Shown: positions 1-57,181 of the stretch, one piece after another
Layout: the number at the start of each line of letters is the position of its first letter
How positions within the stretch are numbered: the first letter of the stretch is position 1
NCBI GenBank assembly: GCA_964642165.1
Contig: CAZXOC010000002.1
Location: forward strand, 21,241-78,421
Direction of reading: 5' to 3'
From: an uncultured Planctomycetaceae bacterium
GTDB taxonomy: Bacteria; Planctomycetota; Phycisphaerae; SM23-33
Length of the DNA stretch: 57,181 nt
Translations under genes and position numbers: made by a program
The notes under the pieces: generated by a model
Seen by the model: the letters and a program-made list of their open reading frames with translations, nothing else
Told to the model about the DNA's origin: nothing
Database searches by the model: none

Positions 1-674
1 AACAGCTCGAGCTTGCCGTCGGCGTTCTTCTTCGAGATGACCTCGGAGTAGGTCCGCGTCCGGACGTGCCCGTCGGCCATGATGAACGCGCAGCGCCCCT
101 GCTTCTCCTTCGCGACCTGATCGTAGCGCCTCATGTGCCCGCGAGGCCAGTCGCCGGGGGTGACCATCGCCTCGATGATGGCCGGCTCCTCGGTGATCCA
201 GGAGCAGTGGCCGACCAGCGCGGTGTTGGGGGGGTCCTTGATCTCGTACGGCGTGACGACCTTGTCGTCCTTGGTCAGCGTGTCGTTGAAGCCGTAGCCG
301 CAGTGGACCTTGCCCGCCAGCCCGCGGTCGGGGTCGCTGGGGCAGACGTACATATCCGGGCGCTTGTTGCCGTACTTGTAGACCTTGTTGCACCACCACT
401 TCGGCGTCGACTCGTCCCCCGGCAGCATGTCGTTGGCGTCGATGTTATGGTAGGTGACCGTCTGGATGTCGTTCATCGGCAGCTCGTCGTCGCAGCGGGA
501 GTAGTAGCCCTGGATGGCCTTATTGATCAGGTTGAGCTGGTTCTGGCACCTCGTCTCGTTCGCGAGGTCCTTCACCGTCACGAACGAGGGCATCATGGTG
601 CCCACCAGCAGGGCCATGATCCCCACGACCACCAGCAGCTCCACGAGCGTGAACGCCTGTGCCGAGCGATTCAT
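1..674 (-). CDS. Prepilin-type N-terminal cleavage/methylation domain protein (planctomycete DUF1559-like), 3' end beyond the window
   Basis: My translation from ATG at 674: MNRSAQAFTLVELLVVVGIMALLVGTMMP...YVCPSD...GHMRR...GRCAFIMADGHVR. GGAGGA lies 7 nt upstream. Open to the window edge, so absent from the ORF track. Confidence 0.88.
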   Translation of the reverse strand, partial: MNRSAQAFTLVELLVVVGIMALLVGTMMPSFVTVKDLANETRCQNQLNLINKAIQGYYSRCDDELPMNDIQTVTYHNIDANDMLPGDESTPKWWCNKVYKYGNKRPDMYVCPSDPDRGLAGKVHCGYGFNDTLTKDDKVVTPYEIKDPPNTALVGHCSWITEEPAIIEAMVTPGDWPRGHMRRYDQVAKEKQGRCAFIMADGHVRTRTYSEVISKKNADGKLEL

Positions 675-736
675 GCATATATCCTCCGCCTCCCGGCCTG
701 ACCGGGGGGAAGCAGCACTCGAACCACGTTACCTGC

Positions 737-765
737 ATTGTACCGGATGGCTCGCGCCCGGTCCA
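737..765 (-). promoter_or_regulatory. Putative sigma70-type promoter for the prepilin gene
   Basis: Minus strand TGGACC-N17-TACAAT, about 60 nt upstream of the ATG. Confidence 0.45.
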
Positions 766-809
766 GCGCCCGGGGCCGGCGTGCCCGCGCGCCGGGGCGT
801 AGAGACAAG

Positions 810-835
810 CGGCCGCGCTGCAGCCAGCGCGGCCG
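810..835 (-). terminator. Possible terminator hairpin downstream of rplU
   Basis: Perfect 11-bp inverted repeat CGGCCGCGCTG-cagc-CAGCGCGGCCG, followed on the minus strand by CTTGTCTCT (weak U-tract). A second long hairpin spans about 850-892. Confidence 0.4.
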
Positions 836-892
836 AGAGGTCCAGATCCCGCGCCCGCTCGCGGCGCGGCGAGCGACCCGAGCCCGGGCGCG

Positions 893-1210
893 TCACGCGA
901 CAATCTTCGTGACCCGCACCTGGATGTACTTCTGCCGGTGCCCCATCTTCCGGCGCGAGCTTTTCCGCCGGCGCCACCGATACACGTAAAGCTTGCGGCC
1001 CTTGACCTCGCCGGCGACGATCTCGCCGACGACCTTCGCGCCTTCCACCAGCGGCGTGCCGACGCGGACGTCGCCGTCGGCGCTCACCAGCAGGACCCGG
1101 TCGAACTCGATCTCCCCGGCGTCCTCGGGCAGGTCGCGCAGGTCCAGGTTCAGCACGTCACCCTCGGCGACCCGGAACTGCTGGCCGCTGTCCTCGATCA
1201 CTGCATACAC
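893..1210 (-). CDS. rplU: 50S ribosomal protein L21
   Basis: (V/M)YAVIEDSGQQFRVAEGD...RRKMGHRQKYIQVRVTKI. GTG start at 1210 with a GAGGAG RBS; 105 aa. Confidence 0.96.
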   Translation of the reverse strand: MYAVIEDSGQQFRVAEGDVLNLDLRDLPEDAGEIEFDRVLLVSADGDVRVGTPLVEGAKVVGEIVAGEVKGRKLYVYRWRRRKSSRRKMGHRQKYIQVRVTKIVA

Positions 1211-1242
1211 GGCTGTCTCCTCGCCTGGAAGCAAAGCATGGA

Positions 1243-1270
1243 ATTATCAACATCCCGGCGCCCGTGTCAA
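1243..1270 (-). promoter_or_regulatory. Putative sigma70 promoter of rplU
   Basis: Minus strand TTGACA-N16-GATAAT. Confidence 0.55.
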
Positions 1271-1326
1271 GCCCCCGCCCGCTCACCTGGCCGGCCCCCC
1301 GTCTCTGGGTGGGTACGGGCTTCGGC

Positions 1327-1355
1327 TTGGCGCTGCGGGCGGGCGGTGATAGGCT
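1327..1355 (+). promoter_or_regulatory. Putative promoter of the amidohydrolase gene
   Basis: TTGGCG-N17-TAGGCT with an extended -10 (TGn). Confidence 0.45.
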
Positions 1356-1388
1356 CCCCTCGGCCCGGCAGCAGAAAGGGCGACCCCC

Positions 1389-2153
1389 ATGATCATCGAT
1401 GCCGACTGCCACATCTCGCCGACGCCCGAAGGCGGCAACAGCATCACCACCGACGAGCTCCTGCGGCGGATGGACCGCGCCGGCGTGGACAAGGCCGTCG
1501 CGTGGCTCCAGCCACCCTACCGCCGCGAGGTCGATCCCGCCAACGCCTACGTCCACCAGGCCATGCGCGACCACGGCGACCGCGTCCTGGGCTTCGGCTG
1601 GGCCGACCCCAACCTCGGCGTCGACGCCGCCAAGGCCACCGTCCGCCGCTGCGTGGAGGACTTCGGGCTCTACGGCGTGAAACTCAACGGCGCCCAGAAC
1701 AGCTTCTACATCGACTCGCCGGAGCTGTCGATCCCCGTGATCGAGGAGATCGCCCGGGCCGGCTGCCTGCTGGCCTTCCACGTCGGCGCCGACGCCTACG
1801 AGCACACGCACCCCTTCCGCGTGGGTAAGATCGCCCGGCAGTTCCCCGAGACGACCATCCTCGCCGTGCACATGGGCGGGGCGTCGTTCCACGACCTGTC
1901 CGACGCGATGATCGAGGTCGCCGCCGACTGCCCCAACCTCCACCTCATCGGCAGCGGGGTCCGGGTGATCCCCGTCCTCAAGGCCATCCGCACCCTCGGG
2001 GCCGATCGCGTCAGCTTCGGCAGCGACACGCCCTTCGAGCTGATGTGGGTCGAGCGGGCCAAGTACGATGCCCTGCTCGACGGCGAGGTCGCGGACGAGG
2101 ACAGGGCCAGGATCATGGGCGGCAACATCGCGCGGCTGTTCGGCCTGGCGTAG
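1389..2153 (+). CDS. Amidohydrolase family protein (Amidohydro_2-like TIM barrel)
   Basis: MIIDADCH, LAFHVG, AVHMGG and FGSDTPF motifs; ends GGNIARLFG. Confidence 0.88.
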   Translation: MIIDADCHISPTPEGGNSITTDELLRRMDRAGVDKAVAWLQPPYRREVDPANAYVHQAMRDHGDRVLGFGWADPNLGVDAAKATVRRCVEDFGLYGVKLNGAQNSFYIDSPELSIPVIEEIARAGCLLAFHVGADAYEHTHPFRVGKIARQFPETTILAVHMGGASFHDLSDAMIEVAADCPNLHLIGSGVRVIPVLKAIRTLGADRVSFGSDTPFELMWVERAKYDALLDGEVADEDRARIMGGNIARLFGLA

Positions 2154-2229
2154 GGCAGGCTGCCGCCGGGGGAGAACACCGAAGCCGCCGTCAGGCCAGC
2201 CGCCGCCGATGCAACCGTCCCGGCCGGGC

Positions 2230-3609
2230 CTACCCCAGCGCGTCACGCAGGTTCCGGAGGAACGCCGCGGCGGCCAGGCACCCGCCGTGGAACTGCGACA
2301 GGCGGAATCGCTCGTTGGGGCTGTGGATGCGGTCGTCCGGCAGGCCGAAGCCCAGCAGCACGGCGTCCAGCCCCAGCAGGCGCTGGATCACCTCCGTCAC
2401 CGGCACGGACGCCCCGCAGCGAATCATGGCCGGGGCGCGGCCGAACGCCTCGGCCATCGCGGCGCGCCCGGCGTCCATCGCGGGCGAGTCCAGCGGCAGC
2501 AGCACCGGACGGGCCTCGGCGTTGACGTGCACCTCGGCCGTCACGCCCGGCGGCGTGTGAGCGGCAACGAACTCCCGAAAGCCCGCCACGACCTTCGCCG
2601 GGTCCTGGTCGGGCACCAGCCGCATCGAGATCTTCGCGCTCGCCGAAGCCGGGATGATCGTCTTGGAGCCCTTGTCCGTGTAGCCGCCGACGATGCCGTT
2701 GGCGTCGAGCGTGGGACGCCCCCAGCGCCGCTCCAGCACGGGGAGGCCCTTCTCGCCGGCGCCGAGGGCCCCGACGCCCAGCGACCGGGCGTACTCGCTT
2801 TCGTCGAAGGGCAGCTTGTCCCACTCGGCCCGCTCGGCGTCGGACGTCGGCCGCACGTCATCGTAAAAGCCGGGGACGGTCACGCGACCATCGGCATCGT
2901 GCATCTCGGCCAGCATCCGCGCCAGGGCGTTGATGGGGTTCGTGACCGCCCCGCCATGCAGGCCGCTGTGGATGTCGGCCGACGGCCCGTGAAGGCGCAC
3001 CTCCACGTAGGCCAGCCCGCGCAGGGCGTAGGTGATGCTCGGCACGTCGGGGGCGAAGAACTCCGTGTCGCTGATGACCGCTGCGTCGGCGGCGAGCATT
3101 TCGGCGTGCTCGGCCAGGAAGCCCTCCAGGTGCGGCGAGCCGATCTCCTCCTCGCCCTCGGCGAAGAGCTTGAGGTTGACGGGCAGGGCGTCCCCGGCCT
3201 GCCGGAAGGCCTCGATGGCCGCCAGGTGGGCCATCAGCGGGCCCTTGTCGTCGCTGGCGCCGCGCGCGAAGAGGCTCTCGTCCCGGACGACCGGCTCGAA
3301 CGGGTCGCTGTGCCACTGCTCCAGCGGGTCGGGCGGCTGGACGTCGTAGTGCCCGTAGACCAGCAGCGTCGGGGCCGTGTCGTCGACGTGGGCCCGGGCC
3401 AGCACGTTCGGCGGCCCGCCGCCCTCGGCCACCTGCGCCTCCAGGCCCAGCTCCTCCAGGCGCTCGGCGAGCCACTCGGCACAGCGCCGGCAGTCGTCCG
3501 GGCGCGTATTGGCGACGCTGGGGATGCGGAGGAACTCCATCAGCCTCGCCAAGTGTTCCTCGCGGTGCGCTTCCAGGTACTCGACGACGGATCTTCGCAG
3601 CATGGCCAT
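2230..3609 (-). CDS. M20/M25/M40 family metallo-dipeptidase (ArgE/DapE-like)
   Basis: VYGHYDVQP, RGASDDKG, EGEEEIGS and IHSPNE metal-binding motifs. Start at 3609 or 3603. Confidence 0.92.
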   Translation of the reverse strand: MAMLRRSVVEYLEAHREEHLARLMEFLRIPSVANTRPDDCRRCAEWLAERLEELGLEAQVAEGGGPPNVLARAHVDDTAPTLLVYGHYDVQPPDPLEQWHSDPFEPVVRDESLFARGASDDKGPLMAHLAAIEAFRQAGDALPVNLKLFAEGEEEIGSPHLEGFLAEHAEMLAADAAVISDTEFFAPDVPSITYALRGLAYVEVRLHGPSADIHSGLHGGAVTNPINALARMLAEMHDADGRVTVPGFYDDVRPTSDAERAEWDKLPFDESEYARSLGVGALGAGEKGLPVLERRWGRPTLDANGIVGGYTDKGSKTIIPASASAKISMRLVPDQDPAKVVAGFREFVAAHTPPGVTAEVHVNAEARPVLLPLDSPAMDAGRAAMAEAFGRAPAMIRCGASVPVTEVIQRLLGLDAVLLGFGLPDDRIHSPNERFRLSQFHGGCLAAAAFLRNLRDALG

Positions 3610-3669
3610 GTCTCACTGCATTCGCTTCGCCCGTTGGGCGGTCTTCCTGACCCACGTGCCCTCCACCTG

Positions 3670-3858
3670 CTACTCCCATCGCGTGCGGAGGAATTCCGGA
3701 ACCGTCACGGCCCCGTCGCTGTTGGCGTCGAGGCGGCGGAAGATCCGCTTGTACGCCCCGGTCTGGTCCGTGTGGTCCGGCTTGCGGGCATTCCCCGCCG
3801 ACAGGGCCGCGAGGCACGCCGCCGCCGGGAAAGCCGCCGCTGGCAAAACTCTCTGCAT
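3670..3858 (-). CDS. Small putative secreted protein with a single EF-hand (62 aa)
   Basis: GGAG RBS 7 nt before ATG; hydrophobic Ala-rich N-terminus; canonical loop DANSDGAVTVPE preceded by helix YKRIFRRL; fits cleanly between its neighbours. Confidence 0.65.
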   Translation of the reverse strand: MQRVLPAAAFPAAACLAALSAGNARKPDHTDQTGAYKRIFRRLDANSDGAVTVPEFLRTRWE

Positions 3859-3910
3859 GTCTGTCTCCGTGCCGAAGGGTCGATGGGCGGACCCCGCCTT
3901 CGGGACGCCG

Positions 3911-5368
3911 TCACCCGCGCCGCTGGATGACCGGCTGCTTCTCGCCGGCGGCAGTCATGCGGCGCTTCAGGAGCGCCGCAAGCTCCGCGCGCACCGCCGC
4001 GTGCGCCGGGCTGGCGACCAGGTTCGCCCGCTCGTGCGGGTCCTTCTCCAGGTCGTAAAGGAACGCCTCTGCGTAGACGTCACTGTCGCGAGTGCCGAGC
4101 CGGGCCTTCCCCCTCGGCGCCACGACGCCGTACTTCCACTTCTTCGTCCGAACCGCGCGGCCGCAACTGCTCTCGCTGATCTGGACGAACACCTCCTGCG
4201 GCCAGTCCCGGGCCGTACCGTCCACGAGGCCCTGGAGCGGGCGGCCGCGAAGGGGCGCCGGCCGCTTCGCCCCGGCGGCGGCGAGGACGGTCGGCGTCAG
4301 ATCGATCAGGCTGACCAGCTCGTCGATGACCTTCCCCCCGGTGAACCCCGGCCCGCGGACGATCAGGGGCGTCCGGATGGAGTTGTCGTGGCAGGAGCGT
4401 TTGTACTCGCCGTTGCGGGTCCGGAAGTGGCAGCCGTGGTCGGCCGTGTAGATGACCAGCGTGTTATCGGCCAGGCCCAGGCGCTTCAGTTCGGCGCGCA
4501 TGCGGCCGACGTTCTCGTCCAGGCTGTGGCAGCAGCCGAGGTAGTCGGGCAGCTCCCGGCGCCAGTCGCCCTTCGTGCCGGCCAGGTCGCCGGGCACGGT
4601 GAAGTCCCGGAAGCGTTGCTTGGAGCCGCGTGGGCCCTCGAAGTGGCGGTGGTCGTTCTGATGATGCGGCTCGATGTAGGAGACGAACAGGAAGAAAGGC
4701 TTCGCGCCGGCGCCCGCGGCCTTGCGCGACCGCAGGTATTCCAGCACCCAGTCGGTCTGGGCGTCGACGCGGTATCGGCCTTTGGGGAACTCGCGTTTAC
4801 GGCCGTCGGCGTCGAACATGTGGCCGTCATAGGCATGCGACGTGAACTCCAGCACGTCGGAGGCGAGCCAGAAATCCCGATAGCCGCCCCGGCGCTCGGG
4901 GGGCACCGGCTTCGTTCGGCAGTTGAACGGCTCGACGCCGGGGATGCGCCCCCCGTCCGACGCGAGGTGCCACTTCCCGACGTATCCCACGTCGTAGCCG
5001 GCCTCGCTCAGCCGGTGCGCCATGGTCCTCTCGGTACGGGGCAGCGCAATACCGTTGCGGAAGCACGTGGTTTCCGTAGCGTACTTGCCGGTCTGCAGCG
5101 CCGCCCGCGCCGGGCCGCACACCGGCTGACAAGTGAAGGAGTGGTGGAACCGCACGCCCTCGGCGGCCATGCGGTCGAGGTTCGGCGTCAGCCCCGGGAA
5201 GACCGGCGAGCCATAGCACCCCACCGTGTCCCAACGCTGCTGGTCGCTGAACAGCAGCAGGATGTTCGGGCGGCGCTCCGCGCCACCGGCGGCCGCGCCG
5301 GCCGGCTCGCCCATCGTCATCGCCGCGGCACCCAGACCGGCGGCCTTCAGGAACTTGCGTCGTCGCAT
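3911..5368 (-). CDS. Cys-type sulfatase with Tat signal peptide
   Basis: MRRRKFLK Tat motif, NILLLFSDQQR, CGPARAALQTG (CxPxR), GKWHL, YTADHG. Start moved to the ATG at 5368. Confidence 0.93.
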   Translation of the reverse strand: MRRRKFLKAAGLGAAAMTMGEPAGAAAGGAERRPNILLLFSDQQRWDTVGCYGSPVFPGLTPNLDRMAAEGVRFHHSFTCQPVCGPARAALQTGKYATETTCFRNGIALPRTERTMAHRLSEAGYDVGYVGKWHLASDGGRIPGVEPFNCRTKPVPPERRGGYRDFWLASDVLEFTSHAYDGHMFDADGRKREFPKGRYRVDAQTDWVLEYLRSRKAAGAGAKPFFLFVSYIEPHHQNDHRHFEGPRGSKQRFRDFTVPGDLAGTKGDWRRELPDYLGCCHSLDENVGRMRAELKRLGLADNTLVIYTADHGCHFRTRNGEYKRSCHDNSIRTPLIVRGPGFTGGKVIDELVSLIDLTPTVLAAAGAKRPAPLRGRPLQGLVDGTARDWPQEVFVQISESSCGRAVRTKKWKYGVVAPRGKARLGTRDSDVYAEAFLYDLEKDPHERANLVASPAHAAVRAELAALLKRRMTAAGEKQPVIQRRG

Positions 5369-5537
5369 GGCATCCACTCCGCAGACGGCCTTCCTCGTCC
5401 GCCGCGCCATCGAACCTCGGAGCCCCGTACCCTACCCGTGCGGGGGCGGGGCATCACGTCGCCGCCGGCGCCGGCAGGCGAACCTCGAGCGGCGGAAGCT
5501 CCAACTCGCCTTCCCAGGGGTCGGCCGGGCGCCCCCC

Positions 5538-7295
5538 CTATCCGCCCAGGTACTTCACGTACACGTAGAACGCCCCGCTGCTCTTGCCGTCCTCGCCGGT
5601 GAACCAGGTCTGGAGCTTCGCCTTGCCGGCGGGGAGCTTCACGCGAAGGACGGCTTCCTTCGCGCCGGCGGCGACGGCGACGGTCTCGTCCACCCGGCCG
5701 ATCTTCAGCCGCGCCTTCGTCGCGGGGAGGAACTTCTCGCGAATGGGCAAGTCGGCCTCCTTCGGCCAGCGGCGCAGAGCGAACTCATACGTCCCGGCGC
5801 GGGCGACCTCGACGGCCCAGAGGCCGTTGGCGGCCCGGCCGCCGCGGATCGCGCCCTGGTTCCACGGCACGGATCGCCCGTGCCAGTCGTGGCAGGTGAT
5901 GCAGACGGGGTCCTCGTGCTGAGAGCCGAGGATCGTCTCGCAGTACTCGCCAAAGCGCTTCGAGACGCCCGCCCACCACTTCTCGTACTCGGCGCGAAGG
6001 CGCTGCACCACCTTGGGGTTGGCGTCGGCGACGTTGGTCTTCTGGCCGGGGTCGGCCTGCATGTCGTGGAGTTCCTTGCCGTTGACCAGGCGCCAGCGGT
6101 CGGTCATGACGGCGCTCTTGCGCCACTTCTCCGGGTGATCGATGCGCTGGGAGTCGGTCACGAGCACGCGGTCGGGCCAGCGGGCGTCCGCCTTCCGCAG
6201 CAGCGGCGCGAGGCTCGCGCCGTCCAGCGTCACGTTCGGCGGTGCCTTCAGCCCGCACAGCTCGATCAGCGTCGGCAGGAGGTCGACGTGGGCGGTGACG
6301 CGGCCGACGTCGCGCCCGGGCTTCATTCCCCCGCCCGGCCAGCGCAGGAAGCACGGCACGCGGTGCCCGCCGTCGTACTCGCTGCCCTTCGTGCCTCGCA
6401 TGCCGGCGTTGAAGCCCTTCCCGCGCCGGAAGCCCCCCGCCGTGCCGTTGTCCGTCATGAAGATCAGCACCGTGTCTCCGGCGACGCCCAGCTTGTCGAG
6501 CTGCTTCATCAACCGGCCCATGTTGTCGTCGATGTTCGTGATCATGCCGTAGAAGTTGGCGTTCGGCACGTTCGCCTTGCCCTGGTACATCGCGACGTAC
6601 TTCTGGGGGCAGCGGTACGGCCCGTGCGGGGCGTTCGTGGTGAGGTAGCAGAAGAACGGCCGGCCCGCCTTGGCGCTGGCGGCGACGAACTCCATGGCCT
6701 TGTCGAACCACACGTCCGTGCAGTAGCCCTTGCAGGGCACGGGCTTGCCGTTGTGGAAGTACGTGTCGTCGAAGTAGTCGTTGCCCCAGTAGTCGGGGGT
6801 CTGCCCGACGCCCCCGCCGCCGTGGCACCAGACCTCGTCGAAGCCGCGGAACCGCGGGCTGAACGGGTAGTTGTCGCCCAGGTGCCATTTGCCGAACTGC
6901 CCCGTCCGGTAGCCGCCCCCCCGGAAGACGTCGGCCATGGTCACCTCGTCCTTCCGCAGGAGCGACCGGCCCATGATCGTGTGCCAGACGCCCGTGCGGT
7001 TGCAGTAGCGCCCGGTCATCAGCGCCGCGCGCGTCGGGGCGCACGTCGGGCCGACGTGGAAGTTCGTCAGCCGCGTGCTCTGGGCGTGCAGCCGGTCCAG
7101 GTTCGGCGTGCGGATCACCGCGTTGCCGTGGCAGCCCAGATCGCCGTAGCCCTGGTCGTCGGTGATGACCAGGATCACGTTGGGCCTGCCGGTGGCCGGC
7201 GCCTTGCCCGCCAGCAGCCGCGGCGCCGCCAGGGCGGCCGTGCCGAAGCTCATCGCCTTCAGGAAACCGCGACGCGTCGTTCGTCTTGTGCGCAT
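5538..7295 (-). CDS. Arylsulfatase (Cys-type) with Tat signal and C-terminal beta domain
   Basis: TRRGFLK Tat motif, NVILVITDDQG, CAPTRAALMTG, GKWHLG, FMTDNG, KGSEYDGGHRVP. Confidence 0.94.
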   Translation of the reverse strand: MRTRRTTRRGFLKAMSFGTAALAAPRLLAGKAPATGRPNVILVITDDQGYGDLGCHGNAVIRTPNLDRLHAQSTRLTNFHVGPTCAPTRAALMTGRYCNRTGVWHTIMGRSLLRKDEVTMADVFRGGGYRTGQFGKWHLGDNYPFSPRFRGFDEVWCHGGGGVGQTPDYWGNDYFDDTYFHNGKPVPCKGYCTDVWFDKAMEFVAASAKAGRPFFCYLTTNAPHGPYRCPQKYVAMYQGKANVPNANFYGMITNIDDNMGRLMKQLDKLGVAGDTVLIFMTDNGTAGGFRRGKGFNAGMRGTKGSEYDGGHRVPCFLRWPGGGMKPGRDVGRVTAHVDLLPTLIELCGLKAPPNVTLDGASLAPLLRKADARWPDRVLVTDSQRIDHPEKWRKSAVMTDRWRLVNGKELHDMQADPGQKTNVADANPKVVQRLRAEYEKWWAGVSKRFGEYCETILGSQHEDPVCITCHDWHGRSVPWNQGAIRGGRAANGLWAVEVARAGTYEFALRRWPKEADLPIREKFLPATKARLKIGRVDETVAVAAGAKEAVLRVKLPAGKAKLQTWFTGEDGKSSGAFYVYVKYLGG

Positions 7296-7335
7296 AGTGC
7301 TTTGCCCTCACCCGTACTGGAAAGCGACACCGCAG

Positions 7336-7365
7336 AGGGTAAGATGCCGGAGGTCCGCCTGGCAA
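7336..7365 (-). promoter_or_regulatory. Putative promoter for the sulfatase pair, overlapping a possible plus-strand -10
   Basis: Minus strand TTGCCA-N18-TACCCT. A plus-strand TAAGAT at 7340-7345 overlaps it in the divergent gap. Confidence 0.4.
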
Positions 7366-7420
7366 GGGCCAACCGCTCGCCGCCGCGCGGCGACGGCGGG
7401 CCCATCGGGAGCCATCGCCG

Positions 7421-10400
7421 ATGATCGAGGCACGTACCGGCTGCGGCGCACGGGTCCTGCGGCTGCTCGTCCTGCTCCCGCTGCTGGGCCCCCTTGTCCA
7501 CGGGTGCGTGCGGGAGGACGCCGCCATGCCGAAGGCTCCGACACCCGACGCCGATGCGCCGCCGGCCCTCCTGCGCGTGCCGGCGTGCGCGCCGGCGAGA
7601 CCGATCCTGCTCGACGGCACCGGGCGCGACAACGTCTGGGCGCGGGCCGCCGAATGGCCCTCTCCGCGCCTCGCGCCCCCGTACGCCTGCGAGCCGACGA
7701 TGCCCTCGCGAGCCGCCGTCGTCCGGGCCGGCCGCTGGCTGCTGTTCGGCCTCGACGCCCACGAGGCCGACGGCATCGTCGCACGCCAGGTAGCCCACGG
7801 CGTCGATCTCTGGCACGAGGACGCCTTCGTCGTGACGCTCGGCGGCTCCGCATCGCTCGAGGTGGTCGCCAATCCACTCGGCGCCGTCTGCTGCTACCGC
7901 GGCGGCAAGCGGACGATGGAACCGATCGCGGATCGCGCCGTGCGGGCAGCCGCGCGGGTCCGCCGGGACGCCTGGCGCGTCGAGCTGGCCGTCGACCTCC
8001 GCCAGGTGCCCGTCGCCGACGCCGGCACGCTGCGCTGTCGCCTCTCGCGCCAGCGCCAGGCCCGCGGCCTGACGCCCTTCGAGGAGACGGCAGCGCCGCC
8101 GGTCGCGCTGTCGCTCGGACCCGGCGAAGACGGACCCGCGGAGGTCCGCCTGGACGTCCCGGCGCCGCAGCGCTTCGCGGGCCGCGCCGCCCTGGAAACC
8201 GCCCTGGCGAACGAGCCGCCCACCTCGGCGGAGGACTGGGCGAGGATGCCCGCGTGCCTGCTGCGGCACGAGAGCGGCCGGGGCGCCCTGCCGGCGGACT
8301 TCCAGCCGACCGAGGTCCGCGCCTGCGCCGCCGCCGGCGCCCTGCTCCTGCACATCCGCTGCCTGGAACGCCACGCGGCGACGATCGCCGATGCCGGCGA
8401 GGCGCTGTGGGCCGAGGACAGCGTCGAGGTCTTCCTCGGGCCGGAGGGCTTCAACTACCTCCAGGTGGCCGCCAACCCCAACGGCGTGCTGAAGGCGGCG
8501 ACGGGCAAGACCGGCGGGCGACGCATCCGCCCGGCGGAGCCGCCCAAGGGCGTCACCGTCCGCGCCGAGAGGACGACCAGGGCGTGGACGCTCCGACTGG
8601 CGATCCCGCTGCCCGCCGTCGCGAAGCTCGTCGGCGCCCCGGCGGACTGCCTGCCGCCGGCCTGGCCGTGGCGCGTGCAGATCGTCCGCAACCGCCCGGC
8701 GCGCGACGCGCTGGGGCAGGGGGCCCAGTGCTCCGTCCTGAACGTCACGCACAGCGGCAACGCGCACTGTCCGGCGCGGTTCGGCGCATTGCGGCTGGTT
8801 CGTCCGACCGGCCGGCGCATCGCGGCGCCCCGTCCACGCGAGGTCGAGCTGCCGCCGCCCGTTCTCGACGCCGCGGCGCGGAAGCGACGGCGCCCCCACA
8901 CGCTCGTGCGACGATGGCTCGACGCGCGGAGCCGGAAGCTCCATGCCGCCAGCGAAGAGGCGTTCGCGAAGATCCACGACGCCGACGGCTGGCGGGCCTA
9001 CGCCGGACCGCTCCGCGATCGCTTGTGGAAGTCCATGTTCCCCTCTGCAGCGGGGCACCTGGCGCAGGCCCGGGGCGAGCTGAACGCCCGGATCGTCTAC
9101 GACCTGCCCGGCGAGGGCTACCGCTGCCGGGGGCTGATCTTCGAGTCGCGCGGCGGCCTGCCCGTGCCGGCGACGCTCTACGTGCCCGCGGGCGCCTCCC
9201 GTCGCCCCCGCGAAAAGCGCCCCGCGCTGATCATGATCCCCGCGCACCACACGGGGCGAAACTCGCGCGACCTGGCGATCCTGGGGGCGAACTTCGCCCG
9301 GGCGGGCGGCGTGGCGGTGGCGATGGAGTCGATCGGCTCGGGCGAGCGCGGCATCGGGGCGCCCTGGGCGCACAAGAACCACCAGCGCTGCGTCGCGGGC
9401 GTGCAGGCTCACCTCGCGGGCGACAACCTCGCCGGCTGGACCGCCTTCGACATCTCCCGCGCGGTGGACTACCTGCTGCTCGAGCGCGACGACGTCGCCG
9501 CGTCGCCGCGGCGGATCGCGCTGGTCGGCGGCGTCGCCGGCGGCGGGGACGTCAGCGCCGTCGCCGCGGCGCTCGACGACCGCATCGCCGTGTCCATCCC
9601 CTTCAACTTCTCCGCGACCGGGCCGATGGACGCCTGGTACGACCCGCTGCGGAGCACCTACGGCGCCCATGCCAGCGGGCTGTCGGCGTGGAAGGTCGCG
9701 GCGCTGGCCGCCCCACGATGCCTGGCCCAGGCCCAGGAGTTCGCCTGGACGCCCGCCGAGCAGAGCCGCCACGAGCGCTTCGAGCGCCTCTACGGCTGGC
9801 TCGGCGCGCCGGGAAACCTGGCGAAGCTCCACGGCGGGCCGAACACCCACGCGACGCACTTCAACTGGATGCACCGCATCCCGATGTACCGGCTGCTGAA
9901 CCGCTGGCTCGGCATGAAGCTCCCGACGCGCCGCGAGGACGAGCTCACGGACGTGGTTCCCCCGGGCCGTCTCGACTGCTTCGACAAGCCGCTCGGCAGG
10001 AAGCACCTCCGCGAGCTGCGGCGTGCCCGGCGGCTGATCCAGCCGCACGAGCTGGCCGCGAAGACGGCCGGGCAGCGCCTCGCGTATGCCCGCAGGGACT
10101 GCCGCCTGGAAGCCAGGCGCCGTGGGGCGGCCCCCGCCCAGGTGCTGGCCGACCGCCTCACCCGCCTGCTGGGCGATACGACGCCTGCGCCGGCCGCGCC
10201 CGTCCACACGCGCGACCTCGGCACGTGGCACGGGGCGGAGGTGCGCGGCCTCTGGCTGCCAACCGAAGGCGATGCCGAGGGTCCCGGCGCGGCGGCCTGG
10301 CTGCTCCTCCCGAAGGCCAGGGCCGCACGCCCGGCCGTGATCGGCGTCTGTCAGTCGGGCAAGCGGCGTTTCCTCGCTCGGCGGGCGAGGGACGTGCAGC

Positions 10401-11122
10401 GGCTTCTCGAGGCGGGCGTGGCCGTCTGCCTGGTGGACGTTCGCGGCTGCGGCGAGACGTCGCCGGGTTCGTCGCGGCTGCCGGACGGGCCGTCCGCCGA
10501 CGTCGCATTTCGCCATTGGATGCTGCGCGACGCCCTGCCGCTGCGGCAGCTCAAGGACCTGCGGACGGCTCTGGCGTGGCTCGCGCGGCGCGAGGGCATC
10601 GACGCGCGCCGGCTGGCGGTCTGGGGCGAGGGGCTCAGCACTCCCAACGGCCGGGAGAGCGAGGCGATCCTCTTCGACGAGGTGCCCTTCCGCCAGGCCT
10701 CGCCGATGCCCAAGGAGCCGGCCGAGCCCCTCGGCGGACTGCTGGCCATGCTGGCGGCGCTCTGGCCGATCCAGGCCGATGGCGGGGTGGTCCGCGTGCG
10801 CGTGGTGCTGGTCCGCGGCGGGCTGGTCTCGTTCGCATCCGTGCTCGAGCGGCGGCACCACTACGTCCCCGTCGACGCCGTCGTGCCGGGGCTGCTGCGG
10901 GCCGCCGACGTGCCGATGGTCGCTCAGGCCCTCGCCGATGGCGGCGTGACCCTCGCCGCCGAGGACCTGCGCGACGGGAGCAATCGAGTCGTTTCCGGCG
11001 AGACGGTCCGCCGGGAATGGCGCGCCGCCGCGCCGCCGCGCTACACGGAACACCCGACCGATCGCGGCGTCGCCGACCTCATCGCCGCGCTCCACCGGAA
11101 CCTCGAGGAGGACACGCCATGA
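7421..11122 (+). CDS. Putative lipoprotein: two CBM9-like domains plus two alpha/beta-hydrolase (acetyl xylan esterase-like) domains
   Basis: Lipobox-like LVHG-C; ILLDG...W and EDSVEVFLGP...QVAANPNG (CBM9-like); LIFESRGGLPVPATLYVP, AFDISRAVDYLL, RIALVGGVAGGG; second domain with VCLVDVRGCGET and LKDLRTALAWL. Confidence 0.75.
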   Translation: MIEARTGCGARVLRLLVLLPLLGPLVHGCVREDAAMPKAPTPDADAPPALLRVPACAPARPILLDGTGRDNVWARAAEWPSPRLAPPYACEPTMPSRAAVVRAGRWLLFGLDAHEADGIVARQVAHGVDLWHEDAFVVTLGGSASLEVVANPLGAVCCYRGGKRTMEPIADRAVRAAARVRRDAWRVELAVDLRQVPVADAGTLRCRLSRQRQARGLTPFEETAAPPVALSLGPGEDGPAEVRLDVPAPQRFAGRAALETALANEPPTSAEDWARMPACLLRHESGRGALPADFQPTEVRACAAAGALLLHIRCLERHAATIADAGEALWAEDSVEVFLGPEGFNYLQVAANPNGVLKAATGKTGGRRIRPAEPPKGVTVRAERTTRAWTLRLAIPLPAVAKLVGAPADCLPPAWPWRVQIVRNRPARDALGQGAQCSVLNVTHSGNAHCPARFGALRLVRPTGRRIAAPRPREVELPPPVLDAAARKRRRPHTLVRRWLDARSRKLHAASEEAFAKIHDADGWRAYAGPLRDRLWKSMFPSAAGHLAQARGELNARIVYDLPGEGYRCRGLIFESRGGLPVPATLYVPAGASRRPREKRPALIMIPAHHTGRNSRDLAILGANFARAGGVAVAMESIGSGERGIGAPWAHKNHQRCVAGVQAHLAGDNLAGWTAFDISRAVDYLLLERDDVAASPRRIALVGGVAGGGDVSAVAAALDDRIAVSIPFNFSATGPMDAWYDPLRSTYGAHASGLSAWKVAALAAPRCLAQAQEFAWTPAEQSRHERFERLYGWLGAPGNLAKLHGGPNTHATHFNWMHRIPMYRLLNRWLGMKLPTRREDELTDVVPPGRLDCFDKPLGRKHLRELRRARRLIQPHELAAKTAGQRLAYARRDCRLEARRRGAAPAQVLADRLTRLLGDTTPAPAAPVHTRDLGTWHGAEVRGLWLPTEGDAEGPGAAAWLLLPKARAARPAVIGVCQSGKRRFLARRARDVQRLLEAGVAVCLVDVRGCGETSPGSSRLPDGPSADVAFRHWMLRDALPLRQLKDLRTALAWLARREGIDARRLAVWGEGLSTPNGRESEAILFDEVPFRQASPMPKEPAEPLGGLLAMLAALWPIQADGGVVRVRVVLVRGGLVSFASVLERRHHYVPVDAVVPGLLRAADVPMVAQALADGGVTLAAEDLRDGSNRVVSGETVRREWRAAAPPRYTEHPTDRGVADLIAALHRNLEEDTP

Positions 11123-12864
11123 CAAGCAGGACCCGGGCCGTCGCGCTGGGGGCGTGCATCCTGCTGCCCGCCCTGTCCGCGCCGGGGGCAAGCTACGACG
11201 CGCTGTCGAGCAAGGCCCACCAGGCCGTGAAGCACGCCGCGAAAGCCGGCAAGAAGCTCATCCCGCCCGAGCCGCCGGAGCGACCCTACGAGCCGACGGC
11301 GGCAGACAGGAAGCGCGGGGTGGTGATGTTCGCCCCGCCGATGGCCCAGCCGTTCGCGGACCGCCCCCCGGCCGCCGGCGAGGTCCGAGACACGATCCAG
11401 CTTCGCGCGGCGCGAGGCGAGATGGAGTGCTGCCTCGTGGCCGTCCACGCGCTGAAGGACCAGAAGTCCCTCGACGTCTCGCTGCCCGGGCCGATGCCGT
11501 CCGGCGTGCGGCTGGAAGTCCTGCCCGTGATCCTGGCGCCCATGGCCGAGCGACGGAGCGACACGTACCGCGTGGTGGGCCTGTGGCTGTCGCAGCCGGG
11601 GCGCGTCGACGTGGCCGCCGGGCACTCGCGGGCGTGGCTGGTTCGGGTCCACGTGGCCGCATCCACTCCGCCGGGCTCGTACGTCATCCGCCGCGCGCTG
11701 GTCGGGCGCGACCGGCGCGCCACGGGGGCCGCGCTGACGATCCGCGTTCGCGTGCTGCCGTTCGAGCTGGCGGACCCCTGGCGGCGAAAGTACACGTTCG
11801 GGGCGTTCTGCGGCGGGGCGAACTTCAACGAGAAGCAGTACCGCCAGATGAAGGCCCATGGCATCGAGGCGATCCTGTGGTTCTGGGGGCACTACGGGCT
11901 GGACGTCCGCAACGAGGGCGGCAAGCTGCGGATGGGCTTTGCCGACCTCGACGCGACCGTGGGGCGTTTCCAGAAGGCCGGCCTCCGCGGGCCCATCGTC
12001 CTGGCCCTCGGCAACGACGCCTGCGGGCACTTCGAGCGGGCCGTCTGCCGGGCGTTCGACCTGCCGATGCAGCCGCAGGTCGCCCGACGGCGAAAGGTCG
12101 TCCAGCTCGCCGTCCTGAACGACGCGCGGATCGAGAAGCTCCTGGTCGAGGCCCTGCGGCAGCTCTTCGACCACGCCCGGGCGCGCCGCTGGCCGGAGAT
12201 CGCCATCCTGCCCTACGACGAGCCCACCGAGCGGCTGATGGACGAGCACAAGCGGATGGTCCGGCTGTTCCGCCGGCACTTCCCGAAGGTGCGGCTGTAC
12301 GGCGTGACGATGAACCGCCTGAACTGGGCGAAGATGGTGCTGGACACGGACATCCTGGTGGCCAACGGCGACTTCGCGCGGATCCGGGCGCTGGGCGCGG
12401 AGCACAAGAAGGCCGTCTGGTTCTACGGCGGCGTCGCGACGGCGCAGGGCTATGCCGCGTGCCGATGGCGCTACGGCCTGCGGACCTACGCCTACGCGCC
12501 GGACGGCATGTGGTTCTGGTGCTACAACTTCCACCCCGGCGATCCGTGGAACGACTTCGACAGCCACACGCCGGACTCGGCGTGGGTGATCTGCTGGCCG
12601 CCCGTCACGCCGGGCGAGCCGTCGGTCGGGACGCTGGCGTACGAGGCCCTGCGCGAGGGCGTCGACGACGTCCGCTACGCCATGACGCTGGAGGCGCTGC
12701 TGGCGAAGGCCCGGCCCTCCCCTGCCGCCCAGGCCGTGCGCGCGGCCTACGGGAAGTGGCGCAAGGGCCTCCAGGGCGCCCGGCCGGAACCGGCCCAGAT
12801 CCCCCGCTACCGCGGCCAGCTCATCCAGTGGATTGAGTCAATCCGAAGCACCGGGCAGGAGTAA
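11119..12864 (+). CDS. Secreted GH123-like / DUF4091-domain glycoside hydrolase
   Basis: ATGA overlap with the upstream stop and a GAGGAG RBS; signal peptide; LRAARGE, YDEP and C-terminal YEALREGVDDVRY; 581 aa, the C-terminal part of track ORF 7162..12864. Confidence 0.7.
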   Translation: MTSRTRAVALGACILLPALSAPGASYDALSSKAHQAVKHAAKAGKKLIPPEPPERPYEPTAADRKRGVVMFAPPMAQPFADRPPAAGEVRDTIQLRAARGEMECCLVAVHALKDQKSLDVSLPGPMPSGVRLEVLPVILAPMAERRSDTYRVVGLWLSQPGRVDVAAGHSRAWLVRVHVAASTPPGSYVIRRALVGRDRRATGAALTIRVRVLPFELADPWRRKYTFGAFCGGANFNEKQYRQMKAHGIEAILWFWGHYGLDVRNEGGKLRMGFADLDATVGRFQKAGLRGPIVLALGNDACGHFERAVCRAFDLPMQPQVARRRKVVQLAVLNDARIEKLLVEALRQLFDHARARRWPEIAILPYDEPTERLMDEHKRMVRLFRRHFPKVRLYGVTMNRLNWAKMVLDTDILVANGDFARIRALGAEHKKAVWFYGGVATAQGYAACRWRYGLRTYAYAPDGMWFWCYNFHPGDPWNDFDSHTPDSAWVICWPPVTPGEPSVGTLAYEALREGVDDVRYAMTLEALLAKARPSPAAQAVRAAYGKWRKGLQGARPEPAQIPRYRGQLIQWIESIRSTGQE

Positions 12865-12896
12865 CGCTCCGCCCCGGTATGGAAAGGAGGTGACGA

Positions 12897-13592
12897 ATGA
12901 ACTGCGGCAGCCCCTTCAGGCTCGCGACAACCGTCGCGGCGGCCGGGATCGTCCTGGCAGCCGCCGTGTGCATCTCGGCGGACCGACCCGCGGTGCCCGC
13001 CCCGCTGCCGGCGCCCGTCAAGCGGGGCAAGATGTCGCTCGAGGCCGCCCTGGCCAAGCGGCGGTCCGTCCGGAAGTTCGCGGACCGGCCGCTCAGCCGC
13101 CGGCAGGTCGCCCAGTTGTGCTGGGCCGCTCAGGGCGTCAACGACCCGCAAAAGGGCCTGCGGACGTGCCCCTCGGCCGGGGCGCTGTACCCCCTGGAGC
13201 TGTACGTTGTGACGCGCGACGGCGTCGAGCGGTACGTGCCGGCCCGCCACGCCATGGCGAAGCACCTGGCCGGCGATCTGCGGGGCAAGCTTCAGGCAGC
13301 GGCGCTGAGGCAGTCCGCCGTGGGCGGGGCCCCCGCGACGTTCGTGATCGCGGCGGTCGTCTCGCGGACGAGCCGGAAGTACGGCCGCCGCGCCCAGCGC
13401 TACGTGCTGCTGGAGGCCGGGCACGCCGCGCAGAACCTGCTGCTCCAGGCGACGGCCCTCGGCCTGGGCGGCGTGCCGATCGGCGCCTTCGATGACCAGC
13501 GGGTCCGCCAGGTGCTGTCTCTCCCGGCGGACGCCTCGCCGCAGTACGTGGTTCCCATCGGCGTGCCGGCGGAGGCCGGCAAGGGCCCCTGA
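12897..13592 (+). CDS. SagB/ThcOx-type nitroreductase-fold flavoprotein with N-terminal signal or anchor
   Basis: AAGGAGGTGA RBS; KRRSVRKF, RTCPSAGALYPLELY, EAGHAAQNLLLQATALGLG. Confidence 0.9.
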   Translation: MNCGSPFRLATTVAAAGIVLAAAVCISADRPAVPAPLPAPVKRGKMSLEAALAKRRSVRKFADRPLSRRQVAQLCWAAQGVNDPQKGLRTCPSAGALYPLELYVVTRDGVERYVPARHAMAKHLAGDLRGKLQAAALRQSAVGGAPATFVIAAVVSRTSRKYGRRAQRYVLLEAGHAAQNLLLQATALGLGGVPIGAFDDQRVRQVLSLPADASPQYVVPIGVPAEAGKGP

Positions 13593-13638
13593 GCCGGGAC
13601 GATGCCCGCGCGGCGCCGGCGGCGGGCGGGTCGCGCGC

Positions 13639-16600
13639 TCACTGAGGGGCGCTGCCGGCGGCGAGGGCCGCCGCGTGGATCGCCTCCCGGTGCGCCTGGT
13701 AGAGGGCGTTGTGGGGCTCGAGGCGAAGGGCCTCGGCGATGTGCCGCCGGGCCAGGTCGGGCCGTCCCTTGCGCAGGTAGAGCCCCGCCAGCAGGTCGTG
13801 GGCCTCGGCGCAGTCGTGCCAGGTCCCCAGGCACCGGCACAGGAGCCGCTCGGCGCGGCCCCTTCGCCCCGCGCGGAAGTGGAGGTTGGCCAGCCGCGTG
13901 AGCACCTGCGGCGTGACGGGCGGCTCGTCTCGGGCGAGTTGCTCGTAGATGCCCCCCGCCTCCCGGTCGCGTCCGGCGACGTAGAGCTTCCCGGCCAGGC
14001 GCACGGCCAGCACGGCGCTCTTCGGCATGGCCGTCAGGGCGTTCCGCAGCTCGTGGATCTCGCGGTCCAGTTCGGCCCGGCAGCTTCGCACGTGGGCCTC
14101 CCCGGGATTGGCGGCCAGGGCGCGCGCCAGCTCCCGTTGCCGCCCCGTCGGGTCGCCGACGAGCTGGGCGACCTGGGCCCGGAAGATGTGGGTGGTGGCC
14201 CGGAAGCGCCGGGCCAGCTCGGCGCGATCGCGCGCCTCGTCGGGGAAGCTCGCCACGTTCGGCGCCACGGGCGTGCGGCAGGCGGCCAGCATCGTCAACA
14301 CCCGCGCCAGGGACCGCTCCCGCGGCGCCGGGACGGCGCAACGGAACTCCAGCCGCGGACGATCGTCCGTGTTCACCGGGTCGCCGGCAACCAGCCGTCG
14401 GATGGCGTCCTCGCCGCACATGTAGCAGTCGAGCAGGTCGTACGCGTCGTGGATCTCGATCTCGCGCAGGTCGGCGGCGACCTCCGGGCAGGACACCCCC
14501 GCCGCCACGCGCCCCAGGTCGATCCGAAGCGGCGTCAGGCTGCCCAGGATCAGCGCGTGCTTGTTGAGGCAGTTGCTGGCGACCCACAGCGACGTGTGGG
14601 GGAAGACCTGCTGGAAGCTCCGGAGGACCATCCGCAGCTCGCGGGGGCGGAGGTCCAACGGCACCCAGCAGGAGAACAGCCCGCCGTCGGCGAGGCGCTC
14701 GCGGCAGCTCCGGAAGTGGTCCACGGTGTACAGGGCCGAGCTGCCGCTGGAGCCGGGGTACGTCGAGTCGTTCATGACCAGGTCGAACTTCTCGTCGGCG
14801 AGATGGGCGAAGTTCTTGCCGTCCATGATGATCCGGCGGATGCGGCCGTCGCGCCAGGAACCGCGGTTGACGTGCTCGAGGAAGCGTCCGGCCTCGAAGA
14901 CCGCGGGGCAGATTTCAACGACGGTGTAGTCCTCCACGCCGAAGTCGAGCCCCACGCGGGCGGTCTCGCCCCCGCCGAAGCCGATCTGCACCACCCGGCG
15001 CGGCCGGGCGTGCAGCAGCAGCGGAATGTAGCCCTGGAGCTTCTGCGTGCTTCGCAGCATGAAGTCGCACCCGGCGACGTCGACCCCACAGACGGACAGC
15101 AGCCGCTCGCCGCTGGGCAGGTCGTGGACGGCCACCGTGCCGGTCGGGTGCTCGGCCAGGAAGGCCAGCTTCGCCGGGCGGTAGTGCATGTTGATCGTGT
15201 CGTGGAAGGCGTCGGCGGGGGTGAAGACGAAGGCGGCGAGCGCCGCGCCGGCGGCAGGAAGGGCCCACGCGATCCGCGCGCGCAGCGACCGCCGAGTCGC
15301 GTGCCAGAGCAGCGCCACCCCGACGGCCAGGTTCAGCGACACGACGATCAGCAGGCTGCGCTGTGTCCCGGCGGCCGGAAGCAGCACGAAGCCCGCGGCG
15401 AACGCCCCGGCGACGCAGCCGGTCGTGTTGGCGGCGTAGAGCTGCCCGACCCGCCGCCCGATCGGTGCGGCGCGGTCGAGGCAGCCGGTCGTGACGATCG
15501 GGAAGGCCGCCCCCATCAGCAGCGTCGGCACCAGCAGGACGACGAAGGCGTCGGCGAAGCGCGTCAGGAGGAACTGCCACCGCCCGCTCCAGAGGAGCCG
15601 CCGGGCGAGCGTCAGATCGATGAGGTTCAGCCGCGCCAGCAGCGGCACGGACGCCAGCGCGGCCAGCGCCACGAGGACCTCGATGACGCCGAACCACAAG
15701 ATCGGCCGCCGCAGGCGCGGCACGAGGAACCGCGCCGAGACGAAGCTGCCGATGGCCAGCCCCACGAGGAACGTCGTGAGCATCGTCGCGAAGGAGTACA
15801 CCGACGTGCGGAGCGCGAAGATCAGCACGCGCGTCCAGAGCACCTCGTAGGCCAGCGCGCAGAAGCCGGTGACGGCGAAGGCGGCGAGGATCAGCCGGAA
15901 CGCCCCGGTGGAAAGGGCCCTCGCGGGGGGCGCGGGGGCCTCTTCGGGTCGCCGGGCGGCGGGCGCGGCGCCGGCCGATCGGGTGAGGCAGCCCGCGAGC
16001 ACCGCCAGCAGGCCCACGCCCAGGGCGACGGCGCCCGCGAGGTACAGCGTGCCGCGGACCCCGAGCCTCTCCAGCAGGACGAAGCCCGCCAAGAAGCACC
16101 CGGCCACGGCCCCCAGCGTGTTGGCGGCGTAGAGGTAGCCGACCTCGCGCCCGGGGCGCTCGTGGCGCGCGCCCAGGTGGCGGGCCAGGACCGGAAGCGT
16201 CCCGCCCATCAGGAAGGTCGGCGGCAGTATCATCGCGGCCGACAGGACCAGGCGAACGGCCGTCAGCAGCGCGAAGCCCGGGCCGGCGAGCCGGTAGAAG
16301 CCGCGGTACAGCGCCAGGCTGCCGGCGGCGAGCAGCGGAAGCCCCAGGGCGCAGAGCCCCACGCCGATCTCGAGGCAGCCGTAGAGGGCCAGCGGCCGCC
16401 GGGTGCGGTCGGCCAGCCGCCCCAGCACGGCGCTGCCCAGGGCCAAGCCCAGCAGGAAGACCGTCAGCACGGTGCTGGCCGCATAGACCGTGTTGCCGAA
16501 CACCGTGCCGAGGCAGCGCGTCCAGACCACCTCGAGCACCAGTCCCGTCGCGCCGGAGGCCAGGAAGAACAGGAGCACGAGCGGGCGCAGACGGCGACCG

Positions 16601-16644
16601 CCCGGGCCGGAACCAAGGCCGCCGGCCGCGCGCACGTCCGGCAC
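13639..16644 (-). CDS. Multi-pass membrane protein fused to a spermidine-synthase-like SAM domain and C-terminal TPR repeats
   Basis: FFLASGATGLVLEVVWTR, LYAANTLG (twice), QIGFGGGET, VEICP, MDGKNF, FDLVMNDS...LYTVDHF, TPR-like AHDLLAGLYLRKG. Start uncertain; GTG at 16644 chosen. Confidence 0.85.
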   Translation of the reverse strand: MPDVRAAGGLGSGPGGRRLRPLVLLFFLASGATGLVLEVVWTRCLGTVFGNTVYAASTVLTVFLLGLALGSAVLGRLADRTRRPLALYGCLEIGVGLCALGLPLLAAGSLALYRGFYRLAGPGFALLTAVRLVLSAAMILPPTFLMGGTLPVLARHLGARHERPGREVGYLYAANTLGAVAGCFLAGFVLLERLGVRGTLYLAGAVALGVGLLAVLAGCLTRSAGAAPAARRPEEAPAPPARALSTGAFRLILAAFAVTGFCALAYEVLWTRVLIFALRTSVYSFATMLTTFLVGLAIGSFVSARFLVPRLRRPILWFGVIEVLVALAALASVPLLARLNLIDLTLARRLLWSGRWQFLLTRFADAFVVLLVPTLLMGAAFPIVTTGCLDRAAPIGRRVGQLYAANTTGCVAGAFAAGFVLLPAAGTQRSLLIVVSLNLAVGVALLWHATRRSLRARIAWALPAAGAALAAFVFTPADAFHDTINMHYRPAKLAFLAEHPTGTVAVHDLPSGERLLSVCGVDVAGCDFMLRSTQKLQGYIPLLLHARPRRVVQIGFGGGETARVGLDFGVEDYTVVEICPAVFEAGRFLEHVNRGSWRDGRIRRIIMDGKNFAHLADEKFDLVMNDSTYPGSSGSSALYTVDHFRSCRERLADGGLFSCWVPLDLRPRELRMVLRSFQQVFPHTSLWVASNCLNKHALILGSLTPLRIDLGRVAAGVSCPEVAADLREIEIHDAYDLLDCYMCGEDAIRRLVAGDPVNTDDRPRLEFRCAVPAPRERSLARVLTMLAACRTPVAPNVASFPDEARDRAELARRFRATTHIFRAQVAQLVGDPTGRQRELARALAANPGEAHVRSCRAELDREIHELRNALTAMPKSAVLAVRLAGKLYVAGRDREAGGIYEQLARDEPPVTPQVLTRLANLHFRAGRRGRAERLLCRCLGTWHDCAEAHDLLAGLYLRKGRPDLARRHIAEALRLEPHNALYQAHREAIHAAALAAGSAPQ

Positions 16645-16762
16645 GTGCCCCAACCCGGCCTCGGGGTGCCGTGACGAAATGCCGCTTCGCACGTGGCGTT
16701 CCTCGCTCGCCGAGGCCAGACATCCGCCCGGTCCTGCCGCGCCGTGGCAGAGGCACACTTCA

Positions 16763-16796
16763 CCGGGCGACGGATGCGGACACACCCGCCACCCGG
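16763..16796 (-). other. 14-bp RNA hairpin inside a long intergenic leader
   Basis: Minus strand CCGGGTGGCGGGTG-TGTCCG-CATCCGTCGCCCGG pairs continuously, with G-U pairs. Confidence 0.5.
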
Positions 16797-16826
16797 AGCG
16801 CCTTCGGCGATCCGCTCCAAGAACAG

Positions 16827-16853
16827 GTACGGCTCGGTACGGCCAAGTACGGC
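16827..16853. repeat. Three GTACGGC cores at exact 10-nt period
   Basis: Copies start at 16827, 16837 and 16847. Confidence 0.8.
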
Positions 16854-16962
16854 CAGACATGACCGGGCACCGGACGGTCGCCCAAAGCCCGGCTAGCTAA
16901 CAGCGCCGCCGCACAACCGGCGTCAGTACCAGATGCACTGCCGCGAAGGGCGTGCACCGGTA

Positions 16963-16985
16963 AGACGTGACATCTCAGACGTGAC
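16963..16985. repeat. 9-bp direct repeat AGACGTGAC (two copies)
   Basis: Copies at 16963-16971 and 16977-16985. Confidence 0.75.
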
Positions 16986-17056
16986 CCGGGCCTCTCGACC
17001 CGGAACAGGCCGCCATCGTGGCCCGCGAAGGCCTCAACACAACCTTCACATTGGAT

Positions 17057-17085
17057 AGGGTACGGCCGAAGGGCGTTCCTGTCAA
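17057..17085 (-). promoter_or_regulatory. sigma70-type promoter reading into the 400-nt leader
   Basis: Minus strand TTGACA-N17-TACCCT, with a perfect -35. Confidence 0.6.
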
Positions 17086-17134
17086 GACCGAAGCCGCCGC
17101 GTGAGGGCCTTCCCGACCGGCTCGCCAACGGGTG

Positions 17135-18115
17135 CTACTCGTGGATCTCGACGACGTCCTTGTCGCGGAGGGTCTCGGTTCGGTGGACGTGCTGGCCGGC
17201 GAAGCGCTCGCCGCCCCAGATGCGGGCGTACTTCATCTTCTCCGGCAGCTCGCGGTGGATGTACCGGGCGAGGTCCTCCACGGTCGAGCCGATCCGGAGC
17301 GTGAAGGGCCTGTCGTAGTCAGCGGGGCGCCCGGGCTCCTTCGTGTAGACGCGGAGGACCGACAGCAGCTCCCAGAGGCGTCCTCGCAGCTCGTCGAGCC
17401 CCTCGCCCGTGGCGGCGCTGACGGGCCGGACCTCCAGTCTCCCGGCGTACAGCTCCCGCAGGGCGGAGATGTTGTCGGCCGGGGCGAGGTCGACCTTGTT
17501 GCCGATGAGCAGCCCGCAGCGCCGGTAGCGGTCCATCGGGTCGAGCTCGGCGCAGGGCGCGGCGCACAGCGCCAGGGAGCGTTCGGCCAGCAGGGACAGG
17601 ACCATCCCGGCGTCCTCGAGCGGGTCGGCGGCGGCGTCCACGACGACAGCGACGATGTCCGCCAGCCGCACCGCGCCCATCAGCCCCGTCGGCACGTGAC
17701 CCGCCGTGATCGGCGGGCTGTCGAGCAGTTGGATCTGCACGTCCTCGTGCGGCCACATCCCCGGAATCGGCAGCGCCGTCGTGTAGGGGTACTCGGCCAC
17801 CTTGACCGGCGCGTTCGTCGTGGCGGCCACCAGCATGCTCTTGCCGACGTTCGGCGCCCCGATGAGGATGACCTGCCCGGCCCCGCCTCGCGGGACGTGA
17901 AAGGGGTCGGGGCCTCGGGTGGCGCCCTTCTTGCCCTTGGCCTTGCGGAGCTGGCTGATGCGGCGCTTGATGTCCGCCTGCATCTTCTCCGTCCCCTTGT
18001 GCTTGGGGATGGTGCTCAGCATCTCCTGGAGGGCGTCGAGCTTCCCCTCGTCGCTGGTCGCCTCACGGAAGCGCCGTTCGGCGCGCTCGTATTCTGGCGT
18101 GACGTTGGCCGGCAT
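17135..18115 (-). CDS. DRG-like OBG-family GTPase with C-terminal TGS domain
   Basis: N-terminal MPANVTPEY...IPKHKGTEKMQADIKRRISQL; G1 GAPNVGKS, G2 YPYTT, G4 NKVD; TGS LRVYTKEPG...LRDKDVVEIH. Confidence 0.9.
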   Translation of the reverse strand: MPANVTPEYERAERRFREATSDEGKLDALQEMLSTIPKHKGTEKMQADIKRRISQLRKAKGKKGATRGPDPFHVPRGGAGQVILIGAPNVGKSMLVAATTNAPVKVAEYPYTTALPIPGMWPHEDVQIQLLDSPPITAGHVPTGLMGAVRLADIVAVVVDAAADPLEDAGMVLSLLAERSLALCAAPCAELDPMDRYRRCGLLIGNKVDLAPADNISALRELYAGRLEVRPVSAATGEGLDELRGRLWELLSVLRVYTKEPGRPADYDRPFTLRIGSTVEDLARYIHRELPEKMKYARIWGGERFAGQHVHRTETLRDKDVVEIHE

Positions 18116-18185
18116 GTCGCGGCAGGCGCCTCGGAGGAGGCGTCCCTCAGGAAGCCTGCGTGCCTCGCGCTGCGCGCGGGCGCCA

Positions 18186-18935
18186 CTATTCGTCGTAGTC
18201 CTTCAGCGGGCGATACCAGATGTTGCGGAAGCGCACCAGGTCGCCGTGGTCCTGGAGCATGAGCGGCCCGGTCGGCGGGTGCGGCTGGTAGTCGAGGATG
18301 CGCCGGTGCGTCGTCGGGCCCGTGAGCTCCTGGTCGTGATGGACGAGCACGCCGTTGTGGAGGACGGTCACGCGGGCGAGGCTCACGAGCGTCTCGTCGT
18401 CGAAGCGTGGGGCGACCCAGACGATGTCGAAGCTCTGCCACTCGCCGGGTTCGCGGCAGGCGTTGACCAGCGGCGGGCGCTGGCCGTAGATCCCCGCGGT
18501 CGTCCCGTCGGGGTACGTGGGGTTGTCGAAGCAGTCGAGCACCTGGATCTCGTAGCGGCCCATCAGGAACACGCCGCTGTTGCCGCGTCCCTGGCTGTCG
18601 CCCTGGACCTCCGCGGGGGCGGCCCACTCGACGTGGAGCTGGCAGTCGCCGAAGTGCTCGGTGCTCTGGATGTTGCCGGTCTTGGGGGCTACCTGCATGT
18701 AGCCGTTCTCGACCGTCCACTTCATCTCGCCGCCGTCGGCGTGGACCCACCCGGAGGCGTCGGTGCCGTCGAAGAGGACCACCGCGTCGGAGGGCGGCTC
18801 GCCGGGGGCGTCCTGCGTGCTCTCGGTGCCGGGCGCGACGATTCGCGGCTGGGGGCGCGTGCCGTCGTGCACCCTGTACTTCGAGCCGGGAAGCAGCGGG
18901 GTGTCGTCGTAGCCGAGGTTCCTGCCTTCTGCCAC
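18186..18935 (-). CDS. DUF1080 (3-keto-disaccharide hydrolase-like) protein
   Basis: AVVLFDG, GNSGVFLMGRYEIQVLD, LQDHGDLVRFRNIW. GTG start at 18935 after an AAGGAG RBS; no signal peptide. Confidence 0.9.
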   Translation of the reverse strand: MAEGRNLGYDDTPLLPGSKYRVHDGTRPQPRIVAPGTESTQDAPGEPPSDAVVLFDGTDASGWVHADGGEMKWTVENGYMQVAPKTGNIQSTEHFGDCQLHVEWAAPAEVQGDSQGRGNSGVFLMGRYEIQVLDCFDNPTYPDGTTAGIYGQRPPLVNACREPGEWQSFDIVWVAPRFDDETLVSLARVTVLHNGVLVHHDQELTGPTTHRRILDYQPHPPTGPLMLQDHGDLVRFRNIWYRPLKDYDE

Positions 18936-19055
18936 AGCCGGATCTCCTTCCGATGCGGCCCCGCGCAGGCGGCGCCGGAGTCTGCCGATCGGTGACAGCA
19001 TACGCGCCGCGGCGCGCCACGCAAGGAGGCGCCCTCCCCCCGGGTGCGGCGTCGC

Positions 19056-19673
19056 CTACTTCTCCCAGAACCTCCACCAGGGGTGCGAGGCGTGCGCGTC
19101 GGCGCCCCCGGCATCCGGGTGGGCGCGGTGCGCGGCGGCGGGAAGCAGGGCCTGGAGCTCCCGGAGGCGCGTCCGCGCGTAGTTGGCGGGGTTCTGCCGG
19201 TAGGCGGCCGCCGAGGCCTCGCAGGAGAAGGCCGACTCCGGCGGCAGCTCCGCGCCGGCATGGAACTTCAGCGCCTCGGCGAGGCACAGGGCGGCCCGGC
19301 GGGCGAGCCGGCGCGACTCGCCGGGCGGCTCGGCCGAGGACGAGGCGTCCGAGAAGTGGCAATACAGGCCGACCCACTGGCCGAGGTCGATGATGCGGCT
19401 GGGCTGGTCGGTGGGGTTGATGCCGTCGGGGTCGTCGGCGGCCGCGGGCACGTCGTGCTGCCAGCGGAAGCGGAAGGTGTGGTCGCGCCCGCACCGCCTG
19501 CACCGGGCATACACGACCGCCTCGCGCGGGCCGGGCCCCTGCCGCAGCGCGTCGCCGGCGGGCTCCGGCGGCTCGACGGGCGCAAGGGGCCCGCGCCCGC
19601 AGCCGGCGCAGGACGTCACCATCAGGTAGTACGGCACCTCGTTTGGCGTCTGCGCCCGCAGTGGCTCGTCCAT
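19056..19673 (-). CDS. Hypothetical protein with two CxxC motifs
   Basis: CAGCG and CRRCG pairs, IIDLGQW, C-terminal PWWRFWEK; fills the gap between its neighbours. Confidence 0.7.
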   Translation of the reverse strand: MDEPLRAQTPNEVPYYLMVTSCAGCGRGPLAPVEPPEPAGDALRQGPGPREAVVYARCRRCGRDHTFRFRWQHDVPAAADDPDGINPTDQPSRIIDLGQWVGLYCHFSDASSSAEPPGESRRLARRAALCLAEALKFHAGAELPPESAFSCEASAAAYRQNPANYARTRLRELQALLPAAAHRAHPDAGGADAHASHPWWRFWEK

Positions 19674-19816
19674 GGTTCTGTCCCAGGCCGGACCCCGTCC
19701 GGGGCGCCAGGTGGGCCAGCCGCCGGCGTGGGGAGACGGATCGAGCCGCGCCCGGCCGCTACGAACGGCGAAGTGGTTCTGCTACGAGATGGAACCCCGG
19801 CGGGGGCCGGGGGGTC

Positions 19817-20686
19817 CTACGGACTGCCGCCGTCGCCGCCGTCGCCCTTGGCGGCCTTGCGGGCTTCCTCGAGCCGCTCCATGGCGGGCTTGATGCGCTC
19901 CTCCATGAGGTCCATGGCGGTTTTGTCGAGGTTGCCCTCGGTGATCTCGGCGTCGCGGACGCCGTCGGCGAGCTTCGTGGCGAAGGCCGTCTGCACCCGC
20001 GCCAGCTCGGCGAGAACGAGGTACATCTGCTTCTCGGCATCGGTGAGCTGGATCTCCCAGGCGGCGGCGTCGCCCTCGCCCTTGGTGAGCTTCAGCGGCG
20101 TGCCGGCGCCGGTGACGGTGACGGTGTTGCCGTCGGTCTTGTAGTCCAGCATGTCGGTGGCCAGGTCGCCGAGGCTGGCGAGGATCGGCCCGCCGTCCGA
20201 GCCCGCACCGAGCGCCTGGTTCAGCGAGGCCGGCAGCTCCTTCATCCCGAGCATGCTGTTGGCGACCTTCTGGAGCTCGCCCTTGGCCTTGGCGAGCTCG
20301 GCCAGCGCGGCGACCACGTCCTTCATCGCGTCGGTGTCGTCGTCGCTGAAGTACTCCAGGATGGCCGATAGCTGACCGCTCTTGCCCGCCTCGATCATCT
20401 TGCCCACGACGCCCCGGACCTGGGTGACGGTGGCGTCTTCCTCGCCCCCGGCGCCCCCGCGGGCGCCGGTGCCGGCGCTGGCCACCGCTCGCGCGACCTC
20501 ATCGGCCAGCTTCGCCTGGTCGGCGAGAAGATTGTGGTCCACCTGGACCACCAGGTTGGTGGGCGGCGCGTCGATCTGCGGGTCGTATTCGGCCGTGTCG
20601 TCCGGGGGCTGGTTCGCCTCGCAGCCGATCAGCAGCCCCGCAAGTACCACGACCGCTATTCTCGTTCCCATCGCCCAACGCCTCAT
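19817..20686 (-). CDS. Hypothetical lipoprotein
   Basis: AAGGAG RBS; lipobox LLIG-C; acidic, helical, non-shadow amino-acid composition. Confidence 0.78.
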   Translation of the reverse strand: MRRWAMGTRIAVVVLAGLLIGCEANQPPDDTAEYDPQIDAPPTNLVVQVDHNLLADQAKLADEVARAVASAGTGARGGAGGEEDATVTQVRGVVGKMIEAGKSGQLSAILEYFSDDDTDAMKDVVAALAELAKAKGELQKVANSMLGMKELPASLNQALGAGSDGGPILASLGDLATDMLDYKTDGNTVTVTGAGTPLKLTKGEGDAAAWEIQLTDAEKQMYLVLAELARVQTAFATKLADGVRDAEITEGNLDKTAMDLMEERIKPAMERLEEARKAAKGDGGDGGSP

Positions 20687-20774
20687 CTCGCGCTCCTTCC
20701 GGTCCGAAAGGTCGGTTCGCTCCTGCGGCAGCGGCCTGTTTCACCGGCCGATGCGTTCGGCGGCCGCATCATCC

Positions 20775-20803
20775 AAGGTACCACGCAACGCCCGGCCAGT
20801 CCA
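20775..20803 (-). promoter_or_regulatory. Putative promoter of the lipoprotein gene
   Basis: Minus strand TGGACT-N17-TACCTT with an extended -10 (TGn). Confidence 0.4.
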
Positions 20804-20826
20804 TTCCGTCCGCACGTCCGCGGCGG

Positions 20827-21714
20827 TCATATCTCCTCGTCTTCCTCCGGGGGCTCGACGGGCTGTTCGCCCGGCCAGGAGATGCCCAGCTCGCCCAGCG
20901 CGTTGCGCTCGACCATCCCGCGCAGCGCCTCGCGCGGCACCGGCGGCAGGTTCGTGCCCTGGGTCACCTCGTTCATGCGGTAGATGCACTTGATGGCCTC
21001 GGCGGCGGAGGAATACGGGAAGTCGCTGCCGAAGAGGATCTTGTCCATCACGTGGAACTGGTGGGCCAGCACCAGGGCGTTGTACGCCTGCCAGGGGCGG
21101 TGGATGAGCCCGGCGATGTCCGCGTAGACCCGCGGGTGCTTGCCCAGCAGCGCGATGCCTTCCTCGATCCAGGGATGCCCCAGCGAGGAGATCACGATCA
21201 CCAGGTCGGGGAACTCCCGCGCGACCTCGTCCAGGAGGGACGGGCGAGCGTATTCCATGCGTCCCCCGGCCGGAAAGTGCGTGCCCTGGCAGAAGAGCAC
21301 CGGCGCGCCCTGCTGCCCGGCGAGCTCGTAGAGCTTCATGGCGCGGCTGTCGGCGGGGTGGACGTCCTGGGCGGCGGGGTTGACGGTGAGCCCGCGGAAC
21401 TGGTCGCGGCGGAGGAGGGACTCGGCCTCCTGGAGGGCGCCGTCGTCGGCGGGGTCGACGGCGGCGATGCCGATCATCTTGTCGGCGTGCTGGGCGACGT
21501 AGTCGGCGAGGAACTCGTTGGGCACGTGGGCGCCGAGCGAGACGCTGCGATAGCCCAGCACGAGGGTCTTGTCCACGCACTCGGCGGCGGCGGCGTGCTC
21601 GCCCGCCCCGGCGTCGACGTCCTCGCGCCCGCACTGGAGGCGGATGTAGTCCCGCCCGCCCCGGCCAAGCTGATCCGGGCTCGACCAGATGTGTGTGTGG
21701 CAGTCAACGATCAT
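20827..21714 (-). CDS. Amidohydrolase family protein (second paralogue)
   Basis: MIVDCHTH, LGHPW, VYADIAG, KILFGSDFP. Confidence 0.88.
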   Translation of the reverse strand: MIVDCHTHIWSSPDQLGRGGRDYIRLQCGREDVDAGAGEHAAAAECVDKTLVLGYRSVSLGAHVPNEFLADYVAQHADKMIGIAAVDPADDGALQEAESLLRRDQFRGLTVNPAAQDVHPADSRAMKLYELAGQQGAPVLFCQGTHFPAGGRMEYARPSLLDEVAREFPDLVIVISSLGHPWIEEGIALLGKHPRVYADIAGLIHRPWQAYNALVLAHQFHVMDKILFGSDFPYSSAAEAIKCIYRMNEVTQGTNLPPVPREALRGMVERNALGELGISWPGEQPVEPPEEDEEI

Positions 21715-21765
21715 TCGTGCGTTCCGTCCGGGGCTTGCGCGCTCGGCGGCGCCCCACGCGGGGGT

Positions 21766-21794
21766 ATTCTAGGGACCGCCGCGGCGCCACGCAA
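21766..21794 (-). promoter_or_regulatory. Putative sigma70 promoter of amidohydrolase 2
   Basis: Minus strand TTGCGT-N17-TAGAAT. Confidence 0.55.
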
Positions 21795-21835
21795 CCGTGC
21801 AGGCCGGCCGATGGCGCTCGTGTCCGCTGAGCCCG

Positions 21836-22648
21836 TCACGGCCCGATCAGCCGCCGCAGATAGGCCGCGTACGCCGGCAGCGCCACCTCGGGCTCGGCAA
21901 TCTCCGGGTGCCAGAGCTTCTCCCACTCCAACGTGAGGTAGTCACAGTGGCCGTCGGCCTGGAGCAGCGAGACGATCTCCGCCAGGGGCACGTCCCCCTC
22001 GCCGGGCAGGCAGTAGTCGAACTCGCCGTCCGGCCGGCGGCGGCTGTCCTTGACGTGCGTATAGCGCGTGTAGCGCCCGATGTTGCGCCAGCTTTCCTGC
22101 GGCGACTCGCCGTGCAGGCGGTAGGGATGGTGCACGTCCCACAGCGCGCAGACGTTCGGCGCGTCGGTCCGCCGGAACAACTCCGCCAGGAGGGAGGTAT
22201 CGACCCAGGCATCGTGGGTCTCGACGGCGAGGATGGCGGGGTGGGCGGCCCGGGCGAGCTTGTCCAGGCCCGCGACGGCCATCTCCACGGCGTCGCCGCG
22301 CGACGCGTCGCCCACGGCCCCGCCGAAGACGCGGACGAACCGCGCGGCGAAGATGCCGCACAGCTCGGCGTAGCGCCGCACCTCCTCGATCGCAGCGGCC
22401 AGGCCCTCCTCGTCCGGCTGGCACAGCCGCACGCTGCTGGACAGACACGCCACGGTCAGCCCGGCGTCGGCGAGCTTGCGTGCCGCCGCCGCCGCGGCCG
22501 ACGGGGCGAACTCCGGCAGCTTACACAGGTCCATCTGCCCGCGGTAGCCGCGGAAATCGACGCCGTCATAGCCGTACTCGCGCGCCCGGGCGATGATCTC
22601 GTCCAGGTCCCATTCCGGACACGCGAGCGTCGTGAACGCGATCTTCAT
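21836..22648 (-). CDS. Sugar phosphate isomerase/epimerase (xylose-isomerase-like TIM barrel)
   Basis: MKIAFTTLACP, GYDGVDFR, VETHD, WDVHH, THVKD, TLEWE. Confidence 0.88.
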   Translation of the reverse strand: MKIAFTTLACPEWDLDEIIARAREYGYDGVDFRGYRGQMDLCKLPEFAPSAAAAAARKLADAGLTVACLSSSVRLCQPDEEGLAAAIEEVRRYAELCGIFAARFVRVFGGAVGDASRGDAVEMAVAGLDKLARAAHPAILAVETHDAWVDTSLLAELFRRTDAPNVCALWDVHHPYRLHGESPQESWRNIGRYTRYTHVKDSRRRPDGEFDYCLPGEGDVPLAEIVSLLQADGHCDYLTLEWEKLWHPEIAEPEVALPAYAAYLRRLIGP

Positions 22649-22693
22649 GAAGCACTCCCGTCCGGCGCCGAGCCCGGTGGTCGGCCGGTGGCG

Positions 22694-22975
22694 TCAGGCC
22701 TCGGGCGCCTCGGCGGCGCCTTCGTCTTCCAGCTCGCCGGTCGCCGCGAGCAAGCCGTCGTCGCCCTTGCCGAGGACCTGGATCTTTTTCTCCGCCCGGT
22801 CCAGGATCGCGCGGCAGCGCCCGACCAGCTCGATGCCCTCGGCGTACTTCTCGATGGACTCCTCCAGCGGCACCTCGCCTTCCTCGATCGCCGAGACGAT
22901 CGCCTCCAGCTTCTCCAGCGCCTGCTCGAACGTCAGCGCCGCCTTGTCCTTCTCGCCTTGCGCTTCCTCGGTCAT
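22694..22975 (-). CDS. xseB: Exodeoxyribonuclease VII small subunit
   Basis: LTFEQALEKLEAIVSAIEEGEVPLEESIEKYAEG...AEKKI. Confidence 0.95.
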   Translation of the reverse strand: MTEEAQGEKDKAALTFEQALEKLEAIVSAIEEGEVPLEESIEKYAEGIELVGRCRAILDRAEKKIQVLGKGDDGLLAATGELEDEGAAEAPEA

Positions 22976-22991
22976 GATGCACCTGATCTCG

Positions 22992-24590
22992 TCAATCGAA
23001 GAGCCCCGGGCCCTCGGGAGGTCGCGCCTTCGGCGCTCGGGGCCTGCGGGGCGGTCGGGCCTTCGCGGCGCCGGCGCCCTCGACGCGGCTGCGGAAACGC
23101 CCGTCGACCAGTTCCGTCTCGACCACTTCGCCCCCGGCCACCTGCTGCGCCGACCGGACGATCCGCCCCGCCGAGCGCGTCACGCTGTAGCCCCGCCTCA
23201 GCACGTGCCGGTAGCTCATCGCCTCGAGCTGCCGCGCGGCGGCGCGGACCTTCTCCCGCACCACGTCGACGCGGTGCCGGGGATGCGCCGCCATCATCCG
23301 CGCCACCAGGGCGCCGAGCACGTCGCCCGCCCGTTTGCTCCGCCCGCCCAGCGCCCATGCCAGGCGGTTGCCCAGCCGGTCCACCCTCGCGGCGGCCCGT
23401 TCGTGCAGCCGCGCCGGGTGCAGCGCCGCCAGCCGGTTCGCGCCGGGTTCCAGCCGGCGCCGCGCGCCCGCGACCGCCTCGCGCACCGCCGCGCGGAGCC
23501 GGTGGGCCAACTCGTCCACCCGCTGCACCTGCGTGCGCAGCGGAGCCGACGGATCGCGGAACATCGCGCTGCGGCAGACGGCCTCCAGCACGGCGCGGGC
23601 GCCGTCGAGGCGCTGTCGCGCCAGGCGTCGAAGCCGCATGGCCGACGAGGCGATCTGCTCGGCAACGGCGTCGCGGTCGGGGACGGCCCGTTCGGCGGCC
23701 GCCGTGGGCGTCGCCGCCCGGACGTCGGCGACGAGATCGCAGATGGTCACGTCGACCTCGTGCCCGACGCCGCTGATGATGGGCGTGCGAGCGGCGAAGA
23801 CCGCCCGGGCGACGGCCTCGGCGTTGAACGGCCAGAGGTCCTCCAGGCTTCCCCCCCCGCGCGCGAGGAGGATCGTCTCGATGCCGAGGCGCGCGGCATT
23901 CTCGTCGAGCAGGGCGACGGCCTCGGCGATCTGACCGGCGGCTTCGTCGCCCTGGACCAGCACCGGCAACAGGTAGACGGTCGCGGCGGGCCAGCGGCGC
24001 GCCAGCGTCCGCCGGATGTCGCGGATCGCCGCGCCCGTCTCGCTCGTGATCACGCCGATGGCACGCGGGAACCTCGGGATGGGCTTCTTGGCGGCCGCGT
24101 CGAACAGGCCCTCGCGCTGGAGCCTGTCCTTGAGCTGACGGAAGGCCAGCTCGAGCGACCCGGCCCCCTTGGGGGTCATGCGCTCGACGTAGAGCTGGAG
24201 CTGCCCGCGGACGTCGTAGACGTCCACGCGCGCCTCGGCGACGACCTCGAGCCCGTCCTCGGGGGGGAACTTCAGCCGCGCCGCCGCCGAGCGGAACATC
24301 ACCGCGTCGATGGACGCCCCCGCGTCCTTCAGCCGGAAGTACAGGTGCCCCGAACCGTGCCGGCGGAAGTTGCTGATCTCCCCGACGACGGCGACACGCT
24401 GGGGGAAGGCCTCGGCGAGCGCGACCTTGACGCTCGCCACGAGGCGGGAGACGGACAGCGGCCCGCGCTCGGGTGCGCCCGGGGGCCCCTGGCGCTGCTC
24501 GGCCAGGTCGCAGCCCACGTCGGGGCCCTTCCGCGGTCCACGCGCCTTGCTCGGGTCGAAGTCGAAGAATGGGTTCTTCTCGCGGCTCAT
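22992..24590 (-). CDS. xseA: Exodeoxyribonuclease VII large subunit
   Basis: GEISNF, SGHLYFRLKD, IGVITSETGAAIRD, ARGGGSLEDLWPFN, SGVGHEVD, TPTAAA, LRRGYS. Start at ATG 24590; the track ORF extends upstream as a shadow. Confidence 0.95.
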   Translation of the reverse strand: MSREKNPFFDFDPSKARGPRKGPDVGCDLAEQRQGPPGAPERGPLSVSRLVASVKVALAEAFPQRVAVVGEISNFRRHGSGHLYFRLKDAGASIDAVMFRSAAARLKFPPEDGLEVVAEARVDVYDVRGQLQLYVERMTPKGAGSLELAFRQLKDRLQREGLFDAAAKKPIPRFPRAIGVITSETGAAIRDIRRTLARRWPAATVYLLPVLVQGDEAAGQIAEAVALLDENAARLGIETILLARGGGSLEDLWPFNAEAVARAVFAARTPIISGVGHEVDVTICDLVADVRAATPTAAAERAVPDRDAVAEQIASSAMRLRRLARQRLDGARAVLEAVCRSAMFRDPSAPLRTQVQRVDELAHRLRAAVREAVAGARRRLEPGANRLAALHPARLHERAAARVDRLGNRLAWALGGRSKRAGDVLGALVARMMAAHPRHRVDVVREKVRAAARQLEAMSYRHVLRRGYSVTRSAGRIVRSAQQVAGGEVVETELVDGRFRSRVEGAGAAKARPPRRPRAPKARPPEGPGLFD

Positions 24591-24634
24591 GCCGCGGGCA
24601 TTGTACCCGCTGGCCCGGCGCAAGGGGACTGCTT

Positions 24635-25720
24635 TCAAGCACTCCCCAGGCGCTCGAGGGCCCATTGCGCCGGCTCGCGCAGCTCCGGTCGGCGCCGCTT
24701 CAGCTCGTGGAGGGCCGCGACGAGCCGTCCGGAGCCGTCCGTTCCGGCTGAATTGCCGGCCGCGATGGTGGCGTTGCGAAGCAGCATGTCGTACCGAACG
24801 CGTCGCGCGGCGGAGCCCGTCGTCGCGGCGTCCCAGTCGGCCTCGTTCCACGACAGGACCTCCACCAGGTCCGCGCCCCCCAGCGGCGGGCGAACGGCAC
24901 GAAGCTCGGCGTCGCCCGGCGGCGCGTCGCGGTTGTGCGGACAGGCCTCCTGGCAGGCGTCGCAGCCGACGAGCCGGCGCCCCATGCGGGGCCAGAGGTC
25001 GCGCTCGATGGGCCCGCGGTGCTCGACGGTGAGGTAGCTGATACAGCGCCGGGCGTCGAGGCCCCCCTCCGTCAGCGCCCCGGTCGGACACGCGCGAAGG
25101 CAGGCGCCGCAGTCGCTGCAGTCGTTCGCCAGGCCCCCGTCCGGGCACAGCGGCAGGTTGCAGACGATCTCGCAGAGGCAGACGTAGCTGCCCAGGCCGG
25201 GCACGACGAGGCAGCAGTTCCGGCCGATCCAGCCGACGCCGGCGGCCAGGGCGAGGCTGCGCTCCAGGACCGGCCCGGAGTCCACGAACGCCCGGCCGGC
25301 GAAGCCCGGCGCGATCTGCCGGATGCGGTCCATCAGGCGAACACACCGGCGCTTGAGGACCTTGTGGTAGTCGCGTCCCCGGGCGTACCGCGCGACGAGG
25401 CCGGGCGCCGAAGGGGCCGCCGCCCCGTCGTCCGGGGCGTAGCCGGCGGCGAGGCAGATCACGCTCCGGGCGCCGGGCACGAGGCGCTCCGGGCGGACGC
25501 GCTTGGCCACGTTGCGGGCCAGGTAGCCCATCGTCCCGTGCCGCCCGTCCGCCAGCCACTGCCGGAAGCGTTCCGCATCCGCCACGAGGCCGGCCGCGGC
25601 GATCCCCACGCGCGCAAAGCCAGCCTCCCGGCTGAGACGTTTGACGGTGGCGGTGAGCTCGTCGCGGGCGCGCATGTCAGCAGTGTAACCGCTCCAGACG
25701 GAATCGCGGAGCCGCGTCAC
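24635..25720 (-). CDS. queG: Epoxyqueuosine reductase
   Basis: ARYARGRDYH, FVDSGPVLER, GWIGRN, CSDCGACLRACPTGA, CISYLTVE, GCDACQEACP. Start is either the GTG at 25720 (GTGA overlap) or the ATG at 25675. Confidence 0.93.
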   Translation of the reverse strand: MTRLRDSVWSGYTADMRARDELTATVKRLSREAGFARVGIAAAGLVADAERFRQWLADGRHGTMGYLARNVAKRVRPERLVPGARSVICLAAGYAPDDGAAAPSAPGLVARYARGRDYHKVLKRRCVRLMDRIRQIAPGFAGRAFVDSGPVLERSLALAAGVGWIGRNCCLVVPGLGSYVCLCEIVCNLPLCPDGGLANDCSDCGACLRACPTGALTEGGLDARRCISYLTVEHRGPIERDLWPRMGRRLVGCDACQEACPHNRDAPPGDAELRAVRPPLGGADLVEVLSWNEADWDAATTGSAARRVRYDMLLRNATIAAGNSAGTDGSGRLVAALHELKRRRPELREPAQWALERLGSA

Positions 25721-26943
25721 TTGATGAGACGCGCGCCGGCGAGATCGACGTGGTCGGCGACGCCGAGCTGGTCGGTGCCGAAGTCGACGCGGATGAGGAG
25801 CCGCTCGACGCCCTTAACGTCGAGGCGGACGACCCGCGGGGGTGTCTTGCCGGTGAGACGGATCGGCTTGGCGAGCGACCGCCCGTCCCCGAGGAAGGTC
25901 AGCGTGGCATCGCCGTTCGGGCGAACGGCGTCGTCGATGCCGACGGTCGCCACGAACGCCGCGTACTGCCTGGCGAGGGAGTAGACCAGCTCGCAGTGGC
26001 TGTGCAGCCCCAGGCCCGTGCGGTACGTGCGCCCGCCCAGCCGCAGCGGCTTGCCCGAGACGGCGAGATCGACGCGGTGTTGGAACGTCGTCTGGAAGTA
26101 GCCGCGCTCCTTGACGGAAGAGGGCTTCAGCTCGGCGAGCGCCGTGACCTTGTCGGAGGTAATGCGGAGGGCGGCGGCCCGGGCGAGCGGGATCGACTGC
26201 TTCCCGACGGCCGGCGAGTCCAGCGTGAAGACGCCCTTGTCCAGCGCGAGCGACACGAAGTGCACGATCGAGCCGTCGCGTCCGAGGAGCAGGCCCCCCG
26301 TCGCGGGTGTTTTGGCCCGCACGGCCGCCAAGCGGACCATCGGGACGTTCGCCCGCTCGACCTTGCGCGACTGGTCGCGCCACCGGAACGTGACCTGCTT
26401 CGCGTCGATCGCCTCCAGGACGCCGTCGACGGCCAGGACTTCCCGGGCCTGCTTCCGCACGAGGAGCCGGTCCCCGACTGCGGCCGGCAGCTTCATCTCC
26501 CGGTAGCGCTTCTCCAGCTCGTCGGGGCTCTCGGCGAAATCGGGCAGGTAGATCACGCGTGCCAGGTCCATGGGCATTTCGCTCTGCCCGAGCAGGGCGC
26601 ATCGCGCGCGCAGCCGCCTCCCGCTGACCGCCAGCTCGTCCACGATGAGGCGATCGCCGAGGGCGGTCAGGACGGCCTTCTGGGCGAGCTTCGTCATCGG
26701 GTCTTCCTGCTCCTGCTCCTGCTCCGGAGAGAGCAGGAAGACCTCGACGACCCCGTCGAGCGCCAGGGAATGCTTCTGCCTGTCGCCCTGGAGGACGATC
26801 CGCCCGCCCGCGATGGAGAGGAGCTGTCCCGACACGATGCGCGCATCGGCCGTCTCGAGGCGCGCCTCGCCGGAGGCCGCGACCGCGAGCGAGAGCACCA
26901 GGCTGGCCGCTGTGATCGTCCGCACGCGTCGGCATCCTGCCAT
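25717..26943 (-). CDS. Secreted protein with C-terminal NPCBM/NEW2 domain
   Basis: Signal peptide from ATG 26943; GKPLRLGGRTYRTGLGLHS, ATVGIDD, LDVKGVERLLIRVDFG...ADHVDLAGARL. Confidence 0.85.
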   Translation of the reverse strand: MAGCRRVRTITAASLVLSLAVAASGEARLETADARIVSGQLLSIAGGRIVLQGDRQKHSLALDGVVEVFLLSPEQEQEQEDPMTKLAQKAVLTALGDRLIVDELAVSGRRLRARCALLGQSEMPMDLARVIYLPDFAESPDELEKRYREMKLPAAVGDRLLVRKQAREVLAVDGVLEAIDAKQVTFRWRDQSRKVERANVPMVRLAAVRAKTPATGGLLLGRDGSIVHFVSLALDKGVFTLDSPAVGKQSIPLARAAALRITSDKVTALAELKPSSVKERGYFQTTFQHRVDLAVSGKPLRLGGRTYRTGLGLHSHCELVYSLARQYAAFVATVGIDDAVRPNGDATLTFLGDGRSLAKPIRLTGKTPPRVVRLDVKGVERLLIRVDFGTDQLGVADHVDLAGARLIK

Positions 26944-27092
26944 GGATGAGCGCGGTTCCGGAGGCCCGCCCCGCCGCGTCCGGCCGGTCACCAGGGAGGC
27001 CGGCGCGGCTGCCGGTCTCGCGGCCGGCGGCGGGGCTGCACGGTCCGCGCCGTTGCGCGCCCCCCATCCCGGGAAACGGAGGCCGGCTTCGG

Positions 27093-28373
27093 TCACGGGT
27101 TCAGGCCGCCCTCCGAGATCTTGGTGCGGTACTTGCGGATGAGGTCTCGGTAGCGCTCGGACATGACCTTCTTGCGGAGCTGCTCGAGCTTCTGGCGCTC
27201 CCGCGGGGGCAGGTTGGCCCAGTCGCCGACCTCGGCCGTGTCGCGGATCTCGCTGCGCTTGGTCGGTCGCGCGACAGCCCCGGGCACCACGGCGCTGACG
27301 CGGGCGGGGTTGGACGGCTGGCGGGTCCCCTTCGGCGGGCCCTGCTTGCCGCCCTTGCCTTGGGCTTGCCCCTCGCCCGGGCGCTTCTGCTTCTTTCGGC
27401 CCTGGCCTTGGCCCTGGCAGCCGCACTGCTTCTCCTCCGCCGTCTTGATCAGGTCGGTGATGACCGCGACGATTCGATCCTCCTTGGCCTGCGTTACCTT
27501 GCCGCTGTCGACGGCGTCGAGGCGCTTCTTGACGTCGCCCATCATCTGCCCGGCCCAGCCGAGGGGATCCTGCGCGAACTCGGAGTACTCCTTGACGTTC
27601 TTGTCGATCTCCTTGATCGCCTCGGCATCGAGCGTCAGGCCGTAGTTCGTCACCGCGTAGTCGTACATCTCCATGGCGTAGGTGAAGCGGTTCATTTTCT
27701 CGTACGTCCGCGCCGACTCCAGCGCGGCGTCGGCCGCGAAACTGATCCGGTCCGCCATCACCACCAGGATCTTCTGGTAGGCGTCCACGGCGTCGTAGCC
27801 CTTGCCTTGGGCGGCCAGGGCGCGGGCGTACAGCGTGTAGCGCGCGGCGTTCAGGTACGTCGCCTCCTGGACGTTCAGGTCCTTGCTGATGGTCTTGGCG
27901 GCCTCGGCGTGCTTGCCGGCCTTCAGCAGCTCGTGCGCCTTGCGGAAGCGGTCGTTCACGCGTGCGAACGCGCGGATGATCCGGTCGATGTTGTCCCGCT
28001 GCGTGTTCTTCGGACTCGCCTGGAGGATCTTCGCCGCCGCGTCCACGTCCTTGTCATCGTTGAGGAGGTCTTCCCGCATCTCCTCGATGACCTGCTGGCG
28101 CTCCACCTTCAGCCGCGCCTGCACGGCGCCCTGGATGAGCTTCTGGACGTCCTCCGGGCTGAGGTCCTCCAGGAGCTTGTCCAAGTCGTCCTCGGCCGCG
28201 CCGGCGTCCGGAAGGCCGCCTCCCGCGGGCGGCGGCGTCGCGTCCGTCACAGCCGGCCGCTCCGGCTCGATGACGCCCTCGCCGCCCTGGCCCCAGGCGG
28301 GCCCGAGCCCGAAGGAGATCACCGCGATGCCGATGGCCGCCCACACGCCGGATGCCAGTCGTCTCGTTCTCAT
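27093..28373 (-). CDS. Secreted TPR-like / coiled-coil protein of the MoxR-vWA cluster
   Basis: Signal peptide from ATG 28373; helical repeats; Gly/Gln-rich linker; C-terminal WANLPPRERQ...SERYRDLIRKY. Confidence 0.8.
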   Translation of the reverse strand: MRTRRLASGVWAAIGIAVISFGLGPAWGQGGEGVIEPERPAVTDATPPPAGGGLPDAGAAEDDLDKLLEDLSPEDVQKLIQGAVQARLKVERQQVIEEMREDLLNDDKDVDAAAKILQASPKNTQRDNIDRIIRAFARVNDRFRKAHELLKAGKHAEAAKTISKDLNVQEATYLNAARYTLYARALAAQGKGYDAVDAYQKILVVMADRISFAADAALESARTYEKMNRFTYAMEMYDYAVTNYGLTLDAEAIKEIDKNVKEYSEFAQDPLGWAGQMMGDVKKRLDAVDSGKVTQAKEDRIVAVITDLIKTAEEKQCGCQGQGQGRKKQKRPGEGQAQGKGGKQGPPKGTRQPSNPARVSAVVPGAVARPTKRSEIRDTAEVGDWANLPPRERQKLEQLRKKVMSERYRDLIRKYRTKISEGGLNP

Positions 28374-28487
28374 GGTCTCACCACGCTCCTGTCTGCTCCC
28401 GCCCGGCGTCTCCGCCCGCCGTCGAGATGGGCCTGCTTCATCCCAGTGTATCACCATTCCCGGTCCGCGTCTGCTCCGGCGCGGCGG

Positions 28488-30779
28488 CTAGAACCCGTCG
28501 GCGGGCGGGCCGCGACGCGCGGGCGCCATCTTCTTGCTCAGCTTGTCCACCATCTTCTGCACCGCTTCCTGCCGGCGGCCGAGCTTCTTGTGCTCGCGCT
28601 CCGCCTGGTCGGCGGCGGGCTTGGGCTCGCCGACCAACTGCTTGTTGAGCGTTCGGGTCCGCCGGTTGATGGCAAGCTGGAGGGCCCGCACGAGCTTGAA
28701 CTCGGCGATGGGCGGGACGAGGGGCTGCTTGCCGCCGCCACCTCCGCGGCCGCGGCCCCCGCCGCCCTTGCGGCGTCGCTCGGCCAGCTCCTCGCGGATG
28801 GAGCTGATCATCTCGCGGAGGCTCTGCTCGATCTCCTTCTGGACGCCCTGGGTCAGCGCCCCGGCGTCCTCCTCGGCCAGGAGCTTCTGCACGTCCTGGA
28901 GGTCGCCGCGGACCTCCTTGAGCACCTCGGGGAAGACGATGGTGGTGTCCTCCTTGACGAGCATGTCGCGGACCTTCTTGACGTCCTCGGCGAGGCGCCC
29001 CTCACCGCGGGACAGCTCGCCGAGCTGGATCTGCTCGGCCCGCGCGTAGGGCGGATCCTCGTCCTTGCGCTTGCCGTGGGCGTCGCGCGTATCACCGGAG
29101 ATCTTCACCTGCCGGTCGAGGACCTTCTGGAGCATCTGGTCGATCTTGGCAAGCTGCTCGGCCTGGGCGAGGGCCTCCTCCTGCGCGACGGCGTCGGCCA
29201 ACTCGTCACGGGCCTGCTCGAGCTTGTCGATGGCCTTCTTCTGGTCGGCGTTCGCCCCGCCGCACTGCCCGCCGCCGAGCTTCTGCGAGGCGCTGCCCAT
29301 CGACTTCGACGCCGAGGCCACCGACTTCTGCCCCGGCGTCTCGCCTTCCTTCTTCATCTGGTCGCCGAGCTTCTCGCTCCGGTCGGCCAGCTCGCCCTGC
29401 TCGCTGGCCTGCTGCTTGGTCGGCTGGGCGGCCTTCTCCATCATCCGGCGGCGAAGCTTGGCAATCTCATACTTCTTGGCCTCCAGCTCCTTGAGGGCCT
29501 TGTCCTGCTGCTTGATGGCCTCGTCGCGCTCGCGGTCGCCCAGGTCCTGGGCGGCGTTTTTCATATGCTCGGCTGCCTTGTTCAGGTTGCCCGACTTCTG
29601 CCCGCTGGGCGAGCCGCCCTTCGAGGGCGAGCCGCCCTTCGAGCCCGAGCCCATGCCGGCCTCCTGAGCGAGGTCCGCCACGTCCTTCGCGAGCTGGGAG
29701 GTCTTGTCGGACAGGTCGCCCTGCTTGCCGGCAAGCTCCCCGGCCTTCTGGCCGCGGGTCAGCTTGGCCACGGCGTCGTCGATGGCCTTGCGGGCCTTTT
29801 CCAGGTCGGCGAGGGCCTGGTCCTGGGGTGTGGCGGCCTTGGCGGGATTGGACCTGCCGAGGGCCTTGGCGGCTTGTCGCATTTCCCCAGCGGCCGCCCC
29901 GGCGCTCTTCGACGCGCCGGCCAGACCGCGGGCGCCCTTGCTGCCTGCCCCGCCGGGGGAGAGCTTCGCGCCCAGCTTGGGGTCCTTGGCCAGGCCGCTG
30001 AGCCCCTCGGCCAGCCTGTCCGTGGAACCGGCCAGCAGCCGCTGGAGTTGGCCCGAGATCGGCAGCCGGTCGATCGGCGCGGTCTTCGTCACTTCGCGGA
30101 GCTTCGTCTGCTTGTCGATGATCGCGCGGATGTCCTTGCGCAGGCCCAACAGCTTCTGGAGGTGCGGATCGGGCGCAGGCAGCTTGGTGGTCTGGCTGCG
30201 GAGCTTCTTCTGCTCGGCGACGATATCGGCGAGCGTCTTGTCCAGGTTGCCCATCCGCCGCTGGAACTCGCTGGTGTTTGCGGCGAGGTTGCTCTGGCGC
30301 TCCAGGGGCCGCTGCTTGTCGAGCAGCTTGTCGATCTGGCCGAGAAACTCCCGCCACTTGCGGATGCGCTCGCGGCGCTCGTCGAGGTCCAGGATGCCCG
30401 TCCGGAGGGTCTGGAGGACCTTCCGGAGCTCGCCGATGACCTCGCTCTCCGTGCTGGCGGCGGCGGAGGCCAGGCCCTTGGCGAGGTACTCGGCGACCTT
30501 CTCCATGTCCTCGGCGATGAAGGAGCGTTGGGCCTGGCTGACGGCCTCGCGGAGGACCTTGGCCGTCTGGGGCTCGCTCTTCTCCAGCAGCTCGGCGATC
30601 TCGACCATCTTGGCGGTGAGCTGCTCGAACTCCTTCTTGTAGTACCGCTGGAGTCCGACCTCCGCGCGGTGCTTCATGTCGGGCTGGGTAGCGGGATCGT
30701 TGTCGTCGGCCGCCGTCAGCCCGGCGAGGAGCGCCGTCACCAACAGGCATCCCAGGATCGTTCCGCTCGTGCGTCTCAT
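28488..30779 (-). CDS. Secreted long coiled-coil protein (DUF4175-like)
   Basis: Signal peptide; A/Q/K/E-rich heptads; C-terminal PPIAEFKLVRALQLAINRRT. Confidence 0.82.
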   Translation of the reverse strand: MRRTSGTILGCLLVTALLAGLTAADDNDPATQPDMKHRAEVGLQRYYKKEFEQLTAKMVEIAELLEKSEPQTAKVLREAVSQAQRSFIAEDMEKVAEYLAKGLASAAASTESEVIGELRKVLQTLRTGILDLDERRERIRKWREFLGQIDKLLDKQRPLERQSNLAANTSEFQRRMGNLDKTLADIVAEQKKLRSQTTKLPAPDPHLQKLLGLRKDIRAIIDKQTKLREVTKTAPIDRLPISGQLQRLLAGSTDRLAEGLSGLAKDPKLGAKLSPGGAGSKGARGLAGASKSAGAAAGEMRQAAKALGRSNPAKAATPQDQALADLEKARKAIDDAVAKLTRGQKAGELAGKQGDLSDKTSQLAKDVADLAQEAGMGSGSKGGSPSKGGSPSGQKSGNLNKAAEHMKNAAQDLGDRERDEAIKQQDKALKELEAKKYEIAKLRRRMMEKAAQPTKQQASEQGELADRSEKLGDQMKKEGETPGQKSVASASKSMGSASQKLGGGQCGGANADQKKAIDKLEQARDELADAVAQEEALAQAEQLAKIDQMLQKVLDRQVKISGDTRDAHGKRKDEDPPYARAEQIQLGELSRGEGRLAEDVKKVRDMLVKEDTTIVFPEVLKEVRGDLQDVQKLLAEEDAGALTQGVQKEIEQSLREMISSIREELAERRRKGGGGRGRGGGGGKQPLVPPIAEFKLVRALQLAINRRTRTLNKQLVGEPKPAADQAEREHKKLGRRQEAVQKMVDKLSKKMAPARRGPPADGF
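29607..29642. repeat. Perfect in-frame 18-bp tandem duplication (encodes SKGGSP twice)
   Basis: GGGCGAGCCGCCCTTCGA at 29607-29624 and 29625-29642. Confidence 0.9.
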
Positions 30780-30858
30780 GGTGCGCTCCTTGTGCCCTCG
30801 GCGGGCGCCGCCGGCCTGCCGAGCGGGGGCGAAATCTGCTGCGCCGGCCAGGCCGCCG

Positions 30859-33078
30859 TCACTCCGGCTTCGCCGGGCGCGTCGTCGGATCGAGTACGCT
30901 CTTGACCTCGATCGCTTCCTTCTTCTTTATCGCATCGAGAAGCTGCTGCGACCACTTGATGATGATCTGGAGTTTGTTGGCCAGCTCCTGCTTGCTCTCC
31001 AGCTTGACCATTCGCTGGAGAATCTCGTTCATGGCATCGAAGATCCGCTCCTGCCCCTCCTCGATGACGCCGGCTTGGTCTCTCAATTCGCCGGCGTCCG
31101 TGACCTTCGCGGTGGCCTGGAGGGCGGCGGTGGTTCCACGGATCCGCTGCTGGAGCTCTACAAGGGGTTGGACGACGTCGGCGCGGATTTGTTCGCGCCC
31201 CGTGTCGGTTCCGATGCGGTTGTTCTTCATCTCTTCGAGGATGGCGGCGAGCCCGTCGGAGGCCTTGGCGACCTCGGCGCCGACGCTCTGCTGGAGGCCG
31301 CCCGACGACAGCAGCAGGCGCCGGACCTCCGCGCCGATGCCCCCCCCGGTGAGGATCGCCCCCGCCTCCCCGGTCTTGGCCCCGGCGGCTTTCTGAAGCC
31401 CGATCGCCTGGATGAACTCCAGGCGGATCTCCTTCTGGCGGCGCAGGAACTCCGCCATGAGGTCCTCGGTCTTGACGACGCTGAAGGCCAGCGCGCTGCT
31501 CTCGGCGACGTTGGGCCCGCCGTAGAGCTTCGGCAGCGTGTCGGTGGCCGTGGCGGCCACGTAAATCGTCGCCCCCGGCTTGAGCTTCAGCGGCTCGAGG
31601 TCGCAGTCCTGGGCGTGGTCGAACTCCCGCCCGACGTCCGGAGGCAGCGAGACCGCCTGGGCATTGGCGTCGGTCGACGTGCCTCCCTCTCGCACGCCGA
31701 TGGCCACCGCCGCCAGACCGTGGTCGTCCCGAACCCGAAGGTGCAGCGGGATGACCGCTCGCGGCGAGATCCTCACCCCGATGCCGCTCTTCTTGATGTC
31801 CAGCGTGGGACGGTGGTCCGGCTGGACCTGGACCACGTACTTGGCGCCGCGGCGGCTGGTGTGTCCGTCCCGGTCGGTCAGGGCAAACCGCAGCACCTTG
31901 GTCACGGGCTCGTTGCGCCCGGTGATCTCGAACTCGCCGACGTACTGGCGAGGCAGGGGGACCTTCTTCCCGTCGACGACGGCCGTCTGCTGGTGCATCT
32001 GGGCGGCTTTCCGCCCGTCGAGCAGGATCGCGGCGGCGGACAGGTCCTTGTTCGCCTTGGCCTGCACGGTGACCTTGGCGCCGAGGGGCACGCCCAGCGC
32101 CCCGGTGCCGCCGGGCAGGAGGATCGGGGTGAGGCGGCGCATGTAGCTGGGGCAGCGCACCACGAAGCGGATGTTGAGCAGCGCCGGCGGGTCGATGAGG
32201 CGCACCTTGTGCCGGCGGCGCTTGTCGCGATAGTCGTCGCCGCCCACGACGTAGAGCTCGAACTCCTCGGACACGGCCGGGAAGACCTTGACGAACTTGC
32301 GCCGGCTGTCGCGGTCGGGCTCGACGGCCTCCTCGGTCCATCCCAGCGCCGCGTAGCGGGCGTGGAACGTGACGTGGTCGGGGGTCACGCGGCTGCGCGG
32401 CTCGACCTCGGCGATCACCGTCAGGTCGTCGCCGCGAAGCACGGTGAAGTCGGGCGGGTCGCTTCGGACGGTGAGGTAGGTTTCCTGCGGCCAGGGGGTG
32501 TCCGCGAACAGGACGTTGCGCTGGAACCACTTTTCGAGCAGGTCGCTCTGCCAGACGCCGAAGCCGGCCAGCAGGCCCAGTCCGCAGGCGGCGAGCGCCC
32601 AGCTTCGGAAGATTCCGCGGCGCTCGACGACCTCGCGGAACGGCAGGGGCGAGGCCAGGGCGTCGGCCTCTTCGGCCATCCGCCGGATCATGCCCAGCGA
32701 GATGCCGAGGGCCTCGCTGTCGCTTCGCCGGCTGAACTGGATCGCCCCGACGAGCCGGTCGCCCAACTGCTGGAACCGGCGCTCGACCAGCAGCGCCAGG
32801 TCGGTGGCGTCCATCGAGACGCGGAGCGGCGCGAGCAGCTCCCGCCAGACGACCACGCCCACGCCGACCAGCGCCAAGGCCATGATCACGCCTCGCAGGT
32901 CGCGTTCCAGGCGGAAGAGGTAGTCGAACCCCAGCGTCACGAACACCAGCGCCACCAGGGCGAGGCTCAGCCAGGCCAGGCCCTCCACGAGCAGCCGCAC
33001 CGACAGCGCGCGGCGCAGGCCGCCCAGTTTCGCCCGGATCGCCGGCGTGAGAAGGTCGCGTTGCGTTACGTCGTCCAT
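30859..33078 (-). CDS. DUF4175-like membrane protein (two N-terminal TM helices, Ig-like domains, coiled coil)
   Basis: ATG at 33078; LVERRFQQLGDRLVGAIQF; VLRGDDLTV; QPDHRPTLDI. Confidence 0.82.
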   Translation of the reverse strand: MDDVTQRDLLTPAIRAKLGGLRRALSVRLLVEGLAWLSLALVALVFVTLGFDYLFRLERDLRGVIMALALVGVGVVVWRELLAPLRVSMDATDLALLVERRFQQLGDRLVGAIQFSRRSDSEALGISLGMIRRMAEEADALASPLPFREVVERRGIFRSWALAACGLGLLAGFGVWQSDLLEKWFQRNVLFADTPWPQETYLTVRSDPPDFTVLRGDDLTVIAEVEPRSRVTPDHVTFHARYAALGWTEEAVEPDRDSRRKFVKVFPAVSEEFELYVVGGDDYRDKRRRHKVRLIDPPALLNIRFVVRCPSYMRRLTPILLPGGTGALGVPLGAKVTVQAKANKDLSAAAILLDGRKAAQMHQQTAVVDGKKVPLPRQYVGEFEITGRNEPVTKVLRFALTDRDGHTSRRGAKYVVQVQPDHRPTLDIKKSGIGVRISPRAVIPLHLRVRDDHGLAAVAIGVREGGTSTDANAQAVSLPPDVGREFDHAQDCDLEPLKLKPGATIYVAATATDTLPKLYGGPNVAESSALAFSVVKTEDLMAEFLRRQKEIRLEFIQAIGLQKAAGAKTGEAGAILTGGGIGAEVRRLLLSSGGLQQSVGAEVAKASDGLAAILEEMKNNRIGTDTGREQIRADVVQPLVELQQRIRGTTAALQATAKVTDAGELRDQAGVIEEGQERIFDAMNEILQRMVKLESKQELANKLQIIIKWSQQLLDAIKKKEAIEVKSVLDPTTRPAKPE

Positions 33079-33095
33079 GTCTTTCTCACCGTGTC

Positions 33096-35681
33096 TCAGG
33101 CCATGTTGTACTTCTTCCGGAAGATCCACTCGACGGCCAGCAGCACCCCGATCAGCAGGAGCGTGAGGTTGGAGTCCCACAGCTCCCAGGGCTCCTCGCG
33201 CACGGCCGTCTTCCGGTCGGAGGGGATCAGTTCCGTCAGACGGTCGATCTCGTGAATCTCGAGGAAGTGCTCGGGTCGAGAGGCGATATTGCGCATTGTC
33301 TGGCGGTCGGCCTCGGGGCGGAGGGCCTCGGCCTTGGGCAGCTCGATGCGGATGGTCTTGGACTGGACTTTGTCGGCGGCCATCGGGTCGCCCTTCAGGG
33401 CGGTCAGCTCGAAGGTGCCCGTTCGGGTGGCCCGGATGGTGGCCTTGTAGCGGCCGGGCTTGTCGGCCACCGCCTTCAGGACGATGGTCTCGCCGGCGCG
33501 GGTCTCGGTGTCGATCATCTCGACGTCGAAGGTGGCGGCCTTGAGGGGGGCGAAGTTCTCGTCGTAGGCTTCGGCCTCGATGGTGATGCGTTCGCCGGCG
33601 GAGAACCGGTCGCCGCCGGCGGTGATGACCACGTGGCGGGCGTGGAGGGTGGCGAGGTACTGCACCACGTTGGACCAGAACAGGCGGTGGTAGTAGCCGT
33701 GGCGGATGTATCGCCAGCGCCACGTGCCGTCAAAGCCGACGTAGAGCACGCGTCCGGCGCCGAACGGCTGGGCGACGAGCAGCGGCTCGGGCTCGTTCCG
33801 CGCCGTGCGGCGCAGCGGGTTGGAGCTGGCCGCCAGCACGCGGGCCAGGGGCTTGGCCTTCAGGACGGGGTGGGACCAGTAGATGCCCGGCATGACCTCC
33901 CAGACATCTCTGCTCTCGTCGGCGCCGCCGCCGAAGCGCGTGACGGGGTGGTCGGCGCCGTAGGAGGTGATCCGGACGGGCCAGGCCTGCGGGCGCCGGC
34001 CCCCGATCTTGGCGACGATGTCGCTCGTGTTGTCCGCGAGCGTCACGGGAAGCATCCCGACCAGCGGGTCGTAGGGCCCCCCGCCGCGAAGCACCTCCGT
34101 GGAGTACTTGTTGCCGACGATGTAGCACAGCCCGCCGCCGTGGCGGGCGACGAACGTGCGCAGGTGCCGGACGAAGTTCTCGTCGAAGCCGTCGGCGGTC
34201 GGCTGGGGGTCGTATAGGAGGACGACATCGTAGCCGGGATGCGGCTTGCCGCCGGGCGACCCGGCGAGCTCGAGGAGCTCCTTCGGCAGCCGGTCGAGCT
34301 TCATGCCGGTGGAGGCGGTCTGGTTGATCTCCTTGTCGGCGTTCTGCTGCCAGACGCTGAGGCGGTAGAGTTCCGGCTGGCGGTGGAGGAAGTTCCGGAG
34401 GAACTGGAACTCCCACCCGCCGTCGCCGCTGACGAGGAGGATCTTGATCTTCTCGTCGGAGACGCTCACGGGCGCTTCGGCGGCGTTGTCGTTGGGGTTG
34501 CGCTCGTCCTCCTGCGGCTCGACGACGGCGCGGTAGACGAACTTCCCGATGCGGTCGGGCTCGACCTGGAGGGCGACGGTCTGGACGCCCTTGGAGCGCC
34601 CCGCCGCCGCCGCCGGCAAGCCCGAGGGCGACTCGCCGTTCAGCACGACCTTCTCCGAGATGCCCGTGTCGCCCCACGTCTCCTTGTCTCGCGGGCGGCG
34701 CAGCAGGCGGACGGTGACGGCCCGACCGGCGAGGTTGCGGTGGGCCAGCACGACGGTGAACTCGGTTCGCGCTCCGCGGCGGATCTCTCGCGGGGCCTGA
34801 AGTCCGGTCACCGCGAGGTTCTTCGGCGGGGTCGGGTCGCCGACGAGGACCGGGTAGAGCCGCATGCCCCGCTGGTTGGCGTAGGCCAGCGCATCGACCA
34901 GCCGCGCGCCGGCGCCCTGCGTGGTCATCTGCCCGTCGCTGACGAACACGATGCCCGCCACGCGCCGCCCGAGCGCGCTCTCGATGGCGTCGCGCAGCGC
35001 CGCGGGGATGTTGGTCTCGTACCCGGACGCCGTCAGCCCGCCCAGGATCTCGCGGACGCCGATCGGCGCCGTGGCCGGAACGTCGTTGGGCTCGCCGTCG
35101 CCGTCGTCTTCCGCCGCCAGGGCCACATGCCCCAGGGCTCTGGTGTAGGCCTCGCTGCCGGGCCGGTCCGTGGAGAACCGCATGAGGGCCAGCGGATGCT
35201 CCCTGGCCAGGCGCGCCAGGACGCCGCTGCGCCCGCCCAGCGATCGCCGGACGACGTCCGTCCGCGGGAGATCCTCCAGCTCCGCGGTCGTCACGCCCAG
35301 GTGATCGGCGACCTCCTGTCGCGCGTTCGCGTCGGTGTAGTGGTCCGGGAAGGACATGGACCGGCTGTCGTCGATCAGGACCAGGACCGTGGAGTACAGC
35401 GTGCGCGTGAACCGCAGCACGACGGCCGGCCGGAACAGCACCGCCAGGATCAGCAGGCACACCAGGATCCGGACGGCGGACAGGAACGCCTTCGCGCCCG
35501 TCGGGTTGCTGCCCTCGCGCCGATAGCTTCGGACGATCAGATACACCATCGCCAGGAAGACGGCGATCAGCGCGAGGTTCACGTAGTTCCCGTACTCGGC
35601 GACGAAGCCGAATCGCCAGTTGCCCTTGCCGACCAGCTCGGTCGGGTCGGAGCCCAGCAGCCAGATCAGGACCTTGTTCAT
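33096..35681 (-). CDS. Membrane-anchored vWA domain plus glutamine-amidotransferase-like protein
   Basis: MIDAS LIDDSRSM, FVSDG; KILLVSGDGGWEFQFLRN; GRVLYVGFDGTWRWR; C-terminal TM ending EWIFRKK. Confidence 0.88.
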   Translation of the reverse strand: MNKVLIWLLGSDPTELVGKGNWRFGFVAEYGNYVNLALIAVFLAMVYLIVRSYRREGSNPTGAKAFLSAVRILVCLLILAVLFRPAVVLRFTRTLYSTVLVLIDDSRSMSFPDHYTDANARQEVADHLGVTTAELEDLPRTDVVRRSLGGRSGVLARLAREHPLALMRFSTDRPGSEAYTRALGHVALAAEDDGDGEPNDVPATAPIGVREILGGLTASGYETNIPAALRDAIESALGRRVAGIVFVSDGQMTTQGAGARLVDALAYANQRGMRLYPVLVGDPTPPKNLAVTGLQAPREIRRGARTEFTVVLAHRNLAGRAVTVRLLRRPRDKETWGDTGISEKVVLNGESPSGLPAAAAGRSKGVQTVALQVEPDRIGKFVYRAVVEPQEDERNPNDNAAEAPVSVSDEKIKILLVSGDGGWEFQFLRNFLHRQPELYRLSVWQQNADKEINQTASTGMKLDRLPKELLELAGSPGGKPHPGYDVVLLYDPQPTADGFDENFVRHLRTFVARHGGGLCYIVGNKYSTEVLRGGGPYDPLVGMLPVTLADNTSDIVAKIGGRRPQAWPVRITSYGADHPVTRFGGGADESRDVWEVMPGIYWSHPVLKAKPLARVLAASSNPLRRTARNEPEPLLVAQPFGAGRVLYVGFDGTWRWRYIRHGYYHRLFWSNVVQYLATLHARHVVITAGGDRFSAGERITIEAEAYDENFAPLKAATFDVEMIDTETRAGETIVLKAVADKPGRYKATIRATRTGTFELTALKGDPMAADKVQSKTIRIELPKAEALRPEADRQTMRNIASRPEHFLEIHEIDRLTELIPSDRKTAVREEPWELWDSNLTLLLIGVLLAVEWIFRKKYNMA

Positions 35682-35691
35682 GCCACGCTGT

Positions 35692-38019
35692 CTATTGGGG
35701 TTTCCTCGAGCTTCGCCCCGGCTCGCCGTAGTGCCCGAACCGCTGACCGAGAAACGTCTCGGCGGCCAGCACCATGGCGAGAATCGCCAGGGCCCACGTC
35801 CAGTATTCCTTCTGCGGCTTGACCTTCACAACCCCCCCCGGGTGAGCCGCCGTCCGGTCCAGGTACACGAACTCCGCCGTCCCGAAGGCGGCGGCCAAGG
35901 CCGGCTCGCGCCCGCAGGTCAGATCGCCCTCGGCGGGGTCGACCGTTCGGGCGAAAACGACGCGCCGCGACGTCTGGTCGGGCAGGGCCAGGTCGAGCGT
36001 ATACTGCCCGGCGTGGTCCGGCCGCTCGTAGCGAAGCAGCTCCTTCGGCGCCGTGCCGGGGGCGCCGGCCTCTCGCACGGGCACGAGGGGCACGACGGGC
36101 TCTTCGGGGTGTCGCGGCGTGGTCAGGGCGGCCGCCGCGTCGCGCAGCTCGCGCGACAGCTCGAAGACGATCGGCTCGCTCACCTGCGCCGAGAGCGTCC
36201 GCTCCTGCGGCTTGGCGAGATAGGGAACCATGTCGTTGAGCAGGGCGACGAACGTGCCGTTCTCGTCGGCCGGCCAGTCGCTCCAGCGCATCGACGCCGC
36301 CGTGTAGACCATCAGGACCTGCCCCTTGCCGAACTGGCGGGCGACGATGGCCGGGGAGTTGTCCTCGTCGGCGAACCGCGCCAGGATGCGGGGCGGCTTG
36401 ATGTCGGGCGACGCGGTCGGCGCGCTCACCGGGGTGGCGCTCGTCCGCGCGTAGAACCGGATGAACCGGGTCGGGTCCGCCCCGGCAGCCAGAAAGTCGT
36501 TGAAGACCTTCAGGACTCTCTCGGCGGCGAAGCCCTTGGGGTCGAGGCGGAAGAATCGGTCGCGCTTGAGCGGGTCACCCTTTCGCGGCCCGATGCGGAA
36601 CGGGCTCAGGCCGGATCCGTCCGCGTAGAGCGGGCCGTTGTAGAACGTCGAGTTCACGTTGTCGCCCGTGAAGATCGCCAGCCCCCCGCCGGACCGCACG
36701 AAGTCCGCCAGGGCGTCGAGCAGGGGGTAGACGGCCTGGCCGTTGGCGTCGATCGTGACCGGCAGCTCCGGCACGTTCAGCAAGGCGATCAGGTCGTACT
36801 TGTCCAGCCGCGTCTCCCCCATCGCGGTGGGCGAAACCACCTCCACCCTCGTGCCCTCGCTGCCGTTGCGTTCCGGGTCCAGGGCGTGGACGAAGAAGAA
36901 CGAGGCGCTCTCGATGGGGTCGGACAGGTCCGGCCGCCCGTCGACGGCCAGCAGGTGGACCGCCTTCCGCACGTCCAGGGCCAGGTGCGCCTCGTTGTCG
37001 GCGGGGAGCTCGTCGACGGGAAGCCTGGCCGTCACGATGGCCGGCCCGGGATCCGGGCAGGTCACCTGGAACTCCAGGCGTCCCGTGCCGTGGGCGTCGA
37101 TGGCGTCGATGGCCCCGGCGGGCAGCTCGACGTCCCTCAGCCCCTCGACCGTCGTGACCTTGGCGGCCAGACGCACCTCCACGTCGTTCGCCGTCGCGTT
37201 GCTGTTGTTGCGCACCTCCAGGCGGACCCGCACCGGGACGTTCGCGACGGCGAACTTGTCCAGCATCTCCATCGATTCGACGGTCAGGTTGTTCTTGGGC
37301 TCGCGCCCGAAGTCCACCGCGATGAGCTGCACCTTCAGCCCGCGCAGGACGTCGAACTGCTTGCGGATCTCGTCGGCCTGCCTCTCGTCGGCCAGGTCCG
37401 CGCGGCGCAGGTCGCTGTAGAGGAACAGACGCCGGGTGGTGGACTTGTCGTTCTGGAAGATCTTGGCGGCCGCGGCAAGCGCCTGCGGCAGGCGGGCGCG
37501 GAGGTCGGAGGGCTTCCGCGCGCCGAGGCGTGCGGCGAGCTCCTCGATCTCGGCGTCGGCGGTGTGGGGGAGGAACGGTTCGGCCTCCTCGTCGGCCGAC
37601 GTCAGCAGGATGGCCACGTGGTCGGTGGCCGAGAGCTTCTTGATCTCCTCGACGATCTCGGTCGCCGCGGCGGCGAAGATCGGCCCGCCGCCGATGCGCT
37701 GGGCCATGGAATAGCTGTCGTCGAGCACGAAGACGGCGGTCTGGCTTTCGACGCCGCCGGGCAGGGCCTGCATGGCCCGACACCCCGTGAACCGCGCCAA
37801 CGCCACGCCCAGCAGCAGCATCGCGAGGCATCGCAGCGCCAGGAGGATCAGCTCCTCGATGCGCAGGCGGCGGCGGTTACGGCGGACGCTTTCCCAGAGG
37901 AACCGCATGGCCGCCCAGTCGATCATCCGGAACCGCCTGCGGTTGAGCAGGTGGATCAGGATCGGCACCGACACGGCCGCCACGCCCGTCCAAAGCACCG
38001 CTGGATGAAGAAACGGCAA
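35692..38019 (-). CDS. BatA-type (aerotolerance N-terminal) plus vWA domain protein
   Basis: TTG start after GTAGGAG; PILIHLLNRRRFRMIDWAAMRFL; MIDAS VLDDSYSM; C-terminal TM. Confidence 0.9.
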   Translation of the reverse strand: MPFLHPAVLWTGVAAVSVPILIHLLNRRRFRMIDWAAMRFLWESVRRNRRRLRIEELILLALRCLAMLLLGVALARFTGCRAMQALPGGVESQTAVFVLDDSYSMAQRIGGGPIFAAAATEIVEEIKKLSATDHVAILLTSADEEAEPFLPHTADAEIEELAARLGARKPSDLRARLPQALAAAAKIFQNDKSTTRRLFLYSDLRRADLADERQADEIRKQFDVLRGLKVQLIAVDFGREPKNNLTVESMEMLDKFAVANVPVRVRLEVRNNSNATANDVEVRLAAKVTTVEGLRDVELPAGAIDAIDAHGTGRLEFQVTCPDPGPAIVTARLPVDELPADNEAHLALDVRKAVHLLAVDGRPDLSDPIESASFFFVHALDPERNGSEGTRVEVVSPTAMGETRLDKYDLIALLNVPELPVTIDANGQAVYPLLDALADFVRSGGGLAIFTGDNVNSTFYNGPLYADGSGLSPFRIGPRKGDPLKRDRFFRLDPKGFAAERVLKVFNDFLAAGADPTRFIRFYARTSATPVSAPTASPDIKPPRILARFADEDNSPAIVARQFGKGQVLMVYTAASMRWSDWPADENGTFVALLNDMVPYLAKPQERTLSAQVSEPIVFELSRELRDAAAALTTPRHPEEPVVPLVPVREAGAPGTAPKELLRYERPDHAGQYTLDLALPDQTSRRVVFARTVDPAEGDLTCGREPALAAAFGTAEFVYLDRTAAHPGGVVKVKPQKEYWTWALAILAMVLAAETFLGQRFGHYGEPGRSSRKPQ

Positions 38020-38070
38020 CGTCGATCTCCTACCTTGGCCCGTTCATTGATGCGTGGCTGTCACCGCATC

Positions 38071-38134
38071 CGTCGCGGCGGACAGGGCCCGCGCGGGTCG
38101 TCGCGGGGACGACCGGCCCGTGGGGCCGTCGCGG
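38071..38134. repeat. Three CGTCGCGG cores at exact 28-nt period in an intra-operon gap
   Basis: Copies start at 38071, 38099 and 38127; units 1 and 2 also share GGCCCG. Confidence 0.65.
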
Positions 38135-38185
38135 GTGTCGTCGTCTTCGTGGTCCTCGTGATCGCATGGTGGCGTCTCGATCGGG

Positions 38186-39124
38186 TCACCGCTTGCTCCC
38201 CGCCTTGCGCGTGGCGGCGGCGCGGGCGGAGAGGAACGCCAGCAGCGCCGCGTCCAGGTGGTCGGCGGTGGAGATCAGCTTGTAATCGACGCGGCTGGCG
38301 ATGCACTTGCGCTTCACGTCCGTGCAGAAGCGGTCCACCGCCTGGAGGTATCCCTCGCGCAGCGCCCGCGGCTCGATCATGATGTTGCCCGTCGCCTCCA
38401 GCCCGCGGAACATCGTGTTGCCCTGGAACGGGAACGTCAGCTCGTCCTCGTCCATCACGTGCAGGACGATCACCTCGTGGTCGTAATGGCGGAAGTGCTG
38501 GAGGCCCCGGATCACGCCGTCCGTGTCCACGAACAGGTCGCTCACCAGGCACACCAGCCCGCGGCGGGGAATCTTCTCCGCCACGGAGTGGCAGATCGGC
38601 TCCAGCGACGTCTTGGCCTTCGGCTCGATCACGTCCATCGCGTGCACGAGCGACTTGATCTGGTTGGGGTTCGCCGAGGCCGGCACGTACGTCCGCAGGT
38701 CCTCGTCGAAGACCGCCAGGCCGACCGCGTCCTGCTGCTGGAGCAGGAGGAAGCCGAGGGAAGCCGCCACGGCCACCGCGTACTCGTACTTCGACATGCG
38801 CCCGGAGCGCCCCGTGCCGTACAGCATCGACTCGCTGCCGTCCACCAGGAAGAGGGCCTTGAGGTTCGTCTCCTCCTCGTACTGCTTGATGTAGTACCGG
38901 TCGGTGCGCCCGAGGACCTTCCAGTCGATGTGCTTGATGTCGTCCCCGGGCGCATACTCGCGGTGCGAGGCGAACTCGACGCTGAACCCGTAGAACGGGC
39001 TGCGGTGCAGGCCCGAGATGAACCCCTCCACGACCAGGCGGGCCTGGAGGTCCAGGCGCGTGATCTTCGAGAGGACCTTGGGGTCCAGGTACTTCCTCAG
39101 TTCCTCAACGGTGGTCTTGGCCAT
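38186..39124 (-). CDS. DUF58 family protein (MoxR-associated, vWA-like)
   Basis: LHRSPFYGFSVEFASHREYAPGDDIKHIDWK; LVDGSESM; VSDL. Confidence 0.93.
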   Translation of the reverse strand: MAKTTVEELRKYLDPKVLSKITRLDLQARLVVEGFISGLHRSPFYGFSVEFASHREYAPGDDIKHIDWKVLGRTDRYYIKQYEEETNLKALFLVDGSESMLYGTGRSGRMSKYEYAVAVAASLGFLLLQQQDAVGLAVFDEDLRTYVPASANPNQIKSLVHAMDVIEPKAKTSLEPICHSVAEKIPRRGLVCLVSDLFVDTDGVIRGLQHFRHYDHEVIVLHVMDEDELTFPFQGNTMFRGLEATGNIMIEPRALREGYLQAVDRFCTDVKRKCIASRVDYKLISTADHLDAALLAFLSARAAATRKAGSKR

Positions 39125-39218
39125 GCGCTCGTCTGTCCGGAGTGTCGTGTCCGTGCTCTTCGAGGCAACTCACCCCCGGCCACGCCGGGCCGGGGCTCTA
39201 GGGCGGCGGGCGGACGCC

Positions 39219-40310
39219 CTACGGTTCGACCGCCTTGGCGGTGGCCGGGTTCGTGGCGATGGCGCTCTCCTGGGCGGGGATGATCTCCAGGAGCCGGTCC
39301 ACGATCCGGTCGACGGTCATGCCCTCGGCGTCGGCGTTGAAGTTCGTCACGATGCGGTGGCGCAGGACCGGCCTGGCGACCGCCTGGATGTCCTCGGTGG
39401 ACACGTGCACGCGCCCGTGCAGGACGGCGCGGACCTTGCCGCCGAGGGTCAGGTACTGGCAGGCCCTCGGCCCGGCGCCCCAACTGACGTAGTCCCGGAC
39501 GACCGGCGGCGGGGCCGTGTCCGTGTCGATCACGCGCGTCGCCCGCACGAGCCGCATCGCGTACTGGATGACGTGGTCCGACACCGGCACGCGACGGATG
39601 ATCTCCTGGAGCTGGATGATCTCCTCGCCCGTCAGGACGTGCGACAACTGCACGTCCTGGATCGCCGTCGTCAGCCGCACGATGTCGAATTCCTCGTCCC
39701 AGTTGGGGTACTTCACGAAGATCTTGAACATGAACCGGTCCTGCTGGGCCTCCGGCAGCGGGTAGGTGCCCTCCTGCTCGATGGGGTTCTGCGTCGCCAG
39801 GACGAAGAAGGGGTCCTTCATCGGCATGCGCTTCCCGCCGGCCGTCACCTGACGCTCCTGCATCGCCTCCAGCAGCGCCGCCTGCGTCTTCGGCGGCGTC
39901 CGGTTGATCTCGTCGGCCAGGATGACGTTGTTGAAGATCGGCCCGTGGAGGAACCGGAAGTCCCGCGTCCCCGTCGAGCGGTCCTCCTGGATGACCTCCG
40001 TGCCGGTAATGTCCGAGGGCATCAGGTCCGGCGTGAACTGGATCCGCGCGAAGTCCAGCTCCAGGCACTGGGCCAGCGAGGAGACCATCAGCGTCTTGGC
40101 CAGGCCCGGCACGCCCTCCAGGATGGCGTGCCCCCGCGCGAAGATGCACATCAGCAGCTCCTCGAGCACCGCCTCCTGCCCTACGATCGCCCTGGCCATC
40201 TCCCGGCAGATGGTCTGGTAGGCCTCGGAGAGGCGTTCGGCCGCCTGGATGTCATCCCGGTTGAGTTCCTTGTCGTCCGCCCTTGGTTCGTTCGCTTCCG
40301 CTTCAGTCAC
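39219..40310 (-). CDS. MoxR family AAA+ ATPase
   Basis: Walker [24 protein letters not shown], Walker [33 protein letters not shown] at 40310 with a GAGGAG RBS. Confidence 0.96.
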
Positions 40311-40481
40311 GTCGCTCTCCTCTTGGCTGGCCGCGGCCGGCACTCGGTTGTCGGCTTCTCATTCTCCGCTGCGGGCGATTCGCCTTCCGCGGGGTCTTGC
40401 CGATTTGCCTTCCCCCCGTTCGCCGGGGCAGGGGCGATCTCGGGAACGGCTGGGCGTCGGCAGAAGGCGGATCGCCACTGG

Positions 40482-41624
40482 CTACTTCTGGCAGATCGGC
40501 AGGTAATTGTACGGGAGCTGGAGGATGATGGTGGCGAGGGCCGTGCCGTACGTCGTGCCGACGCTGTCGCCGTTCCAGCTTCCGTCGGGGCTCTGCAATT
40601 GCAGCAGTCGGTCGCGAATCTGCGGGTAGTAGGTTTTCCAGTCCTGGCCGCCGCGCTGGTACCACGCCTGCGCCAGGTAAAAGTGGGTGTAGAAGTAATG
40701 CCCGCCCCAGGCGCCGCCGCCGCTGACGTTGACGCGCCCGCGGACGTAGCGGACGAGCTTCTCGACCATTTCGGCCTCGGCGCCCTTGCCGCCGGTCTTC
40801 CGGTCGTAGATGCCGGCGGCATAGAAGCAGGTGATGGCCGCCGCGGAGATCGCCGGGCGCGACGAGCCCCGGCTTCGCGCCGAGTAACAGATGCCGCCGT
40901 CGCCCTGCTGGCAGTACTTCAGGTAGGCCACCGCGCGGTCGATCGTGCTCTTCGGCACCTTGATGCCCACGTTGCGGCAGGCCCGCAGCGCCTGGAGCTG
41001 CGTGACCGTCACCGACCCCTCGTCCCCCCGGCTGGTCGGCGTGTAGATCCACCCGCCGGCGTGCGCGTGCTGGGCGCCCAGGTCGGACTGCGCCTTGGCC
41101 GTCAGCCCCACCGCCTTGGTGAGCACGCCCTGGAGGTCCTTTTCGTACTCGCGGCTGATCTCCGTGCCGTAGCACTGGGCGAGGAACAGCATGGAGAAGC
41201 CGTGGCCGTACATGCTCCGGCTCTCCGAGCCCGGGCCGCCGATGAGCCCGTCCCCGTGGCTCTTGGCGACGCGCAGCAGGTAGCTCATCGCGCGGGTGAC
41301 GTTGCGGCAGTACGGGCCCGTCTCGGGCGTCGAGCCGTTGCCCATCATCGCCACGCCGGCCAGCGCGGTCATGGCGGCCGGATACGTCCCGTACCCGCCG
41401 CTGTTGAGCCAGCTCCCGTCGGGGCGCTGCGTCTTGGCCAGGTAGTTCAGTCCGCGGTCGATCGCCTTGACGGTCTTTCGCGTGACCATCTCCGGCAGCA
41501 TCGCGCTGGGCGCATCGGCCCGCGCCGCCGGGACGATCGCCTGCCCGCAGGCCGCCGCAGCCGCCGCAAGGACCAGCCACGGCCGCCGCCTGGGGGCGCG
41601 TCGCCGCATCTCAACGCTCGCCAT
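40482..41624 (-). CDS. Secreted prenyltransferase/squalene-oxidase-repeat (alpha/alpha toroid) protein
   Basis: Signal peptide; QRPDGSW and QSPDGSW QW-type repeats; GGWIY; AVAYLKYCQQGDGGICY. Confidence 0.88.
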   Translation of the reverse strand: MASVEMRRRAPRRRPWLVLAAAAAACGQAIVPAARADAPSAMLPEMVTRKTVKAIDRGLNYLAKTQRPDGSWLNSGGYGTYPAAMTALAGVAMMGNGSTPETGPYCRNVTRAMSYLLRVAKSHGDGLIGGPGSESRSMYGHGFSMLFLAQCYGTEISREYEKDLQGVLTKAVGLTAKAQSDLGAQHAHAGGWIYTPTSRGDEGSVTVTQLQALRACRNVGIKVPKSTIDRAVAYLKYCQQGDGGICYSARSRGSSRPAISAAAITCFYAAGIYDRKTGGKGAEAEMVEKLVRYVRGRVNVSGGGAWGGHYFYTHFYLAQAWYQRGGQDWKTYYPQIRDRLLQLQSPDGSWNGDSVGTTYGTALATIILQLPYNYLPICQK

Positions 41625-44600
41625 AGATTATCACTCCTTTCGAGGTCTCCGCGCACAGGCGCCCGTTGGTGAGGACCGGCGGGCCCGTGCCCTGGCGCCG
41701 GCGGCTCTCGTCCGGGGCGGGCGCGCCGCCGCGGAGATCGATCTTCTGCGCCGCCTTGCCCGTCTGCGAGTGCAGCACGTACGCGTAGTACGGGAAGGCC
41801 GCCTGGTAGTGCCTCGCCGTGACGACCACGTGATCCCTGCCCAGGACGATCGGCGGCATGCTCTGGTAGTACCAGTTCTTGTGCTCGTCGAAGTCGACGC
41901 TCCAGCGGTGCTTCTCGTCGGAGACGGTGAACTTCTGGATGTTCAACCCCCGCACGCTGCTCAGGCGCCCGTAGATCGCCTTCCGGCGGCCGGAAAAGCT
42001 GGGAGCACAAAGGACGTAGAGACCGTCGTCCTGGAAGCGGGCATCGAACGGGATGGCCGCCGCCCCGTGGACGGGCCGGGCCTGAAGCGTCGCCAGCTTG
42101 CCGCCCCCCAGCACGGAGAGGACCTCGATTCGCCCGGAAGTGTTCTGCGGGGACACCGCGATCTGCTCGGCGGAGATCGCCAGGATCGCCGGGTACTTCG
42201 CCGCGTTGTGCTGCTGCCGCCAGAGGGGCTTGTCGAGCTTGCCCAGTTCCCGCACCGTCAGCTCGCCGTTGACGATCATCGCCAGCAGGCCGTCCGGGGT
42301 CACCTCGCACTGGGTCCACTGGCTCGCCGAACCGTCGGGCGGCCACCTGCCGACGACCCGCCCGCCCTTGGCGAGGCTGAAGCAGGTCACCCTCTTGCCG
42401 CTGTCGTGCTGGAAGACGACCATGTCGCCGACGATCCGCGGCGGGCCGCTCGGGCAGCGGTTGCCGCCCACGAGGTTGCCCTGCCAGGACATCTCGCCGG
42501 TGGCGATGTCCAGGCAACTGACCTTCCCGCTGCGGTCGGCCACCACCAGCACGCCGGAGCCGACGCCCATCGTGTAGAACGACGCGATGCCGATCTTGGC
42601 CATCTGCCGGTCCCAGACGACCTTGGCGGAAACCAGGTCCAACCCGCGGATGGACTTGCGGTCGGCCACCGCCAGCACCTTGCCGTCCCGGCTGACGCCG
42701 CCGACGAGGCGCATGCCCGGCGGGTAGTGGGCGTACTTCTTGGCGTCGTCCTTGTCCACGCTGGCCAGGCCCTTCCATTCGGCCAGGGCCTTGGCCTCGC
42801 TGTCCGCGGCGGTGTCCAGCAGGTACGCGTCGCCGTCCTTGATGATGGCGATCTTCTCGCCGAGGCGGATGGGTCGCAGCTCCTGGTCCCGCAGCACGCA
42901 GACGTGCTCGCCCTTGACCTGGAAGACCTCCGCCAGCGGCGGGCGGACCGTCGAGACCATCCGCATCGGGCGCGACGAGTTGGCCAACTTGCCCCCCTCG
43001 ATCAGCTTCAGCACGTCTCGCAGCTTGCCCCGCACGTCCGCGAAGGCCACCTCCGTCTCGCCGTCCAGGTCCGCCAGGACCTCGCACTCCTTCTGCGCCG
43101 AGGTCTTCCAGCCGCCTCGCGAGTAGATCGTCGCCAGGGCGACACTCGCCGAAACGCGCAGCGGGCTGTCCTTCGTCCGCGCGACGCGGTACAGGTGGCG
43201 CCGCGCCTCGGCCAGGTCGTCGTCGGCGCTGGCCTTGTCCGCTTGGGCGCGCCGGTAGAAGAGCTCCGCCGCCTCGAACAACGCGTCGTCGGCCCACTGG
43301 CTGTTCGGCCAGCGCTTCTCGACGTCCAGGACCCGGTCGACCTCCCCGGCCGCACGCGCCTCGTCGAAGGCCCGCTTGGCCTCCGCGTCGAACTTCGCGT
43401 AACACTCGTGCCCGTGCTTCGCCAGCAGGTCCCTGACGTACGCCCGCACCAGCTTGTCGCCACGGACGGTCCGCCGGCGCGGCCCGGAGCGGACCGCATC
43501 GCCGGCCTCCGGCCCGATCACAATGTCGTAGAGCTCTTCCTCGCCGTACTCCTCGGCGACCTGCTGGGCCAGCTCCACCGCCGCGGTGTATTCCCCGACC
43601 CGCTCGTGGTACTTCGCCAGCCGCAGCTTCAGGTGGGCCTTGTCCAGCGTGGTGGTCGCGTACGCCTCGGCGTGGAGGAACATCTCGTGCATCTGCGCGT
43701 CGCCGGCCGCGTGGTTCCCCAAGGCCACGTAGGTCATGTACAGCAGCGGGGGAAGCTGCGCGCCCGTCTGGGTGTCGCCCTGGGCCTTGGTCAGCGCCTC
43801 GCAGGCCTTGAAGTCCTCCAGGGCCTTGGCGTACCGCTTGGCGTCGTAGGCGAGCTGCGCCCGCTGCTTCAGCAGCGGCGGGCGCTGCGGCGCCGGGGTC
43901 GACTCGATCCGGCGGGTCAGCTCCTCCCGCGCCGAGTCGTAGCCGAAGTACGTGCAGACGCCCAGCATGCTGGCGGAGATGAGCTTGCCGTTGGCGCTGA
44001 CCAGGTTGCCCAGGAAGCCGTCCGCCGACGCCAGCCCCAGCGGGCTCGTGCCGTAGGTCTTCAGGTCCATCGACTCGACGCGCCCCATCGCGCTGGCCAG
44101 GACCTCGTGCGACGTGACCGCCGGGCGCCCGCTGATTCCCACGTCCTCCGAGCCGCGGTTCAGCTCCGCGCCGTCGATGACGCGGCGGACGATCAGCCCC
44201 GGGCCGCTCATCAGGACGCGATCGGCGTCGATGGCGCTGAGGTCCATCTGGCTGCGCCGGTTGCCCGCCCACCGCAGTTCGCCGGTGGCGGCGTCCAGCC
44301 CCAGCAGCTTCTCGCTGTCGGCGGGAAGGCACACCACGTTCCCGCGCGACACGATGATCGGGTTGCCCGGCGGATGGACGCCGAGGCGGCCCGGGTAGCG
44401 GGACGATACCGACGAGATGCTTCCGGGGCGGTTGACCACGCTCGTGTACTGGTAGGCCCACAGCGGCTCGCCGGTCTCTTCCTCGAAGCCCGCCACGGCG
44501 CCGCTGTTCGTCGTCACGTACACGCGCCCGTCGGCCACCGCCGGCGGGCTGCCGACGCTCAGCCGCGGGTCGGCGCCGATGGCGTAGCTGCTCCGTCGAC

Positions 44601-46266
44601 CCACCGCCGGCGCCTGCGCCACGGGCGCCTGCCAGATCATCGCGCCCTTGTTCCGCGCGTCCAGACAGACCACGTGGTACCGCTGGAGGTAGAGCATCAT
44701 GACGTACAGGCGTCCGGCCCGGTAGGTCGGCGCCGAGAGGAACATGCCGTTGCGGATCACCTCGTGGTCGCCCAGCCCGCGCCCGACACGCCAGACCAGT
44801 CGCCCGTCGGCGCTCAGCGACAGCGCCGCCAGCCTCGAGCCGTCGTCCAGGCCCTTCATGTTGGGGTTGCGCCGCAACACGTACCCCAGCGAGTCCCCCG
44901 CCGGGAGGAAGTCGTACACCGTGAAGGCCATTCCCCCGCCGACGGTCAGGGCATACCGCCCGCTGTCGCCGACGTACTTGTAGCCGCCGGAGGAGTAGTA
45001 CCCCGTGTTGGCGATCGGCCCGATCTGCCGGACCATCGGCAGCGCGAGGCTCTTCCACCTCGTCTCGCCGGTCAGCAGGTCGAAGCCCGCGGTGCTGTCA
45101 TCCAGGCGCACGATCACCTGGTCGCCCCAGACGACCGGATGGACCAGCCCCGGCAGCACCGTCTCGCCCTGGGAGCGGCTGGAAACCGTCCGGCGCAGGA
45201 TCAGGTGCCCTCGACTCAGGCGGACGCTGCGGCGGACGTTGCGGCTGGCGTAGCGGTTGTACTTGTGGTCGGACAGGTACATGGTCAGCCCGGCCTTGAG
45301 GCGCGGCAGCAGGTCCTCGCCGGGGGAGACCCTCTCGCCCGCCTGGCGCCAGCGCGGCGCCAGGACGACGTCGCAGCCGCTCATGGCGCTCAGCCCGCTC
45401 GGGATGCCCCCCAGCCCGGGCCAGCCCGTCTTGACCGCCAACGGCGCGTCCACGGTGACCACCGGCATCCGCCAGACGCGCCGGAGGAACTCCGCGAGGC
45501 TCTGCGTCTTACCGCCGAGGACGGCGGATGCGTCGGGGAAGTCTTTCCGCAACTGCTCGGCCGCACGCCCGGCGGCCTCGCTCTCCCCGCCCAGGTGGCA
45601 GGCCGCGGCCACCTTCGCCAGCAGCGCCACGCGCTGCTCGCCGTCGGGCGCCAGCGGCAGCAGCCGCCACCAGCAGGACGCCGCCTGCGAGAACCGCGCC
45701 CGGTCGAAGTACAGCGCCCCCAGCGTCTCGAGGGCCTTCGGCCCGTACGACGTGTGCAGGTACCGCTCGGAGAGCCGGCGGAGATACTGCTCCGGGCGAT
45801 CGGAGGCCAGGGCCTCCTCGTAGAGCCGCTCGGCCTGCGGGTCGTACAGGGCGCGGTAGAGCTTCAGCCCCTTCGGGCCCATCCGCCCCAGCAGGTTGTT
45901 GGCCTTGCGGCGCATCGACACGAACCGGTTCGCCCCCTCCGAGTAGAAGCCGCTGTCCTCCCGCTGGATCAGGGCCTGGAGGATCTGGATGGCCTGGTCG
46001 TACTTCTTGTCCTTCTCGATCAGCCGCTTGGCCTCGTGCAGATAGCCGCCCAGTTCGTCGTCCACGTGGACCAGCGGAGGCGTTCCCGGGCTCGCGCCCG
46101 GGCTCGTCCGGCTGTTGACGGGCGGCAGGACCGCGGCCACGTTCGCCCGCCGCACCAGCTCGCCGAACGCGCCGGTGGCCAGCACGACGAGGGCGCCGAG
46201 CAGGACCCCCGCCGCGGCCCACGGCCGGCCTCGGCCACCATGTTGAGAATGCCCCGGTTCGTCCAT
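41611..46266 (-). CDS. Large secreted TPR plus PQQ-type beta-propeller protein (about 1550 aa)
   Basis: Signal peptide from ATG 46266; repeated propeller motifs (GFDLLTGETRW, LGLDAATGELRW, CLDIATGEMSW) flanking TPR-like helices. Confidence 0.88.
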   Translation of the reverse strand: MDEPGHSQHGGRGRPWAAAGVLLGALVVLATGAFGELVRRANVAAVLPPVNSRTSPGASPGTPPLVHVDDELGGYLHEAKRLIEKDKKYDQAIQILQALIQREDSGFYSEGANRFVSMRRKANNLLGRMGPKGLKLYRALYDPQAERLYEEALASDRPEQYLRRLSERYLHTSYGPKALETLGALYFDRARFSQAASCWWRLLPLAPDGEQRVALLAKVAAACHLGGESEAAGRAAEQLRKDFPDASAVLGGKTQSLAEFLRRVWRMPVVTVDAPLAVKTGWPGLGGIPSGLSAMSGCDVVLAPRWRQAGERVSPGEDLLPRLKAGLTMYLSDHKYNRYASRNVRRSVRLSRGHLILRRTVSSRSQGETVLPGLVHPVVWGDQVIVRLDDSTAGFDLLTGETRWKSLALPMVRQIGPIANTGYYSSGGYKYVGDSGRYALTVGGGMAFTVYDFLPAGDSLGYVLRRNPNMKGLDDGSRLAALSLSADGRLVWRVGRGLGDHEVIRNGMFLSAPTYRAGRLYVMMLYLQRYHVVCLDARNKGAMIWQAPVAQAPAVGRRSSYAIGADPRLSVGSPPAVADGRVYVTTNSGAVAGFEEETGEPLWAYQYTSVVNRPGSISSVSSRYPGRLGVHPPGNPIIVSRGNVVCLPADSEKLLGLDAATGELRWAGNRRSQMDLSAIDADRVLMSGPGLIVRRVIDGAELNRGSEDVGISGRPAVTSHEVLASAMGRVESMDLKTYGTSPLGLASADGFLGNLVSANGKLISASMLGVCTYFGYDSAREELTRRIESTPAPQRPPLLKQRAQLAYDAKRYAKALEDFKACEALTKAQGDTQTGAQLPPLLYMTYVALGNHAAGDAQMHEMFLHAEAYATTTLDKAHLKLRLAKYHERVGEYTAAVELAQQVAEEYGEEELYDIVIGPEAGDAVRSGPRRRTVRGDKLVRAYVRDLLAKHGHECYAKFDAEAKRAFDEARAAGEVDRVLDVEKRWPNSQWADDALFEAAELFYRRAQADKASADDDLAEARRHLYRVARTKDSPLRVSASVALATIYSRGGWKTSAQKECEVLADLDGETEVAFADVRGKLRDVLKLIEGGKLANSSRPMRMVSTVRPPLAEVFQVKGEHVCVLRDQELRPIRLGEKIAIIKDGDAYLLDTAADSEAKALAEWKGLASVDKDDAKKYAHYPPGMRLVGGVSRDGKVLAVADRKSIRGLDLVSAKVVWDRQMAKIGIASFYTMGVGSGVLVVADRSGKVSCLDIATGEMSWQGNLVGGNRCPSGPPRIVGDMVVFQHDSGKRVTCFSLAKGGRVVGRWPPDGSASQWTQCEVTPDGLLAMIVNGELTVRELGKLDKPLWRQQHNAAKYPAILAISAEQIAVSPQNTSGRIEVLSVLGGGKLATLQARPVHGAAAIPFDARFQDDGLYVLCAPSFSGRRKAIYGRLSSVRGLNIQKFTVSDEKHRWSVDFDEHKNWYYQSMPPIVLGRDHVVVTARHYQAAFPYYAYVLHSQTGKAAQKIDLRGGAPAPDESRRRQGTGPPVLTNGRLCAETSKGVIIYGER

Positions 46267-46353
46267 GGTCCAGTTCCCTGCCGGCGCCCCTGCCGGCTGC
46301 TTGCAGCGGAATACGACCAACCGTTTGATACCACGCGAGCGGCGCCAGGTTCG

Positions 46354-46359
46354 ATTATA
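46354..46359 (-). promoter_or_regulatory. Perfect -10 element upstream of the envelope cluster
   Basis: Minus strand TATAAT about 90 nt before the ATG; no good -35 seen. Confidence 0.4.
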
Positions 46360-46519
46360 CTCGCCCCGTTGGCGCACTCCGAATGCTTTTCCGGTCGACG
46401 GCCCGTCCGCACGGCGCAGCACGCGCACGGCCGATTCGTAGCAGGTTAGTCGCCGCTGACGGGCAGCGGTTCCACCCCGTGCGGGAATTCCTTCGGCGAA
46501 GGTGGGTCTCGCCCGAGGG

Positions 46520-48682
46520 TTACGGCCGCCGGGGCGCGAGACGCCGCCCGTGGCGGCGAAGCGTCTCGATGCTCACCCGCTGGCGCAGCAGCGCCCCGCG
46601 CCCGCTGAGGCGGTTCGCCGCCGGCGCCCGGTCGCCCGGCCAGAGCCGCTCCAGCGGCACCACCCACGTGCCCTCGCGCCGCGTCGGCCGCCCAGGCCGC
46701 ACGCCCCCCGCCCGCCCGTCCGCCCCGCGCCGAGTGATCAGCGCCACGTCGAGGTACCCGTCGGCGGCGGCGAGCACGGCCCAGCCCGTGTGCATCACGC
46801 CCCGCAGCGCGCTGGCGGCGGCCAGGGCGTCGCCGAGTCCGCCGCCGGCGACCTGCGTGCGAAGGATCAGGACGCCGCCGCGGTGGAGCTTGTCGCGGCA
46901 CCGCCGCAGCACGCGGTCGCCGTAGCACCGCCACGCCTCGGGATGGTCCGCCGGCATCGGCGCCAGGACGAGGCCGTCGAACCGCCCGGCGTCCCTCGCG
47001 ACGGCGTCCAGGAAGTCGCCGGTGGGCTCGCCGGTGGCTGCGCCGCTCACCGGGCCCGCCGTGGGGTCCGGATGCGCCCGCGCGGCGTGGACACCCGCCG
47101 GCAGCGCCAACGGAACGTCCGCCGGCGAGGCCGCGACAATCCACCACCGTCCCGGGTGGGCGGCCATCGCCTCGTCGACGGCCTTGGTCACGGCCTTGCT
47201 TCGCCAGTGCGGCCGTCCCACCAGGCCGCCCCATGCCGCACCGCCCCCCGCCGGAGCCGCCGGCGTCGATGCCGTCGTCAGCCACGCCCCCGCCGTCAGC
47301 CGCGGCAGGCCGCGAACCGCCCCCACCCGCGCCGTGACGGTCGCGCAGATCAGCACGCCGCCCAGGGCGGCCCAGGCGATCCCCGTGCGGCTGCGGCGCG
47401 ACGCGACGATGGCCACCACCACGCCGGCGACCATCCCGCCGACCGCGACGAACAGGCCCGCCGGCGCCAGCAGGGCCGTCGCCCCGGCGGCCAGGTACAA
47501 CGCGACCCCGCCGCCCGCGCCCGCCGCGACCGCCGCCAAGTACTGCCGCGCCCGCCCCCCGTGCGTGGCGAAGAGCTTCCGCTGCCGCGACAAGACCACC
47601 GAGGCCAACGCCGCCAGAGGCACCTGTGCGGCGACGGCCAGCATGGCGCAGCCGACGGCGACGCCCCCGCCCCGGAAGCACCCGACGGCCAGGCTGCCCT
47701 GAAAGACCACCGCGCTGAGGATCCCGACGCTCGCCCCCGTCGCCTGCGCCACGCCCGGCGCGCGGGAGCGCCGGTCCGCCCGCCGCAGCCGCCACGCCAG
47801 CAGGGCGATGGACGCACCCGCCCAGCACGCCTGCCCGCCCAGGCCGACCTCGCCCACGTCGCGCAGCAGCCGCGCCTGGACCACCAGCACGACCGTCGCG
47901 GCCGCAGAGCCCGCCGCCACGGCCAGCCAGCGCCCGCGCCGCGGAGACGACTCGATCGGGGCCATCACCCGCCGCGGGCGGACGGTCAGCTTCACGCGCT
48001 GGAAGACGCCGCCCGCCGCCGCGAGCACGGCGACGCCCGCGACCAGTCCGACGCCGAGGAGGTCCGCGCCGAACCACCAGGCCAGCGCTGCGGCGGCCAG
48101 GCCCGCCGCCACGCCCCCCAGCCATTCCCGGACCACCGAGGCGTAGTGGTCGCGCCCCGAGCCGCCGCGGATCATCACGGTTACCAGGAACGCCACGCTG
48201 ATGCCCAGCGCCAGGGGGATCATGCCCACGAACTGGCAGAGGAAGGCGAAGACGGCGAAGCCGGTCGGCCCGAGCAGCAGGGGCCCGCGCCCGCCATCGC
48301 CGACGGCGGCGGCGAAGAGGTGGATCGCGGCGGTCGTGGCCACGCCGCCGACGGCGGCCAGCGCGGCGGCCAGCGCCAGCAGGCGCATCATCCCCCGCAC
48401 CGCGCGCCGCGTGGAGGACGCCCCGCCGCCCGTCGCCAGGGCGAGCACCGGGCTGTCCTCCAGCTTCAGCGCCACCCGCAGGCGCTGCAGCGCCCGCGCG
48501 GCGCGGGCGGGAAGGCCCGCCGTCGCCGCGATCGCCAGCATCAGCGCCGCGACCGACCGCAGGACGCTCGCGCCCGACAGGTCGAACCGCAGGCTCCACA
48601 GGACCACCAGCGAGGCCGCCCACACCGTCAGCGCCGTCGCCAGCCACACCACAAACAACCTGTCGATCCGCGTCGACTTCAT
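46520..48682 (-). CDS. Multi-pass membrane protein, degenerate spermidine-synthase-fusion-like
   Basis: About 13 hydrophobic segments, then a soluble domain with FDGLVLAP...CY...LRRCRDKLHRGGVL resembling the SpeE-like C-terminal half. Confidence 0.65.
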   Translation of the reverse strand: MKSTRIDRLFVVWLATALTVWAASLVVLWSLRFDLSGASVLRSVAALMLAIAATAGLPARAARALQRLRVALKLEDSPVLALATGGGASSTRRAVRGMMRLLALAAALAAVGGVATTAAIHLFAAAVGDGGRGPLLLGPTGFAVFAFLCQFVGMIPLALGISVAFLVTVMIRGGSGRDHYASVVREWLGGVAAGLAAAALAWWFGADLLGVGLVAGVAVLAAAGGVFQRVKLTVRPRRVMAPIESSPRRGRWLAVAAGSAAATVVLVVQARLLRDVGEVGLGGQACWAGASIALLAWRLRRADRRSRAPGVAQATGASVGILSAVVFQGSLAVGCFRGGGVAVGCAMLAVAAQVPLAALASVVLSRQRKLFATHGGRARQYLAAVAAGAGGGVALYLAAGATALLAPAGLFVAVGGMVAGVVVAIVASRRSRTGIAWAALGGVLICATVTARVGAVRGLPRLTAGAWLTTASTPAAPAGGGAAWGGLVGRPHWRSKAVTKAVDEAMAAHPGRWWIVAASPADVPLALPAGVHAARAHPDPTAGPVSGAATGEPTGDFLDAVARDAGRFDGLVLAPMPADHPEAWRCYGDRVLRRCRDKLHRGGVLILRTQVAGGGLGDALAAASALRGVMHTGWAVLAAADGYLDVALITRRGADGRAGGVRPGRPTRREGTWVVPLERLWPGDRAPAANRLSGRGALLRQRVSIETLRRHGRRLAPRRP

Positions 48683-48721
48683 CTTCCGGGGCGGAGCCTC
48701 ATCGGCCGCACGCGGCGACCG

Positions 48722-49702
48722 TCAGCGGACCTCGGCAAGGACGGTGGCCCGAGCGGCGGGCAGGCGGGTCCGGCTGCCGTCGTCGAGGCACAGGACCAGA
48801 CCCTCCAACGGGTCGACGTCGAGGACGCGCCCGCTGTGACGCCGCCCGTCGCACAGGACGGTCAGTCGCTGGTTGACCATGCGGCAGCGGGCGAGGAAGC
48901 CGGCGTGCAGCTCGTCGAGCCGCCCGGCGGCGACGCGCGCGACCCACGCGTCGAGGCGCCCCAGCAGCGCCCGGACGATCGCGATCCGGTCGGCCGGGTG
49001 CGCCAGGTGGTCCGCCAGGCAGGTCGCGCGCCGGTCGACCTCGTCGGCCGGCGGGGCGCGGTTGGCGTTGATGCCCACCCCCAGCACGACGCCGAGCGTC
49101 TCGCCCTCGCGGCGCATCTCCACCAGCACGCCCGCCACCTTGGCACCGTCCAGCAGCACGTCGTTGGGCCACTTCAGCTCGCAGGGCAGTCCCGCGGCCT
49201 CCTCGATCGCCTCGGCCGTCGCCAGCCCCGTGGCGATCGTCAGCGCCTCGTGCGGCGGCGCGCGCCGCCCGGCCGGCTCGATCAGCAGCGCGCTGAGCAG
49301 GACGTTCTGGTGCGGCGAGCTGACCCACGCCCGCCCCCGGCGGCCGCGACCGCGAGACTGGGCCTCCGCCACCACGACCAGCCCGTCGGCGCCTTCCTGG
49401 CGGATCGCCTCGAGCGCCACGTCGTTCGTCGAGCCGACGACCTCGAAGCACAGCACGCTGCGCCCCACGCGCCGCTCCGGCAGCCCGCGCTCGATCAGGT
49501 GCGGCGAAAGCGGCACAGGCGGCAGCAGCCGAACGCCGTCGGGCGGCGAGTACTCCAGCCGGTACCAGCTCCCGAACATGGCGTCCAGCTCGCGCTCCAG
49601 GTCCGCCGGCGCCACGCCGACCGCCGCCGCCAGCTCCTCCAGCGCGACGTAGCCTTCCCGGCGGTCGTAGAGCACTTCCAGGATGCGGTCCGACGTCTTC
49701 AT
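48722..49702 (-). CDS. birA: Biotin-[acetyl-CoA-carboxylase] ligase with N-terminal HTH
   Basis: ATG at 49702 overlaps the nadC stop; STND, AEAQSRGRGRRGRAW, KWPND, KVAGVL, GVGIN. Confidence 0.94.
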   Translation of the reverse strand: MKTSDRILEVLYDRREGYVALEELAAAVGVAPADLERELDAMFGSWYRLEYSPPDGVRLLPPVPLSPHLIERGLPERRVGRSVLCFEVVGSTNDVALEAIRQEGADGLVVVAEAQSRGRGRRGRAWVSSPHQNVLLSALLIEPAGRRAPPHEALTIATGLATAEAIEEAAGLPCELKWPNDVLLDGAKVAGVLVEMRREGETLGVVLGVGINANRAPPADEVDRRATCLADHLAHPADRIAIVRALLGRLDAWVARVAAGRLDELHAGFLARCRMVNQRLTVLCDGRRHSGRVLDVDPLEGLVLCLDDGSRTRLPAARATVLAEVR

Positions 49703-50595
49703 CCCGCGTCCACGTCCAGGGCGATGTCGGCGGCCGGAACCGAGTGCGTCAGGGCGCCCACCGAGATGCGCTCGACGCCCGCCTCGGCCACGGCGCGAAC
49801 GTTGCGGAGCGTGATGCCGCCCGAGGCCTCCAGGGCGACGCGCCCGCGCAGGCCGGCGGCGTCGCGCCGCGCGACCGCCCGGCGAAGCTCCTCCGGCGGC
49901 ATGTTGTCCAGCAGGACCACGTCCACCGGCAGGCGCAGCGCCGCGTCGAGCTGCCCCAGGCGGTCCACCTCCACCTCGACGAAGCCCTCCGGGCCGAGCG
50001 CCCTTCGCGCCTCGGCCAGCCGCCCGCCCAGCGCGGCGAGGGGGTCCGCCTCGCCCGACCGCGCCAGCACGCCGAGGTGGTTGTCCTTCACCAGGACGGC
50101 GTCGTAGAGCCCTCGGCGGTGGTTCCGCCCGCCGCCCGCGCGGACGGCGTACTTCTCCAGGTCGCGCCAGCCGGGCGTCGTCTTGCGCGTGTCCAGGATG
50201 GCCGCCGCCGTGCCGCGCACGGCCTCGACGTAGCGCGCGGTCATCGTGGCGATGCCGCTGAGGCGCTGGAGGAAGTTGAGCGCCACGCGTTCGGCCGACA
50301 GCACCGCGCGCGCCGGGCCGGACCACGCCGCCAGGACGGAGCCCGCCGCGACGCTCCGGCCGTCGGGCACCTCCACGTTCGTGGCGATGCGAGCGTCGTA
50401 GGCCTCGGCGACGGGGTGCAGGAAGAGCCCCCCGCAGAAGACCAGCTCCCGGCGGGCGACGAATCGCCCGCGGGCCTCGAGCCCCTCCGGCAGCAGCGCG
50501 GCGGTCACGTCGCCGCCGCCGAGGTCCTCCGCCCGCGCCAGCTCGAGCAGACGCTGGAGATTGTCCAGCTCGCGTTTCCCCGCCGAAAGCGCCAT
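49699..50595 (-). CDS. nadC: Nicotinate-nucleotide pyrophosphorylase (carboxylating)
   Basis: AEDLGGGDVT, AERVALNFLQRLSGIAT, DTRKTTPGWR, LVKDNH, EVEVD, LLDNM, EASGGI, ISVGALTHS. Confidence 0.96.
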   Translation of the reverse strand: MALSAGKRELDNLQRLLELARAEDLGGGDVTAALLPEGLEARGRFVARRELVFCGGLFLHPVAEAYDARIATNVEVPDGRSVAAGSVLAAWSGPARAVLSAERVALNFLQRLSGIATMTARYVEAVRGTAAAILDTRKTTPGWRDLEKYAVRAGGGRNHRRGLYDAVLVKDNHLGVLARSGEADPLAALGGRLAEARRALGPEGFVEVEVDRLGQLDAALRLPVDVVLLDNMPPEELRRAVARRDAAGLRGRVALEASGGITLRNVRAVAEAGVERISVGALTHSVPAADIALDVDAG

Positions 50596-50675
50596 GCGCC
50601 GAGGATACCGCAAAAGCCCTCGACCGCCAAGCCGGTGCCCCACGCCCGCGCCGCCGTCCGCGCGGGGCCGCCGCC

Positions 50676-51932
50676 TCACGGCATCAGGCCCACGCACCGA
50701 AGCTCGCGCTCGTCGCGCAGGAACAGCTTGCCGTCCACGTAGGCCGGGTGGCACCAGTTCTGCCCGCACACGCGGGTCCGGCCGATCACGCGGCAGCGCT
50801 TCGGGTCCGCGGCCACGAGCAGTAGCTGGCCCCTCTCGGCGAGCACGAGGATGCGGTCCTTCATCACGACGAACGACGCGTAGCCCCGCCCCACCATGCC
50901 GGAGAAGAACCCCTTCTCGACCCAGGCCTCCTTGCCGGTCCGCACGTCGACGCAGAAGAGGCTCTTGCCCGGCCCGAGCCCGTAGACGTGACTGCCGACG
51001 GCCACCGGATTCATGAAGTTGACCGCCAGGGCCTTGGACAGCCACGCGCGCTCGGCGCGGAACGCCTCGCCCTCCTTGGAGATCCGGACGCCGATCAGCC
51101 CGGCGAGGTACGAGGAGACCACCACCGTGTCGTCCACGACGACCGGCGTGATCACGTGCCGCCCCAGCCTCGTCTTCACCGGCGCGCGCCACAGCAGCTT
51201 GCCGTCGCGCACGTCGAGGCCGATGACCGCCTCCGCCGTGAACGAGACCACCTGCTTGACGCCCAAGATCGTGGCGACGACGGCCCCGCCGTGGCCCTGC
51301 ACGTCGTTCTGGGACTTCCAGATGACCTTCCCGCTGCGCTTGTCGAGGCAGACGACGCTCGCGCCCTTCCTGCCGCCGGCGGCAACGATCACACGATCGC
51401 CGTCGATCACCGCCGAACCGGAGTTGCCGTGGCGGTCGGCCCCCGCGGCCGAGCCCCTCTCGCCGATGAAGACCGCCCCGAAGTCCTTCACGAAGTTGAC
51501 GCGCCAGATCTCCTTGCCGTCGGCGACGCGGAGGCAGCGGAACTCGCCGCGGCACGACTGCACGTAGACGCGCTCGCCGTCGACCAGCGGCGTGCAGCGC
51601 GGGCCGGGCGGCGAGTGGCCGTCCCGGAACGTGTCGTCCAGCGGCGCGCTCCAGAGCTCCTTGCCCGAGGCGGCGTCGACGGCGTGCACCACCTCCTTGC
51701 CCTGCTGGTTGTCGAGGTGGAACAGCCGCCCGCCGCTGACGACCGGCGAGGCCAGGCCGTGGCCGACCCTCTCCCGCCAGAGAGCCTTCGGCTCGGCCGG
51801 CAGCGTCTGCGGCACGGCGACGCCGGCCGGGACGTGCCCCGTGCCGTCGGGCCCGCGCCACCGAGGCCAGTCCGCCGCCAGGCACCACGTGCCGAGCACG
51901 AGCATCGAACCGATCAGAATGCTGCGCTTCAT
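50676..51932 (-). CDS. Secreted PQQ-binding-like beta-propeller protein
   Basis: Signal peptide then DWPRWRGPDGTG; repeated AVDAASGKELW / CLDKRSGKVIW; WCHPAYVDGKLFLR. Confidence 0.9.
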   Translation of the reverse strand: MKRSILIGSMLVLGTWCLAADWPRWRGPDGTGHVPAGVAVPQTLPAEPKALWRERVGHGLASPVVSGGRLFHLDNQQGKEVVHAVDAASGKELWSAPLDDTFRDGHSPPGPRCTPLVDGERVYVQSCRGEFRCLRVADGKEIWRVNFVKDFGAVFIGERGSAAGADRHGNSGSAVIDGDRVIVAAGGRKGASVVCLDKRSGKVIWKSQNDVQGHGGAVVATILGVKQVVSFTAEAVIGLDVRDGKLLWRAPVKTRLGRHVITPVVVDDTVVVSSYLAGLIGVRISKEGEAFRAERAWLSKALAVNFMNPVAVGSHVYGLGPGKSLFCVDVRTGKEAWVEKGFFSGMVGRGYASFVVMKDRILVLAERGQLLLVAADPKRCRVIGRTRVCGQNWCHPAYVDGKLFLRDERELRCVGLMP

Positions 51933-51989
51933 GTCTCGGATACCTCCCGGAAAAACCGCGCTGGACCCTCGTCAAGAGCCGCTGGGGTC

Positions 51990-52017
51990 AGTCTACCATA
52001 CTCGTATGCTCGGACAA
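51990..52017 (-). promoter_or_regulatory. Putative promoter of the PQQ-nadC-birA unit, with a spacer palindrome
   Basis: Minus strand TTGTCC-N16-TAGACT (TGn-extended); CATAC-tc-GTATG palindrome at 51997-52008. Confidence 0.45.
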
Positions 52018-52151
52018 GGCAGGGCTGCACGTTCGCGCGGGAAGGAGGCGAGTCCACCGGCGTGCGGCGACGGCGCGGCCGGCGGTGTTGCATCGCACCG
52101 GGGCGGCGAGTGTAGAATCGCCCGTCCGGAGCGCAGATGAGGAGCCCCGAC

Positions 52152-53765
52152 ATGATGACCGACTCGCATCGACGTGCCCGGTTGCACCGGGCGACGGCCC
52201 GAATCCCGGGCTGGGCGACAGTGACGATCTGCCTGGCGGGCGCCGCGGCGGCCCTCGCCGAGCCGGCCGCGCCGAAGCCGCTCGACAGCGGCATCCGCCC
52301 CGGCGAGGTCGAGAAACGCCGCTACCTCGACTACGCGCGCGAGTGCATCGACGTGCTCATCGCCCGCGGCACGGACCGCTACGGCACGGTCCACTCCCCG
52401 ATGCTGATGAGCATCCTCGACGTCCGCAGCCGGGACTGCCCCGCCGACCCCCCGCGGCTCGACGAGGCCTGGCGCGTGACCCGGCGCGGGCGGCGCAACC
52501 CCGGCGGCGGGAACCTCTATCACGACCAGGCCACCCTTGCAGCGATGTGCGAGTTGACCCGGCTGACCGCCCAGCCGCGCTACGCCGAGTTCGCACGCCG
52601 CTGCGCGAATCACACGATGACGAAGCTGGTGGACGAGCGCGGGCTCTTCTGGTGGGGCTACCACCGCCACTACGACGCCCACCGGGACGTGAAGACGGGC
52701 CACAGCGGCAACCACCACGAGATCCACATCCAGCAGATCGCCTGGGGCGTGCTGTGGCGGGCGAACCCGGCGGCCGTCCGGCGCGAGATCGAGGCCATCT
52801 GGCGGTGGCACGTGATCGACAAGAAGACCGGCGAGGTCAACCGCCACGCGGACGGCCGCCGCGGGTGCGACTTCGCCATGAGCGCGGGAGAGATCCTGCT
52901 GGCCTTCGCGTTCCTGCACACGAAGACGCCCCCCGCCGAGAGCCCCTGGCTGGACCGGGCGCGCCTCGTGGCCGGCTGGCACGCGCGGCACCGGCACCCG
53001 AAGACAGGGCTCATCCCCAACCGCCCCAACGCCGGGGCCGGACGCTTCGACGGGGCGCACTTCGACACGTCGATCACGGGCCTGTACTGCGTGCGGCTGC
53101 TGGAGGCCCACGAGCTGACCGGCGAGGCGTCCTTTCGCGACCAGGCCGTGGGATACCTCCAGGCCTACGCGCATTACGGCTGGGACGCCGCGGCCGGGCA
53201 GTTCTGGGGCAGCCTGAAGCTGGACGGCACGCCCGTGCCCGGCCCGAGGACCACGGGCGGCTACCAGGCCTACGAGCCGCGGGGGCACGTGGACCTCTGG
53301 CAGCCGTACATCGCCGGCTACGAGCACCCCCTGGCCACCGCCCAGGCGTATGCCTACGCGGCGGAGCGGACGGGCAGCGCGACGCTGCTGGCGGCGGCCC
53401 GGAAGTGGGCCGCGTGCATCCGGGCGGCCTTCCCGCCGCGCCGCGCCCTCACGAAGAGCTGGTATGCCGGCTACGCCAGCCACTACGCCCCGCACGGCAC
53501 GCACGCGGGCAACTACGGGCGGGTGATCTCCTTCTTCCTGCACCTGGGGCGGCTGACGGGGGAGACGGCGCAGGTGGACTTCGCGCGGGCCGTCGCTCGC
53601 GAGGCCGTCGCTAAGCTGTACTACCGTGGGCTGTTGCGCGGCCACCCCGCCAAGGCGTACTACGAGGCGGCCGACGACGTCGCCCTGCTGCTCCGGGCGC
53701 TGATCCAGTTGGACCAGACCCTCACCGGCCCGGACAAGGCAAAGGTGTCCTGCAAGAACTGGTGA
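52152..53765 (+). CDS. Secreted alpha/alpha-toroid protein, divergent polysaccharide lyase family 2 (PL2)-like
   Basis: GAGGAG RBS; signal peptide; GLFWWGYHR, HHEIH, AIWRWHVID, NRH and RHPKTGL match PL2 motifs as I recall them. Confidence 0.7.
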   Translation: MMTDSHRRARLHRATARIPGWATVTICLAGAAAALAEPAAPKPLDSGIRPGEVEKRRYLDYARECIDVLIARGTDRYGTVHSPMLMSILDVRSRDCPADPPRLDEAWRVTRRGRRNPGGGNLYHDQATLAAMCELTRLTAQPRYAEFARRCANHTMTKLVDERGLFWWGYHRHYDAHRDVKTGHSGNHHEIHIQQIAWGVLWRANPAAVRREIEAIWRWHVIDKKTGEVNRHADGRRGCDFAMSAGEILLAFAFLHTKTPPAESPWLDRARLVAGWHARHRHPKTGLIPNRPNAGAGRFDGAHFDTSITGLYCVRLLEAHELTGEASFRDQAVGYLQAYAHYGWDAAAGQFWGSLKLDGTPVPGPRTTGGYQAYEPRGHVDLWQPYIAGYEHPLATAQAYAYAAERTGSATLLAAARKWAACIRAAFPPRRALTKSWYAGYASHYAPHGTHAGNYGRVISFFLHLGRLTGETAQVDFARAVAREAVAKLYYRGLLRGHPAKAYYEAADDVALLLRALIQLDQTLTGPDKAKVSCKNW

Positions 53766-53779
53766 CCGCCAGCCTGGTT

Positions 53780-53843
53780 GGGGTGTATACCCCCCCCGCC
53801 GGTACAGGTCCTCATGGCTTGGATTCGAGGGTATACCCGGCGG
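53780..53843. promoter_or_regulatory. GTATAC-centred palindromes with a C-tract (possible operator or RNA stem)
   Basis: GGGGTGTATACCCCCCCC at 53780; perfect GGGTATACCC at 53829-53838; CCGCCGG...CCGGCGG inverted pair. Confidence 0.3.
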
Positions 53844-53920
53844 CGAATGCAGGGGCTTCCCGACGCCGCACGTACGTCCTTCACCGGCAGCTGATTGTCC
53901 GAACCTTGAGGAATGCTCGC

Positions 53921-54010
53921 AAACTAATAGAGTTATAACATGCCTTTTGACAAAGATTTATGAGATTAAACCGTTTGTGTCAACATGGATAAAAGTTGAC
54001 ACAATCAATC
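53921..54010. promoter_or_regulatory. AT-rich island with a perfect 10-10-10 inverted repeat
   Basis: 27 G+C in 90 nt (30%, counted by hand); TTGTGTCAAC-N10-GTTGACACAA at 53975-54004; palindromic GTTATAAC at 53932-53939, giving an extended -10 TG-T-TATAAC on the minus strand. Confidence 0.6.
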
Positions 54011-54058
54011 ACATCGCCGGTTTCGGCCGCGGAGGCGGCTGCGCCGAGGCGGCGGACG

Positions 54059-54175
54059 TCACGGCGTCAGGCGGCTGCGGTCGCGAGGGAACAGGCACGC
54101 CTCCTTGATGCTCGCCAGGTCCAGCATCTGCATCGTCAGGCGCTCCAGGCCCATGCCCATCCCGCCGTGAAGCGG
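54059..54175 (-). pseudogene. aspS: 3'-terminal relic (38 codons) of an archaeal-type / non-discriminating aspartyl-tRNA synthetase
   Basis: PLHGGMGMGLERLTMQMLDLASIKEACLFPRDRSRLTP-stop is class II motif 3 plus the FPRDxxRLxP terminus; no start codon or upstream synthetase sequence. Confidence 0.85.
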
Positions 54176-54213
54176 CTCGGTCGAGGCGATGGGGGCGACG
54201 CCCGCGGCGCGGC

Positions 54214-56013
54214 TCAGAAGACGTGCCGGCGGAAGCGCCGCGCGGCGCGCCAGAGCAGCAGCACGCCCACCAGGACGTGGACCACGCTGTAGGCCAGGAC
54301 CGCGCCGGCGTGCCGCAGGACATCGCCGCCCCGCGGCGCGCCTGCCCCAACCGGGCCGTCCCGCCAGCCTGCGGGCGCGTCCTCGGACGCCGCCGCCCGG
54401 ACGATGTCGCTCACCTGCACGAAGGGACTGACCCGGTAGACCGCCCGGGCGGGAGCGGCGGGCAGGTCCCAGGCGCGCCCCAGGGCGCCCGCCGCCAGCG
54501 CGACGACCGACGGCAGGACCACCCACAGCCCTGCCGCTATGGCCGCCGTGACCGTCGCGGCCACGGTGGTCCGGCGGAAGCGAGCGCTGACGTGCAGGCC
54601 CAGGCCCGCCACAAAGACCGCCACGCCCACCAGCAGGATGGCCAGGTTCCACCCCGCGACGGGGTGGAGCCTGCCGACCAGGACAGAGACCACCGCGTGG
54701 ACGCCGAACGCCCCGGCGGCGGGGGCCGCCCGCCAGAAGACGGCGTGCAGCTTGGCGGCCAGGATCTGCCCGTCCGTCAGCGGCGTCGCCAGCAGCAGCG
54801 GCCAGCAGCCCGACTCCTTCTCCGACGTGATCGCCGTCGCCGACATCGCCGCCAGCAGCAGGCAGGTCACCAGCAGGGCCGCGCCCAGCACGAACGTGTG
54901 GAACGCCGCCGAGTGGAGCCAGCGGAACGACGCGGCCAGGAAATAGCAGTACCCCAGCAGGATCCCGGCGACGCCGAAGGCGATCTTGGGGTCCCTCATC
55001 AGGCTGCCCCGCATCGTCCGCCAGACGATCGGCGAGCCGGAGACCACCAGGGGCATGGCACCCGGATGGCGGCCCCTGGACGCGGCCTTGTGGAACGCCC
55101 GGACCGCGCGGCGGAGCTCCGGGGGCACGTCCTTCTGGTCGGGCGGCTCGCAGGGCACGGAGGGCAGGTAGACGTAGTCCGGCCGCCCGGCGCGGCGGGG
55201 GCGATCCGGGTCGTTGCCGAGGGACCGCAGCGCCGCCAGCCGGAAGACGCGGACGCACCGGGCCAGCACGGCCGCCATCGCCAGCAGCGCCACGGCGCAC
55301 ACCACCGGCCAGGCGGCCGGCCACGCGCCGCCCCCGCCCCGCAGCATGGTCCCCGTGGACTGGGCCAGCCATAGGCCGGCGGGGAGGGCGGCGATCGCCG
55401 TGGCGGCCAGCGAGGCCAGGATGGTCTTGTACGGCCTGACGTAGACGGCCGAGTAGAGCATGGTGACCGCCCCGGCGAAGCCCGAGAAGGCCAGGATGGC
55501 CAGCACGCCGCCGAGGACGTAGGCCCACGGCACGCCGCCGAAGACCCGCGCGATGGCCAGCACCGGGAGCGTCGCGAGGATCAGCACGGCCAGTTGGAGC
55601 ATGCGGCTGAGGAACTTGCCCACGACGATGTTCTCGAACGTCAAGGGCGTGCTCATCAGCGGCGCGAGCGTCCTGCCGCGCAGCTCGTCGCCGAAGGCGT
55701 TGCTCATCAGCAGGATCGCCGCCAGCGGGGCCGCCACGAAGACGAACCAGATGATCCGGCAGGCGACCTCCTTGCCCGCCTCGGCCATGCGCGAGATCGT
55801 GAACGCCTCGCCGCGGTCGCCTATCCCCTCCCCCACGGCCGCCCAGACGAGCACCGCGAAGAGCGTCAACGCCCCGAGGTAGGCCAGACGCAGCACGTAC
55901 GTTCGCCGCCGCCGGCTGTTGATCCGCAGCTCCAGGCCGGCGACGCAGCGCCCCGAGCGGACCGCGCCGGCCAGGTCCCGCAGGGATCGCCACCATGTCT
56001 TGCGGTCGAGCAA
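54214..56013 (-). CDS. ABC-2-type transporter permease with internal duplication
   Basis: ELRINSRRRRTYVLRLAY; two repeats, DELRGRTLAPLMSTPL and SEKESGCWPLLLATPL; many TM segments. TTG start at 56013 is tentative. Confidence 0.8.
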   Translation of the reverse strand: MLDRKTWWRSLRDLAGAVRSGRCVAGLELRINSRRRRTYVLRLAYLGALTLFAVLVWAAVGEGIGDRGEAFTISRMAEAGKEVACRIIWFVFVAAPLAAILLMSNAFGDELRGRTLAPLMSTPLTFENIVVGKFLSRMLQLAVLILATLPVLAIARVFGGVPWAYVLGGVLAILAFSGFAGAVTMLYSAVYVRPYKTILASLAATAIAALPAGLWLAQSTGTMLRGGGGAWPAAWPVVCAVALLAMAAVLARCVRVFRLAALRSLGNDPDRPRRAGRPDYVYLPSVPCEPPDQKDVPPELRRAVRAFHKAASRGRHPGAMPLVVSGSPIVWRTMRGSLMRDPKIAFGVAGILLGYCYFLAASFRWLHSAAFHTFVLGAALLVTCLLLAAMSATAITSEKESGCWPLLLATPLTDGQILAAKLHAVFWRAAPAAGAFGVHAVVSVLVGRLHPVAGWNLAILLVGVAVFVAGLGLHVSARFRRTTVAATVTAAIAAGLWVVLPSVVALAAGALGRAWDLPAAPARAVYRVSPFVQVSDIVRAAASEDAPAGWRDGPVGAGAPRGGDVLRHAGAVLAYSVVHVLVGVLLLWRAARRFRRHVF

Positions 56014-56048
56014 ACGCTCCCCTCGCCGTAGCACGTCCCACCCGGACC

Positions 56049-56121
56049 AGCATACCCGACGCCTCCGGCAGGGCAAGGCCTGCCGGGGCGATTGCCCGTC
56101 GGCACGCGCCGCCGGTATACT
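56049..56121. promoter_or_regulatory. Back-to-back divergent sigma70-type promoters
   Basis: Minus: TTGCCC-N16-TATGCT (56076-56049). Plus: TTGCCC-N18-TATACT (56092-56121). Confidence 0.5.
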
Positions 56122-56150
56122 CGCCGCCCAAGCACGATCAGGAGACACCG

Positions 56151-57181
56151 ATGTCGCTCGAAGACGGCATGGCCGCCATGAACCTCCAGATGCCCCCGCG
56201 CGTGCCGCGGACGGAGTACTCCGCGGCCGGGCACTGGGCCCTGCTGCGGCGCGTGACGGGCATCGACGTCGCCCACGACTCGCCCGGCGACGTCAAGCGG
56301 CGGGCGCAGCGGGCCTTCGTGGCCGCCTGGCGCTTCGACATCTGGTGGTCCACACTCATTGGACGCGGTGAGTTCGGCGCCATTCGAACGAAGATGGGGC
56401 ACTGCGTCTACGCCGACGGCGGCGTGGATTTCGACGAGGAGCGCGGCAGCTTCTTCTCCGAGCCCGAGGAGGTCCTCGCCTTCGACCCGTGGGAGGCCTT
56501 CGGCCAGATCGACAAGCTCGCCACCACGAAACGCTTCGAGGACCACTACCAGGCGAGCTGCCGCAGCTTCCCGGACATGGTCCACATGACGGGCATCTAC
56601 GTCACGTGCGTCTCCGGGCTGATCGACCTGTTCGGCTGGGAGCTGCTCCTGCTGGCGGCCGGGGTGGACCGCCGGGCCTTCGGCGACCTCACCAACCGCT
56701 ACGCCTCCTGGGTCCTCCAGTACCACGAGGCCCTCGCCGACGCCGACGTGCCCGTCGTGATGAGCCACGACGACATCGTCTGGACGGCCGGGCCCTTCCT
56801 CCCGCCGGAGTGGTACCGCCAGTACGTCTTCCCCAACTACACGCGCTTCTACCGTCCCCTCATCGACAGCGGCAAGAAGATCCTCTACACCTCCGACGGC
56901 AACTACACGGAGTTCCTGGACGACATCGCCGCCTGCGGCGTGCACGGTTTCGTGCTGGAGCCGATGACGGACATGGCCCAGATCGCCGAGCGGTACGGCC
57001 GCACGCACGTGTTCATCGGCAACGCCGACACGCGCGTCCTGCTGCTGGGCACGAAGGCCGACATCCGCGCCGAGGTCGAGCGGTGCATGGCCATCGGCAA
57101 GGGCTGCCCGGGCTTCTTCCTGGCCGTCGGCAACCACATCCCCCCCAACACGCCCGTGGACAACTGCCTCTACTACAACGA
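56151..57181 (+). CDS. Uroporphyrinogen decarboxylase (URO-D / MtaA-CmuA-like) family protein, 3' end beyond the window
   Basis: My translation from ATG 56151 (AGGAG RBS): MSLEDGMAAMNLQMPPRVPRTEYS...SHDDIVWTAGPFLPPEWYRQYVFP...LYTSDGNY...FIGNADT...AEVERCM...GFFLAVGNHIPPNTP. Confidence 0.85.
   Translation, partial: MSLEDGMAAMNLQMPPRVPRTEYSAAGHWALLRRVTGIDVAHDSPGDVKRRAQRAFVAAWRFDIWWSTLIGRGEFGAIRTKMGHCVYADGGVDFDEERGSFFSEPEEVLAFDPWEAFGQIDKLATTKRFEDHYQASCRSFPDMVHMTGIYVTCVSGLIDLFGWELLLLAAGVDRRAFGDLTNRYASWVLQYHEALADADVPVVMSHDDIVWTAGPFLPPEWYRQYVFPNYTRFYRPLIDSGKKILYTSDGNYTEFLDDIAACGVHGFVLEPMTDMAQIAERYGRTHVFIGNADTRVLLLGTKADIRAEVERCMAIGKGCPGFFLAVGNHIPPNTPVDNCLYYN

Follow-up and report, generated by a model that had tools for sequence, protein, structure and literature searches.

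Ten minus-strand genes (g1 to g10, 25717-46266) in the genome of a Phycisphaerae bacterium behave as one conserved multi-component envelope system, as the first-pass annotation had proposed: the order of the genes is conserved among relatives, and the topology of their products fits. We read the locus as the type A copy of a Planctomycetota-wide system in which a periplasmic scaffold anchored in the inner membrane would hold an envelope glycan, with MoxR and DUF58 acting as a chaperone; to this tentative reading we give slightly less than even weight. At its core is the MoxR-DUF58-BatA/vWA-DUF4175 module, familiar from the Bat, Cmd (RL3499-3502) and Mxa loci, and the exported partners g9, g2, g10 and g1 travel with it over large evolutionary distance. 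Judged from sequence, the system extends the poorly understood MoxR/Bat-type membrane systems with a toroid, a sugar-binding protein, a coiled-coil stalk and a propeller giant. A literature search found no published description of the g1-g10 system.

The locus and the predicted location of its products

GC3 frame analysis and an ORF listing placed all ten genes on one strand of the window, the whole stretch of 57,181 nucleotides that was analysed (Table 1). The limits previously assigned to the cluster were exact, 25717 being the stop of g10 and 46266 the start of g1, and the spacing between the genes ranges from −14 to 166 nt. The co-orientation claimed earlier is real but not distinctive, since the same-strand run passes both cluster ends into housekeeping genes (nadC, a birA-like gene, queG, xseA and others). 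The cluster exceeds chance because it is conserved, not because it is co-oriented. The TATAAT hexamer upstream of g1 is the sole occurrence on either strand of the 57-kb window, and the two closest relatives carry the same hexamer ahead of g1, at −95 and −152. No −35 match was found for it, and we take it as a lead only toward a g1 promoter element.

Table 1. Coordinates and main features of the g1-g10 locus.
Feature	Position	Strand	Description
Candidate −10 element TATAAT	46354..46359	-	88 nt upstream of g1
g1	41611..46266	-	1551 aa; N-terminal TM anchor, helical TPR-like region, BamB-like (PQQ_2) beta-propellers
g2	40482..41624	-	Secreted single-domain (alpha/alpha)6 toroid; signal peptide; conserved C-terminal tail ...LPIxQ[RK]
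g3	39219..40343	-	MoxR-class AAA+ ATPase; AAA_3 211.9 bits, AAA_lid_2; start codon uncertain
g4	38186..39124	-	DUF58, cytoplasmic vWA-like, 162.3 bits; MIDAS DGSES; no TM or signal peptide
g5	35692..38019	-	BatA_N TM hairpin, periplasmic vWA (predicted), beta-sandwich, GATase1-like domain, C-terminal TM; TTG start
g6	33096..35681	-	Second membrane vWA protein, g5-like architecture
g7	30859..33078	-	N-terminal membrane half of split DUF4175; TM hairpin 30-48, 61-79
g8	28488..30779	-	Secreted coiled-coil C-terminal half of split DUF4175; signal peptide
g9	27093..28373	-	Secreted helical protein; signal peptide; family matches marginal only
g10	25717..26943	-	Secreted; signal peptide; four beta-rich repeats and C-terminal NPCBM/CBM51

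Inspection of the products revealed neither a hydrophobic N-terminus nor a transmembrane (TM) segment in g3 and g4, in agreement with the earlier statement that MoxR and DUF58 alone lack export or membrane signals. These two are predicted to be cytoplasmic, and the remaining eight to be exported or membrane-anchored. The proposal of a surface complex finds no support here, as no protein of the cluster carries an outer-membrane or surface signal.

The MoxR-DUF58 pair and the membrane vWA proteins

Both the Walker A (GVPGLAKT) and Walker B (ILADEINR) motifs of g3 are intact, and the DUF58 gene g4 follows directly after a 94-nt gap. The DxSxS motif, correctly ascribed to all three vWA-type proteins, reads DGSES in g4, DDSYS in g5 and DDSRS in g6. 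It is retained for g4 in 55 of 55 relatives, for g5 in 64 of 66 and for g6 in at least 56 of 61, and residues D104, S106, S108 and D249 of g6 are invariant across 31 sequences.

The g5 protein matched BatA (PF07584, 58.6 bits), TIGR02226 (69.6 bits) and VWA_2, with TM segments at residues 4-22, 57-75 and 740-758. Aligned with g6 by hhalign, it proved paralogous along 669 columns (98.6%), and the two proteins share one architecture. The AF2 model of g6 (pLDDT 84.4) comprises a TM hairpin, a vWA domain (85-280), a beta-sandwich, an alpha/beta domain (412-680), another beta-sandwich and a C-terminal TM; profile searches matched integrin I-domains, BatB (3ibs, 2e-4) and an A2M MG domain. The GATase-like part noted earlier in g6 was supported by the alpha/beta domain together with profile matches to 3soz, 3rht and 2gk3 (E 1e-4 to 1.5e-3), and the GATase1-like domains of g5 and g6 have no conserved Cys. 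An orthologue of g6 was present in 24 of 24 same-family genomes. The MIDAS domains of g5 and g6 are predicted to be periplasmic, and the BatA-type vWA domain of Borrelia BB0173 is periplasmic by experiment (PMC5700661). With the MIDAS so placed, MoxR could not touch it directly.

Exported partners and a split DUF4175 protein

Pfam PQQ_2 matched g1 with 108.5 bits over two stretches, accompanied by partial NCBIfam BamB matches, and its TM segment spans residues 17-35. Described before as a TPR/PQQ propeller of about 1550 aa, the protein does contain propellers, but they are BamB-like and not of the quinoprotein type. Assignment as a PQQ quinoprotein was rejected on scores below the cut-offs of PF01011 (24.2 versus 26.7) and TIGR03075 (23.5 versus 480). 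The 28 orthologues of g1 (1460-1733 aa) align from about residue 40 to the end with 25-61% identity.

The toroid fold with QW-type repeats in g2 was found by Pfam (SQHop_cyclase_C, 40.7 bits, and Prenyltrans toroid matches), by profile search (squalene-hopene cyclase, 6.6e-16), in an AF2 model (pLDDT 82.8, 12 helices) and by Foldseek, whose top matches were 8pak, AprG, MstE and GH76 (TM score 0.56-0.62). Fold and QW-like repeats are shared with single-domain class II terpene-cyclase-like toroids (8pak; MstE, 6sbb) and the prenyltransferase beta/A2M-TED superfamily. Unlike the terpene-cyclase-like toroids, g2 is exported, lacks DxDD or an invariant Asp, and has its own tail, ...LPIxQ[RK]. An alignment of 14 family members contained no invariant Asp, Cys or Zn-type His triad. 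Neither the catalytic DxDD of the cyclases nor the Zn-binding residues of prenyltransferase beta are present in g2, and the motif position reads GDEGS or DADIS. Both binders and enzymes (class II terpene cyclases, AprG, GH76) are among the fold matches of the modelled toroid.

A DUF4175-like membrane protein and a separate secreted coiled coil had been distinguished; the DUF4175 assignment holds, but the separateness does not. The g7 protein aligns with residues 1-657 of the fused DUF4175 protein of Tautonia (E 3e-39), whereas g8 matched Pfam DUF4175 (44.3 bits, profile 662-775/825) and, in fused proteins, aligns with their C-terminal parts. With g7 corresponding to the N-terminal half and g8 to the C-terminal part, the two genes amount to a single split DUF4175. 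The g7 paralogue in cluster C36 of the same genome matches Pfam DUF4175 positions 167-322. By a crude measure of heptad periodicity, the hydrophobic autocorrelation of g8 at lag 7 was 0.28, versus −0.02 in the toroid control.

For g9, secretion was upheld but the TPR part of its earlier description was not, the best matches reaching only E 0.004 to 0.5. An orthologue occupies the same position in 12 relatives, and the protein is weakly similar to a small secreted protein whose gene separates DUF4175 from the toroid in Tautonia and Bythopirellula. The carbohydrate-binding domain ascribed to g10 was clearly recovered as NPCBM/CBM51 (PF08305, 94.8 bits, positions 4-136/137; CBM51 structures 2vmg/2vmh, 5e-14), and a further profile match was to 7js4 (5e-39).

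Conservation across Planctomycetota

A lack of conserved gene order was among the refuting conditions named in the first-pass annotation. About 20 relatives, belonging to two families, share the order g1-g10 at 25-60% identity, with g1 identity down to 25%. Across Planctomycetota, the toroid is linked to the BatA/vWA/DUF4175 genes (BatA/g6/g7) in 67 of 70 informative loci; in the other three, toroid homologues are unlinked to them. One genome (G021) has no toroid at the g2 position.

A tree of the second vWA protein (g6) separated two old versions of the system. Type A, with the toroid upstream, is the g1-g10 locus; type B, with the toroid downstream, comprises copies in Tautonia and Pirellulales and two further copies in the genome studied here (C36 and C135). 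The corresponding layout B was seen in Tautonia, Bythopirellula, Pirellulales and clusters C36 and C135. In this layout the toroid and a small secreted coiled-coil protein still accompany BatA-g6-DUF4175, and the NPCBM protein directly follows the toroid in six of eight loci (Tautonia copy, NPCBM 90.5 bits); gaps in Tautonia are 3-4 nt. A subclade with layout A' keeps toroid-BatA-vWA-DUF4175-NPCBM without a local MoxR/DUF58. Genomes appear to hold up to three or four copies of the system, with A and B as ancient paralogues.

Relation to known MoxR systems and alternative explanations

Like the Bat operon (Bacteroides aerotolerance; Borrelia bb0170-bb0176; Leptospira bat), the locus encodes a MoxR AAA_3 protein, a DUF58 protein, a BatA_N double-TM vWA protein and a second membrane MIDAS vWA protein; periplasm-facing vWA domains (PMC5700661) and helical/TPR-like partners are also common to both. 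Unlike their Bat counterparts, g5 and g6 are about 800 aa long, with beta-sandwich and GATase1-like domains and a C-terminal TM, and DUF4175, the toroid, the CBM51 protein and the 1551-aa propeller giant are additions. Pfam and NCBIfam searches of the ten proteins gave no match to the BatD or SH3 (BatC/BatE) families, and TPR in g9 was marginal only. PMC5700661 describes envelope and morphology defects in cmdA-D (RL3499-RL3502) mutants of Rhizobium leguminosarum and cites Vanderlinde 2011 for RL3499-RL3502 as a "broadly conserved operon". The MoxR-DUF58-membrane protein module is common to cmdA-D and our locus, which differs from that four-gene set in having two vWA paralogues, DUF4175 in two genes and four extra exported proteins. 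We take the last genes of cmdA-D/RL3499-3502, following alphaproteobacterial annotation, to be of BatA_N and DUF4175/TIGR02302 type. On that assumption cmdA-D would be the best match to g3-g8, where the DUF4175-type protein (g7 and g8) comes after the BatA_N-type protein.

Among Bat-type modules an activity has been demonstrated only for MxaRSACKL, in which none of MxaR, S, A, C, K and L can be dispensed with for loading Ca2+ into MDH, the periplasmic PQQ propeller enzyme of methylotrophs (PMC12276312). Like it, our locus groups genes for MoxR, DUF58 and a pair of vWA proteins with one for a periplasmic beta-propeller protein. The cluster might then be a metal-insertion or maturation chaperone that loads a divalent cation (Ca2+ or similar) into the g1 propellers and perhaps the g10 CBM51, the other genes encoding clients or adaptors. 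The MIDAS is strictly conserved, and the PQQ_2-type giant that heads the cluster recurs: of the 67 loci with sufficient flank, 43 have a g1-like gene upstream of the toroid. We nevertheless judge this explanation unlikely: the propeller is BamB-like and below quinoprotein cut-offs, MxaF/I/J genes are absent, no Mxa-specific NCBIfam model was matched, some layout-B clusters (e.g. Tautonia) have no propeller gene, and DUF4175, the toroid and g9 would be left unexplained. Far less probable is a biological-conflict system of the MoxR-vWA beta-propeller ternary type (Kaur, Burroughs, Iyer and Aravind 2020), a class reported from planctomycetes and verrucomicrobia that includes a third component with TM, TPRs and propeller (PMC7159879). 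In that role g1 would be the membrane-spanning TPR/propeller protein, and it does have a TM, a helical region and propellers; g3 also scores 38 bits with PF20030 bpMoxR, above the cut-off of that model. However, AAA_3 reaches 212 bits on g3, and its P-loop is the canonical GVPGLAKT, not GxxxTAKS. The defining fusion of vWA to a C-terminal propeller of about four blades is absent: the model of g6, whose architecture g5 shares, shows beta-sandwiches and an alpha/beta domain but no propeller. The vWA domains are also predicted to lie in the periplasm. A hypervariable N-terminal region, a further trait of the third component, is not apparent in g1, whose 28 orthologues are length-conserved and alignable from about residue 40. 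A PADLOC search gave no match, and the surroundings are housekeeping genes, with stable gene content and no effector domains.

An enzymatic role is about as improbable as metal insertion. The toroid would be an (alpha/alpha)6 enzyme (glycosidase, epimerase or AprG-like) acting on envelope or imported polysaccharide held by CBM51, and vWA/DUF4175 would position it. Its fold matches GH76 mannanases, AprG with bound GlcNAc and N-acyl-glucosamine epimerases (TM score 0.55-0.62), CBM51 domains in solved structures bind galactose-type and blood-group glycans, and the window also encodes sulfatases and a PL2-like lyase. In sequence, however, the toroid is nearest to terpene-cyclase/prenyltransferase repeats, not to GH families; it has no invariant Asp/Glu pair, E201 (D in paralogues) being the sole conserved acidic position, and the conserved set includes no transporter, TonB-dependent receptor or recognised hydrolase. 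That only a Bat-like core (g3-g8) is functional, with g1, g2, g9 and g10 as neighbours left by slow rearrangement, is very unlikely. Its case is that co-orientation runs far past the cluster and that at least seven same-family genomes still have queG behind g10, so family-level synteny alone does not prove a functional unit. At greater distance, however, NPCBM, toroid and propeller stay, but queG and the 720-aa gene upstream do not: in five distant genomes the NPCBM gene is the cluster end, 12-16 kb downstream, queG lies elsewhere and the 720-aa gene is not retained. The toroid, NPCBM and small secreted coiled-coil proteins also stay attached in layout B and in the two paralogous clusters of the same genome. 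The conservation data largely refute a core-only unit.

Proposed mechanism

In the scaffold reading that we prefer, g5, g6 and g7 would form a platform in the inner membrane. The periplasmic MIDAS of g5 and g6 would bind acidic or C-terminal peptides of the exported partners in a metal-dependent manner, and the bound partners would be mounted on a DUF4175 stalk, with g7 as its membrane base and g8 as its coiled coil. The outcome would be a periplasmic scaffold anchored in the inner membrane, with CBM51 as its hold on an envelope glycan and with a supporting role in envelope integrity. MoxR-DUF58 would serve as an assembly or remodelling chaperone from the cytoplasmic side, most likely through the conserved cytoplasmic loop of the BatA_N hairpin as its handle, and could also be supplied from another locus. 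Since layout A' has no local MoxR/DUF58, the coupling of ATP hydrolysis through the membrane vWA proteins that the first-pass annotation proposed may be loose or indirect.

A narrower and unlikely version holds that BatA-type MIDAS domains capture the toroid's invariant tail (...LPIxQR-COOH) and similar propeller and lectin peptides and mount them on the DUF4175 stalk, as a periplasmic machine found throughout Planctomycetota. If the tail is indeed captured in this way, these proteins would be the first clients identified for any MoxR system of the Bat/Cmd type, and the complex could form a structural part of the unusual envelope of planctomycetes.

Extent of the cluster and its flanking genes

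Frame analysis, with frames chosen by third-position GC (the window has about 70% G+C), and an ORF listing filled positions 25717-46266 with ten minus-strand genes, numbered g1 at the high-coordinate end to g10 at the other. Their ends agree with the limits first assigned to the cluster. The Pfam and NCBIfam assignments are collected in the table below; g6 and g7 matched no family in either database, and g9 gave marginal matches only. A hydropathy scan found a signal peptide or a transmembrane segment on eight of the ten proteins, the exceptions being MoxR and DUF58, as the first-pass annotation had read them. The DxSxS motif it had reported in all three vWA-type proteins was confirmed in g4, g5, and g6, and is kept among their relatives. 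Rfam gave no match anywhere in the window.

Features of the cluster and its surroundings
Feature	Position	Strand	Description
queG	24635-25720	-	Epoxyqueuosine reductase; 4-nt overlap with the g10 stop
g10	25717-26943	-	NPCBM, 95 bits
g8		-	DUF4175, C-terminal part
g5		-	BatA_N/TIGR02226 and vWA
g4		-	DUF58, 162 bits
g3		-	MoxR AAA_3, 212 bits
g2		-	SQHop_cyclase_C/Prenyltrans toroid
g2 C-terminus	40482-40520		QLPYxYLPIxQ[RK] tail
g1		-	PQQ_2/BamB-like propellers
TATAAT	46354-46359	-	Candidate promoter element
720-aa membrane protein	46520-48682	-	Some 14 TM segments; soluble domain at the C-terminus

The same-strand flanks consist of housekeeping genes or unknowns, and co-orientation by itself is therefore uninformative. 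Downstream of g10 lie queG and then xseA; upstream of g1 are a gene for a 720-aa polytopic membrane protein, a BirA-like gene, and nadC. In at least seven genomes of the same family, queG comes after g10; it lies on other contigs in five distant genomes of type A (the layout of this locus, with the toroid upstream of the core) or A' (type A lacking a local MoxR and DUF58). It was rejected as part of the cluster on the ground of these five genomes, and is probably a co-transcribed hitch-hiker rather than a component. The 720-aa protein, which belongs to no Pfam or NCBIfam family, is encoded upstream of g1 in the closer Phycisphaerae relatives only. Its gene was left out because it was not found in the five distant genomes, and because the protein has no detectable relationship to the MFS/spermidine-synthase protein that ends a paralogous cluster on contig C135 of the same genome. 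The NPCBM gene stays at the cluster end in those five genomes, 12-16 kb downstream, whereas queG and the 720-aa gene are not kept there; the conserved unit therefore runs from g1 to g10.

Scans of positions 24000-52500 for sigma-70 promoters and for intrinsic terminators gave nothing exceeding shuffled sequences. Within the 253-nt gap upstream of g1, a TATAAT hexamer lies 88 nt before the start of the gene. It is the sole copy in the 57-kb window, and in the two closest relatives the hexamer recurs before g1, at -95 and -152. This element may be the operon promoter.

Conservation and two versions of the cluster

Gene-order conservation, which the first-pass annotation had proposed as a check, was examined in some 20 neighbourhoods, drawn from two families within the order. 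The order from g1 to g10 was kept across them, with g1 identity as low as 25-33%. An orthologue of g6 was present in all 24 same-family genomes. In one same-family relative (G021, contig C21), MoxR comes directly after g1 and the toroid gene is missing from this position.

A search with an alignment that combined orthologues and paralogues of the toroid detected more than 585 relatives in species-representative genomes; the best 80 loci, all from Planctomycetota, were used for counting layouts. The type A order, propeller-toroid-MoxR-DUF58-BatA-g6-g7-g8, was found at 44 of these 80 loci, the same order without MoxR-DUF58 (A') at 14, and type A with MoxR 3 kb past the toroid at one. Eight loci had type B, in which DUF58, BatA, g6, a fused DUF4175, and a small secreted protein precede the toroid, followed by NPCBM in six of the eight. 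The toroid was partnerless at three loci despite at least 5 kb of flank on both sides, and ten loci were uninformative owing to short flanks. In Tautonia sociabilis GM2012 (NZ_RYZH01000010.1, about 42-55 kb), the type B genes are 3-4 nt apart, and the final one codes for an NPCBM protein (90 bits) with a signal peptide.

A maximum-likelihood tree of 61 g6-family proteins separated A/A' from B at 99% support. The A/A' clade holds 48 rows, including the window, and the B clade contains Tautonia, Pirellulales, class-level relatives, and the C36 and C135 clusters of the same genome. The tree indicates that the system exists in two ancient versions, A and B. Type A' forms a single clade inside A (96% support), and this monophyly suggests that the local MoxR-DUF58 pair was lost once. 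The best MoxR orthologue of A' genomes lies in a second, shorter cluster, MoxR-DUF58-BatA-g6-like-...-propeller-like; at three such loci (L129-L131), the propeller-like gene followed in two.

The genome of the window carries at least two further type-B-like clusters, on contigs C36 (about 9.9-22.3 kb) and C135 (1-18.6 kb). Another DUF4175 gene is on contig C569; Pfam counts of DUF4175 in this genome are lower bounds, because the scan missed g8 of the window itself. The C135 cluster ends with a toroid, a 731-aa signal-peptide protein with a weak PQQ_2 match, and the fused MFS/spermidine-synthase protein (NF037959, 177 bits), and in C36 a HEAT-repeat gene follows the toroid.

Predicted structures of the components

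The predicted g6 model (pLDDT 84.4) consists of a TM hairpin, a vWA domain, a beta-sandwich, an alpha/beta domain, a second beta-sandwich, and a C-terminal TM segment. Its profile matches were integrin I-domains, BatB, the GATase1-like structures 3soz, 3rht, and 2gk3, and one A2M MG domain, in support of the earlier reading of g6 as vWA plus GATase-like. This call is based on profiles, since Foldseek with the whole model returned beta-sandwich and multi-domain noise only (TM about 0.1). Over about 670 columns, g5 is a paralogue of g6. The DUF4175-like membrane protein of the first-pass annotation proved to be divided over two genes: in fused DUF4175 proteins of 1170-1600 aa, the N-terminal half aligns with g7 and the C-terminal part with g8, so that g7 and g8 are one split DUF4175. 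Strong heptad periodicity was found in g8. The g10 domain is a CBM51 (2vmg, 5e-14), preceded at residues ~30-260 by about four degenerate beta-rich repeats of 45-60 aa; the matching region of the Tautonia homologue has a weak BPL_C (SH3-like barrel) match.

The toroid family comprises 5,812 clusters at E<=1e-30. In g2 and its relatives (L049-L128), the sequence stops exactly at a conserved tail, placed outside the last barrel helix. Of 95 members, 63 carry the strict motif; the non-matching tails that were listed differ from it by 1-3 residues. The tail may be a docking peptide. Some toroid copies are fused into proteins of 1100-2279 aa, and others occur as tandem duplicates (L075, L077-L079).

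Possible function

In BatA-type proteins the vWA domain is on the periplasmic side of the membrane (PMC5700661), and the same paper cites envelope defects in cmd mutants. Binding of peptides by the MIDAS lets MoxR-vWA pairs work as chaperone and co-chaperone (PMC7159879, PMC3495828). The composition, topology, MIDAS conservation, and co-inheritance of the present cluster are observed or directly predicted. The mechanism we favour, tentatively and at a little less than an even chance, is that g5, g6, and g7 would form an inner-membrane platform whose periplasmic MIDAS sites mount exported partners on the DUF4175 stalk, while MoxR-DUF58 would help assembly from the cytoplasmic side. A pure metal-insertion chaperone, on the model of MxaR/S/A/C/K/L, all of which are needed to load a periplasmic propeller enzyme with Ca2+ (PMC12276312), is unlikely.

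That the cluster is a glycan-processing machine with the toroid as its enzyme also appears doubtful. The g2 model (pLDDT 82.8) is one (alpha/alpha)6 toroid of 12 helices. Its nearest fold neighbours among solved structures are single-domain terpene-cyclase-like proteins, AprG, and GH76 (TM 0.56-0.62), and squalene-hopene cyclase repeats are closest in profile searches; the DxDD motif is absent from the g2 alignment, and no Asp is invariant. It is quite improbable that a core operon merely adjoins unrelated neighbours: the core is tied to a set of four exported proteins, the toroid, the CBM51 lectin, the propeller giant, and the helical protein, which stay with it through an ancient duplication and changes of gene order. 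A conflict system is hardly credible, as neither the vWA-propeller fusion nor the P-loop variant that define such systems was present on testing, and PADLOC matched none of the ten proteins.

Our search of published work on MoxR/DUF58/BatA, DUF4175, and Planctomycetes with MoxR found no paper on a toroid/NPCBM-extended cluster; this literature covers Bat, Cmd, Mxa, and the Aravind-lab ternary systems, and not the planctomycete cluster extended by toroid, NPCBM, and DUF4175.

The cluster is a real, conserved system. Among bacterial gene clusters that lack a known mechanism, MoxR-DUF58-BatA/vWA operons are, to our knowledge, some of the most widespread, and Mxa is the sole version whose outcome is known. 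The four exported partners provide concrete candidate clients or subunits for this core. The toroid family is very large and uncharacterised, and its tail may serve for docking; Tautonia sociabilis GM2012 is a cultured strain that carries a type B cluster.

Follow-up and report, generated by a model that had tools for sequence, protein, structure and literature searches.

A stranded 38-codon 3' end of an archaeal-type aspartyl-tRNA synthetase gene next to an ABC-2 permease gene in a planctomycete genome

The DNA analyzed here is a stretch of 57,181 nucleotides from the genome of an uncultured Planctomycetaceae bacterium, which we refer to as the window. The part of it that concerns us extends from nadC to a URO-D-like gene and contains, in order of increasing coordinates, the features given below (L075 and L076 are loci of relatives, L078 is a sister contig).

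49699 to 50595, minus strand: nadC (quinolinate phosphoribosyltransferase), from the gene tables of L075 and L078 and tblastx collinearity
50676 to 51932, minus strand: PQQ beta-propeller gene (Pfam PF13360), the last gene of the lineage-specific permease-nadC segment
52137 to 53765, plus strand: PL2-like lyase gene (Pfam PF06917), converging on the aspS relic
53891 to 54007 (to about 54022), plus strand: one AT-rich copy of a roughly 120-nt dispersed repeat, a 30% GC island, from copies found by blast and nhmmer
54008 to 54058, minus strand: probable aspS 3' flank after the stop codon of the relic, 51 nt, holding the 14-mer CGGCCGAAACCGGC (54016-54029)
54059 to 54175, minus strand: aspS relic of the archaeal, non-discriminating type, corresponding to residues 395-432 in the enzyme of 432 aa, with a TGA stop
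54170 to 54172, minus strand: codon CTT (Leu) replacing the invariant second Pro of motif 3 (alignment A2)
54176 to 54213, minus strand: spacer from the permease stop to the first relic codon, 38 nt, identical in all six assemblies
54214 to 56148, minus strand: ABC-2 family permease gene (Pfam PF12679 and related families)
56151 to 57181, plus strand: URO-D-like gene, divergent from the permease gene (Pfam PF01208; gene tables of L075, L076, and L078)

The permease open reading frame encodes 644 amino acids from a GTG at 56148, while gene callers place the start at 56013, giving a protein of 599 amino acids. The PL2 stop and the AT-rich repeat are separated by 125 nt of unique sequence, in which a palindromic GGGGTGTATACCCC and a partial repeat GAGGGTATACCCGG (53790-53850) were noticed; the palindromic motif may be the PL2 terminator. 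A direct repeat (D8; 53859-53911 and 55884-55936, 72%) was judged to be a chance match. Promoter, terminator, and Rfam scans over the relic region found nothing, and the window holds no tRNA genes, which were looked for as alternative att sites.

Translation of the minus strand from 54175 to 54059 gave PLHGGMGMGLERLTMQMLDLASIKEACLFPRDRSRLTP followed by TGA, that is, 38 codons and a stop, which span motif 3 (PPHGGMGMGLERL) through FPRDRSRLTP. When the translation was extended to cover 54059-54235, the residues found in frame before the relic (...AAGVAPIASTE) were without similarity to synthetases, and a search with three full-length homologues revealed no further synthetase-like piece in the window or in the genome. 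Translation and homologue searches thus confirmed the coordinates of the original prediction, made from the nucleotide letters and their open reading frames, which had described 38 codons and a stop, beginning 38 nt after the end of the permease gene and preceded by no synthetase-like sequence. The best model for the peptide was NCBIfam NF003483, aspartate--tRNA(Asn) ligase, matched at positions 401-438 of 438 with 53 bits (E 2.6e-14); TIGR00458 gave 44.5 bits, and the models of bacterial AspRS, AsnRS, and LysRS, like those of all other class IIb families, gave at most 24.5 bits. Pfam PF00152 was matched at positions 275-307 of 308 (E 5e-9), and comparison with 5.8 billion proteins yielded an E value of 1e-11. 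The NF003483 and PF00152 matches agree with the earlier reading of the peptide as motif 3 plus the C terminus of an archaeal-type/non-discriminating AspRS, and also answer its question of whether the peptide would hit the C termini of class II AspRS/AsnRS. By sequence, then, the relic is assigned to the C terminus of AspRS of the archaeal/eukaryal genre. Its 38 codons score far below the equivalog cut-off of NF003483 (53 vs 353 bits) and do not comprise the full AspRS architecture, which consists of an N-terminal OB anticodon-binding domain (PF01336) and a catalytic core with motifs 1 and 2. It is a gene fragment and not a member gene of the aspartate--tRNA(Asn) ligase family.

For the protein search, the relic region was set inside a longer frame, so that full-length proteins became eligible among the 5.8 billion sequences. 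The nearest proteins were 432 amino acids long, were composed of PF01336 and PF00152, and shared 84-87% identity with the relic over its 38 residues; several of them bear the name non-discriminating aspartyl-tRNA synthetase. In a collection of species-representative genomes, the nearest full-length genes came from metagenome-assembled genomes (MAGs) labelled Phycisphaerae, and the tail of one of them (L096) was 87% identical to the relic. The closest intact homologue, P0003, scores above both equivalog cut-offs for aspartate--tRNA(Asn) ligase, and its tail is identical to the relic at 87% of amino acids and 84.6% of nucleotides, with 12 of the 18 nucleotide differences falling at third codon positions. 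The family names, together with the linkage of aspS, gatC, and gatA in another homologue locus (L251), lead us to predict that the intact homologues are non-discriminating, i.e. act on both tRNA-Asp and tRNA-Asn. The gene neighbourhood of P0011 looks archaeal, with TrmB and AsnC-type regulators and an asparaginase-domain gene, and gave no information on the relic.

The GC content at third codon positions (GC3) is 0.92 in the relic and 0.94-0.96 in neighbouring host genes, and the relic frame contains neither a frameshift nor an internal stop. The GC3 value, the preference of differences for third positions, and the open frame show that, until recently, the relic was evolving as a coding sequence within a genome of high GC. 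For a pseudogene fragment, it is unusually clean and young.

A chimeric assembly join at this position was the objection that the original prediction itself had raised. We therefore looked at members from other samples in the 90%-identity cluster of the permease, and found the same junction in five independently assembled contigs (L078-L082). In all five the gene order is URO-D, permease, relic, AT-rich stretch, PL2 lyase, PQQ propeller, nadC, and birA. The names of L078-L081 give coverages between 57x and 8x, the JGI contig L082 carries no coverage figure, and L078 reaches 96 kb. Over 495 nt around the relic, the sister assemblies are 98.8-100% identical to each other. A chimera is ruled out by these five independent assemblies with an identical junction, and both the relic and its junction are fixed in the species. 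In alignment A1, homology to aspS begins exactly at the first CCG codon, with none upstream, which puts the breakpoint of the proposed deletion or rearrangement at the 3' edge of the spacer (54176-54213).

The second codon of motif 3 differs among the assemblies. L078-L081 read CCG CCC CAC (PPH), whereas this genome and L082 read CCG CTT CAC (PLH), so that PLH results from a CC-to-TT change at 54170-54171 that is polymorphic within the species (two of the six assemblies). A tandem CC-to-TT double substitution is a classic UV-type signature; in the relic it is one event and proves nothing about its cause. The change of PPH to PLH had originally been taken as a sign of decay or of a junction, and the four assemblies that keep PPH place it within the species. 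The change of an invariant motif-3 proline in some strains is what would be expected of a relic no longer under synthetase selection. We read PLH as decay following inactivation, in agreement with the original interpretation; as a single event, it is weak evidence of relaxed selection.

The arrangement on both sides of the relic was compared with that in relatives. The pair of URO-D and permease genes is conserved in L075 and L076, and L077 also pairs them. L075, whose permease is 52% identical, contains URO-D, the permease, a 166-aa open reading frame, nadC, and birA, and is collinear with the window on both sides, with collinearity among relatives resuming at nadC. In L076, the permease is followed by a DJ-1/PfpI gene. 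In a genome of the same genus (G001), the permease has been lost and URO-D abuts nadC, while the PL2 and PQQ orthologues reside on two other contigs among different neighbours, and the gene converging on PL2 is there an oxidoreductase and not aspS. L075 lacks about 3.6 kb that separates the end of the permease gene from nadC in the window and comprises the relic, its short flank, the AT-rich element, PL2, and PQQ. The interval from permease to nadC (window 50596-54213; L075 3493-4218; G001 locus L021) is consequently a small rearrangement hot spot with the relic at its edge. No aspS was found at the URO-D/permease/nadC locus in L075, L076, or G001; as G001 has lost the permease too, its synteny says nothing about aspS.

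The comparison of synteny that had been proposed at the outset gave, therefore, a divided answer: none of these three loci holds aspS, yet in L047, the contig that carries P0003, aspS does adjoin an orthologue of the permease, lying upstream of it. L047 is only 1.8 kb long and its wider context falls outside it. The permease-like gene starts 132 nt after the aspS stop, and its N terminus is orthologous to the window permease: its best match in the genome is the gene on the window's contig C2 (63% over 49 residues), the paralogues on contigs C33 and C379 reach 41-45%, and it matches the L075 and L076 orthologues as well. The order is thus aspS and then permease in L047, and permease and then relic in the window. 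Since aspS and this permease adjoin each other in two lineages, for which we estimate a chance probability of about 1 in 1000, the relic is more plausibly of local origin than imported. The opposite gene order, in turn, implies at least one extra local rearrangement in one of the lineages, so that a single deletion in place cannot by itself explain both arrangements.

The 14-mer CGGCCGAAACCGGC found just past the relic is unique in the 8-Mb genome and also occurs downstream of the aspS stop in L047, in the spacer between aspS and the permease. Local alignment of the 3' flank of the relic with this spacer gave a score of 28, compared with 16.2 +/- 2.2 for 300 shuffles. We consider that the 51 nt after the relic are probably native aspS 3' flank, a weakly supported assignment, as part of them may belong to the adjoining repeat. 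A different type of aspS locus, found in L018 and L044, was rejected as the source of the relic. There, a transglutaminase-like gene or a 308-aa gene precedes aspS, and contig C457 of the genome under study (G000) has both of these genes and then, directly, a xylose-isomerase-like gene, without a relic.

The AT-rich stretch that adjoins the flank is one copy of a repeat with conserved ends, CTGATTGTCCGA ... GTGTCAAC-N10-GTTGACACAATCA (the right end can also be given as TTTGTGTCAAC-N10-GTTGACACAATCA), and a variable, AT-rich middle. The genome contains 21 copies detectable by blast and 37-43 detectable by nhmmer. The termini of the repeat form an inverted match of 7 nt (TGATTGT), and a hairpin (z = -3.8) occupies a subterminal position; many copies sit within 70-280 nt of the edge of a contig, often with the right end turned towards a converging gene's 3' end. 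Searches of the genomes G001, G019, G623, and G035 did not find the repeat, Rfam gave no match, and neither a target-site duplication nor a parent transposase was recognised. The genes beside its copies, read by eye, are ordinary genes for secreted proteins, together with one ImmA-like and one NYN-like open reading frame. In its sequence properties, the repeat behaves like a species-specific MITE- or REP-like element and not like an orphan operator. It resembles such elements in being short, intergenic, and present in about 40 copies with conserved ends, an inverted match, and a hairpin, and differs from them in that no target-site duplication or parent transposase could be identified here. 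Its copy number and its absence from the sister species suggest that it is mobile; that it contributed to the rearrangement at the relic locus would be speculation.

The genome encodes LysRS (contig C369), AsnRS (C183), which scores above the equivalog cut-off, and one bacterial-type AspRS, which is split over C183 and C73 with overlapping halves. GlnRS, an AsnB-like gene, GatB, and GatC are also present, the Asp/Asn/Gln set being distributed over contigs C183, C73, C483, and C30, and C183 contains aspS, gatB, gatC, and asnS within 13 kb. With bacterial AspRS and AsnRS retained, along with GlnRS and GatB/GatC, a second AspRS would have been dispensable. A GlnRS-tail match on contig C144 (17796-17954, minus strand) was entertained as a second relic and rejected, as it proved to be a gene cut by the contig end. 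This GlnRS-like 3' end is about 70% identical to the tail of the C483 GlnRS and could belong to a paralogue or to binned contamination.

Outside this species, searches of the genus, the family, and 400 sampled genomes of the class found no intact archaeal-type aspS. The intact gene is kept in some MAGs labelled Phycisphaerae and in other families of the phylum. A genome with 50% GC from another family of the class (G035) contains an independent relic from the same AspRS clade, a tail of 25 codons that ends in ...LTEILGLANIKEACLFPRERYRLTP and a stop (C8:22408-22479; L008 1501-1575, minus strand), located between a lipoprotein gene and pilT and antisense to both. As the survey used the tail as its query, it addresses tail relics only. 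Taken together, the archaeal-type aspS appears to be patchily distributed and repeatedly lost.

Three intact homologues are preceded by truncated T-box-like leaders, all of which score under the Rfam gathering threshold. The strongest of them occupies positions 1-264 of L250 (76.9 bits, E 5e-16) and falls short of the threshold because the contig cuts off its 5' end, and weaker matches lie at positions 1-79 of L047 and 1-61 of L248. These three contigs are unlabelled, and some members of the aspS clade come from MAGs labelled Phycisphaerae. On these matches, genes of this aspS clade are probably preceded by T-box leaders. No T-box was found in the genome G000 or in the window, in keeping with the lack of an intact copy there. 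To our knowledge, T-boxes have been little reported in Planctomycetota, and we know of no T-box reported for the archaeal-type aspS genes of Deinococcus-Thermus.

Two origins had been proposed for the relic from the start: the displaced 3' end of an aspS gene into which an element had integrated, so that the relic would mark an island boundary, or the scar of a lost second AspRS gene. Integration in the manner of e14 and icd, with the relic on the attR side, would account for the geometry, in which a clean 3' end keeps its stop and borders on unrelated DNA upstream, and one may add the mobile-looking repeat 51 nt downstream of the relic and the contig end 3 kb away. Such an event predicts partners that the searches did not recover. 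In tblastn searches with the tail and three full-length homologues, the tail was single-copy in the assembly (8.0 Mb, 669 contigs, 87% complete), so that no attL/attR pair is seen, and no full-length archaeal-type aspS was present in it. Repeats flanking the relic region, searched as att evidence, gave a negative result. None of the eleven genome matches to the tyrosine integrase family PF00589, the one recombinase family searched, lies on the 78-kb contig C2. The sister contig L078 runs 10 kb beyond URO-D, and this extension contains ordinary genes, none of them called as integrase- or aspS-like. The DNA upstream of the relic is, moreover, old chromosomal context, as the permease and URO-D genes are shared with L075 and L076 and the flanks are collinear with L075, and the sampled genomes of the phylum with an intact aspS and a similar tail have one matching tail each. 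The island-boundary model is thus not supported on any of these points, and we regard it as the least probable of the explanations considered. The second proposal fits all the results.

A more serious alternative, though still an unlikely one, is that the relic marks a rearrangement junction. This could have come about by tandem duplication of a unit composed of the aspS tail and the permease followed by random loss, or by insertion of a block (aspS tail, repeat, PL2, and PQQ) cut from another locus with one breakpoint inside aspS; the two versions share this low probability. Loss of the outer copies of a duplicated unit would leave the permease and then the aspS tail, and the orders in L047 and in the window are indeed circular permutations of the same two units. 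The block version draws on the position of the relic at the edge of the lineage-specific 3.6-kb segment with the repeat, PL2, and PQQ, with which it could have arrived, since that segment is absent at the locus in L075 and G001 and its PL2 and PQQ genes are on separate contigs in G001. The recurrence of the 14-mer from the L047 aspS-permease spacer just past the relic would suit either version. On the other side, there is no second copy of the permease and no other piece of aspS in the window or genome, conservation of the URO-D/permease pair in three lineages means that a full duplication and loss would need several extra events, the gene that converges on PL2 in G001 is an oxidoreductase and not aspS, and the L047 evidence comes from 1.8 kb. 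The narrower proposal that the relic is a preserved intermediate of a swap in aspS/permease order, by tandem duplication and random loss, seems to us doubtful and, if anything, slightly less likely than the rearrangement junction in general.

Retention of the relic for a function, either as the 3' UTR/terminator of the permease or as a micro-protein of 31-33 codons (MGMGLERL...LTP), is very unlikely. Gene callers do call a 31-aa open reading frame here in all the sister assemblies, the frame is intact, and the region downstream folds well (hairpin z = -3.8). However, the terminator scan found nothing, the strong hairpin is part of the dispersed repeat and not of the relic, and open frames are expected by chance in DNA of 74% GC, where the same frame stays open for 690 codons. 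In addition, the relic is not conserved in other sampled genomes of the genus, family, or class, and its invariant residue is already mutated in some strains. Still less credible is a foreign scrap of aspS, acquired by illegitimate recombination in a lineage where the gene was never intact. The lack of an intact archaeal-type aspS in the same genus, family, and 400 class genomes sampled would be in its favour, but with a GC3 as close to that of the host as 0.92, the donor would need to have had a similar composition, and it would be a coincidence of roughly 1 in 1000 that the nearest intact aspS is linked to the orthologous permease.

We favour, with a probability of roughly 0.7, the view that the relic is what remains, without function, of a second AspRS gene which once stood intact beside the permease gene and was cut by a deletion or rearrangement. 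A recent ancestor would have possessed an intact aspartate--tRNA(Asn) ligase gene of the 432-aa form adjoining that of the ABC-2 permease. The leader and some 394 codons from the start of the gene would then have been deleted, either directly or after a local rearrangement, and the first proline codon of motif 3 would thereby have been joined to a point 38 nt beyond the end of the permease gene. What stayed behind would be the final 38 codons with their stop and some 50 nt of 3' flank. The bacterial-type AspRS and AsnRS would have made this loss tolerable, and the remnant, having become fixed in the species, would now be drifting, as the CC-to-TT change at the invariant proline suggests. That the gene was once intact at the window locus, and that a single deletion made the scar, are the two steps of this account that we infer. 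Counting against deletion in place is the fact that L075 and L076 keep the URO-D/permease/nadC frame without aspS in it. With the assembly 87% complete, an intact copy might, in addition, lie in the missing part of the genome.

The relic can be compared with three known situations. In Deinococcus and Thermus, a second, archaeal-type AspRS supplies GatCAB for the synthesis of Asn on tRNA, and the enzyme set present here has been discussed for these two and for Bdellovibrio (PMC4206432). This AspRS2, known from Deinococcus radiodurans and Thermus thermophilus, belongs to the same family as the relic (NF003483/TIGR00458) and occurs against the same background set of bacterial AspRS, AsnRS, GlnRS, and GatB/GatC (PMC4206432). 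The planctomycete differs from them in that it keeps only the last 38 codons, the enzyme being absent, and a further difference lies in the truncated, sub-gathering T-box-like leaders on three intact relatives of the relic. The second situation is pseudo-icd' (163 bp), made by integration of e14 or phage 21 into the 3' end of E. coli icd, which resembles the relic as a stranded in-frame 3' end with its own stop and unrelated DNA upstream (PMC6379469). In contrast to the relic locus, which has none of these, e14 comes with a prophage-completed icd, an integrase, and attL and attR copies. Finally, the relic shares with pseudogene fragments derived by deletion the lack of a start, a promoter, and most domains, a function that is covered elsewhere, and the first neutral decay; it is unusual among them in being so clean and young and is tied to a difference in gene order with the nearest relative that keeps the gene.

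The relic is therefore ordinary in kind, leaves the understanding of gene remnants unchanged, and has beside it an AT-rich island that is explained as one copy of a species-specific repeat. Its value is that of a modest dated fossil, recording that a planctomycete lineage, probably Phycisphaerae judging from the labels of the nearest homologues, recently dropped a second, archaeal-type AspRS while keeping AsnRS, GlnRS, and GatB/GatC. If the swap by duplication and loss were true, it would be a rare bacterial case with a readable footprint, and it would date the loss of the tRNA-dependent asparagine route in a lineage that still keeps GatB/GatC with GlnRS and AsnRS. After the loss of the archaeal-type AspRS, the bacterial AspRS of this organism may be non-discriminating, as is that of Bdellovibrio (PMC4206432), or else its GatCAB may now be redundant or on its way out.
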